Shown: piece after piece, positions 1-64,000 of the stretch | Layout: the number at the start of each line of letters is the position of its first letter | Position numbering within the stretch: position 1 is the first letter of the stretch | NCBI GenBank assembly: GCA_012295275.1 | Contig: CM022678.1 | Coordinates: 7,998,001-8,062,000, forward strand | Direction of reading: 5' to 3' | DNA from: Chrysomallon squamiferum | Taxonomy: Eukaryota > Animalia > Mollusca | Length of the DNA: 64,000 nucleotides | The notes under the pieces: generated by a model | The model's input: the letters and a program-made list of their open reading frames with translations, nothing else | What the model was told of the DNA's origin: nothing | The model's database searches: none | Translations under genes and position numbers: made by a program

Positions 1-17
1 AAAATATTTGAGATCTG

Positions 18-60
<43 letters not shown>

Positions 61-659
61 GACAGTGAAAAAAAAAATAAATTCCTGCATTTATACTAAT
101 AGTAACAGCAACAACAACATCAACTAAAACAAAAAAATAATAATTACTGATGACTGTTTTTCATTCTGACATTAAGAAATACATTTCACACATTAATAAT
201 TTTGAATGTATTCAAAATAATAATAACAGTAATAACAATAAAAATAGTAATAGTAATAGTAATAATAATACTAATGGTAATAATAATACTAATATTAACA
301 AAACGGATAACAAATATCAATATTAACAACAATAATAAAAAAAATAATAACAGTAATAAAAATCACAATGATAAAGGGACCCAAATAATATCAGTAACAA
401 CAATAAATGTGCACAGGTTTAATATTATATTATTTCTATTTTTACCTCAGCAAGTTTTTCTTTATAATTTTTTTTCAGATCAGTAGCACTGTCAAACATT
501 TGTCCAGTGTAGAGGGCTGAATAGTCTGATAGTCTGCAAAATGTCGTCATCTTTACCAGCAAAATCTACCCCTGTCTGTCTGCTTGCAATTTCATTTGCT
601 TTACCAAAATCTATAACTTTTATATCCAAAGGTTTCTGAAACATGACATTACCAGCTGG

Positions 660-860
660 AAGATAAATAAGTAAATAAATGAATAAATAAATAAAAAAAT
701 AGAATAAAATAAAATAAATAAATAAGAAACTAAATAAATAAATTAAATAAAATAAAATAAATAAGAAACTAAATAAATAAAATAAAATAAAATAAATAAA
801 TAAGAAACTAAATAAATAAAATAAAATAAAATAAATAAATAAGAAACTAAATAAATAAGT
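660..860. repeat. AT-rich minisatellite (~30-bp unit containing taagaaactaaataaata), also at ~29040-29240
   Basis: Four taagaaactaaataaata cores separated by (aaaat)n, in the intron before the DFG exon. Confidence 0.7.
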
Positions 861-1401
861 AAATCAATATAACTTTAAAAAAAACAAATTCAGATATGTT
901 TTGGAGACTATGACCTAAAAGTGCTATAACCTAACCAATACAATACAAATAAAATTTAACCTAACCAATACAATACAAATAAAATTTATGAAGAAAAACG
1001 TGATTACATCCATTGATCTTTTTCAACTACGTTTCTGTATCCTGTATTCATGTAGTTAAGTTTAGTCAGAATTTTCAGCGATTTTAATTTTAACAGCCAT
1101 GGAGATGGGAGTTGTAAATAGACAGTTAACAATATCAGGAATAAAAATATTTGTATATCTGAATAACTGTCAGGTGCTACTTAATAAGATCTATTTGGGG
1201 ATTCTAAGGACTGTGTAAATATGCTAAGTAATTAAAAATGCTTCAAACTATGCAGGTCTCCGTGACTCCAGTTCTTTTCATGCATCCTTCTGACTGCACT
1301 GAGTAAACCTTTGAAAACGTAGAGAGAAAACGGGCGGCGACAATCCGCAGGTATTACACTCTCCTCCAAGATGTCTTTCAGTGTGATTGCTGAATATTGA
1401 T

Positions 1402-1402
<1 letters not shown>

Positions 1403-1447
<45 letters not shown>

Positions 1448-1479
1448 TAACAACAATAATAAAAATATAAAAAAAATAA

Positions 1480-1524
<45 letters not shown>

Positions 1525-1545
1525 GCTACTACTACTAATAGTAAT
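1403..1545. repeat. (TAA)n-type microsatellite next to the acceptor of the catalytic-loop exon; equivalents at ~17478-17670, ~29780-29865, ~43585-43665, ~59320-59355
   Basis: Trinucleotide runs seen directly; they produce the poly-L/Y/I/N ORFs in the track. Confidence 0.85.
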
Positions 1546-4500
1546 AAAAAAATCAGAAAGCAGTACAAATTGAAAATGAAATAGAACAAAATGAATGTGT
1601 TAAATATTCAAGTATGCACTCTGAAAAAATCATTATGAAAATAGTTCAAATAAGAACTTTTATTTAATGCTAAAAACAATTTGTATCTACATGTGTATCT
1701 ACATGCGTGATTGCAAAATTCTTTTTATACTGATTATATCTGTAACCAGCCAGTAAATAAAACTATATCTATAGCAAAATTTATTATCTGCAGTTGAATA
1801 TAAAATGATAATAAAAGAAACATTTGTTATATTTTGTTTCAGGGTAGCACAAGAGCTATTTTTAAATAAAAGGTAAAATAAAAATTTGCTTCTTCTCACC
1901 TTGCTTGAGTTCTTCCATGTGAAAACAGATCTCATTCTCTTCCCTTCTAATCAGATACAACTTGGGTACAAATTCTGTTTCATTCAAATCAACCCAACAT
2001 TTTACTTCATTTTCTCTAAACTGGCTGATCATAACCTGAAATTCATCAAACTATTGAAAATCACTGTATAAACTGATGGATATTAAAAAAGGAATGAATG
2101 AAGAGAACAGATGAATAAATGGATAAATAATCAGTCTGTGAATAATATTAAAGGAGGAACAAATGAATAGAGGAATGAATAAAATAATAACTGATCAACA
2201 AAATCTCCATTTCACAAATTTTACTAGATGGTATGTTTATGTTTATATACAAGAAAACATTTCCTATAAAATCAAAGTACTGAAGAGGAAATTCAATGAA
2301 AGAACTATTTTAATAAATAAAGGAAACTTTTCTACACATTTTTCAATGGACAACAGTGAAAATTAAATGCATTGTTTATTTATAATAACTTACTGACTTC
2401 ACCGCATGTTTTGTTTTACTGCCAACATCTTCAACTACGATGATGTCCCCAGCAATGTTTCCTTTTCCAAGAATTTCACCAAGTTGTCTAAACTGTTCAC
2501 CCTTCCTATATTTTCTATTTTTTAGTGTTATCTGTAAAAATAGCATTGACCCATCTGATATTCATAGTTGTAGGTTATTAGCTACAAAACATATTTTTAT
2601 TATTCTATTTTAACTGTAAATATTCATCAAGTTTTCTTACAAAATGGTTATCAGATATTAAATAGTAACATATTTCTACATTGTATGTGCAATTTTAATT
2701 ATAAACACCCATATAACATTCTCTCTCTTGCTCTCACTCTCTCACTCACTCACACACACACACATACACAAAATAGTTCATTTTGAAAGAAATTTAAGAA
2801 AAAAAAAATATAAATAAATTTTAATTTCAAATTGCTATAATAATATCAAGCATTAGGATAATAGAATGGAGAAAAAATTCAAAATCAGAAAGTCTAGTAC
2901 AACAAAATTTTTTTTTTTTTTTATAGTAAGCTGTAAATTTGAGTCAGGTCATATACTACAAACTGCTTTTTCACCTTCATCAACTTTATCTTATTTTCAC
3001 AAAAATCATTAAAACAAGACTGAGATACACAATGTTGTTAAGCATTTTTTTGCTTTCTTTGTTGTTTGAATTTTGTATTTTTAAATTACTTCTGAACCAT
3101 CAAAAACAACATCAGTGGGGATATGATGTTTCAAAATCACCTTCGATGAATCAAGAACCACACCAGCAGGGCTACGGTTTTCTTTCTCATATTCAATCAA
3201 CTCCATCATCGACTTTATTCTTCGGGTGATATCTTCATCTGATTTGGGTTGCTGTATAACGTCTGCTTCTGATTTGTCAAGATAATAAAGTCTTGGGATT
3301 GTCCTAAACAAAAAAATATTCTTATTCAATAATTGATCTTTCTCATGCATACTCGAACTAAACTGAACAGAAATTTATTTACACTTGGTCTGTAGTCTAT
3401 AGCGTTTGAAGATACATTCAGTACGAAACTAAATGGTTTACAGAGAATACAAATTACAGTTTAATAAAGACCAATTAAATTTGCTTACTTTTCATCCTTG
3501 TATGTCAATTTAACAGTGCCTTTGGCATCTTCCTCTAAGTGAGCTAAAATGAGCATAGTTTCTAAACTGTAATCAGAATAGATGACTAGAAATTCAAAAC
3601 TGTCCAGTCATATTACAAATTACAAAATCTACTGCAATAAACCAAAAATGATTATTATAACTTGTACGAATAATTAAAAAAAAAGTAATAAAACAAAGAA
3701 TATGGGAATATATAAAAATATAGTTTCACAGAACACGAATAAACTACATGTATTTTGTACAATTCTAAACTGTGAGACCTTTAACAAGTACAAATAGTTT
3801 CTGTCAGTAGAACTGTGTGTACACATCAGTTAAAATAGACTAATGAAAAGATACTGTGTACATTTTTAAACTGTGAGATCTGAATAAAGTATAATGGGTT
3901 TCTGTCAGTATAACAATGACTTGCATTTTAAACTCATCCAAACAGTTTTAAATACAGTTTAAATACACATTTAAGAAAACCCTAAAAAAAACCTTACCTT
4001 TCTTTTCAACAACATAATTGAGGACAAGCTTCATTCTGCGTTGTGTTTGTGGTGATAGCTGTTCAATTTTGGAAAGAAATTCATCTATGTGAAAAAGAAA
4101 CAGAAATTACAGAAACAGTACAAGATGTAAATTTACAATAATTGTTACTGTAAGTTTTTTGGTGTTAATAAAATTTTAAATAAATAAAACCTTAGTAATT
4201 GCTAACTGTTAGAGTAATTGTTTAATAATGCTTCATGATCTAAGTTTGTGTACATCAGAATATTTGAATGTGTTTGTGTGTGTATGTGCATTTTGTGTAT
4301 GTATTTATGTGTTTGTGTATTTGTGTATTTATGTAGGTTTTGTATTTGTTTAGGATTTGTTTGTGAATGTGCATGTGTGAGTGGACATATACATATATAT
4401 TACTGTGTATGTATTTATGCATATGTGTGAGATGGTTTTGGTTTTTTCTTATTTATGTGGATAAATTACTTATGTATGTTTACATTTATGTGTGTGTGTT

Positions 4501-5674
4501 TCTACCTGTTGATGTGAGTATGTTTACATGCATATCTGTGGGACAGTTTTATAAAGTGCACACCTATACACATAAGCAAATATATATATATATATCAAAT
4601 AACTGGTTACTGTCTTACAATATCAGCTTTAGCCTCTGAACGTTACAATGAGGCTAAACTACACACCAAAATAAACTAGTTCTTAAATAACAACAATTTT
4701 AATTTTTATTTTATTATTATTATTATTTTTTGTTGTTATTGTAAAAGCTACATTCAGTATGGTCATTTAAGATCTAAACCAGCAATTAGAAACTAAACAA
4801 ATTGCTTAGAATCATATGTGTGTGAGCGTGTTTTTGGTATGTATGTATGAATGTATGTATGTGTGTGTGTGTCTGAGCATGTGTGTGTTTGTGTGTGCCT
4901 ATGTAAGAGACTATACTAACTTAGTGTGTGTGTGTGTGTGTGTGTGTGTGAGGACAAATGTGTGTTTAACACATACCAGTCTTAAGAGAAGTCTGCTGGA
5001 GCCTGTGTTTGTCTTTCAGAGTAACTTCTAAATTGTCCCCTTTATCAATAGCCAGTGATAAATCTCTATCCATATTTGACAGAAGAGTTATTTTCTCCTG
5101 GCTTTTTACTGTAATTGTTTCTTCATGTATTGTGATTAATCTGTAAATACAATTATCAAATAGGAAAAACTGACAAATATGAAGTACACATTAAGGCGAT
5201 ATTTCTGCAACTTAAAAACAACAACATACTTTTTTTCTATAAAAATACATCAAATCAATTTATTTTACAAAATTTTAATGAATTTAACAAAACTGTATTT
5301 TTTTTTTTTTACTAAAGTATTATATGTATTAATCTTACCTTTGAACTATGGATTTCTTTATTTAAATTTGTTACTTTCCACAGAATATGAAAAATTATTT
5401 AAATAAATTTAATTGTTCAAGTTAAATACTATTGTTATTTTAAACTTGAAATATGTGCAGTTTAATGAGACATACACACACTACACACACAATGACACAT
5501 GTATGTGTAATCAATATTTTAAGTACAATGCATTCAGATTCAGTTACTAATATTTGTATAAACTATTCTTCATTAAAAGTTATAAATAAATTTATGGTGT
5601 TTAAGAAGTTATAAAAGTACTTTTGTTAATCAAATCTGAATTTGATTTTGTTTTAATAAATCATGAGATCTTAC

Positions 5675-6170
5675 CAACGTTGTACTGCAAGCTGTTATGG
5701 TTGTTAGTATTTTCATTCTTTTTTTTTAAATATCTAAAAGTAGGTCAGTTAAATGTTCGTAAGCAAGTGGCTTAAATGGAAAGAAAATAAACAATTTAAA
5801 AAAAAAAAAAAAATGTATATAGATTATTCAGGCTAAACACTATTCTCTGTCAATAGCTACCTGGAGCCCCCTTGTATATAATCCAAATAAAATAATCCAG
5901 CGAGAAATAACAAAACAAAGAACAAACAAATAAACAAACATTGCTAGGAGTGGTGAGGTACTTGCACGGATTATTAACACTTACAACAAAATGTTTATTT
6001 AACAAAGGCCTATTCTTCTCGCCCAGTGAACAACGCGATAAATAACCCAATTCGCTCCAGTGTACTTCGGTTTCTGTTTGTGTTTGAAATAAATTAACCA
6101 GACCAAACAATTTAACATTAGATTACATAACCGAGCGTAAAACTGCTGCCCAGCCGGTGTTCTGTCAAAT
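5675..6170 (-). promoter_or_regulatory. Putative promoter and non-coding first exon of kinase A (copy at ~34000-34460 for B, diverged copy at ~47780-48100 for D)
   Basis: Consensus donor gtaaga at 5674-5669 (minus), TATA-like TTATATA at ~5875-5882 (minus), locally higher GC/CpG, and the block recurs upstream of three paralogs. Confidence 0.35.
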
Positions 6171-6195
6171 AGTTACTCATTACTTATGTACACAA

Positions 6196-6196
<1 letters not shown>

Positions 6197-6248
<52 letters not shown>

Positions 6249-6391
6249 AAATATCAATAACAATAAATAAATAAATTGTGTAGGGATTTAGTGGATTGTT
6301 GCGTTTGTTTGTTTGTTGATTGATTTATTTTATTCTATTTTATTATTGTTTCATTTCATTTAATAATTTGATTTGATTGACTGGTTGATTG

Positions 6392-6441
<50 letters not shown>

Positions 6442-6500
6442 CATTTATTTATTTATTTATTTACTTACTTACTTACTTACTTACTTATTTCATTTTTATT
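6197..6500. repeat. Compound microsatellite (TAA)n/(TTA)n/(TTAT)n/(TTAC)n; duplicated at ~34485-34770
   Basis: Seen directly in sequence. Confidence 0.85.
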
Positions 6501-6999
6501 TATTCCCGGGTTTTCCAAAATAATTATATTTTGTTTGTTTGTTTGTTGATTGATTGATTTTTGTTTCTTACTGTGGTCTCGTTAAACATTCATTCATTTA
6601 TTCAATTGGTCATAAAGTGAGTGTAAAAGTCTCACAAATACCACCTTTACTTTTAATAGTTTTATTATTATTATTAGAAAGCTTTTGTTTATTGCATTGT
6701 AATAAACATTTTTAAATTATGTGTATGTTTTTATTATCATTCACCCTTAAATATATGGGAAAAGTTAATAGTATTTTAGTAAACAAATTTTAAACCTACA
6801 GTAGCAAGGATCAAATATGTTTAACACCGGAATATTCAACTGGTAACCTACTGATTTTGAATTCCCCGCTGAACGTTATAGCGTAGCATAATTTTTATAA
6901 CAGTCACTATTTAGGAGGCAAAATACGAAACTGATTAAAATGTAAACATTAAATTCAATATATATTGCAAGTTTTTGTTTATTTCCATTTAGTATATGT

Positions 7000-9900
7000 G
7001 AATACCGTAACATTCTTTCCTTTTTAACGTCTAAGCGAGTTGTCGGACGATATCCAAGAAGAGTAACTCCAAATTGTTTAATGGTGCAGTTTGTGATTGA
7101 AATTCATTACGAAACTTTGGAGATACGAGGTTGTTGGTGTATGGCTAAATACAACTCATATTTCTACTTTTATAATCTAATAACATTAAGAGTCCCAACC
7201 GTTCTATGCTACTCTTTCATAAGCTTGTTTCATATAATGATATATGAATTAAAAATATCAAAACTATCAGCCTATATTAGTATATATAACAATACAGAAA
7301 CAGGGTGTATGAATTTGTGATTGAAATATACAAGAACTAAAGCGAGTAAAATATTTGTATTTGGAAAGCTATTATTATTATTATCTACATTTTTTCATTG
7401 CAGTATACTAACCTGCACAAAAATAAATCTTCCGTCACTGGTTTCAACCTTTTTCATACCGCGACCCCTTATTATCTTACGAGCAACTGAATATGACCGA
7501 TGACCCCCTTTAAAATGTTTGATTCAATAACATCTAGGGTTACCATATTTTCATCAAAGACAGTACAAAACGAATCTGAATTTTAATTTATTTAGCTATT
7601 AGTATTCTCGAACGCGATAACACAAAATCATAATGTAATTCAAAGTAAGTAATTTATTTCTGACGTTAAAATCTTTAAAAGTTTAAAAAAATACAAATTA
7701 GACAAATCATGGTTTTCAACCAAAGGTCCAATGATTCTTAACAATGTGTGCCGTATTTTAATTTTCTAGTATTTCTATCATGCCCAGTCAAGAAGAGATC
7801 AACAAGAACTCCGGTAGCGACAATAACATCCTCAGGTGTGATTACATTTTGTCCATCCACATCATCATGGCCAATCCATGTTATCTTGTCTGCAGAACAG
7901 AATAATGTAATGGAATAACGTGTTAAACTGTTGCAAATATGTATTTCCTCATTTGTTACCGTCTTAAATAATTGTGTGTAAAACTACATCAACAATTAAC
8001 ATAATAGTTTACCTTTTTGGCAAAGGAGATTCTTTCATCTTTTTTAATTGTTAAATAACTGAATCAATCAAAGAATGCTACAATAGCTGATTGTATAACA
8101 AGAAATGGTCTTTAAAAACAAACTGAAAAAAAAAAAAAGAAGTCATATCTGATGTGAACTGTTAATTTTTTCATTTGAAACCATATGATTGAAACATCAA
8201 CAGTATCACTGGCTTAGACATATGAGTGTGGTATGTTACTCTATGTTTGTATACACAAAACAAAGAACTATGATTATATTTTTGCAGTGTTTGGAAGAAA
8301 TCATTTGAGACATGATACTTTCGTTGGTGATAGATACCACTGTTGTAGAATTATATGTATCCATGAGTTCTAAAACTGAGTTGCATGTACTTCCAGACAG
8401 ATATATTAATTACACGAGATACTAATGACTGTTTTAAGAATTTGATTGTTAGTTTTTTGTTTACTCAACACCAATTTTGTAATAACATTCATTTGTCATC
8501 AACTATCTAGTCATTTGAGTTATTACATACACACATAGTGTACACAAACATGTACATACACATTAAGATATTTTGTTTCTTCCAGATTTTACTACTTGAA
8601 TTACATTTATTTATTAAATATTTGATTCATTTTCATTTTTTCTTAACATCAAAAATAATAATAGAGGGTTTTTTTTCTACATCGAGTGCTTTACCTATTT
8701 CTTTTTTAAACTGAAATAAGTTATTGTTAAAATGTTGTACAGAGGCGAGTCAGTTAGGTTATTATAATTATTTTTGTTTTTGCTGTCAGATTGATAAAAT
8801 GCTTCTATTCTGTTTACTTTTAGCTGACTCTACTGTTAAAACGGTTTAGTAATAAATTTACTGCCTTAAAGGTTTTTTTCTGTTTTGCTTTTTCTCTGGT
8901 GATGGTTAACAGACGGTACCATGCACGAATAAATAAATATTTGTTTAACAACCATGCGACAGGTAAACTACTAATGTGGTAAATGTTCTTTATGAGCGTC
9001 TTTTTGAACACAATGGGACTGAAGATTGATCCCACAGCTAGTAGCATCTCAGTCCAACAATATGGTCTGTTAATGATAAAAGAGAAGAAACCTGATTACT
9101 TAGTTCTACACGCTGTTATAGCTTTTTATAAACATCTGCTGGGTATGTGGTTGGAACAGGAAAGAAAACGGCAGGTGCTGGAAGGACAATTGAAAATGTA
9201 GTTCAGAACATCTCCACACATGTATAATTTATTTTTACCTGGTTTAACCAACAACACAGGTAATCTAGAGCTACCAACTATAAACAGATAAAGAAACACT
9301 TTATAAAATGACTAAGTCCATTATTCTTGTACATTTCCATTTTACAGAATATATCTTTTGTCCTTTTAATACATTATGATTATCTTGTCAATACAGAAAT
9401 TAGTTGAAACTGCGTAGATTTTGCTTGCTCACATTAACCATGTAGAACCATATTCCAATTTCTCAGAAAGTTATGATTAAAAATCTTGTAAAATATCAAA
9501 AATGATTTGTGAAAAAGTTGTTATAAAATTAATTACATTTTTGCAAAATTAAAAACTCTAGTTTAAAAGTATCATAAATAAATAATATTAACAATTCTAT
9601 ATGTTACTTTCATCAGCCTATATCAGTATATGAATTAAAAACATCACAACTATCAGAATTACATATTACAGAAACATCATCAGAATAAAATATTATAAAT
9701 ATTTCCTTACTGTATTGACAAGACAAAGTATTAAAAGAAGCACAATTTATTAAAAAAAAAAAAAAAAATTTCTGAGTATAGAATTTTGTTAGAATATAAA
9801 CAAATAATCTTCAAGACATGATTTGTAAATTAGAGGAAAGACAAATAGAAAATTTTCAAAGATCGACCCATACATAACACTGTTTGTTTCTGCGTTGATC

Positions 9901-11180
9901 ACCCCACTTTTCTCAGTCAGTTCAGTAACCACAGCAAATAATCTCAGTTTGAATACTGCATAGTTGACAAGTTCTCAAGTAAATGTGTTATGCAGAAGAT
10001 GATGCCCGACAAAAAAGGAAGTGATTATTATTTGCTTTTCTTACAGTTTATTTGTTTTTATTTATTTTATAACATATTTGTGAGCTGTGATCATTAGAAT
10101 ATAGGCAGACAGGAGAAATGTTTGTTAAAATTTCAAAAACAGGGAGGGTTATATCTTGTAAACTACTTGTGTGGTCATGCTAAAACTGGAAATATCAGCT
10201 TCTTCTATGCCAGTTATCTTTACTACCCTAACTTCAGATCTTAAATAACAGAATCGTATCTTGAAGATTATTAAAATCCAGAAATAAATTGTTAGTAATG
10301 CAACAAAAACTATTTACAAACATAAGAAAACTCTTAAAATATAAAAAAAAATGAAAAAGAAAAAGTCTATTAATAAATAAATAAATAAACTTTACTATAT
10401 TCACTGGCTTTAAGTCAAGGCTAAAAAATTCTGTCATTTAAATTAGCGTCATGAGAGAAAATTTGAAAAAACAAACAATAACAATAATCAATAAACCACT
10501 GAAATCAGATACAATTTTAAAATAATTAAGTTTTTGACATTATGGGAAAAAAATTATAAATCTTAAACTTATAGTAGAGAAAAATATTTGAATGTTTTCA
10601 ATAAAGACATCAGTAAATATCCAAAAATGAATAAAAAAAAAAAATTATAAATAAAATATAAAAAAAAAAAAAAAAAAAATTACAAAAACCTAGATAAGAA
10701 ATGTAACAGAAAAAAATGAAACCTACTGCACAATAATGATAAAAAATTACACACACACTCTTGTATCAAAGTTTTACAAATCAGAAATAACTTTTAACAA
10801 GAGAAAAAATGATAAATAAAATAAGTACAAAAAAAGGAAGAACTTATATTATCATCAGAATAAACAAATGTTATACCTTTCTGAATTTACTTTACATTAA
10901 ATGCCAATTTTGAGTTTGTTAATCCCAGTGTTTCTTAGTTTAAAATAAAGTGTTTTCTGAATTATGTAATTCACTTCACAGAATATAAAATTATGAATAG
11001 AAACAAATTTAGCAAAGAGGCACTACTGAGGTTCCGTCACAATAAGAAAAAAATGTTTTCAGCAGTTTAAACATATGTTAAATACAGAATCTGTATCACT
11101 TAACTATGAACAATAATTAAATATTGTCAGTGGATTTAAATCAACAACAATAACAGATAAACCATTGAAAACGTGAGAAA
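7000..11180. repeat. Intergenic spacer block repeated between kinase paralogs (copies ~35300-41180, ~54900-58600; partial ~25180-25860 and ~48880-49330)
   Basis: Shared marker strings such as catcctcaggtgtgattacattttgtccatccacatc, gggactgaagattgatcccacagctagtagc and gttgatcaccccacttttctcag recur in each spacer. Confidence 0.85.
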
Positions 11181-11185
11181 TTTTA

Positions 11186-11604
11186 CAGGGTGGTCCACAA
11201 AAAGCTGTGCAGTTTTAATTTGCCACAGTTTCTACAAATGTTGCCATTTTTCCAAGATTTTTCTGCCAGGGGTAGGATAGGACACCACCATACGTTTTAG
11301 CAGCAAGAACCATTTTCAAAATGTCCAGTTTTTCCGTTGAATTTTCTATTAATTAATAACATGTTCAATCCAACCCCCACACTGCTGAATCATTAAAGTT
11401 GTTGACGTATCTCTTGGAATTCTCCAAATTTCTCGCCTGATGTTTTCCACAGAACTCCGTAAAATCCCAACTTCTTGTGGACCTCCACTGCAACTGTTCC
11501 AAATGAGTCCTAACGTCCTGCTACATGGTATCATTCACCTGAAAATGGAAATAAAACATTAATTTAAGTCTTTAAAATTGCACTGCTTTTTCTGGACTAT
11601 GCTG
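11186..11604. mobile_element. Non-autonomous Tc1/mariner-superfamily element (~420 bp); fragments at 41086-41184 (left end) and ~58620-58888 (right end)
   Basis: TA-flanked imperfect TIRs CAGGGTGGTCCACAAAAAGCTGTGCAGTTTTAA versus (revcomp) CAGCATAGTCCAGAAAAAGCAGTGCAATTTTAA. The internal minus ORF ends ...SVENIRREIWRIP...IQQCGGWIEHVIN*, like a mariner-type transposase C-terminus. Confidence 0.7.
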
Positions 11605-11974
11605 TAAAATAAATCAGTTTGTTGACACTATGAAAAAAAAAAAAATCTTGATAATAAACTCATAGCGGAGAAAAATGTTTCAATTTTCTCATATCTAAAA
11701 CCAATAAAATTAAAAATTGAAAAATAAACAAAATCCTACATAAAAAAAGGTAACAGGAAAAATAACAAAAAATACTGCAGCTACTGCACAATGATAAAAA
11801 TTATACTTGTATCAAAATTTTACAAATCTGAAATAATTTTTAATAAAAAATTTCTTTTATTTAAATTTCAAAAAAAAATAATAATAAAAAATAAAGACCC
11901 CAATATTTTAAGTCCCTTATGTAACAATTGTTTTGCTAATGTCCTAATTCTCCCATTTAAGTTTTCATTAATAA

Positions 11975-14660
11975 TATAACCAACTGAAATTAAACTCTTT
12001 ATTCCAATACATACATTTTGAAGACAGCTCCAAATGTATCATAGATAACACACTCCATTTACTATTATACATAATTGTCCCTTCTATTTTTAGAACTTTT
12101 ACAATGTTAGACAATCAATTTGTCATATATATGTAGATACAACAAAGTAAGAACAACTTTTTCAACAACACTGAAAGCAACATTAAACTGTAAAGTGGAA
12201 CTGTGAACATATATTAACTACAGATTGTATATCGCTTTACTTTGATCAGTAACAAAATAAAAATAAAATAAAAATAAAATTCCCAACAAAACAAACACAA
12301 CAACTCTGAATTCACACATCACCTGCTTTTGTGCAGCTGAACTTAGAGGTGTTTCTTCCAGATCGTCAGGATTCTGCTCTAAAACCTGAAAATAATAAAA
12401 CCAACTGAAATTAAACTTTCTGTCTCCCCATATGTACATTTTGAAGATAACTCTATTTACTATTATACATAATTCTCATTTCTATTTTTAGAACTTTTAC
12501 AATGTCAGACAATCAATTTATCATATATATGTAGATACAACAAAGTAAGAACAACTTCTTCAACAACACTGAAGGCAGCATTAAACTGAAAAGTGGAAGT
12601 TTGAACGTATATTAAATACAGATTGTATTTACTATGATCAGTAACAAAAGAAAAAAAAATCCCTACAAAAAAACCAAACAAAAAAACCCAACAACTCTGA
12701 ATTCACACATCACCTGGTTCTGTGCAGGTCCACTTAGAGATCTTTCTTCCAGATCATCAGGATTCTGCTCTAAAACCTGAAAATAATAAAACCAACTGAA
12801 ATTAAACTTTCTGTCTCCCCATATGTACATTTTGAAGATAACTCTATTTACTATTATACATAATTCTCATTTCTATTTTTAGAACTTTTACAATGTCAGA
12901 CAATCAATTTATCATATATATGTAGATACAACAAAGTAAGAACAACTTCTTCAACAACACTGAAGGCAGCATTAAACTGAAAAGTGGAAGTTTGAACGTA
13001 TATTAAATACAGATTGTATTTACTATGATCAGTAACAAAAGAAAAAAAAATCCCTACAAAAAAACAAACAAAAAAACCCAACAACTCTGAATTCACACAT
13101 CACCTGGTTCTGTGCAGGTCCACTTAGAGATCTTTCTTCCAGATCATCAGGATTCTGCTCTAAAACCTGAAAATAATAAAACCAACTGAAATTAAACTCT
13201 TTATTCCAATACATACATTTTGAAGACAACTCCAAATGTATCATAGATAACACACTCTATTTATTATTATACATAATTGTCATTTCAATTTTTAGAACTT
13301 TTACAATGTCAGACAATCAATTTATCATATATATGTAGATACAACAATGTAAGAACAAGTTCTTCAACAACATTGAAGGCAGCATTAAACTGAAAAGTGG
13401 AACTGTGAACATATATTAACTACAGATTGTAAATCGCTTTACTGTGATCACTAACAAAAGAAAAAAAATTCCCTACAACCCCCCCCCAAAACAACAACTC
13501 TGAATTCACACATCACCTGGTTCTGTGCAGGTCCACTTAGAGATCTTTCTTCCAGATCATCAGGATTCTGCTCTAAAACCTGAAAATAATAAAACCAACT
13601 GAAATTAAACTTTCTTTCTTCCAATAAGTACATTTTGAAGATAACTCTATTTACTATTATACATAATTCACACTTCTATTTTTAGAACTTTTACAATGTT
13701 AGACAATTTATTATACATATATAGATACAACAATGTAAGAACAATTTCTTCAACAACACTGAAGAAATCATTAAACTGTAAAGTGGAAGTTTGAACGTAT
13801 ATTAAATACAGATTGTATATTGCTTTAGTATGATGAGTAACAAAAGAAAACAAAAATCACTACAAAAAAAAAAAAAATATATTAAAAGAGAAAAAACAAC
13901 AACTCTGAATTCACACATCACCTGGTTCTGTGCAGGTCCACTTAGAGATCTTTCTTCCAGATCATCAGGATTCTGCTCTAAAACCTGAAAATAATAAAAC
14001 CAACTGAAATTAAACTTTCTTTCTTTCAATACGTACCTTTTGAAGATGATTCTATTTACTATTATACATAATTCTCACTTCTATTTTTAGAACTTTTACA
14101 ATGTCAGACAATCAATTTATCATATATATGTAGATACAACAATGTAAGAACAAGGTCTTCAACAACACTGAAGGCAGCATTAAACTGTAAAGTGAAAGTT
14201 TGAACGTATATTAACTACATATTGTATATCGCTTTACTATGATCAGTAACAAAAGAAAAAACAAATCCCTGCAAAAAATAAGCAAAAAAAACAACACATT
14301 ACCAGCTTTTGTCCAGGTCCACTTTGAGATCTTTCTTGCTGATGATGAGTATTCGTCTGTGAACCCTGAAAATAATATAACCAACTGAAATTAAACTTTC
14401 TTTATTCCAATAAGTACATTTTGAAGACAGCTCCTAATGTTTCATAGATAACACACTATTTATTACTACACATTATTCTTATTTCAATTTTTAGAACTTT
14501 TGAAATGACAGACAATCAATTTATCATACATATATAGATACTACAATGTAAGAACAATTCCTTCAACAACACTGAAGACACCATTAAACTGTAAAGAGGA
14601 AGTTTGAACATACATTAAATACAGATTGTATATTGCTTTACTATGATCAATAATAATTAA
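11975..14660 (-). repeat. Tandem array of ~380-420-bp intron+exon units, each with a 63-nt phase-0 exon (VLEQNPDDLEERSLSGPAQNQ)
   Basis: Exons at 14365-14303, 13984-13922, 13579-13517, 13166-13104, 12776-12714 and 12385-12323, each bounded by ttttcag and gtgatg/gtaatg. The repeated ORFs are visible in the track. Confidence 0.85.
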
Positions 14661-17501
14661 AAAATAGTAATAATAATAATAAAATAAAAATAGAGATCAG
14701 GTGTACAAAGTGAAAATAAAAATACTCTTGATAATAAACTCATAGAGAAAGATATTTCAGTTTTCACAATAAGGACATTAGTAAATATCTAAAAATCGAC
14801 AGAATTAATAATAGAAAAATAAATAACAGATAATAATAATAATAATAATAATATAAAATAATATAAAATAAAAAAAATAAAAAAATATAAAACCTGTATT
14901 TTGAGTCCCTTAAGTAACATTATTTAAAAAACGTCATAATTCTCTCATTTAAATTATAATCAACTGAAATTGAACTTTCTTTGTTCTAATACGTAAATTT
15001 TTTAATACAACTCATAATCTACATCGATAAATATCAAAAATTTTCATAACCCTTAACATAAAAATATTTTAAAACCTTTCGACACACATAATTAAATAAT
15101 GTGTGGTATTTGTGTTATTATTATTTTTTTTTAATTAAAGAAAAATATTCTTCTCAAATGTACTGGTAGATTATCAAAACAGATATTAATATTCTAATCT
15201 TTTTGTTCTGTTTGTTCAGTAACCTTCACCTTTCTGTATCAACCACTCATCATAATTGAACTTTAATCTTTACTGACCTTTGACCTTAAATTAGAATGGA
15301 GACCTTCTGGGAAGAAAATTACACGATTTTCTGAAAAAAGAAAAAGGTTTATCATCAGAATAAACAATTGTTATAGTTCAACATAAATCATTTAAAATTA
15401 TTAACCTGTATAAGCTGACAGATGATGAAAGAAAGAAAGAAAAACAGTAAGACAATGAAGATGAAAAAAAACAAGAAAAATTACGAGACAATGCAAAAAA
15501 TAAAAATAAAAAATAAAAAATAAAAAAACAAGAAAGGATTAACATTTAATAACAAAAATTAAATATATAAATGAGGTATTGAATGAATAAATAAACACAA
15601 AAATTTGAATAACTAAATAAACAAAACTGAACATATTTCTACTTGATGTAACACACCTCTTCATCCCTGGAACTAATCACCTGTGGAACGTAATTAATTA
15701 TCAAGCATAATTATACATCATTTAAATAAATAGGACAATGTATTATAGAAAAAAATAAAATAAATAAAGATAATAAAATATAAAGAATCTAATCAGTCTG
15801 GTACATACCTTTCTTAATCTGTTCAGGTATCATCGAAATTATATTTTTAATTTCTTTTAAATAATAGTCTCGATCATATCTTTCACCAGAGCTGTCTATA
15901 AGCTTCAAGATCATTTCAACAATCATGAAGAATCCATCTGAAACAATACTGACCTAGAAGAAAGAAAAAAATAACTGTAATAATGAGAAACAACAGCAAT
16001 ATTATTAATTACAGCAACAACAATAACAACAAAAATAATAATAATTAGTTATGACTGTTTTTCAATATGTCATTAAAAATACAGTTTATACTACAATAAT
16101 TCTGAATATATTCAAAAAATAAATAATAATCATTAGTAATAAAGATACTGATATTAACAATAACAAAGGAATAAAAACTGTCAATATTAACCATAATGAA
16201 AATTACAATAATAGTAACAATAACTTTGTACAAGTTTAATATTACTTTTTCTTCCTTTGCAAGGTCTTTTTTATATTGATTCAGGTCATCAAGAGAATTA
16301 ATAGTTTTTGAAAGGAACGGTTGGCAAACAAGATTGAGAATTTGCCGAAGGTCTTGATCTACCCCCTGGCTCTTTACTTGTAATTCTCTTAAGCTCTACC
16401 AAAGTCTATGAGCATTATCTTAACCAGTTTCTGAATCATCACATTGCCTTCTGGAAGGTAAATAAGTAAATAAATGAATAAATTAAATTAAATTAAATAA
16501 ATAAACAAGAAACTGAATAAATAAATAGGTAAGTAAATATGTAATCTGTTTTGATTTTTTTTTTAAAGTTACTGAAATTAAACAAATAAGTAAATAAATA
16601 ACCAAATGAAAATAAATGAATAAATAAATAAAAATTGCTAAAGTAGCTTATTATCTATTTTATCTTTATAATTATTTATAAAATTTAATATTGAGTGATT
16701 TTATTTCAGAACTTTTATCACAACTGTTTCAGATCAGTATTCTTATTTCTTTTTAAACTTTTTTTATTTAATCTTTTCATTGATATTATTGAAACAATTT
16801 GTTCAGTCGTCTTTATTTATTTTTAAATCTAAAGACAAAATCACATTTATGAAATATTTCCTACAACTGACAATGCTTGATGCTTAAAATGAGATCTTAT
16901 GAATCAAACTGGGGATTAAATTGCATTACCTTTTCGTGTTATCACAGAAAAATTTCTGTTATATATATATTAATTTTTTTTGACTATGACAAAATCTAGA
17001 TTACATACATTGAGATCTTTTTGTAAAAAGTTTCTGTATCCTGTATTCATATAGTTAAGTTTAGTTTTCAATCATTTTTATTATACATTTTTACAGCCAC
17101 ACAAACTATGGAGATGGGAGATGTATCAACAGAATGTTAACAGGAACAGAAATATCTGCATAACTCAATAACTGTCAGATGGGGAGTTGTATCAACAGAA
17201 TGTTAACAGGAACAGAAATATCTGCATAACTCAATAACTGTCAGGTGCTACTTAATAAGATCTATTTGGGGATTCTAAGGACTGTGTAAATATGCTAAGT
17301 AATAAAAATATTTCAAACCATGCAGGTCTCTGTGAGTCCAGCCCTTTTCATGCATCGTTTTGATTGCACTGAGTAAATCTTTCAAAAGGTTGAGAGCATG
17401 CCCTTCCCAGCTTTTTTCTGGTATTTTGTACTTTTCCGCTTCCAAGATATATCTAAGTGTGTTTGCTTCATTTTCATATAATAATAATAATAATAATAAT
17501 C

Positions 17502-17534
<33 letters not shown>

Positions 17535-17563
17535 GCAACAACAATAATAAAAATATAATAAAA

Positions 17564-17600
<37 letters not shown>

Positions 17601-17617
17601 GCAACAACAATAATAAA

Positions 17618-17649
<32 letters not shown>

Positions 17650-17822
17650 GATACTACTACTACTACTAACAGTAATAAATAAATAATAAAGCAGTATAAA
17701 TTTAAAATGAAATAGAACAAAATGTATGTGTTAAATATGCAAGTATTTACTTTGACAAAAATCACTATGAAAATAGTTCAAACAAGAACAAATATTTTGT
17801 TTAACACTAAAACCATTATGCA

Positions 17823-18508
17823 TGTCACAGGATTCAGACTGCATAAACAAATTGATACTTCAATCACATCCCCTCTTTTTATTTTTACGCTATGGAATTG
17901 AAATTGTGTAACTCTAATTGTAACTACCATCACATCTGCACTTTGTTATTGTTTCTGCCAAATGTTTTATCTCCATGGCATTGCTATAAAAGGGCTGGCA
18001 TTTGGTAATTAAGCAGGGAAGGAAAAGTTCAAGATGAAAGCTCAGTCAGGCAGGGAAAACCAATGTTTTTGAATGACATTGTCTTTACAGACGAGTATGG
18101 TAAGCAATTGTCAATTCTTATTTTGATAGGGTATAATGTGCAACTAACCTGTGTCAATAACATTTATTATACTAAAATTTTACTTGTTTAATCTGTCCTC
18201 TGTGCAGATTCTTATTTTGTCTTGGTTCCCCTATGACCTTTCATTAATCAAAATTATTTAAATATGTTTTATGATTGTATAATGTATTATTATTATTATC
18301 AAGTCACCTGTGTATCATAATTAAATAATCAACATGAACCTTAACTTGTGTTTATTTCTCTAGTGGACAGACAGACTTATTGAGTTATATAGACTGCTGT
18401 CAATTTAGCCTTTGGACTCATTGTTCGGTGACCATTAAAGCTCCTTGTTACACTAGACTGAGCCTTAATAAAACATCTGAGGTGTTTAATGATGTGGGTC
18501 CCATGACA
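17823..18508 (+). mobile_element. Probable solo LTR (686 bp) in an intron of kinase C
   Basis: Absent at the homologous intron site of the other copies. Termini TGTCACAGGA...TCCCATGACA (TG..CA, 8/10 inverted match), internal TATAAAA (~17985) and AATAAA (~18466). No clean TSD seen. Confidence 0.6.
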
Positions 18509-20573
18509 GACTGTGATTATGAAATTATTTTTACTTTGATTACATTGCATAACTTACTTTTTGAACCAGCATCAAACATTTCATACAGCCATAATTAATT
18601 ATATTTGTAATTAGCTAACAAATAAAACTGTATCTATAACAAAGTTCACTGTCTGCAGCTGTATATAAAATGATAAAAAGAAACATCAAAGGTTATACAC
18701 TGGTTATGAACATTTGTACTATTTTGTTTGAGGGTAGCAAAACAGCACAAGAGGTATTTTCAAATAAATAAATAAAAAAAAAAAAAAAAAAATTTGAATC
18801 TTCTCACCTTGCTCAAGTATTTCCATGTGAAAACAGATCTTATTCTCTTCCCTTCTAATCAGATACAACTTGGGTACATATCCTGTTTCTTTCAAATCAA
18901 CCCAACAGTATGCCTCCTCATCTCTAAATATACCCATAACCAAACCTGAAATTTATAAAATGATTTTTACTGCAATCATGACATTAACGAATGAAAATCA
19001 CTGTGTGAATAAATGGATGGATATTAAAAAAGGAATGAATGAAGAGAACAGATGAATAAATGGATAAAATGATTAATATTAAAGGAGGAACAAATGAATG
19101 AAGGAATGAATAAAATAATAACTGATCAACAAAATCTCCATTCCACACATTTTACCAGATGGTATGTTTATGTTTATATACAAGAAAACATTTCCTATAA
19201 AATCAAAGTGCACAAGAGGAAATCCAATGAAAGGACTATTTTAATAGATAAAAAAACTTTTATATGCATTTTTCAATGGACAACCAGTGAAAATTAAATG
19301 CATTGTTTATATATAACAACTCACTGACTTCACCGCATGTTTTGTTTTACTGCCAACATCTTCAACTACGATGATGTCCCCAGCAATGTTTCCTTTTCCA
19401 AGAATTTCACCAAGTTGTCTAAACTGTTCACCCTTCCTGTATTTTCTATTTTTTAGTGTTATCTGTAAAAATAGCATCGACCATCTGATATTCATAGTTG
19501 TAGGTTATTACCTACAAAACATCTTTTTATTATTCTATTTTAACTGTAAATATTAATTCAGTTTTCTTACAAAATGGACATCAGATATTAAATGGTAACA
19601 TTTCTACATTGTATGTGCAATTTTAATTATAAACACCCATATAACATTCTCTCTCTTGCTCTCACTCTCTCTCTCACTCACACACACACATTCACAAACA
19701 TCATTTCAAATTGGTATAATAATATCAAACATTAGGTTAATAGAATGGAGAAAAAATTCAAAATCAGAAAGTCTAGTACAACACAAGTTTTTTTTTTTTT
19801 TTTTTTTTAGAGTAAGCTGTAAATTTGAGTCAGGTCATATACTACATATAAAAAATAAATAAAATTAACTGCTTTTTCACCTTCATCAACTTTATCTTAT
19901 TTTCACAAAAATCATTAAAACAAGACTGAGATACACAATGTTGTTAAGCATTTTTTTGCTTTCTTTGTTGTTTTAATTTTGTATTTTTAAATTACTTCTG
20001 AACCATCAAAAACAACATCAGTGGGGATATGATGTTTCAAAATCACCTTCGATGAATCAAGAACCACACCAGCAGGGCTACGGTTTTCTTTCTCATATTC
20101 AATCATTTCCATCATCGACATTATTCTTCGGGTGATATCTTCATCTGATTTGGGTTGCTGTATAACGTCTGCTTCTGATTTGTCAACATAATAAAGTCTT
20201 GGGATTGTCCTAAACAAAAAAATATTCTTATTCAATAATTGATCTTTCTCATGCATACTCGAACTAAATTGAACAGAAATTTATTTACACTTGGTCTGTG
20301 GTCTATAGCATTTGAAGATACATTCACTATGAAACTAAACAGTTTACAGAGAATACAAATTACAGTTTAATCAAGACACAATTAAATTAGCTTACTTTTC
20401 ATCCTTCGCATCTTCCTGTAAGTCAGCTAAAATAAACAATTTGTATACTGTAAACAGTCAAATCACATTACAAATTACAAAATTTACTGTAATCAACCAG
20501 AAATCATTATTATTACTTGTATGAATTTAAAAAATAATAATAAAAATAAAGAATGTGGGAATATATATATATA

Positions 20574-20618
<45 letters not shown>

Positions 20619-20929
20619 ATATATATTATATTTATATATATATATACATCAAAAATCTAAAAGTATTCTGTACAATTATAAATTGTGAGATCTCAAACAA
20701 GTATAAAGGGTTTCTGTCAGGATAACAATTCTTCAGTGTGTCAAATCATCCAAACAGTTAAATACAGTTTAAGTACACTTTAAAAAAACACCAGCTAAAT
20801 CATTGTGTCGTTTTTCTGGTGACAGCTGAGCATACTTGGAAGGAATTTCAACTATACAAAAAAGAAACAAATTACAGATATAGTACAAGATGTTGCTTTG
20901 AACAATGTGTGTGTCTGTGTGATTATGTG

Positions 20930-23900
20930 TGAATTACAAATAATTTACAAAGTAAAAATAGTTATTCCCAAAAAGCTATATATTTTGGTCAGTGCCACAA
21001 ATTATAAAAACTGACTTAGTAGTAGTAATGTGTTGCCACTATTTATAGTGATAGTGTGATGACTACTATATATATATTATCTGTTACACAAAACTGTGTG
21101 TTTAAATTTACTCTAGAATACATACCATCATATCTGGATTTTCTTTTCTTATTCAGATAAACATCTGAATTTTCTTGAACCTGTAAATAAATTTATCTAA
21201 ATAGGTAAACTAACCAAATACAAACGATTTATAAAAACAATATTTCTGGAACAGCATTTCAAATTTTTCAAAATTAATACAGTCTGAATAAACAATTATT
21301 TACAAATGTTTTTGTTATTTAAGGTTGACTTTAAAAATAAAATAAAATTTAATCAAATAAAAAATAAATTGTAAACATTTCAGTTATTAAAGATCTTGAA
21401 AAAATTATAAAAATATTGTTTTACTAACACAGTATTGTAGCAATATTGTTTAATTAACCCATTATAGCAATACTGTTTTATTAACCCAGTGTTATAGCAA
21501 TATTGTTTTATTAACCCAGTATTATAATGAAATTGAAACATTACAATGTTTCAGATGGAATTTGTTTCGAATTTTAATGTAAATACTTCTCCACTCGTTT
21601 CCAGTAAATGTGTTAATTATTTGCATCTGAAATTAACATCTGTATTTGTGCGTGTCTGTCTGTTTGTCTTTGGTTATGTTTTTATGTCTGTCTCTATGTA
21701 TTTGTATTTATGGTTTGTGTATGTGTGAGAAAGAGAAAGACAGAGTGGAAGAAAGAAAATGTAAGGGGTGTGGGGGACAAAGAGTGAGGAGGGGGATGTG
21801 TATGTATGTGTCTGTGTCTACATATATGTGTGTATGTCTGCATGCGTGTATTTGAGTGTTCATGTGCATGCACAAGTGTGTGTTTCAGTAATATTTTAAA
21901 ATAGTATTTACAGAAAAGAAACGTACAGTATCAGACTGAGAGGTGTTAGATGACATTCCACTGCTCAGCACATTGTTCACCGGCTCTGAAAATTAAACAT
22001 TTGTTAACAACCATGTAACAAACAGAATAGGAGAAAAAAAACTTGTCCAATTCAGCCCTAAAACAACATCAAAATATTACATTCATTAAGAAAAGATTAC
22101 AAAATCCATGTGTTCTATTTAACTCTGGTTTCAGTCAGATCTGCAAATTTTGACTCTGTCCTGTGAAAGGTGAAGTAACCTAAATTTCTTTTACTTCTGA
22201 GTGAGCAAAAATGACTTTTTAGTCTCTAGCATTTTTATGATCCATGAAATAGAACCAGACTGAAGGAAAAAAAAACTAATTTATTCAAATTTATTACTAC
22301 AGATGAACCTGATACTTTTCTTCTTCTTTTATTACTACATTAACAAAATCAGCCCTAAAACAACCAGTAAATTAACCTTCTGTGTCAAGTAAAAATCATT
22401 TGGTCCATTATAAATACTAAGTTTAATTATCAGACATAACCCAAACTTTCATGCAGCGGTTTGTAGAGTTTCAGCTCAGTCTTTTGAAAACAAGTTCAAA
22501 ATGGTCATTTAAGATTTAAATCAGCAATTAAAAGCAAAAGAAGTAGCTTTGAACATTACGTGTGAATTTAAAATAATTTCACTTAAAGTAAAAATAGTTA
22601 TTCGAAAAAAGCTATGTATTTTGGTCAGTGCCACAAATTTTAAAACTGACTTTGTAGTAGTAATGTGTTGACACTATTTATAGTGATAGTGTGATGAATA
22701 CTATATATATATATATATATATTATTATCTGTTACACAAAAAGTGTGTGTGTTTAAATTTACTCTAGAATACATACCAGCCTCAACAACATTTCTGAATC
22801 TTTGACACCTTTTGAGAGGAACTTCTGACTTCTCTTCAGCCTGTAGATAAATTTATCTAAATAAGGAAACTGACCAAATACAAACCATTTATAAAAACAA
22901 TATTTCTGAATTAGGATTTGAAAGTCTTCAAAATTAATTCTGAATAAACAACTCTTTACAAATGTTTTTGTTATTTAAGGTTGACGTTAAAAGTAAAATA
23001 AAATTTAATAAAATAATAAATAAATAAATTACAAACATTTCAGTTATTAAAGATAACTGTATGCATGTATTTGAGTATAGCTGTGCATGCACAAGTGTGT
23101 GTTTCAGTAATATTTTAAAATAATATTTACAGAAAAGAAACATACAGTATCAGACTGAGAGGTGTTAGATGACATTCCACTGCTCAGCACATTGTTCGCC
23201 GGCTCTGAAAATTAAACATTTGTTATTATACACCAACAACCATGTAACAAACAGAATAGGAGAACAAAAACTTGTCCAATTCAACCCTCCAAAACAACAT
23301 CAAAATATTACATTCATTAAGAAAAGATTACAAAATCTATCTGTTCTATTTAACTCTGGTTTCAGTCAGATGTGCAAATTTTGACTCTGTCCTGTGAAAG
23401 GTGAAGTAACCTAAATTTCTTTTACGTCTGAGTGAGCAAAAATGACTTTTTTTAGTCTCTAGCATTTTTATGATCCATGAAATAGAACCAGACTGAAGGA
23501 AAAAAACTAATTTATTCAAATTTATTACTACAGATGAACCTGACACTTTTCTTCTTCTTTTTATTACTACATTAACAAAATCAGCCCTAAAACAACCAGT
23601 AAATTAACCTTCTGTGTCAAGTAAAAATCATTTGGTCCATTATAAATACTAAGTTTAATTACCAAACTTTCATGTAGCGGTTTGTAGAGTTTCAGCTCAG
23701 TCTTTTTGAAAACAAGTTCAAAATGGTCATTTAAGATTTAAATCAGCAATTAAAAGCAAAAAGAAGTAGCTTTGAACATTACGTGTGAATTTAAAATAAT
23801 TTACGAAAAGTAAAAATAGTTATTCAAAAAAAGCTATGTATTTTGGTCAGTGCCACAAATTTTAAAACTGACTTTGTAGTAGTAATGTGTTGACACTATT

Positions 23901-23931
23901 TATAGTGATATTGTGATGAATACTATATATA
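20930..23931 (-). repeat. Tandem ~1.2-1.6-kb units carrying paired N-terminal exons of kinase C, running into the gap
   Basis: ~21840-22710 is nearly identical to ~23080-23931. The block aagtaaaaatagttatt...ggtcagtgccacaaat occurs at ~20950, ~22590 and ~23810. Confidence 0.8.
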
Positions 23932-24131
23932 NNNNNNNNNNNNNNNNNNNNNNNNNNNNNNNNNNNNNNNNNNNNNNNNNNNNNNNNNNNNNNNNNNNNN
24001 NNNNNNNNNNNNNNNNNNNNNNNNNNNNNNNNNNNNNNNNNNNNNNNNNNNNNNNNNNNNNNNNNNNNNNNNNNNNNNNNNNNNNNNNNNNNNNNNNNNN
24101 NNNNNNNNNNNNNNNNNNNNNNNNNNNNNNN
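23932..24131. other. Assembly gap (200 N)
   Basis: Run of N. Confidence 1.
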
Positions 24132-24399
24132 GTGTATACTATACAATTGCTTTTGTTTTTCTTAAAGTTTCTCATCTAATAAAAAGCATTTCATTTGAAA
24201 TCATAATTTCTTTTCAGTTTGTTGGAACTTGATTTTAGGGAATAAATGCTGTTTATTAATGAGCATAAAATTATGCTTTTATGGAAGTATTATTTGTATC
24301 TGCTTATAATATTGTCAGAATAATGATAAAAATAGAGAAAAAATTACATTATATGGTCACACAATAGAAGAAATGTCTGTTTGTTTGTGAGAGTTATAG

Positions 24400-25140
24400 T
24401 TCTGTCTGATGTGAAAAGTGAAGGATAGAAACAGTGAAGAACTTTGTATCTGCAAGAAGCCATGACATTAGGTACACATTGCAATGATTCAGTGTGAAAA
24501 TATTTAGTTTAATACCTCTGTAGTTCTGTGACTATTCAGTGCTTCTCTAAAAGGAACAAAAGATGAGGAGATCACTTTCACTTGTGGAAGAAATTAATGA
24601 TAACATGAAATATAACATTAAAGATAATTTATTCTCAGTTAAGGAAGTTGTGATGAGAAAAATTATTTTGAGGAAAAACCAGCAGAAAACTTAGCTTCGG
24701 TGGATGTAGCATAGCAGTAGAAGGTAAGGATATAATCAGTTTTTCTTTTTTTTATCTCATTCATATTCTATCCACCCCATCGTTAGAAATGTATACCAAG
24801 CACTTGTTCTATATCTGAGAAGTACTTTACATATAAAATTCCAATGCAGACAACATTTGAATTGGAAGCTGGACAGTGGGAAAATTTACTAATAAAATGG
24901 GTGACAGTTTTAACATGGCAAATAGCAAGAGGTTTTAGTTCATTAAAATAAAGCAATCCATATATAGTTTTCATGTTCAAATATCATCCATCGTGTAACT
25001 TCTACTACCAAAAAATCAAAAAAGGAATAAACTGTATGCTGCTCAGGCTTACTGTACTTTTGCAGACTGGTCTGTGAATGGTGGCTTGAAAATGTATAAA
25101 CTGAACAGAGCAGAATCGGAAGAAAACTCAACAGTAATGT
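24400..25140 (+). mobile_element. Highly degraded coding relic, possibly transposon-derived, with a PHD-finger-like remnant
   Basis: The plus frame from 24436 reads EELCICKKP*H*VHIAMIQCEN...EITFTCG (CxC...MIQCE...FxC spacing) with several stops. The block is unique in the window. Confidence 0.3.
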
Positions 25141-26400
25141 ATTGAATAAAACAAACTGCATAGACTTTTCCTGTTTGTATTAACCATGTAGTACAATATT
25201 CAAATTTCTCAGTAGGTTATGATAAAAATCTTGTAAGATATACAAAAATGATTTGTGAAAAGATGTAATAAAAATATTTATATTTTTGCATAGCTTAAAA
25301 AACTTCGGGTTTACAAGTATAAACAAATAAATAGCATTTTAATGGTAAACATCATCAACATTACATATTATAAATATTTCCATAAATTTAAACAAAAAGT
25401 ATTTCTGAGTATAAAATTTTGTTAGAGTACAAACAGATAATCTTCAAGACATGATTTGTAAGAAAGACAAATCGAGAATTTTCAAAGATCGACTCGTACA
25501 TAACAGACTGTTTGTTTCTGTGTTGATCACCTCAGTTTTCTCAATCAGTTCAATAACCACAGCAAATAATCTCAGCTTGATTACAGCATAACTGACAAGT
25601 GCTCAAGTAAATGTGTTATGCAGAAGATGATGCCTGACAAAAATGAAGTGATATTTATTTGTTTTTCTTACAGTTTATTTGTTTTTATTTATTTGTTTTT
25701 TCTCTCTCAGATTAATTTTATTTTTTTTTGCTAAATACAGATGACAAATTACAGATCTTAAATTACAGAACCATATCTTGAAGATTATTAATAAATAAAA
25801 TCCACAAATAAACTGTCAGTAAAAAAACACAAAATAATTTACAAACAAAAGAACTTTACAAACTAAAATAAATAAAACAAACCAAATTGCACCGTAAAAA
25901 CGTGAAGTTAATCAAATAACAGATTAAAATTCTATTTACTATTAAACATATTCCCATCTATATTCTTAGCACCATTATGACATTAGATAATTGAGTTATC
26001 ATACATATGCAGATACAACAATGTAAGAACAACTATGAAGGCACCATTAAACTGTAAAAGTGGAAGTTTGAACATATATTAAATACAGAATATATATCAG
26101 TTTACCATCACCGACAACAACAAAACAAACAACATGGCAATGGCTTTAAACAAAAAATTGTTTTTAAAATGTACATTCAAACAGTCTTAAGTTTTGTCAA
26201 ACACAGTTATTATTTGTCTGTGTTTCAGATTTTAGATTTTAGTTCAGCAACAGTGTTAAACACATTTCAACATTATTAATGGAAATAGCACCACACAGAT
26301 ATAATAATTTTTTATTGTTATACTTCAAAGTTGTTTTATTAGCCTCTTGTCAGAATACACCCACTGAATAAACCCATCAAAGAAAACTATTACTGATCTA

Positions 26401-26616
26401 CAGGGTGTCCACAAAGTCTGGGTACATGGGGAATTTTACTTTTTTTATTTATTTATGTTATTTTTCTTACCCAGATCGAATGATGGCTCTGTCTAAAGAA
26501 GAAAGAATCGAGTTGGTATTAACATTATTTATTAACATTAGAATTAAATAAAACTCTTTTATTTTTAAAAAGTATGTGTTAATCCCTTTATGTACCCAGA
26601 CTTTGTGGACACCCTG
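26401..26616 (+). mobile_element. 216-bp MITE / internally deleted mariner-type element downstream of the kinase B stop
   Basis: Perfect 27-bp TIRs CAGGGTGTCCACAAAGTCTGGGTACAT ... ATGTACCCAGACTTTGTGGACACCCTG, TA on the left (AA on the right). Internal MMALSKEERIELVL (from 26480) resembles a transposase HTH start. Confidence 0.8.
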
Positions 26617-26755
26617 AAGTGAAAATTCATCTGTTTAAATAGAGAAACAGTCCATGGTTTAATAGAGAAAGCCACTGTAATGATCCCTCTGAAGAGAATT
26701 TTGTCACTTATCTAGAGACAAATCTCCAGTTGAGAGAAATATTCTCATTTCAGTT

Positions 26756-28399
26756 TTAAATGTTGTCTTCTCGCAGCTTGATGGAGAATCTCTTGCGCAG
26801 TCCACGGATAAAATCATCAGGAACCTGTGCAGCTCTGCTTTCAAGTGTTTCTGGCGAATCAACAAAATCCTCATCGGAATCCTGGAAAAAAGAAAAAAAA
26901 AGGAAAATTAAAATTTATTTAAATTTATGTTAAGTGACTATAATAATTTTATTTTTATTTTTTTTAATCTAAAATAATTCTGTCCAGTTTATTAAATTTT
27001 AAAGTTTTATCCGAGACAATATTCATATTTAATAATAAATCAGTCTGACTTATATTGATATTAGGCAAAACTAAAAAAAAACAAATTCAAAAAAGGAATC
27101 TTAATAATAAAGTGGATGTAGAAATATTTCAGTTCTGTGAGTAAGAAAAAGAAAAAAGTAAAATAAAAATATCCACCCTACTGCATAATTATAATAAAAA
27201 TTATATATATATGTTACACACACCACTCACTCACACACACATCCTTTCACCAATGTTTAACACATCGGAAATAAATGTTATTTTAAATGACAATCAACAA
27301 CAACAACAATGTTAAATCCCTTTAATCTATTATTGGCTAAAATTAAAACCAAACAGAAAAATACAAATGTCCTAATTCTCTTTATCTAAATTTTCATTAA
27401 ATAAATTATTAACTGAAATAAAACTTTTTGTTTTAGTACAAACATTCTAAACAACTAATAAAGGAGGAAAGATCAAAGTGAATATTTTTATATGGATTTT
27501 TTCATAACCTTTGATATAAAAATATTTTTAACCTTTACACAGATAATGGTATTATTATTTTTGTTAACTAAAGAAGAATATTTTTCTCAAGTATATTGAT
27601 AGATTACCAAAAGAAATATTAATATTCTAATATTTGTGTTTCTTTTTATTCATTAACCTTGACCATATCTGAACTTTAAACTTTACTGACCTCTGACCCT
27701 AAATGGAGATCTAAATATTCTTCTTCTTTGAATACAATGGCTGCAACTTTCTTACAAATTTCATCAACATTTTCTGAAAAGAAAGTAGAACATCTGGATA
27801 AATAAAAGTAAATTACTCAATAAAGTGAACATCTATGAAGTTACAGATGAAGAAAGAAAGAAAGAAAGAAAGATGAAAGACAGTATAAGAAAGAATGAGA
27901 GAACAAAATAAAAAATAAAAATAAATGAAATAAAAATTTAAAAAAATAAAGAAAAAAGGAAAAACATTAAAGAACGAAAAATAAACATAAAAATAAATAT
28001 ATAAATAACTGAGGGCATAAATGAATAATTAAATACCCCCCCACTTTAAACAGTTTCATCTTGACCTAACACATCTCCTCATCTCTGGAACAGTCCACCT
28101 GTAATTAATCATCAATCACAACTAAATATCAATCTGTGTAAATACGACAGTGTATCGACAGAAAAGAGAAATCAAACAAGAATGATAACAAAACATGAAG
28201 GATATAATCAGTCTGGTAACATACCTTGTTTAAGTTTTTCTTCTACTTTTGTGATTATGTCATCAATTTTATTCAAATGAGATTGTGTATCATAAATCAG
28301 GTCATCCCCAGATCTGTGCGTAACACTCAAAGTTATGTCAACAAGCTGGAAGAGTTCAACTCGATCATCATAAGACAACTTTAAAATATTTGAGATCTG

Positions 28400-28439
<40 letters not shown>

Positions 28440-31400
28440 GACAGTGAAAAAAGAAAATAAATTCCTGCATTTATACTAATAGTAACAGCAACAACAACAT
28501 CAACTAAAACAAAAATAATAATAATTACTGATGACTGTTTTTCATTCTGACATTAAGAAATACATTTCACACATTAATAATTTTGAATGTATTCAAAATA
28601 ATAATAACAGTAATAACAATAAAAATAGTAATAGTAATAGTAATAATAATACTAATGGTAATAATAATACTAATATTAACAAAACGGATAACAAATATCA
28701 ATATTAACAACAATAATAAAAATAATAACAGTAATAAAAATCACAATGATAAAGGGACCCAAATAATATCAGTAACAACAATAAATGTGCACAGGTTTAA
28801 TATTATATTATTTCTATTTTTACCTCAGCAAGTTTTTCTTTATAATTTTTTTTCAGATCAGTAGCACTGTCAAACATTTGTCCAGTGTAGAGGGCGCTGA
28901 ATAGTCTGATAGTCTGCAAAATGTCGTCATCTTTACCAGCAAAATCTACCCCTGTCTGTCTGCTTGCAATTTCATTTGCTTTACCAAAATCTATAACTTT
29001 TATATCCAAAGGTTTCTGAAACATGACATTACCAGCTGGAAGATAAATAAGTAAATAAATGAATAAATAAATAAAATAGAATAAAATAAAATAAATAAAT
29101 AAGAAACTAAATAAATAAATAAAATAAAATAAAATAAATAAGAAACTAAATAAATAAAATAAAATAAAATAAATAAATAAGAAACTAAATAAATAAAATA
29201 AAATAAAATAAATAAATAAGAAACTAAATAAATAAGTAAATCAATATAACTTTAAAAAAAACAAATTCAGATATGTTTTGGAGACTATGACCTAAAAGTG
29301 CTATAACCTAACCAATACAATACAAATAAAATTTAACCTAACCAATACAATACAAATAAAATTTATGAAGAAAAACGTGATTACATCCATTGATCTTTTT
29401 CAACTACGTTTCTGTATCCTGTATTCATGTAGTTAAGTTTAGTCAGAATTTTCAGCGATTTTAATTTTAACAGCCATGGAGATGGGAGTTGTAAATAGAC
29501 AGTTAACAATATCAGGAATAAAAATATTTGTATATCTGAATAACTGTCAGGTGCTACTTAATAAGATCTATTTGGGGATTCTAAGGACTGTGTAAATATG
29601 CTAAGTAATTAAAAATGCTTCAAACTATGCAGGTCTCCGTGACTCCAGTTCTTTTCATGCATCCTTCTGACTGCACTGAGTAAACCTTTGAAAACGTAGA
29701 GAGAAAACGGGCGGCAACAATCTGCAGGTATTACACACTCCTCCAAGATGTCTTTCAGTGTGATTGCTGAATATTGATGTAATAATAATAATAATAATAA
29801 TAAAAATAATAAAAATATAATAATACTAATAATACTACTACTAATAAGATACTACTACTACTAAAAGTAATTTAAAAAATCAGAAAGCAGTACAAATTGA
29901 AAATGAAATAGAACAAAATCAATGTGTTAAATATTCAACTATCATTATGACAAAAATTATTATGAAAATAGTTCAAATAAGAACTTTTATTTAATGCTAA
30001 AAACAATTTGTATTTACATGTGTATACATTTTGTATCTACATGCGTGATTGCAAAATTCTTTTTGTACTGATTATATCTGTAACCAGCCAGTAAATAAAA
30101 CTATATTTCAAAATGTATTATCTGCAGTTGAATATAAAATGATAATAAAAGAAACATTTGTTATATTTTGTTTCAGGATAGCAAAACAGCGCAAGAGGTA
30201 TTTTTAAATAAATAAAAAATAAAAATTTGCTTCTTCTCACCTTGCTTGAGTTCTTCCATGTGAAAACAGATCTCATTCTCTTCCCTTCTAATCAGATACA
30301 ACTTGGGTACAAATTCTGTTTCATTCAAATCAACCCAACATTTTACTTCATTTTCTCTAAACTGGCTGATCATAACCTGAAATTCATCAAACTATTTCAC
30401 TGCAGTCATGACATTAACAAATGAAAATCACTGTCTGTATAAACTGATGGATATTAAAAAAGGAATGAATGAAGAGAACAGATGAATAAATGGATAAATA
30501 ATCAGTCTGTGAATAATATTAAAGGAGGAACAAATGAATAGAGGAATGAATAAAATAATAACTGATCAACAAAATCTCCATTTTACAAATTTTACTAGAT
30601 GGTATGTTTATGTTTATATACAAGAAAACATTTCCTATAAAATCAAAGTACCGAAGAGGAAATTCAATGAAAGAACTATTTTAATAAATAAAGGAAACTT
30701 TTCTACAAATTTTTCAATGGACAACAGTGAAAATTAAATGCATTGTTTATTTATAATAACTTACTGACTTCACCGCATGTTTTGTTTTACTGCCAACATC
30801 TTCAACTACGATGATGTCCCCAGCAATGTTTCCTTTTCCAAGAATTTCACCAAGTTGTCTAAACTGTTCACCCTTCCTATATTTTCTATTTTTTAGTGTT
30901 ATCTGTAAAAATAGCATTGACCCATCTGATATTCATAGTTGTAGGTTATTAGCTACAAAACATCTTTTTATTATTCTATTTTAACTGTAAATATTCATTA
31001 AGTTTTCTTACAAAATGGTTATCAGATATTAAATAGTAACATATTTCTACATTGTATGTGCAATTTTAATTATAAACACCCATATAACATTCTCTCTCTT
31101 GCTCTCACTCTCTCACTCACTCACACACACACATACACAAAATAGTTCATTTTGAAAGAAATTTAAGAAAAAAAATATAAATAAATTTTAATTTCAAATT
31201 GCTATAATAATATCAAGCATTAGGATAATAGAATGGAGAAAAAATTCAAAATCAGAAAGTCTAGTACAACAAATTTTTTTTTTTTTTTTAGAGTAAGCTG
31301 TAAATTTGAGTCAGGTCATATACTACAAACTGCTTTTTCACCTTCATCAACTTTATCTTATTTTCACAAAAATCATTAAAACAAGACTGAGATACACAAT

Positions 31401-33364
31401 GTTGTTAAGCATTTTTTTGCTTTTTTTGTTGTTTGAATTTTGTATTTTTAAATTACTTCTGAACCATCAAAAACAACATCAGTGGGGAGATGATGTTTCA
31501 AAATCACCTTCGATGAATCAAGAACCACACCAGCAGGGCTACGGTTTTCTTTCTCATATTCAATCAACTCCATCATCGACTTTATTCTTCGGGTGATATC
31601 TTCATCTGATTTGGGTTGCTGTATAACATCTGCTTCTGATTTGTCAAGATAATAAAGTCTTGGGATTGTCCTAAACAAAAAAATATTCTTATTCAATAAT
31701 TGATCTTTCTCATGCATACTCGAATTAAATTGAACAGAAATTTATTTACACTTGGTCTGTAGTCTATAGCATTTGAAGATACATTCACTATGAAACTAAA
31801 CGGTTTACAGAGAATACAAATTACAGTTTAATAAAGACCAATTAAATTTGCTTACTTTTCATCCTTGTATGTCAATTTAACAGTGCCTTTGGCATCTTCC
31901 TCTAAGTGAGCTAAAATGAGCATAGTTTCTAAACTGTAATCAGAATAGATGACTAGAAATTCAAAACTGTCCAGTCATATTACAAATTACAAAATCTACT
32001 GCAATAAACCAAAAATGATTATTATAACTTGTACGAATAATTAAAAAAAAAGTAATAAAACAAAGAATATGGGAATATATAAAAATATAGTTTCACAGAA
32101 CACGAATAAACTACATGTATTTTGTACAATTCTAAACTGTGAGACCTTTAACAAGTACAAATAGTTTCTGTCAGTAGAACTGTGTGTACACATCAGTTAA
32201 AATAGACTAATGAAAAGATACTGTGTACATTTTTAAACTGTGAGATCTGAATAAAGTATAATGGGTTTCTGTCAGTATAACAATGACTTGCATTTTAAAC
32301 TCATCCAAACAGTTTTAAATACAGTTTAAATACACATTTAAGAAAACCCTAAAAAAAACCTTACCTTTCTTTTCAACAACATAATTGAGGACAAGCTTCA
32401 TTCTGCGTTGTGTTTGTGGTGATAGCTGTTCAATTTTGGAAAGAAATTCATCTATGTGAAAAAGAAACAGAAATTACAGAAACAGTACAAGATGTAAATT
32501 TACAATAATTGTTACTGTAAGTTTTTTGGTGTTAATAAAATTTTAAATAAATAAAACCTTAGTAATTGCTAACTGTTAGAGTAATTGTTTAATAATGCTT
32601 CATGATCTAAGTTTGTGTACATCAGAATATTTGAATGTGTTTGTGTGTGTATGTGCATTTTATTGTTTATGTATTTATGTGTTTGTGTATTTGTGTATTT
32701 ATGTAGGTTTTGTATTTGTTTAGGATTTGTTTGTGAATGTGTATGTGTGAGTGGACATATATATATATTACTGTGTATGTATTTATGCATATGTGTGAGT
32801 TGGTTTTGTTTTTTTCTTATTTATGTGGATAAATTACTTATGTATGTTTACATTTGTGTGTGTGTGTTTCTTTCTGTTGATGTGTGTATGTTTACATGCA
32901 TATCAGTGTGTCAGTTTTATAAAGTGCACACCTATACACATAAGCAAATATATATATATATATCAAATAACTGGTTACTGTCTTACAATATCAACAATTT
33001 ATTTTTTGATTTTATTATTATTATTATTATTTGTTGTTATTGTAAAAGCTACATTCAGTATGGTCATTTAAGATCTAAACCAGCAATTAGAAACTAAACA
33101 AATTGCTTAGAATCATATGTGTGTGAGCGCGTTTTTGGTATGTATGTATGAATTAATGTATGTGTGTGTGTGTGAGCATGTGTGTGTTTGTGTGTGCCTA
33201 TGTAAGAGACTATACTAACTTAGTGTGTGTGTGTGTGTGTGAGGACAAATGTGTGTTTAACACATACCAGTCTTAAGAGAAGTCTGCTGGAGCCTGTGTT
33301 TGTCTTTCAGAGTAACTTCTAAATTGTCCCCTTTATCAATAGCCAGTGATAAATCTCTATCCAT
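26756..33364 (-). CDS. Intact NIK (MAP3K14)/Tpl2 (MAP3K8)-related Ser/Thr kinase, copy B, 11 coding exons, ~469-486 aa
   Basis: Exons 33364-33268, 32451-32365, 31910-31856, 31670-31508 (or -31457), 30902-30765, 30376-30241, 29766-29626, 29035-28824, 28396-28225, 27773-27691, 26881-26756 join in frame without stops. Motifs: GVVLDSSK-ITLKNRKY, LGKGNIAG, HAVK, FRENEV, FHMEE, HGDLHTGN, IDFG; ends ...KLREDNI*. The start codon is uncertain because the frame is open upstream to the acceptor at 33431. Confidence 0.85.
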
Positions 33365-34482
33365 ATTTGACAGAAGAGTTATTTTCTCCTGGCTTTTTAC
33401 TGTAATTGTTTCTTCATGTATTGTGATTAATCTGTAAATACAATTATCTAACAGGAAAAACTGACAAATATGAAGTACACATTAAGGCGATATTTCTGCA
33501 ACTTAAAAACAACAACATACTTTCTTCTATAAAAATACATCAATTCAATTTATTTTACAAAATTTTAATGAATTTAACAAAACTGTATTTTTTTTCTTAC
33601 TAAAGTATTATATGTATTAATCTTACCTTTGATCTATGGATTTCTTTATTTAAATTTGTTACTTTCCACAGAATATGAAAAATTATTTAAATAAATTTAA
33701 TTGTTCAAGTTAAATACTATTGTTATTTTTCACTTGAAATATGTGCAGTTTAATGAGACATATACACAATACACACACAATGACACATGTATGTGTAATC
33801 AATATTTTAAGTACAATGCATTCAGATTCAGTTACTAATATTTGTCTAAACTATTCTTCATTAAAAGTTATAAATAAATTTATGGTGTTTAAGAAGTTAT
33901 AAAAGTACTTTTGTTAATCAAATCTGAATTTGATTTTGTTTTAATAAATCATGAGATCTTACCAACGTTGTACTGCAAGCTGTTATGGTTGTTAGTATTT
34001 TCATTCTTTTTTTTTAAATATCTAAAAGTAGGTCAGTTAAATGTTCGTAAGCAAGTGGCTTAAATGGAAAGAAAATAAACAATTTAAAAAAAAAAAAAAA
34101 TGTATATAGATTATTCAGGCTAAACACTATTCTCTGTCAATAGCTACCTGGAGCCCCCTTGTATATAATCCAAATAAAATAATCCAGCGAGAAATAACAA
34201 AACAAAGAACAAACAAATAAACAAACATTGCTAGGAGTGGTGAGGTACTTGCACGGATTATTAACACTTACAACAAAATGTTTATTTAACAAAGGCCTAT
34301 TCTTCTCGCCCAGTGAACAACGCGATAAATAACCTAATTCGCTCCAGTGTACTTCGGTTTCTGTTTGTGTTTGAAATAAATTAACCAGACCAAACAATTT
34401 AACATTAGATTACATAACCGAGCGTAAAACTGCTGTCCAGCCGGTGTTCTGTCAAATAGTTACTCATTACTTATGTACACAA

Positions 34483-34529
<47 letters not shown>

Positions 34530-34680
34530 CAAAAACAAAATATCAATAACAATAAATAAATAAATTGTGTAGGGATTTAGTGGATTGTTGCGTTTGTTTG
34601 TTTGTTGATTGATTTATTTTATTTTATTTTATTATTGTTTCATTTCATTTAATAATTTGATTTGATTGACTGATTGATTG

Positions 34681-34727
<47 letters not shown>

Positions 34728-37700
34728 CATTTATTTATTTATTTATTTACTTACTTACTTACTTATTTCATTTTTATTTATTCCCGGGTTTTCCAAAATA
34801 ATTATATTTTGTTTGTTTGTTTGTTGATTGATTGATTTTTGTTTCTTACTGTGGTCTCGTTAAACATTCATTCATTTATTCAATTGGTCATAAAGTGAGT
34901 GTAAAAGTCTCACAAATACCACCTTTACTTTTAATAGTTTTATTATTATTATCAGAAAGCTTTTGTTTATTGCATTGTAATAAACATTTTTAAATTATGT
35001 GTATGTTTTTATTATCATTCACCCTTAAATATATGGGAAAAGTTAATAGTATTTTAGTAAACAAATTTTAAACCTACAGTAGCAAGGATCAAATATGTTT
35101 AACACCGGAATATTCAACTGGTAACCTACTGATTTTGAATTCCCCGCTGAACGTTATAGCGTAGCATAATTTTTATAACAGTCACTATTTAGGAGGCAAA
35201 ATACTAAACTGATTAAAATGTAAACATTAAATTCAATATATATTGCAAGTTTTTGTTTATTTCCATTTAGTATATGTGAATACCGTAACATTCTTTCCTT
35301 TTTAACGTCTAAGCGAGTTGTCGGACGATATCCAAGAAGAGTAACTCCAAATTGTTTAAACTTTAATGGTGTTCTGACTGTTACAGTGTTAGCAGCCTGC
35401 AAAGTTTTGTGCAGTTTGTGATTGAAATTCATTACGAAACTTTGGAGATACGAGGTTGTTGGTGTATGGCTAAATACAACTCATATTTCTACTTTTATAA
35501 TCTAATAACATTAAGAGTCCCAACCGTTCTATGCTACTCTTTCATAAGCTTGTTTCATATAATGATATATGAATTAAAAATATCAAAACTATCAGCCTAT
35601 ATTAGTATATATAACAATACAGAAACAGGGTGTATGAATTTGTGATTGAAATATACAAGAACTAAAGCGAGTAAAATATTTGTATTTGGAAAGCTATTAT
35701 TATTATTATCTACATTTTTTCATTGCAGTATACTAACCTGCACAAAAATAAATCTTCCGTCACTGGTTTCAACCTTTTTCATACCGCGACCCCTTATTAT
35801 CTTACGAGCAACTGAATATGACCGATGACCCCCTTTAAAATGTTTGATTCAATAACATCTAGGGTTACCATATTTTCATCAAAGACAGTACAAAACGAAT
35901 CTGAATTTTAATTTATTTAGCTATTAGTATTCTCGAACGCGATAACACAAAATCATAATGTAATTCAAAGTAAGTAATTTATTTCTGACGTTAAAATCTT
36001 TAAAAGTTTAAAAAAATACAAATTAGACAAATCATGGTTTTCAACCAAAGGTCCAATGATTCTTAACAATGTGTGCTTATTTTAATTTTCTAGTATTTCT
36101 ATCATGCCCAGTCAAGAAGAGATCAACAAGAACTCCGGTAGCGACAATAACATCCTCAGGTGTGATTACATTTTGTCCATCCACATCATCATGGCCAATC
36201 CATGTTATCTTGTCTGCAGAACAGAATAATGTAATGGAATAACGTGTTAAACTGTTGCAAATATGTATTTCCTCATTTGTTACCGTCTTAAATAATTGTG
36301 TGTAAAACTACATCAACAATTAACATAATAGTTTACCTTTTTGGCAAAGGAGATTCTTTCATCTTTTTTAATTGTTAAATAACTGAATCTTATGTGGGTA
36401 CAATCAAAGAATGCTACAATAGCTGATTGTATAACAAGAAATGGTCTTTAAAAACAAACTGAAAAAAAAAAGAAGTCATATCTGATGTGAACTGTTAATT
36501 TTTTCATTTGAAACCATATGATTGAAACATCAACAGTATCACTGGCTTAGACATATGAGTGTGGTATGTTACTCTATGTTTGTATACACAAAACAAAGAA
36601 CTATGATTATATTTTTGCAGTGTTTGGAAGAAATCATTTGAGACATGATACTTTCGTTGGTGATAGTTACCACTGTTGTAGAATTATATGTATCCATGAG
36701 TTCTAAAACTGAGTTGCATGTACTTCCAGACAGATATATTAATTACACGAGATACTAATGACTGTTTTAAGAATTTGATTGTTAGTTTTTTGTTTACTCA
36801 ACACCAATTTTGTAATAACATTCATTTGTCATCAACTATCTAGTCATTTTAGTTATTATGTACACACACATTAAGATATTTTGTTTCTTCCAGATTTTAC
36901 TACTTGAATTACATTTATTTATTAAATATTTGATTCATTTTCATTTTTTCTTAACATCAAATATAATAATAGAGGGTTTTTTTCTACATCGAGTGCTTTA
37001 CCAATTTCTTTTTTAAACTGAAATAAGTTATTGTTAAAATGTTGTACAGAGGCGAGTCAGTTAGGTTATTATAATTATTTTTGTTTTTGCTGTCAGATTG
37101 ATAAAATGCTTCTATTCTGTTTACTTTTTGCTGACTCTTCTGTTAAAACGGTTTAGTAATAAATTTACTGCCTTAAAGGGTTTTTTTCTGTTTTGCTTTT
37201 TCTCTGGTGATGGTTAACAGACGGTAACTAAATAAATATTTGTTTAACAACCATGCGACAGGTAAACTACTAATGTGGTAAATGTTCTTTATGAGCGTCT
37301 TTTTGAACACAGTGGGACTGAAGATTGATCCCACAGCTAGTAGCATCTCAGTCCAACAATATGGTCTGTTAATGATAAAAGAGAAGAAACCTGATTACTT
37401 AGCTCTAAACAAGTGTTTCTATATTGACACATGCTGTTATAGCTTTTTATAAACATCTGCTGGGTATGTGGTTGGAACAGGAAAGAAAACGGCAGGTGCT
37501 GGAAGGACAATTGAAAATGTAGTTCAGAACATCTCCACACATGTATAATTTATTTGTCCCTGGTTTAACCAACAACACAGGTAATCTAGAGCTACCAACT
37601 ATAAACAGAGATAAAGAAACACTTTATAAAATGACTAAGTTTATTATTCTTGTACATTTCCATTTTACAGAATATATCTTTTGTCCTTTTAATACATTAT

Positions 37701-39190
37701 GATTATCTTGTCAATACAGAAATTAGTTGAAACTGCGTAGATTTTGCTTGCTCACATTAACCATGTACAACCATATTCCAATTTCTCAGAAAGTTATGAT
37801 TAAAAATCTTGTAAAATATCAAAAATGATTTGTGAAAAAGTTGTTATAAAATTAATTACATTTTTGCAAAATTAAAAACTCTAGTTTAAAAGTATAATAA
37901 ATAAATAATATTAACAATTCTATATGTTACTTTCATCAGCCTATATCAGTATATGAATTAAAAACATCACAACTATCAGAATTACATATTACAGAAACAT
38001 CAGAATAAAATATTATAAATATTTCCTTACTGTATTGACAAGACAATGTATTAAAAGAAGCACAATTTATAAAAAAAAAAAAAAATTCTGAGTATAGAAT
38101 TTTGTTAGAATATAAACAAATAATCTTCAAGACATGATTTGTAAATTACAGGAAAGACAAATAGAAAATTTTCAAAGATCGACCCATACATAACAGACTG
38201 TTTGTTTCTGTGTTGATCACCCCACTTTTCTCAGTCAGTTCAGTAACCGCAGCAAATAATCTCAGTTTGAATACTGCATAGTTCACAAGTTCTCAAGTAA
38301 ATGTGCCCGACAAAAAAGGAAGTGATTATTATTTGCTTTTCTTACAGTTTATTTGTTTTTACATATTTGTGAGGTGTGAAAATTACAGTATAGGCAGTCA
38401 GGAGAAATGTTTGTTAAACTTTCAAAAGCAGACAGGGTTATATCTTGTAAACTACTTGTCTGGTCATGCTAAAAATGGAAATTTGAGCTTCTTCAGCACC
38501 AGTTATCTTTACTACCCTTAACTTCAGATCTTAAATAACAGAATCGTATCTTGAAGATTATTAAAATCCAGAAATAAATTGTTAGTAATGCAACAAAAAC
38601 TATTTACAAACATGAAAAAACTTTTAAAATGTAAAAAAAATGAAAAAGAAAAAGAAATAGTCTATTAATATATAAATAAATAAACTTTACTATGACCAAT
38701 TAAAAAAAAAAAAAAAAAAAAAAAAATTCAGTGGCTTTAAGTCCAGGCTAAAAAATTCAGTTATTTAAATTAACGTCATGAAAGGAAATTTGAAACAACA
38801 TACAACAACAATAACAATAATCAATAAACCACTGAAATCAGATACAATTTTAAAAGAATTAAGTTTCTGACATTATGGAAAAAAATGTATAAATCTTAAA
38901 TAAACTTATAGTAGAGAAAAATATTTGAATGTTTTCAATAAGGACATCAGAAAATATCCAAAAACAAATAAAAAATAAATTACAAAAAAAAAATAAAAAT
39001 AAAAAAATAATAATAAAAATTACAAAAACCTAGATAAGAAATATAACAGAACAAAATGCAACCTACTGCACAATAATGATAAAAAATTACACACACACTC
39101 TTGTATCAAAGTTTTACAAATCAGAAATAACTTTTAACAAGACAAAAATGATAAATAAAATAAGTACAAAAAAGGGGAAGAACTTAAATT
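28383..39190 (+). repeat. Recent segmental duplication: near-identical direct copy of window 1-~10850
   Basis: Position 1 aligns to 28383. Identical or near-identical ORFs recur about 28.3 kb apart (202/28583, 2163/30534, 3081/31448, 5850/34137, 7321/35646), with only scattered SNPs and indels. Confidence 0.9.
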
Positions 39191-40189
39191 AAAAGTCTGT
39201 TTATGTAACAATATTTTTCTTAATGTTCTAATTCTCTCATTTAAATTTTCATTAATAATGTAATCAACTGAACTTAAATTTTGTTTGCTCTAATAGATAC
39301 ATTTTGAACACAAATCTTGTAAAATATCAAAAATGATTTGTGAAGAAAGTTGTTATAAAATTAATTAAATTTTTGCAAAATTTTAAACTAGTTTAAAAGT
39401 ATAAAAAATAAATAGCGTTTTAATAGTAAATATCATCAGAATTACATTTTATAAATATTTCCTTACTGTATTGACAAGACAATGCATTAAAACAAACACA
39501 ATTTATATATGTAAAAAAACCGAAACAAACAAACAAAAAAACACATTTCTGAGTATAGAATTTTGTTAGAGTATAAACAGATAATCTTCAAGACATGATT
39601 TGTAAATTACAGGAAAGACAAATAGAAAATTTTCAAAGATCAACCCATACATAACAGACTGTTTGTTTCTGTGTTGATCACCCCACTTTTCTCAGTCAGT
39701 TCAGTAACCGCAGCAAATAATCCCAGTTTGAATACTGCATAGTTCACAAGTTTTCAGGTAAATGTGTTATTCAGAAAATGATACCTGACAAAACAATAAG
39801 TGATAGGAACAAAATCCTGCAGATAATATGATAATAACATATATTTGTGAGCTGTGATCATTAGAATATAGGCAGACAGAAGAAATGTTTGTTAAAATTT
39901 CAGAAACAGGGATGGTTATATCTTGTAAACTGCTTGTGTGGTCATGGTAAAACTGGAAATATCAGCTTCTTCAGCACCAGTTATCTTTACTACCCTTAAC
40001 TGCAGATCTTAAATAACAGAATCATATCTTGAAGATTATTAAAATCCAGATATAAATTGTTAGTAATGCTATGAAAACTATTTACAAACATAAGAAAACT
40101 TTTAAAATGGAAAAAAACAAAAACAAGAAAAAAAAAAGAAGAAAAAGTCTATTAATAAATAAATAAATAAACTTTTCTATGACCAATTG

Positions 40190-40224
<35 letters not shown>

Positions 40225-41195
40225 ATTCAGTGGCTTTAAGTCTAGGCAAAAAAATTCAGTTATTTAAATTAACGTCATGAAAGGAAATTTGAAAAAACAA
40301 ACGACAACAATAATCAATAAACCACTGAAATCAGATACAATTTTAAAATAATTAATTTTTGACATTATGGAAAAAAATGTATAAATCTTAAATAAACTTA
40401 TAGTAGAGAAAAATATCTGAATTTTTTCAATAAGGACATCAGTAAATATCCAAAAACGAATAAAAAAATAAATTATAAAACAATTATAAAAAAAAAAAAA
40501 TAAATAAATAAATAAATAAATAAATAAAAATTACAAAAACCTAGATAAGAAATATAACAGAAAAAAAAATGCATCCTACTGCACAATAATGATAAGAAAT
40601 TACACACACACACACTCTTGTATCAAAGTTTTACAAATCAGAAATAACTTTTAACAAGACAAAAATGATAAATAAAATAAGTACAAAACAAAGGGGAGAA
40701 CTTATATTATCATCAGAATAAAGAAATGTTATACCATTCTGAATTTACTTTACATTAAATGTCAATTTTGAGTTTGTTAATCCCAGTGTTTCTTAGTTTA
40801 AAATAAGTGTTTTCTGAATTATTTAATTCACTACATAGAATATAAAATTATGAACAGAAACAAATTTAGCAAAGAGGCACTACTGAGGTTCCGTCACAAT
40901 AAAAAAAACTTTTTCAGCAGTTTGAACATATGTTAAATACAGAATCGGTATCACTTTACTATGAACAATAATAAAAAAAAAACCTTCAAACAAATAAAAA
41001 AATAAAAAAGCAACAATTACATATTGTCATTGGATTTAAATCAACAACAAGAATAGATAAACCATTGAAAACGTGAGAAATTTTACAGGGTGGTCCACAA
41101 AAAGCTGTGCAGTTTTAATTTGTCACAATTTCTACAAATGTTGCCGTTTTTCCAAGATTTTTCAGCCAGGGGTAGGATAGGACATTATTAATATT

Positions 41196-44100
41196 CTAAT
41201 CTTTCTGATATGATAAATCTGAACTTTTATTTTTAATTATATTTGAATTATTTGGGATATCTCTATTTGCATTTTTTGGGAACAAAGTGTCTCTAACTTT
41301 CTTGAACTTTTCATCGTAATTTTCTGAAACAAAAATAATGTATATCATCAGAATAAAGAAATATTATAATTCAACACGAATCCAAATAAATTACGTAAAA
41401 TGAATCTGTATAAAGTAACAGATGAAGAAAGAAAGAAAAATACAGTAAGACAAAGAAGGAGAAAAAACAAGACCATGAAAAAAAAAGAGAAGAAAAAACA
41501 GAAAAAGAAAATAGAAAGAAAAACATTAAAGAACAAAAAATAAATATATAAATAAGTGAGCGAATGAATGAATAAATAAACATGAATATTTGAATAAATA
41601 AATAAACAATACTGAATATATCTCTACTTGATCTAACACACCTCTTCATCCCTGGAACTATTCACCTGTGGACCGTATTTAATTATCAATCATACTTATA
41701 CATCTTTTAAGTAAATATGACAACGTATGTATAGAAAAAAAGAAGATAATACAATAAGAAGGATTTAATTAGTCTAGTGCATACCTTTTAAATGCTCCCA
41801 AATTTCTTCATTAATATCGTTCAAATAAGCTTTTGTATTATAGACATCACCATTTCCAGATCTGTCATTAACACTCAAAGTCATTTTAGCAAAATTGGGT
41901 AATTTACCAATATTATCATCGAAATTTGCTGAAACAAAAATAAGGTATATCATCAGAATAAACTGATTTTATAATTCAACACGAATCCAAATAAATTACT
42001 TAAAATGAATCTGTATAAAGTAACAGATGAAGAAAGAAAGAAAAATACTGTAAGACAAAGAAGGAGAAAAAATAAGACAATGAAAAAAAAGAAGAAAAAA
42101 CAGAAAAAGAAAATAGAAAGAAAAACATTAAAGAACAAAAAATAAATATATAAATAAGTGAGCGAATGAATGAATAAATAAACATGAATATTTGAATAAC
42201 TAAATAAACAAAACTGAACATATTTTTACTTTATCTAACACACCTCTTCATCCCTGGAACTGAACACCTGTGGACCGTATTTAATTATCAGTCATAATTA
42301 TACATCTTTTAAGTAAATATGACAACGTATGTATAGAAAAAAAAGAAGATAATACAACAAGAAGGATTTAATTAGTCTAGTGCATACCTTTTAAATGCTC
42401 CGAACTTTCTTCATTAATATCGTTCAAATAAGGTTTTGTATTATGCTTGTCATTAGCTTTTTTATTAAAAATACTCAAAATCATTCCAGCAAGCCTGGTA
42501 AAAACATTCTCATTATGACAGTACTAGAAGAAAGAAGAAAAAATTGTAATAACGAGAAACAACAGCAATATTATAAATAACAGCAACAACAATAACGGCA
42601 TCATAAACAACGAAAATAATAATAATTACTGAAGACTGTTTTTCATTTTGTCATTAAAAGTACAGTTTATACAATATAATTTTGAATATATTCAAAATAA
42701 TAATAATAATAATAACAGCATTTGATAACAATTTGATAACAACAATAATAATTAGTAATAGTGATACTGATATTAACAATAACAAAGGAATAAAATCTAT
42801 CAATATTAAAATAAGGAAAATAACAACAATAAATGTGCACAAATTTAATATTATTTCTGTTTTTACCTTTGCAAGGTTTCCAGAATCGTTTTGCAGCTGA
42901 ACGCGAGCTACCCGCTTTCCAGTGTAGAGGGTGAACACTTGTGCTATAATGTTATACAGGTCGTATTCAGATACGTTTCCTCGATTTTTACTTCTTTCAA
43001 AATCTATGATTATTATCTTCAAATTTTCCAAAATCAATACATTGCATGCTGGAAGGTAAATAAATAAATAAATATATATATCTATGTATGTATGAATGTA
43101 TGTATGTATACATATATATGTATAATTTTTTTTTTTGTGACTGACATAAAAATGCTTCAGTAATAACCAGTATAATAAAAATAAAATTTGATAACAAAAT
43201 TTTATTTACATACATTGATCTTTTTGTAAAATGTTTCTGTAATCTCTATTCATATAGTTACGTTTAGTCAGAATTTTCAGTGATTTTAATTAGGCACATT
43301 TTAAAAGCCATGGAGATGGGAGTTGTAAATAGACAGTTAACAATATCACTGCTACTTATCAGATGCTACTTAATAAGATCTATTTGGGAATTCTATGGAC
43401 TTTGTAAATATTCAAAGTAATTAAAATGCTTCAAACCATGCAGGTCTTCGTGAGTCCAGCCCTTTTCATACATGTTTATCAATGCTGTTAATAATTGCCC
43501 AAGAAAGTAGAGAGCAAACCAAAAACGACAATCTTCCGGTATTTTATTGAGGGCCTCTTCATTTGTAAGCGCTGTATTTTGATACAATAACAATAACAAT
43601 AACAATAACAATAACAACAACAACAACAACAACAACAATAATAATAATAATAATAATAATAATAAAGCAATAAAAATTAAAATGAAATAGAATGAAAGAA
43701 TATGCAAGTATGTAGTTTGACAAAAATCATTATGAAAATAGTTCAAATAAGAACAAATATTTTATTTAACACTAAAAACATTTTGTATCTACATGCATAA
43801 ACTGTGATTGTGAAATTTGTTTTTACATTGAATACGTTGCATTATTTTTCAACTAGAATTAAAAGTTTCATACAGCCATAATTAATTGTAATTGTAATTA
43901 GCCAATAAATAAAACTATACCTATAACAAAGTTTATTATCTGCAGTTGAATATAAAATGGTAAAAACGAAACATATATAGTAGTATTTGTGTGTACATTT
44001 ATTCTATATTGATTCTGGATAGCATAAGCAGAAGAGCGATTCAAAACAAAAAAATAAAAGTAAAAAACATTTTGTATCTACATGCGTATACTGTTGCGAA

Positions 44101-46884
44101 ATTTTTTTATACTGATTATATCTGTAACCAGCCAGTAAATAAAACTATATCTATAGCAAAATTTATTATCTGCAGTTGAATATAAAATGATAATAAAAGA
44201 AACATTTGTTACATTTTGTTTCAGGGTAGCAAAACAGCACAAGAGGTATTTTTAAATAAATTAAAAATAATAAAAAGTTGCTTCTTCTCACCTGGCACAA
44301 GTAATTCCATATGAAGATAGATCTGATTCTCCTCCCATCTAATCATATACAACTTGGGCACAAATCCTGTTTCATTCAAATCAGCCAAACATTTTACTTC
44401 ATTTATGTTATAGTGTGGAATCTGAAATTCATCAAACTATTTCACTGCAGTCATGACATTAATGAATGAAAATCACTGTCTCAATAAATGGATGGAAATT
44501 ATAAAAGGAATGAATGAAGAGAACAGATGAATAAATGGATAAATATCAGTCAGTGAATAAAATAATTAACATTAAAGGAGGAACAAATGAATAAAATAAT
44601 AAATGATTAACAAAATCTCCATTCCACAAATGTTACAAGGTGGTATGTCTATGTTTATATACAAGAAAGTATTTCCTATAAAATCAAAGTACACAAAAGG
44701 AAATTCAATGAAAGGACTATTTTAATAAATAAATGAAACTTTTATAGTCATCTTTCGATTGACTAACCAGTGAAAATTAAATGTTTCAGTTACTTATAGA
44801 AACTCACTTTCTTCATCACATGTTCTGAATAATAATAATAACTGATCAACAAAATCTTCATTCCACAAATTTTACCAGGTGGCATGTTTATGTTTTTATA
44901 CAAGAAAGCATTTCCTATGAAATCAAAGTGCACAAGAGGAAATTCACTGAAAGGACTAATTTAATAAAGGAAACTTTTCTATGCATCTTTCCATTGAAAA
45001 AGTGGTGTAAATTAAACGTTCTATTTATTTATAGTAACTCACCTTCTTCATCGCATGTATTGTGTTAGTGCCAGAATCTGTAACTATGAATACATTGCGT
45101 TTGATTTCATTATTATAACGAATTTGATCCTGTTTAAATTGATTTGTTTCCTTGTAGTTTCCATTTTCCAAAGTTATCTGTAAAAATAATGACATCAAGC
45201 TGATATTCATAAATACAGGATTATATCTATTCACTATTCTATTTTAATTGTAAATACTCAGTCAATTTTGATATTTCTAACATCGTACGTTTAATTTTAA
45301 TTATAAATACTCATGTTATTCTTTCTTACACTCACACACACATACGCACACCGTTTGCTGATTAAATTTGAAATACATTAAAATATATATACATATCAAA
45401 GTGAAGTTGCAGTAGTAACATTAAGCATTAGCGATGGTGAATGGGGAAAAAGTTCAAACCAAATCAGAGATTAAGCGCTTTCCAAATATACAGCTGTACA
45501 TTTGAGCCAGGTCATATATATAAGTATATACAATATATAAACTTCATCAACTTTATCTTATTTTCACAACATCATAAAAACAAGACTGAAATATACAATG
45601 CTGTTAAGCTGTTTTGTTTTGGGGCTTTTTTTGTGTGTGTTTTAAAAAAAAAAAATTGTTAGGAATTTTATTTTAAAATTACCTTTGAACAATCAAGAAC
45701 GACTTTAAAACAGAAATGGATTTCTTTTGCAAATTCAATCAGTTTGGACACCGAACTCTTTATATCTGCATAATTTTTGGATTGCTTTATACAGGCTGTT
45801 ATTTCAACACATCTCGGGTCTGTCAAAAAATAAAAATAAAAACAAAAACAAATATATTATTCTTATTCAATAGTTGGTCTCTCTCCGTCCATCTCAAACT
45901 AATCTGAGGATGTAGTCTATAGAGACATATTCCCTATGAAATACAATGGTAAACAGATAATAGAATTTTGCAGTTTAATGAAGACACAATTTAATTTGCT
46001 TTCTTTCAGTCCTAATATGTCACTAAGCGAGCTAAAACAAACAATTTATAAACTGTAATTTGACTGAAAGACTAGAAATTCCAAACTGTCCAATCAGAAT
46101 GCATATTACAAATTATGAAATTTACTGCGACCAATCAGAAATGATTATATAACATATATAAAGAAAGAAAGACACGAAAAAGAAAGTCTGTGTATACATT
46201 TAGTTTCACAAACATGAATAATTTACAAATATTTTGTACATTTCTAAACTGATATCTCAAACAAGTATAAAGAGTTTCTGCCAGTATAACTATATCTACA
46301 CTGTATGAAATCATCCAAACAGTTAAATACAGTTAAAATACACATTAATCTCCCCACTAAAAAAAAACAAACAATGTATATATATGTACATGCCTTTTTT
46401 TTCATAAAGACTTGTGATGAAATCCATCCACTTGTTTTTTATATCTGGCATCTGCTGTTGAACTATAGAAAGAAAGTTATCTATGCGAAAAAGAAACAGA
46501 AATTATAGAAACAGAACAAGATGTAAATTTACAATAATGTTTAGTGTAAGTTTTTAATATTAATAAAATTTGAAATAAACAAAACACCAGTAATTGCTAA
46601 CTTTTAAAACAAAGTAATTGCTGAATAATATCCATTATGTAAATGTGTATGTCAGAATATTTGAATGTCTATGTGTGTATAGGTGTATCTTATTTTGTAC
46701 ATTTCTAAATTGAGATCTCAAAAAAATATAAAGGGTTCCTGCCAGCATAACTATATCTACACAGTGTCAAACCATCCGAACGGTTAAATACAGTTAAAAT
46801 AAACATTAAAACCCCCAAAATAAACATACCTGGCTTCTCAAAAAAACCATTTATGAATTTCATCCACTTGTCTTTTTCCTCCAT
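41196..46884 (-). CDS. Divergent NIK/Tpl2-related kinase or pseudokinase, copy D, ~422 aa open frame lacking the Gly-rich loop, DFE instead of DFG
   Basis: Exons 46884-46830, 46480-46394 (GC donor), 45819-45683, 45177-45043 (QDQIRYNNEIKRNVF..HAMKK), 44421-44292, 43571-43437 (IPEDCRFWFALYFLGQ..THEDLH), 43048-42867 (ACNVL..IDFE), 42523-42388, 41928-41785, 41323-41196 join in frame. An upstream exon 47488-47398 is also in frame, so the start is uncertain. Confidence 0.72.
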
Positions 46885-49800
46885 AGAAAGAAATTTACCT
46901 ATACGAAAAAGAAACAGAAATTACAGAAACAGCAAAAGATGTAAATTTACAATAATTGTTAGTGTAAGTTTTAGTGTTAATAAAATTTGTAAAAAAAACA
47001 AGACAACAGTGATTAATTGTTAAAATAAAGCAATTGCTTAAAATGTAAATGTGTATGTCAGAATATTTGAATGTGTGTATATGTCTCTCACTGTGTATGT
47101 ATTTATGCGCTTGTGTGTTTATCTATTTATATAGATTTTGTATTTGGTTAGGATTTGTGTGTTTTTATGTACTTATGTACATATGAGTGCTATGTATTGA
47201 TGTAAATATGTTTTTATGTGTAAGTGTACATGTATGTATGTGTAAAACACACACAGATATACTGGATAAAGCTGATATCATAAGACACTAACCAGTTATT
47301 TCCTATAATTTGTGTGTATGTGGAGTGTGTGTGTGCGTGCGTGTGTGTATGTACTGAGCATATATGTGTGCGTTTAAATTCACACTGGAATACGTACTAT
47401 TTTGTTTATTTTTCTCAGTATCCTTATCTTCTTTGACAGTCAGTGATAAATATATCTCCCTGCTTTCACAAGTTATATTGTCATTAATCTGTAAATAAAT
47501 GTATCTAAATAGGAAAACTGACAAATATGAACCTTTTTTTTTTTTTTTTTTGGTGTAGGACTTGAAATATATGCACTTAGGACAATCGAATATATATTTT
47601 TAAATAGATCGTATGTGTGTGTGTATGTGTGTGCATGTGCGTGCGTGTGTAATTCTATTTTAAATACAATGCATTCTGATTCACCTGAGTTACTATTATT
47701 TGTATATTTCTCATTAAACAGGTATAATTAAAATTTATCAGTTTTATCCAATAAACGAAGACAGGTTAGCAACACTGTACTGCAAATTTTTATTTTAATT
47801 AAAACAAAAAATATCTAAAAAAAAAAGTCAGTTAAATGTCCGTAAGAAAATACTTAAAAGTAAAGAAAATAAACAATGATTTATGATTTAGATAATTCAG
47901 CTAAACGCTATTTTCTGTCAAAAGCTCAACAGCCGCCTTGAGTGCCCTTGCATATAACCCAAATAAAATACTTTAACTCTCCATCCACACAGAAAAAAAA
48001 AAAAAAAAAAAAAACAAATAAACAAACAGCTGTAGGGAATGGTGAGTTAACTTGCACGGATTATTAACACATTGAAATATTTATTCAACAAAAGCCAATT
48101 GTTTTTGCTTTATGAACAAATTTGTTCAAGTGGACCTCAGTGACAGAAGTAAAGGAGCTAATAAATATTCATAACAGTAAAACTTCATCAATATTCAGTT
48201 CAATAGACACTTTTTCATGTATCAGTATCTTCGAGTTTTCTTTCAGTCAATATCATTGATTTGTCTATAAAATAGAAGTGGCTAACGATCTCCACCGTGA
48301 ATTTGCTATGTCACAGTAAATTCATTTTAGTGAGTAGAACGACCAAGAATTTCATATGTTTCTTTGAATGATCATGATATACAAAAGTGTTGTTTGCAAT
48401 TTGTTTGTTGCCATTAAAAGGCTCACTTCTTGTTCTGTGGAAGATGTTTTTGGCAAGATGCTTACAGGACGTTACATCGTACAACAAAGATGAGACGAGC
48501 ATTTAAATACTATTAAATATGATTTGCATTCATTTCTAAATCTAGCATTCAAAATGAGCAAGTAATACTGGTTTACAAAATTACACAATTCTATCCAAAT
48601 ACTGAGTGTTTAGATAAAAAATTACCTCATCTTTAGTTATAAAAGATATCTATCTACATCCTACCACTGAGTTAGACCTTTGCAAAAAGTGAAGATTCTA
48701 AATTTACCAAATTTGGCACAATAGTTATTTGCTGCTTAATTTCTGTTTCAAGTGTACATCAATGTAACTGATGTTTTACTGCTGTATATCTTAACTATTT
48801 GGAAGCAAATATCACCAGAATGAAATAGAATCTGTCTGTAATTCAAAACAGGGAAATTTGTTTTACACGTTAATATTTTTAAAAATATAATCAATATTAG
48901 ACATAAATCATGGTTTCACTACAGATTTTACAACCAGAGGTCCAATGATTCTTAACAGTGTGTGCCGTATTTTAATTTTCTAATATTTCTATCATGCTCA
49001 GTCAAGAAGAAATCAACAAGAACTCCGGCAGCGACAACAACATCCTCAGGTGTGATTACATTTTGTCCATCCACATCATCATGGCCGAACCATGTTATCT
49101 TGTCTGCAGAACAGAATAATGTAATGGAATAACGTGTTAAACTATTTCGTTTCTCCTAGCTCCATTTAGTTTAACAACAACAACAACAAAAACAACAACA
49201 AAAAGAATACAAAGTAAGAACAAGAACAACACAGGAGTTCTAAATGTTATCAACTTTTATCAGCCTATATGAGTTAAAAATTTCACAGCTATCAGCCGAT
49301 ATATAACAGTACAGAAGCAGAAACGGGTGTGTGAAATTATGTCATTGAATATACAACAAATATGGCGAATAAAAAGACCCGGATGACGTGAAATTTGTGG
49401 TGAAATTGTTTCTTTTTCTATTTATATTAATTTGAGGAATCACAGCTGTGTAGTGTTTGGGCCAGAGAATAATCAACGAAACGACCTGCTTCTAAATTTT
49501 AAATTTAATAATAATATAATAATTAAAAAGAAGGGATTAAATATTTGTATATTACACTTCCTTGTAGTTATGGTATGGACTAGGTAATTCATGAATTATT
49601 TTTATATTTTAATGCACAAGTAAAGTTTGAAATATTATTTAATTATCCATTATCTGATCGTAATAAGGAAACTTAAATCAAACTTACATCTTCTCGCTCC
49701 ATGTTGCTTAACTTTCGTAAACTGTGACAGCTTTACCTTTTCAGTTTTATATATCAGGGGTCTACTTTCATTACGGAAATTGCGTGAATCGGTAAAAGCT

Positions 49801-50102
49801 ATATAAGGGAAATTACCTCATGAGGTAATGTTATGACCTAGTTGGATGACAAGAGTACAAACACATTCATGACTAGACCCCTTATTATATATACGTGCAC
49901 GCCAGGATATAGTCCATTTTTTTAATAAATTACTTATATAGTGAAATTCTGAATTCTACTGACAGAATTCGTTTAATATATTATCTATTTTAAAAAAAAA
50001 ACCCATTTATCTGGAAAATGAGATCAGTTTGGTTGACGAAGCCTTCGTAATTTTTCTTCTTATTCTTGTCTGATTATTATTATTATCATTAGTGTTATTA
50101 TT

Positions 50103-50165
<63 letters not shown>

Positions 50166-50342
50166 GACTACTACTATTACTACTTTTATTATTCAGTTCC
50201 ATCATCGAAGAAAATTATATCTGTGTCATCCAGTTCTAACTGGTCTTAACAAACCTTACAATCCAGTTTCGTAAATTTCTTTCTTATGAGCCTAGCAGCA
50301 TTTTTAATGTGTTGTTTCGTTTGCACCTTTTATAACAATATA

Positions 50343-50377
<35 letters not shown>

Positions 50378-51565
50378 ATAATAATAATAATAATAATAAT
50401 AAAATAACAACAACAACAATTTTTCTATAGAGTAGACATGATTAATCACACAGTAACCACACATTTATAATTCTTCGTGGACATAAAAAAATAATAATAA
50501 AGTGTACATTTTCATACAGCGAATTTATTTCGTTTGTGTAGCGAGGTACTGGATGATTGAACGTATTTAGAAATATGATATCAAACACCAAATTTAAAGG
50601 TATGTTGATATATTTATTTTCTACGTAATTTAGCTATTAATTCTCGCGAACGACTCTAAACAAGGTCAGAAACATAAGCTATATATTTGGATCAGTGAAC
50701 ACATTTGGAAATACCATGTCTATCTAGTGACATCTAGGTAAAATAAACAAATAAAAATAAAAATAAAGAAAACAACAAGAAAAAGAAACACTATATATAT
50801 TTCGTCTCTCATATCTCCATTTAATTTAATAACAACAACAACAACAACAACAACAGTGATAATATTATCGAAACATAAAATAAAATAAAATGCTTCGATT
50901 CCTATAGTTTCTCTCGGATGAAATAATACAACTCATAGTTCGACTTTTTAATCTAATAACTTTAACAGTTCTACGTGTTACTCATTTTTATGAGGCTGTA
51001 CGAGTTGAAAATATCACAACTATCAGCCGATACATAACAATAAGGAAACAGAAACTTGCACTTGAATAACAGATTTCCAAACTTCGTAACATGATGCTAC
51101 CTGAGCCCATTCTTTTAGAGTCAACTTTCTTTGCATCTTAATAGGGTTTTTGAATTTTAAACAAAATAATTAATCTGAAAAGAAAAACAATAATACTTTT
51201 AAACAAAATATCATCTGAAAAGAAAATAACAATCTAGATTTAATTTTCATATATTAAATAACATACATGAAGGAATTGAGAAAAAAGTAACTGCAAATTA
51301 AAACATTATGAACTGTTTAAAATAGGGAATGACTTTTCAATCACCCTGTGTATATACATATATATATATTTGTATGTATATATAAAGGTGTATAAGGGAT
51401 GTTACCTAATAAGGCAATGCAATACTCTTATTGCGTAACAACAGTATAAACATATTCATGACTATAACCCCTTACTATATATACGTGCACGCCAGGATAT
51501 AGTGTATTTTATTATAAATTACTTATACATTGAAATGCTGAGTTCTACTGACAGAATTGAATATA

Positions 51566-52966
51566 TACTCTAAAAAAGAAACGCAAAAGTAGATTTTATT
51601 GACACTGGGAATATCTAACTAATGGATCAACAGAAAGCAGCAGAATGTTCCCCTTTAGCACACACTTTCGCAATTCATTAATATTGATGGTTTTACATGG
51701 AAAAGGTTTAAACAGTATAATATCAATACCCTGTGTGCCCATCGTGGGAGTCCAGAACTGCCTGACATCTCCTTCCCATGGCAGTGATGACATTACGAAT
51801 TTAATCTTGTCGAATGGTGGCCCACTCTGTCTGTAGTAATAATGCCAACTGAGCTCTATAGGGTTCACATCCGGAGATTTTAGAGGGCCAGGGCAAGACC
51901 TGAATGTTACTGTTGTGTAGGTACGCTGTTGTGAGTCTGGTTGTATGTGGTCTTGCATTGTCGTGCTGGAATACAGCGTTACCATTATTCGTACTTGGAG
52001 CGACATGTGGCTGCAAAATTTCATCTCGGTATCTCTGTGCCGTTAAGTTTCCTTGGATGTGAACCAGGTTGGCCCTGTCAGTGTGTGAGATTGCTGCCCA
52101 CACCATCACCCTACCACCGCCAAATCTGTCCGCTTCCTCTATGCAGTTTGCAGCAAAACGTTCACCACGACGTCTGTCAACTCGACATCTTCCATCAGCT
52201 CGACGAAGCAGAAATCGAGCGTCGTCACTAAACCAGACAGTTCTACATCGTAACTGAGGCCAGACTGTGCACTTGACACCACTGACGTCGTAGTCGGCGA
52301 TGTTGTCCAGTCAAAACGGCTCTTCTTACAGGACGTCTGGCTCAAATACCTGCCTCGAGTAAACGATTGCGCACTGTCTGGGCGGATATATTCTACGCAG
52401 TACTGGTATTGCTGAAACAGCAGAGATTGCAATGGTGTTTCTTTCCCGTAGATAAAGTACCCGTATGTAGCGGTCCTGGGACCTTGTGGTTACACGTAGT
52501 CTACCTGATCTGAGACGGACACGTGTTGTTTGTTGTTGCTGTGACCGATACCACAATCTCAAGATGGTGCTTGGGGATGCATGGAACACCCGGGCTACGG
52601 CCGAGAAGGATTCGCCAGCTTGTAAACGGCCAATAGCGTCGTTTCGTTGCGGTTCACTCAGTCGTGGCATTTCTTTGATGTTGGGTCAGAACAAAAACAA
52701 CGAACAGAAGTTTTCGAAAACCTTGCATTTTTATAACCCTCGTGTTCAAGTTTCATGTGCCGCACGTGCACATGTACTAGTAACGTGGTTTGCATGCGAG
52801 AACGTTTTGGCTAATAAACGATCATAGCCTTTATTTTGTGTTACCTGCTTTTTGGCGACTGTAACGAAAGTCATTATTCATAGTTTGTATATGTCATCGA
52901 TATGTGTCAGTTTACAGTAGTTATCTGAGAAATGAACCATTTTGCGTTTCTTTTATTGGGAGAGTA
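51566..52966 (-). mobile_element. Tc1-family (DD34E) DNA transposon, ~1.4 kb, defective
   Basis: TA-flanked TIRs TACTCT..AAAAGAAACGCAAAA at both ends, GC-richer interior, transposase fragments on the minus strand. Confidence 0.9.
51801..52670 (-). pseudogene. Tc1 transposase pseudogene
   Basis: MPRLSEPQRNDAIGRLQAGES...RSGRLRVTT (paired-like HTH, GRPR-like), FSDDARF, MMVWAAIS, FQHDNARPH and SPDVNPIE, with 34 residues between D and E once one frameshift is corrected. Split across frames and 3'-truncated. Confidence 0.9.
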
Positions 52967-55900
52967 TATTTAATATATTATATATTTAAACAATATTTAT
53001 CTGGAAAACGAAATCAATTTGATTTCGAAGCCTTCATAATTTTCTTCTTCTTTTTCTTCTTCTTCTTCTTCTTCTTCTACTTCTTCTTCTTCTTCTTATT
53101 ATTATCACTACTACAAGTACTATTACTACTTTTATTATTCAGTTCCATCGTCGAAGAAAATTATATTTGTGTCATCCAGTTCTAACTGGTCTTAACAAAT
53201 CTTACGATCCAGTTTCGTAAATTTCTTTCTTATTAGCCAAGCAGCATTTGTAACGTGTTGCTTCGTTTGCATCTTTTATAATAATATATATCAATACATT
53301 ATCCATGTATCAAAGTAATATTTCATAGGAACTTTATACGCTTATTAAATTTAGCTCTTTCGCGAACGTGATTAAACAAACTGAAAGTAAATATGACTAA
53401 TTTTCGTGCAGTTAGAAAAACTCGTCCACTCATCTCTGTGTATGAATTGGTTTCTTATCGTGATGCCGTTTTAGGGGCTAATAATAATAACAACAACAAC
53501 AATTTATCTATTTAGTAGACATGATAAATCAAATAGTAACCACGCATTTGTAATTTTCGTGGAAATAGAAAAATAAAGTGTACATTCGTTCAGCGAATTT
53601 ATTTCGTTTGTGTAGCTAGACACTGGATGAATGAATGTGATATCAAATACAAACTATGTTAAATACATAAGCTATATATTCGGATCAATGAACACATTTT
53701 GAAATACCATGTCTATTTTGTGAACTCGCTATCAAGGAAAAAACAATGTTTATATATATATAAATATATATATATGTTACGTCTCCATTTATTTTAATAA
53801 TAACAATACAACAAGAACAACACAATAATAATAATATCGAAAAATAAATTAAACTGCTTCGGTTCCTATAGTTGCTATCAGTGTCACTCGGATGAAATCA
53901 TCCTAACCAATGTACAACTCACATCTCTACTTTTTAATCTAATAACACTAGGACTCACAGGAGTTCTACGTGTTGATAACTTTTATCAGCTACAAATATC
54001 ACAACTATCAGCCGATATATAACAGTACAGAAGCAGAAACGGGTGTGTGAAGTTATGTCTTTCAAACATACAAGTTATATGGCGAGTAAAGAGACCCGGA
54101 TGATGTAAGAACTATTTGTAGAGCTGTTTGTAGTGAAATCGTTCCTTTTTCTGTTAGTATTAATTTGAGGAATCACAGCTGTATAGTGTTTGGGTCAGAG
54201 AATAATCAACGAAATGACCTGCCTCAAAATTTAAAATTTAACTGTACAAAAATAAAATAGTGAATAAAACACAATAATTAAAAAAAAAAAAAAAAAAAAA
54301 TAAAAAATCTTTGTGTTATCTTTATATAGTCTAATTTTTATTAGGCCATCAAAACTTTGCCAAAGATTTACATGTTTTGCCGTTTTTGAAGTTAATTTGT
54401 TATGTTATTTGCTTCCTGGTTATTTGTCTATTACACTTCCTTGTAGTAATAATTTCATTTATCAGTTAACTATACCTGAATCATAATTTAATGGACAAGT
54501 AATGAATGGTATTAGTTAAATATAAAGTACATGATCAAATACAAAATTTAAAGCTATCTTGACATTTTTATTATCTTCGTAGTTTAGTATTAATTTTCGC
54601 GAAAGTAATTAAACAAAGAGAAAGTACACAAGAGTAATTTTCTTGCAATTAGAGAAATATTCGGATCAACGAAAACATCTTGAAATATCATGTCTTCTGA
54701 ACTCGCTTTGTAGAAAGGAAAAGAAAAATGATTCCATTCTTATATTGGAAAATAAGTGAATTAAAAACATTTGCTGTAGCAGAAGAATAGGAAAACTATG
54801 GAGAAATTTGTTTTCTCTTCAATCATCAAAACAAATTACGGCAACATTGTTTGACTCTTGGTTGCAGAATGAAATAAAATCTGTTTGTAATTCAAAGAAA
54901 GTTTTTTTATTTCTGACGTTAGAATGTTTAAAAGTGTAAAAAAAAATTAAAATTAGACATAAATCATGGTTTGACTACAGATTTTACAACCAAAGGAACA
55001 ATGATTCTTAACAATTTTAATTTTCTAGTATTTCTATCGTGCCCAGTCAAGAAGAGATCAACAAGAACTCCGGTAGCGACAATAACATCCTCAGGTGTGA
55101 TTACATTTTGTCCATCCACATCATCATGGCTGAACCATGTTATCTTGTCTGCAGAACAGAATAGTGTAATGGAATAACGTGTTAAACTATTGCAGATATG
55201 ATATCCAAGAACAGTAACTCCATATTGTTTAATGGTGCTCTGACTGTTAGCAGACGGCAAATGATGTGAACTGTTAATTTTTTCATTTGAAACCATATGA
55301 TTGAACAGTATCACTGGCTTAGACATATGAGTGTGGTATGTTACTCTATGTTTGTATACACAAAACAAAGAACTACGATTATATTTTTGCAGTGTTTGGA
55401 AGAAATCCTTTGAGACATGATACTTTCGTTGGTGATAGTTACCACTGTTGTAGAATTATATGTATCCATGAGTTCTAAAACTGAGTTGCATGTACTTCCA
55501 GACAGATATATTAATTACACGAGATACTAATGACTGTATTAAGAATTTGATTGTTAGTTTTTTGTTTACTCAACACCAATTTTGTAATAACATTCGTCAT
55601 CAAGTATCTAGTCATTTGAGTTATTTCATACACACAGTGTACACAAACATGTACATACACATTAAGATATTTTGTTTCTTCCAGATTTTACTACTTGAAT
55701 TACATTTATTTATTAAATGTTTGAGTGATTTTCATGTTTTCTCAACATCAAAAATAATAATAGAGGTTTTTTTCTACATTGAGTGCTTTACCAATTTCTT
55801 TTTTAAACTGAAATAAGTTATTGTTAAAATGTTGTACAGGGACGAGTCAGTTAGTTATAATAATTAATTCATATCATTACATGTTGATATTTCATACATT

Positions 55901-58900
55901 TTAAAACAAATTATTTACTTGATTATTTGCTGATTATTTCTCGTTATAGTTAAATTATGTGGTAACTTTTGCCGAGTTTCGTATGAACTCCTGAATGTTT
56001 ATGATTTACCTTGTATTCTTGATGACATTAGTGTTGTGGTATACATATTTAAAACAACAATGCTGCTAGATCTTACAATTTGCTGATTTATTATTTTTTA
56101 CATGGGGATTAATTATTTTCTTGTGCTGTTTTGGTATTTAAAGTCACTATGGATTTTACTGTCAAACTGAACCACAGGAATTACTCTATTTATCTTTTGC
56201 TGAATGTACTGTTAAATTTTACTGACATATACATTTCTTTTCTTTTGCTGATTTTACTGTGAAATAGATAAAAAAACATATTTATATTTTTTCTGATTTT
56301 ATTGTCAACTTGATAAAATGGTGTTAATTTGTACTATATTACAGTTTTGTTGATATTTACTATAAGACTGAAAGTGCTATTAATTTTTATTACATTAAAT
56401 TTTTGGTTTTGCTGTCAGATTGATAAAATGCTTCTATTCTGTTTACTTTTAGCTGACTCTACTGTTAAAACGGTTTAGTAATAAATTTACTGCCTTAAAG
56501 TCTTTTTTCCTGTTTTGCTTTTTCTCTGGTGTTGGTTAACAGATTGTATCATGCACGAATAAATAAATATTTGTTTAACAACCATGCGACAGATAAACTA
56601 CTAATGTGTTAATGTTCTTTATGAGCGTCTTTTTGAACACAGTGGGACTGAAGATTGATCCCACAGCTAGTAGCATCTCAGTCCAACAATATAGTCTGTT
56701 AGTGATAAAAGAGAAGAAACCTGATTACTTAGTTCTAAACAAGTGTTTCTATATTGACACATGCTGTTATAGCTTTTTATAAACATCTGCTGGGTATGTG
56801 GTTGGAACAGGAAAGAAAACGGCAGGTGCTGGAAGGACAATTGAAAATGTATACATGTATAATTTATTTTTACCTGGTTTAACCAACAACACAGGTAATC
56901 TAGAGCTACCAACTATAAACAGATAAAGAAACACTTTATAAAATGACTAAGTCTATTATTCTTGTACATTTCCATTTTACAGAATATATCTTTTGTCCTT
57001 TTAATACATTATGATTATCTTGTCAATACAGAAATTAGTTGAAACTGCGTAGATTTTGCTTGCTCACATTAACCATGTACAACCATATTCCAATTTCTCA
57101 GAAAGTTATGATTAAAAATCTTGTAAAATATCAAAAATGATTTGTGAAAAAGTTGTTATAAAATTAATTACATTTTTGCAAAATTAAAAACTCTAGTTTA
57201 AAAGTATAATAAATAAATAATATTAACAATTCTATATGTTACTCACATATAAATATTTCCTTACTGTATTGACAAGACAATGTATTAAAAGAAGCACAAT
57301 TTATAAGAAAAAAAAAAAAAAAAATTCTGAGGTTAGAATTTTGTTAGAGTATAAACAGATAATCTTCAAGACATGATCTCTAAATTGTAGGAAAGACAAA
57401 TAGAAAATTTTCAAAGATCAACCCATACATAACAGACTGTTTGTTTCTGTGTTGATCACCCCACTTTTCTCAATCAGTTCAGTAACCACAGCAAACAATC
57501 CCAGTTTGAATACTGCATAGTTCACAAGTTTTCAGGTAAATGTGTTATTCAGAAAATGATACCTGAGAAAACAATAAGTAATAGGAACAAAATCCTGCAG
57601 ATAATATGATAATAACATATATTTGTGAGCTGTGATCATTAGAATATAGGCAGACAGAAGAAATGTTTGTTAAAATTTCAAAAACAGGGAGGGTTATATC
57701 TTGTAAACTACTTGTGTGGTCATGCTAAAACTGGAAATATCAGCTTCTTCTATGCCAGTTATTTTTACTACCCTAACTTCAGATCTTAAATAACAGAATC
57801 GTATCTTGAAGATTATTAAATTCCAGAAATAAATTGTTAGTAATGCAATGAAAACTATTTACAAACATAAGAAAATTTTAAAATGTAAAACAAAAATTAA
57901 TAAATAAATAAATAAACTTTACTAGACCAATTGAAAAAAAAGAAAAGAAAAAAAAAACATTATGGAAAAAAATTTATAAATCTTAAACTTACAGTAGAGA
58001 AAAATATTTGAATGTTTTCAATAAAGACATCAGTAAATATCCAAAAATGAATTAAAAAAAAAAAATTATAAACAAAATATAAAAAAAAAAAAAAAAAAAA
58101 AAAACAAATTACAAAAACCTAGATAAGAAATGTAACAGAAAAAAATGCAACCTACTGCACAATAATGATAAAAAATTACACACACACTCTTGTATCAAAG
58201 TTTTACAAATCAGAAATAACTTTTAACAAGACAAAAAATGATAAATAAAATAAGTACAAAAAAAGGAAGAACTTATATTATCATCAGAATAAACAAATGT
58301 TATACCTTTCTGAATTTATTTTAACATTAAATGCCAATTTTGAGTTTGTTAATCCCAGTGTTTCTTAGTTTAAAATAAGTGTTTTCTGAATTATGTAATT
58401 CACTACATAGAATATAAACTACATAGAATATAAAATGATGAATAGAAACAAATTTAGCAAAGATGCACTACTGAGGTTTCGTCACAATAAAAAAAAACTT
58501 TTTCAGCAGTTTGAACATATGTTAAATACAGAATCTGTATCACTTTACTAAGAACAATAACAAAAAAAACCTTCAAAAAAATAAAAAAAGCAACAATTAC
58601 AATAATAGATAAACCATAGTAATTAATAACATGTTCAATCCAAGCCCCACACTGCTGAATCATTAAAGTTGTTGACATATCTCTTGGAATTCTCCTAATT
58701 TCTCACCTGATGTTTTCCACAGAACTCCGTAAAATCCCAACTTCTTGTGGACCTCCACTGCAACTGTTCCAAATGAGTCCTAATGTCCTGCTACACCCAA
58801 CCATTCACCTGAAAATGGAAATAAAACATTAATTTCTCTGGAAAAATAAAAGTCTTTAAAATTAAACTGCTTTTTCTGGACTGCCCTGTAAAATAAATCA

Positions 58901-59190
58901 GATTGTTGAAATGAAAAAAAAAAAAATCTTGATAATAAACTCATAGCAGAGAAAAATGTTTAAATTTTCTCATATCTAAAAACCAATAAAATTAAAATTT
59001 GAGAAAAATTACACAATTTTTATTTACCACTGAAAATTTTCTTTATATATATATATATATGTAATAGCTTCAATAATAACAAATATAATTAAAAAAAATT
59101 AAAACTCATGCTAGTCTCTCTAACACACACACACACACACACAAACACACAGAGTTTCTGTATTTTGGTAGTTAAGTTTAGTCAGAATTT

Positions 59191-60925
59191 TTAAATAAAA
59201 AAATGGTTCAAACCATCAGGGTCTCCATCAGCTAAATACTTCTTAACATAGACAACAAGCTTTTTGCAACATGCTTCCATGAATCTATTTTTGCCGATAC
59301 GCTCCCATGTAAGTGCTGTAAATAATAATGATGATGATAATAATAATAATAATAATGAAACAATAAAAATTAAAAATAAATAGAATGAAAGAATATGCAA
59401 GTATGTAGGTTGACAGAAATTATTATGAAAATAGTTCAAATAAGAATATTTTATTTAACATTAAAAACATTTTGTATTTACAAGCATATACTGTGATTTG
59501 CAATTCTTTTTTACATTGATTATCTTGCACTCCTTACATTTTGAACTAGCATTAAAAATTTCATACAGCCATAATTAATTAGCCAATAAATAAAACTATA
59601 CCTATAACAAAATCTATTATCTGCTGTTGAATATAACATGGTAAAAACGAAACATATATAGTAGTATTTGTATGTACATTTGATCTATATTGTTTCTGGA
59701 TAGCATAAGCAGAAGAGCGATTATTAAAAAGAATAAATCAATTTGTAATAATAATAATAATGTATTTGTTCTCACCTTTGTCTAAATATTCCATGTGAAG
59801 ATAGAATTTTTTCAGGCTCCTTCTAAATAGAAATAATTGGGGAAAGACAAAGGAATCGTTCAGATCGGACAGACATTTTACTTCATTTAGGTTATTAACT
59901 GCCACCTGAAATTAACAAATGAAAATCACTGTCTGAATAAATGGATGGATATTAAAACAGGAATAAATGAAGAGAATAGACAAATAAAGGGATGAATATG
60001 AATAAAATGATTAATATTAAAGGAGGAACAAATGAATAAAGAAATGAATAAAATAATAACTGATCAACAAAATCACCATTCCACAAATATTACTAGGTGG
60101 TATGTTTAAGCATTTCCTATAAAAGTCAAAGTTCAGAAGAGGAAATTCAATGAAAGGACTATATTAATAAATAATAGAAACTTTTCTATACATCTTTCAA
60201 TTGACTAACCAATAAAAATTAAATGTTTTATTTATTTACAGTAACTCACCATCTTCATAGCATGTCTTTTTCTAGTGCGAATATCTTTAACTTCAAAAAC
60301 AGTAGCAGTTGTTCCACTATAACCAACAGGTCTAATCAGTTTAAATTGTTCATCTTGCTCATAGTTTCCATTTTCCAGAGTTACCTGTAAAAACAATGAC
60401 ATCATATTCACTATTCCATTTTAACTGTACATATTCAGCCAATTTTCTTATAAACAGATGTCAGATATTAAATAACAAGATATTTATTCCACTGTACATG
60501 TAATTTTCTCTAACCATCAAAAACATCATCAGTGCTGATATGATATTTTTGAAAAAACAATGACATCAAATGATCAATCTTATATTTATTATTTTCAGTT
60601 TTCTTATAAATGGACTTTAGATATCAAGTAGTAACATATTTCTAGGTTTTACATGTAATTTAAATTATACATACTCGTGTAATTCTTTCTCACTCACTCT
60701 TTCATACACAAACAAGCAGACAAACACACAGCCTCACTCACAAACATTATATCTCATTAATTATGAAAGAAATTTAAGATAGAAAATTATTTTTATGGTT
60801 ACCATTGAATCGTTAAGAACAACACAAGCAGCAGAACAGTTTTTCTTGAAGTCCAATATCGACATTATCCTCTTTTGCAGAACTTCATCTGAACTGAGTT
60901 GCTTTACAAAGCAGGGTCTTGGCAT
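59191..60925 (-). CDS. Truncated N-lobe-only kinase paralog, copy E (~170 aa); could be a pseudogene
   Basis: In-frame exons 60925-60803 (MPRPCF..CVVLNDSM), 60384-60250 (VTLENGNY..VGYSGTTATVFEVKDIRTRKRHAMKM), 59905-59776 (NLNEVKC..LHMEYL), 59315-59214 (..YLADGDPDG; read-through stop at 59191). No DFG exon downstream. Confidence 0.55.
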
Positions 60926-62089
60926 TGTGCTCAAACTAAAAAATAAAACAAACAACAAATTCTTGTTCAACAGGTGGTCATATATCCACAAACCAACTTA
61001 AGCTGTTCCTTCGTGTATTGTGATAATCTGTAAATAAAATTATCTAAATATGAAAACTGACAAACATGAACGATTTATTTAAACAATGTTTTTAATGTAG
61101 AACTTGAAATGTTTCAATAAGCAATCTAAAATGCTAAACTGTCTTTTTCTTGTTGTATTTTTTTTTAACAAAAATACATAACTGTATATATACATATATA
61201 ATAATATATGGAGAATAGAAAAATAAGCACCACTGCTTCCTATTCTGTAAAGGTCAGATTATGTAATTTTTTAAAGTAATTAGTGGTAAGTGCTAGCAAG
61301 ATAGATTAAGATGACTACTGGGTGATCTTGTTAGCACTGGGGTTTGTATGGTCAGCTGCCATTTATTTTTAATATGCTAGCACACAATTTATTAAATGTC
61401 TTTGCATAACTTTAAGTAACAGTGGTTACAATGTATAATAATTTAATGGGGTCTGCGTTAGTTTTCACATGGAAATTTAAAAGTAAACACAGCTGATACA
61501 TGTTACTTTTGTTCAGGTGGCGACACTGGTTGTGTGGGGTAAGTGTTACTGACATCATTACTTACTGCATATGTTTAATATTTATTTGTAATTGTTAATT
61601 AACATATGTGGTAGAAATTATTACAGATAGATTAGCAGGGTATTACTATCAGTATTGGTACATCAGGTGTTTATAATTATTTTCTTTTATTCAAAACATC
61701 AGGGTTTTTAATTTTTCAGAACTGTGATTTGTTTTATGAACCTGGTCAGTTTGTCCTCCTTGGAGATGCCAGAGTTACCATGTGGTATATCAGGAATTAA
61801 CTAATATTAAAACCTTTGAATTGGAAACTCCGTCTTGTTTGTTATTCCATTAGACAGTGATATATATAATAATGTGTCTGTGTATATATTATAATTATAA
61901 TTTATACCAACCTATCGGATAATCACAAGATCTGCCTGCCTTGCTCCCCATTACATATATATATATATTTATATATATTAAGTTGTCTCAGTAATAATAA
62001 GAAAAACATTGTTATTTCAAAACAACGCGATTGTAGCTATTCTCAATATTATATTTGGCGACACCAGTATCTGAGTATGGCGAGGAAAC

Positions 62090-62120
<31 letters not shown>

Positions 62121-62369
62121 ATAAAATAATAAGTATTTAAAACTATTTTCTTACCTTTTGAATAGGTAAAATTATGTTACGTTAACTGTATTATATTATA
62201 TAGTACTTTTCTGTTGTTGTTCTTATTTAAATATATAAATAAATAAATGTTTCACCTTCTCTATCTTCTAAGTCGTCGTTATATATCATGTAATCATTCT
62301 ATCTTCCGCTTTCTGTAAGATTACCAGTCCAATATTCCTCTATTAAACATATTGCTATTGTAGGTTTAA

Positions 62370-62570
62370 AATAAATTTACAAAACTTCTATTGACGTGTC
62401 CCATACATTTAAGGGTGAGTGATGATAAAAACATACACAAACGTATTAAAAACAAATACAATTTTAAAATATTTATTACAAGTCAACAAACGAAAGCTTG
62501 AATAAAACTATTAAAAATAGAGACTTTCGCATTCACTTTATGGCTGAAAGAATAAATGAATGAATATTTA
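62370..62570 (-). repeat. Inverted, diverged copy of a dispersed repeat also found at ~6580-6800 and ~34860-35080
   Basis: tttaagggtgagtgatgataaaaacatacac...aataaatgaatgaatatttaa is the reverse complement of ttaaacattcattcatttatt...gtgtatgtttttattatcattcacccttaaa. Confidence 0.55.
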
Positions 62571-63317
62571 AAGACAAAACAGCAGCACAAAAAAAAAACA
62601 ACAACCTAAAGGTAAGATAATGATATAGTGATATGCATGGAATAAAAAAATTGGTTAAAACACACGTAAAGAGTTGTGAACAATACAGATTAATATTATT
62701 AATATTACTATATTATGTAGAAAATACTTACCTTTCATAACAGCGACATTTTGTTATTATTCATGCTGTGGTGTATGGATAATTATTTTTAATTCATTTA
62801 ACACGTTAAATGTATTGGCTGATAGTAGTATTGGTACTAACACGTCAGAAACATCAGGTAGTATTTTGTAAAACCTTGGCTGAGGAAAGTATCAGCAGTC
62901 ACCCATTCACCCTGCTTTTTCTTTCTATAAGGAATCACATAACTATTAAGTTACAATTAACAATTAAAAACATTTTTTTTTTTCTTAGTTTCATTCATCA
63001 GAGATTTTTTTTTTTTTTTTTCTTCTTTTTCTTCAGTCATCTCAGTTTTTAATATTTGTCAGAAGATTTATATTATTATTTTTCCTCCTTTTAATAAAAT
63101 TTTGTATCTTTTAGTTTCTTCTTATTCTACCACCATTTTGTATAATATATAACTGAAAAAAATGCTAAAATGTGTATGAAATAAAGTGACAATATGTAGA
63201 AAAAAAAATTGAAAAAAATCAGAAGAAGCAAAAAGATTTTAATATTTATAGTGCACATACCATTTATAATGAAACAACAAAATGTTTTGATGTAAATAAA
63301 AATGTATTAAAATCAGA

Positions 63318-63722
63318 TTAAAAACATTGTTTCACACAATGCAGCAACCATGTAAGAAGATTTTCATTTTCTGAAGATGATGAATTTTTAATTTGTTCTT
63401 CAATTTGCTGTAAAACTGGAACAATGACATCAACGTCGTATCGCAAACCAGTTAATTTTAAAGAAATATCATTGATCTCGGGTAAAAATATTTTTAGTTT
63501 TTCATTCCCGCTCTCTAGATCAAAGCAAACATTTTCTATCTTTCCTTTACTGATCATTAAATCTATTTTCAAACTGTGACCAGAATGACTTGAAAAATGT
63601 TTAAAAACTGAAAATTTTGGACTATTTCCATACACCCACTCCCAAGATTTCAGATTTTTCACATTTTTGTCCAGGCCAGGAAATAATTCTTCTGTTGGCT
63701 TAATATAGTTTATGGTGCTCTC
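63318..63722 (-). CDS. LIPT1: Lipoyltransferase 1, mitochondrial; last coding exon (upstream exons lie beyond the window)
   Basis: Acceptor ttttgcag at 63725-63723. ESTINYIKPTEELFPGLDKNVKNLKSWEWVYGNSPKFSV matches the LIPT1/LplA C-terminal signature (human ..INPTDETLFPGI..ELQTWEWIYGKTPKF, recalled). Stop at 63318. Confidence 0.88.
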   Translation of the reverse strand, partial: ESTINYIKPTEELFPGLDKNVKNLKSWEWVYGNSPKFSVFKHFSSHSGHSLKIDLMISKGKIENVCFDLESGNEKLKIFLPEINDISLKLTGLRYDVDVIVPVLQQIEEQIKNSSSSENENLLTWLLHCVKQCF

Positions 63723-64000
63723 CTGCAAAAAAATATTTTTAAAAATTAAAATAAAAACAGTGTCTTTTTTATTTGTAAGTTTGCCTTATAAAATAAAATT
63801 TATTAATATTATTAGATTCTGACTGCACATTTGATAACATGCTAAAAAGTCTGTTGCATTTGTTCATGACAACATATGGAGTTAAGTTTTATATATTATA
63901 TTTGCTGATAATAATAATAAACTTTGTTGCAATAATATATATATATGTTGTAGATTTAAAATTTTGTATAAAAACTCTTTAAGAATTTTTAGACCAGATT

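Follow-up and report, generated by a model that had tools for sequence, protein, structure and literature searches.

Tpl2, also referred to as COT or MAP3K8, binds NF-kB1 p105 and ABIN-2, activates MEK and carries a full activation segment. NIK contains N-terminal TRAF3-binding and negative-regulatory regions as well as regions that bind IKKalpha and p100 (PMC3431628). The N-terminal extension of its kinase domain fixes helix C in its active position, and Thr559 of its P+1 loop bonds Lys517 of the catalytic loop (PMC3431628). Typical ePKs have an extended activation loop, an APE motif and a helix-F W-[SA]-x-G network (PMC1821047), and the loop-less kinases PRPK and Rio2 are credited with ATPase activity and autophosphorylation (PMC7864929). 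In molluscs, a survey of Aplysia states that NIK and Tpl2 orthologs could not be identified (PMC9334734).

The 64-kb stretch of Chrysomallon squamiferum DNA analysed here (the window) is, in the reading that we consider rather probable, the site of an array of genes from a loop-less kinase family, likely derived from NIK/Tpl2. The prediction for the intact copy is a constantly active, ATP-using enzyme that would find its target by docking and not by a P+1 loop.

Organisation of the array and state of its copies

A preliminary description had claimed five minus-strand paralogs on one exon/phase skeleton, and the exon models at copies A to E bear this out. Exons 5 and 6 of the open copies begin in phase 0, and their exons 7 and 8 begin in phase 1. 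The modelled junctions have AG/GT ends, with two exceptions: the donor of D exon 2b is GC, and that after B exon 8 has changed to GA. The same description had suggested splicing the exons for a profile search and comparing the junctions with RNA. The joined models of four copies score 419 (C), 261 (B), 148 (D) and 76 bits (E) with the family profile, against 1.9 bits for the top of 80 shuffles. An Rfam scan gave 0 matches. A lipoate-ligase-like exon had no match at ‘longer’ lengths in a word-index search.

Copy C (26756..33431, minus strand) is the intact model, with 11 exons and an open frame of 469 aa, the earliest in-frame ATG lying at 33364. Its exons 1-6 occupy 33431-33268, 32451-32365, 31910-31856, 31670-31508, 30902-30765 and 30376-30241, and its exons 7-11 occupy 29766-29626, 29035-28824, 28396-28225, 27773-27691 and 26881-26756, all on the minus strand. 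The exon list made earlier for C was incomplete, and a model ending at exon 10 was dropped when the further last exon was found at 26881-26756. All catalytic-fold residues are present in C, including the G-loop, beta3 Lys, helix-C Glu, HGDLH..N and DFG.

RNA was compared with positions 31480-32480 only, and covers the splicing of exons 1-5. In three RNA runs from one study, exons 2 and 3 and exons 3 and 4 are joined at GT-AG ends, and the loose ends of the same RNA contigs fall where exon 5 begins and where exon 1 ends, supporting four junctions of an A/C-type transcript. A fourth run, X5, whose kind is not on record and which covers introns, contains neither the exon 2/3 nor the exon 3/4 joint; low-depth RNA contigs over intron 2, which may be unspliced RNA or DNA, were left out. 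The C exon-3 acceptor used by the RNA lies at 31910; it keeps the frame and has a matching AG in A (3543) and B (20426), and a shifted acceptor at 31928 was thereby ruled out; the shifted C junction claimed earlier, at an unspecified site, is not needed at exon 3. Since the RNA carries the copy-A letter at 31628, the single diagnostic exon site, it is no proof that intact C is expressed.

Copy A (1..5140, minus strand) comprises exons 1-8, with exon 9 running past the window edge. It is about 96% identical to C, with exons 1-7 at 98-100% and only 4 exon differences among them, and a 2-nt deletion in its exon 8 puts the sequence beyond DFG out of frame; A may have arisen recently by duplication of C, or it may represent a second haplotype. 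Copy B (15250..21180, minus strand) is a dead chimera, with a 2-nt insertion in exon 6, a stop right after DFG in exon 8, the lost exon-8 donor and a purine-rich exon-7 acceptor. A tract of B from intron 3 to intron 5 (19000..20430, minus strand, ends approximate) is 92-99% identical to A/C, with exon 3 at 90%, while the other B exons are at 64-83%, a pattern of identities pointing to gene conversion or unequal crossover as the likely origin of the tract. Copy D (41196..47488, minus strand) is open over 426 codons, beginning in exon 2a and ending in exon 10; exons 2 and 9 are each doubled, and the model skips the dead exon 3. D has no G-loop, reads DFE, and is 43% identical to C in amino acids, its exons 5-8 differing in length but staying in frame; it is a likely pseudokinase. 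Copy E (59214..60925, minus strand) is truncated to 163 open codons in exons 4-7, its G-loop and exon 7 are degraded, and exon 8 onward is absent; it ends before DFG.

The set of NIK-like motifs in the preliminary description is a composite drawn from several copies. GVVLDSSK/ITLKNRKY occurs in A, B and C, FRENEV and HGD occur in A and C, HMELL and IPED..ALYFLGQ are restricted to D, and KDIRTRKRHAMK is restricted to E. The catalytic loop reads HGD in A and C, HRD in B and HED in D; the family at large does not share HGD, which 2 of 50 relatives have, against 25 with HRD.

A 200-N scaffold gap (23932..24131) lies between B and C, splitting A and B from C, D and E, and is adjoined by a local duplication (21838-22709 vs 23057-23931, 94%). 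An explanation in which the array is part assembly artefact, with A and C being haplotypes joined across the gap, and part neutral decay, with B, D and E being unconstrained relics, draws on this gap, on the few exon differences between A and C, on one X5 contig that mixes A-type and C-type letters, and on dN/dS values near 1; we regard it as possible, though not probable. B and D, which lie next upstream of A and C respectively, are 53-74% identical in exons and are therefore not alleles, D has stayed open over its full frame with in-frame length changes despite its divergence from C, and at least four distinct copies remain even if A and C are one. The upstream spacer of A (4681..11284) has two further copies, one at 32981-41184 upstream of C (83-94%) and one at 54886-59006 between D and E (85-95%), which shows the duplicated unit to be gene plus spacer. 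Unequal crossover would have made these units and conversion would have mixed them, with most copies now decaying or changing fast. Intact, altered, truncated and dead copies stand side by side, in support of the birth-and-death process proposed earlier.

Between copies, exon divergence is about double that of introns. Positive selection is not borne out by dN/dS, which is 0.74 (0.54-1.04) for C-D and 0.62-1.02 for the others, all intervals spanning 1. Four-fold sites also lie above introns (11/34 vs 19%, p 0.07), making intron homogenisation an equally plausible account.

A molluscan family and its residue pattern

A profile search with exon 6 returned 41 proteins, 21 of them 375-550 aa long; one hit, P0006, is a repeat protein and was discarded as a false match. 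Of 30 looked-up clusters 18 carry a name, as do 21 of the 35 rows in a family listing, and all of these names are molluscan; the listing is word-filtered, so that the absence of canonical NIK from it is uninformative. The family spans bivalves, gastropods and cephalopods, including oysters, mussels and abalone, and its annotations are nearly all ‘uncharacterized’; members include the Mya ‘M3K14-like’ protein WAR16230.1, Haliotis LOC124148295, Patella LOC126816697, Lottia LOTGIDRAFT_236872 and Saccostrea LOC134242162. A literature search of titles and abstracts, with supplements and most subscription papers (which may list these genes) outside its scope, found nothing on the family, nor any papers for six of its locus ids.

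The window genes belong to this family by colinearity and residue pattern, and differ in forming a group of their own. Copy C is colinear over its length with the molluscan relatives, at 38-43% identity for the best eight, and matches a Haliotis relative at 42.6% identity over 446 columns (E 4e-109). Full-length colinearity, HxDLHxxN and a DFG at most 26 aa from helix F define the family, and the window genes fit it, C with 419 bits and D with 148 bits against the profile. In a quick tree with long branches, built from family members only, the four window copies included cluster together (SH-aLRT 99), the branches of D and E being long. Neighbouring locus numbers on contigs of equal length indicate tandem copies in five other genera, namely Mya, Dreissena, Tegillarca, Nucella and Sinanodonta. 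The lineage-specific expansion claimed earlier holds for these particular copies, which are local, but both the family and its tandem duplication are common to other molluscs.

Among 50 relatives of 267-550 aa, the Lys, HxD, Asn, DFG-Asp and helix-F Asp are kept in all 50 and the helix-C Glu in 49. The catalytic-loop Lys is found in none, with His in its place in 46, and, unlike in typical ePKs, neither APE nor the Trp at helix-F Asp+2 is found in any (0/50 for each). The distance from DFG to helix F is 13-26 aa; in C it is 22 residues, all within exon 8 (28824..29035, minus strand). As DFG and the helix-F Asp share this single exon, the missing activation segment is not due to a missed exon, an explanation that was ruled out. 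A word-index search with C exon 8 found no match at ‘longer’ lengths. Taken at the level of its residues, this is a mollusc-wide derived family without activation segment, P+1 loop, APE or catalytic-loop Lys.

Such losses, shared by 50/50 relatives, could also mark a conserved pseudokinase or ATP-driven switch, that is, a nucleotide-binding scaffold or an ATPase that has no protein substrate. The likewise loop-less PRPK and Rio2 show ATPase activity, but they also autophosphorylate (PMC7864929), and while the D frame is open despite its absent G-loop, the catalytic Asp and Asn are invariant across the family, and a pure scaffold needs neither; we judge this explanation unlikely. Because Lys, Asp, Asn and DFG-Asp are present in 50/50 relatives, ATP chemistry is argued to be kept, as it is in the loop-less PRPK and Rio2 (PMC7864929) and as the preferred reading of an active enzyme would have it.

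Probable kinship with NIK and Tpl2

In a PDB search with family profiles, NIK entries fill the first 11 rows (65 bits, E ~5e-17), followed by CDPK at 58 bits, a margin of only about 7 bits. The NIK match runs from the N-terminal extension to DFG, whereas CDPK matches do not start in the extension. AlphaFold models of two relatives (pLDDT 77), whose folds are those of the relatives and not of the window proteins, have NIK as their best fold match (Z 23.9, rmsd 3.2, 289 aligned; second model Z 22.1, rmsd 3.1, 285 aligned), with COT next (Z 21.7, rmsd 3.2, 259 aligned; second model Z 20.5, rmsd 3.3, 261 aligned). The NIK extension, of about 60 residues, is matched in both models, which align from NIK residue 332-333, with residues 107-429 of one model superposing on NIK 333-668, and C exon 4 encodes a segment colinear with it. 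Tpl2 does not figure among the best 60 profile rows of one search or the best 45 of the other. Single-exon searches say little: Pfam scans gave weak Pkinase matches in 2 of 16 kinase-gene exons only, and PDB profiles gave none for exon 6, generic CAMKs for exon 7 (best E 0.02) and one match for exon 5 (E 1.6). An ESM Atlas search returned generic kinase clusters only.

A convergent or marginal likeness to NIK, with the family stemming from another kinase group such as CAMK-like or Bub1-like kinases, would fit the single relative P0098, which as a query matched CDPKs and no NIK at E<=1e-4, the Bub1 match of the wide fold search (Z 20.5, rmsd 4.0, 271 aligned), which is level with that of COT, and the identity of the fold-modelled relatives to NIK of only 15-20%. 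This seems very improbable to us, as NIK tops each of the two profile searches and each of the four fold searches and, unlike for CDPK, its sequence match starts before the kinase core, in the extension. NIK is placed by profiles and predicted folds as the nearest characterised (solved) kinase, and the family is likely derived from the NIK/Tpl2 branch. The kinship proposed earlier is supported by both kinds of search, for Tpl2 by folds, with COT level with Bub1 in one of them; ordinary membership in the NIK/Tpl2 subfamily is not, since this is a derived family without the activation segment or the NIK signalling regions.

Predicted mechanism and comparison with known kinases

With a NIK-type extension kept, loop phosphorylation would not be needed, and with the equivalents of Thr559 and Lys517 both gone, ordinary peptide binding would likely be lost. 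A role in NF-kB or MAPK signalling is a guess from ancestry, and a somewhat doubtful one; an innate-immune role is suggested, by analogy, solely from the vertebrate relatives. The preliminary description saw an immune expansion of a NIK/Tpl2-related subfamily, and on such a view the family would be the working molluscan NIK/Tpl2 ortholog. NIK is indeed the nearest solved kinase, the Aplysia survey was unable to identify orthologs (PMC9334734), and exon divergence is about twice that of introns, but the 469 aa leave no room for the TRAF3-binding, negative-regulatory and IKKalpha/p100-binding regions (PMC3431628), and dN/dS is 0.6-1.0 with intervals that span 1, so we hold that view to be improbable.

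The family is a concrete candidate for the molluscan NIK/Tpl2. In a bolder version, to which we give little credence, it would be the missing molluscan counterpart, always on, loop-less and controlled by abundance and docking, with repeated arrays diversifying exons and homogenising introns, and with pseudokinase and truncated copies tuning or decoying immune signalling. It also presents a natural experiment in kinase design, being ePK-derived, with activation segment and partner Lys dropped and catalytic residues kept phylum-wide.

Compared with PRPK/Bud32 and Rio2, the family has a similarly short linker from DFG to helix F and keeps the K/E/D/D signature (PMC7864929), but those kinases belong to an unrelated branch with a smaller C-lobe and are missing from the 50 rows that the wide fold search listed, so that the comparison concerns only how the protein may work. 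Tpl2 (PDB 4Y83, 4Y85) is the second-best fold, level with Bub1 in the wide search, with its extension aligned from COT residue 73, although it is not among the listed profile matches. Its overall length is similar to that of the family. NIK (PDB 4G3G, 4DN5, 4IDT) shares the N-terminal extension on the N-lobe, the N-lobe motifs to DFG, the C-lobe fold and, with A and C, the HGD loop. Unlike NIK, the family lacks the activation segment, the P+1 loop, APE and the helix-F Trp, has His for Lys517, and, judged by length and not by motif search, carries neither the TRAF3-binding and regulatory regions nor the signalling region at the C-terminus (C 469 vs NIK 947 aa); the window gene is, moreover, multi-copy. 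As an array, the locus is of the ordinary birth-and-death cluster type, save that its exons diverge faster than its introns, a pattern of venom and immune genes.

The five-gene array and its surroundings

The window is AT-rich (GC 25-33% per 4-kb bin), contains a 200-N gap at 23932-24131 and, when compared with itself, shows recurring units of gene plus spacer. Reading of the minus strand gave five gene models, A (1-5140), B (15250-21180), C (26756-33431), D (41196-47488) and E (59214-60925), in agreement with the five minus-strand paralogs of the preliminary description; against the family profile C reaches 419 bits, B 261, D 148 and E 76, and the best of 80 shuffles 1.9. C encodes 469 aa, counted from the first in-frame ATG, in 11 exons separated by ten AG/GT introns, and additional 5' exons are likely because RNA contigs extend ~160-175 letters past exon 1. 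A differs from C at four sites across exons 1-7, and its exon 8 lacks 2 nt. In B the reading frame shifts in exon 6, a stop follows DFG and one donor has been lost; between intron 3 and intron 5 its identity to A is 92-99%, compared with 64-83% for its other exons. D has 426 open codons, provided that its dead exon 3 is skipped, with exons 2 and 9 doubled, no G-loop, and the motifs HED and DFE, and E ends after a degraded exon 7. An open C thus stands beside lesioned A and B, altered D and shortened E, as a birth-and-death array had been proposed to look, and the motifs listed in the preliminary description come from different copies, none of which carries them all. A and C, which lie on either side of the gap, may represent a single locus in two haplotypes; at least four distinct copies stand, because B and D, their respective upstream neighbours, are not alleles.

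Between D and E lies a broken Tc1/mariner-like transposase (51600-52830, minus strand; HTH_38 match, E 3e-6, at 52326-52685), and the frame next to this match, which has no Pfam match, is one that we take to resemble a DDE domain. Self-comparison places direct repeats on its two sides (49230-51055 and 52969-54241). The spacer between B and A holds 6.5 copies of a tandem repeat of ~390-410 bp (12052-14653), with one partial unit near 25930-26130. The upstream neighbour of the array is a lipoate-protein-ligase-like gene, whose last exon (63318-63721, minus strand) matches Lip_prot_lig_C below the cut-off (E 0.0014); a homolog search with this exon found none.

Transcripts and divergence among the copies

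Five sequencing runs match part of 27500-34500: four RNA runs from one study, which contain 0.19-0.24 of its words, about the exon share, and X5, a run of unrecorded kind. Three of the RNA runs and X5 were aligned on 31480-32480. All three RNA runs carry the joints 31670/31856 and 31910/32365 with GT-AG ends, their loose ends being the exon 5 start and the exon 1 end, while X5 covers the introns and has neither joint. RNA thus supports four of the junctions for which the preliminary description had proposed such mapping, two by joints and two by loose ends, and since the acceptor used for exon 3, at 31910, keeps the frame, no shifted junction is required there. At the single exon site in this interval that distinguishes A from C, the RNA shows the A letter, and one X5 contig mixes A-type and C-type letters; the transcript is of A/C type, and C cannot be named as its source.

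Two X5 pieces that align in part at 32315-32461, with letters like those around the exon-2 acceptor, have no window match at 3 mismatches and a depth of ~130 versus 48-60, which hints at additional copies in other parts of the genome. Contigs of depth 3-4 over intron 2 (32068-32390) in two of the three RNA runs may be retained intron, pre-mRNA or DNA. The modelled exon-7 donor (1248, 17318, 29625, 43436 and 59213) is a weak-looking GTTTGA in all five copies and falls within the catalytic loop, separating His from the following residue; one database relative, P0018, is an isoform without the catalytic-loop residues.

In a quick tree of 54 rows, with A omitted as near-identical and D and E meeting as long branches, B, C, D and E group together (SH-aLRT 99), with Haliotis rows closest. 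Exons diverge more than introns in 6/6 pairs (C-D, 247/706 sites or 35% versus 295/1581 or 19%; D-E, 39% versus 21%), although unalignable or low-complexity intron sites were excluded, which favours low intron figures; base composition predicts an exon divergence of ~21%. The dN/dS values are 0.62-1.02 with intervals that span 1, and four-fold sites are also high (11/34 differ), therefore diversifying selection and intron-biased conversion are indistinguishable.

A mollusc-wide family probably related to NIK

From a database of 1.84 billion proteins, an exon-6 profile built from four sequences retrieved 41, of which 21 are 375-550 aa long; one of the 41, a repeat protein, is a false match. A second profile, from 24 of these matches and their cluster members, retrieved 35. 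Named members (18 of 30 clusters looked up and 21 of the 35 rows) are all bivalves, gastropods or cephalopods, and nearly all are labelled 'uncharacterized' or 'hypothetical'; a Mya protein bears the label 'M3K14-like', and 'citron rho-interacting kinase-like' is the label of one from oyster. Members without names, from ENA and Logan, could originate in other animals; five of them (P0008, P0026, P0033, P0038 and P0039) cluster on long branches, have the shortest loop (13 aa) and vary in their catalytic loops, and probably represent an independent expansion in a different animal. C and a Haliotis member share 42.6% identity over 446 columns. Locus numbers are adjacent in Mya, Dreissena, Tegillarca (three), Nucella and Sinanodonta, and tandem duplication is therefore recurrent.

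NIK (MAP3K14) and Tpl2 (COT, MAP3K8) are single-copy in vertebrates. When two family profiles were searched against the PDB, NIK entries filled the top 11 rows (65 bits versus 58 for CDPK), the match running from the N-terminal extension through DFG and ending there, while the Haliotis sequence alone at E<=1e-4 found CDPKs only and not NIK. AlphaFold models of a Saccostrea-cluster and a Haliotis member, relatives of the window proteins rather than those proteins, both have NIK as best match in Foldseek and in VIA-align (Saccostrea-cluster, Z 23.9, rmsd 3.2, 289 aligned; Haliotis, Z 22.1, rmsd 3.1, 285 aligned, among 48,161 chains). COT comes next in VIA-align, tied with Bub1 in the search of 48,161 chains, and one Foldseek search ranks MK2 entries between NIK and COT. 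The NIK/Tpl2 kinship originally suggested is thus supported for NIK by profile and fold, and Tpl2 is absent among the profile rows listed.

Listings and abstract starts, searched by topic and by six locus ids, contain no paper about the family. Passages of an Aplysia survey report NIK and Tpl2 orthologs as not identifiable (PMC9334734), and those of an oyster kinome paper do not mention either kinase (PMC4883820).

Catalytic residues and the missing activation segment

Fifty relatives >250 aa were aligned, leaving out exon-only fragments, the repeat match, P0018, P0028, P0037 and P0103 (partial or exon-skipped) and most near-identical cluster members. Lys, HxD, Asn, DFG-Asp and helix-F Asp are kept in 50 and Glu in 49, and the catalytic-loop Lys position holds His in 46 and Lys in none. 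DFG and helix F are 13-26 residues apart (median 20), APE and the helix-F Trp are found in 0/50, and in C both ends of this short gap lie inside one exon. The array is a real birth-and-death cluster; its kinase family is mollusc-wide, undescribed and related to NIK, and lacks an activation segment. The enzyme activity of this family is predicted from residues, and an immune role is putative.

Activation loop, APE and helix-F Trp make up a network specific to ePKs (PMC1821047). The loop-less PRPK and Rio2 are described as showing both autophosphorylation and ATP hydrolysis (PMC7864929). The family enzyme is predicted to be always-on and ATP-using; ordinary peptide binding would be lost and docking relied on instead. 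Ahead of the NIK-type extension is a small family-specific module of helix and beta-hairpin (residues 58-105 of the relative P0024; C exons 2-3), which has an LSP motif in 33/50 relatives, is unaligned to NIK in fold searches and is a possible docking site.

In NIK, according to its structural description, the P+1 Thr559 lies 25 residues past DFG-Asp534 and is bonded to Lys517, and the kinase is active without phosphorylation, being held so by its extension (PMC3431628). The family falls outside NIK proper, and the 469-aa C has no room for the TRAF3-, IKKalpha- and p100-binding regions of NIK.
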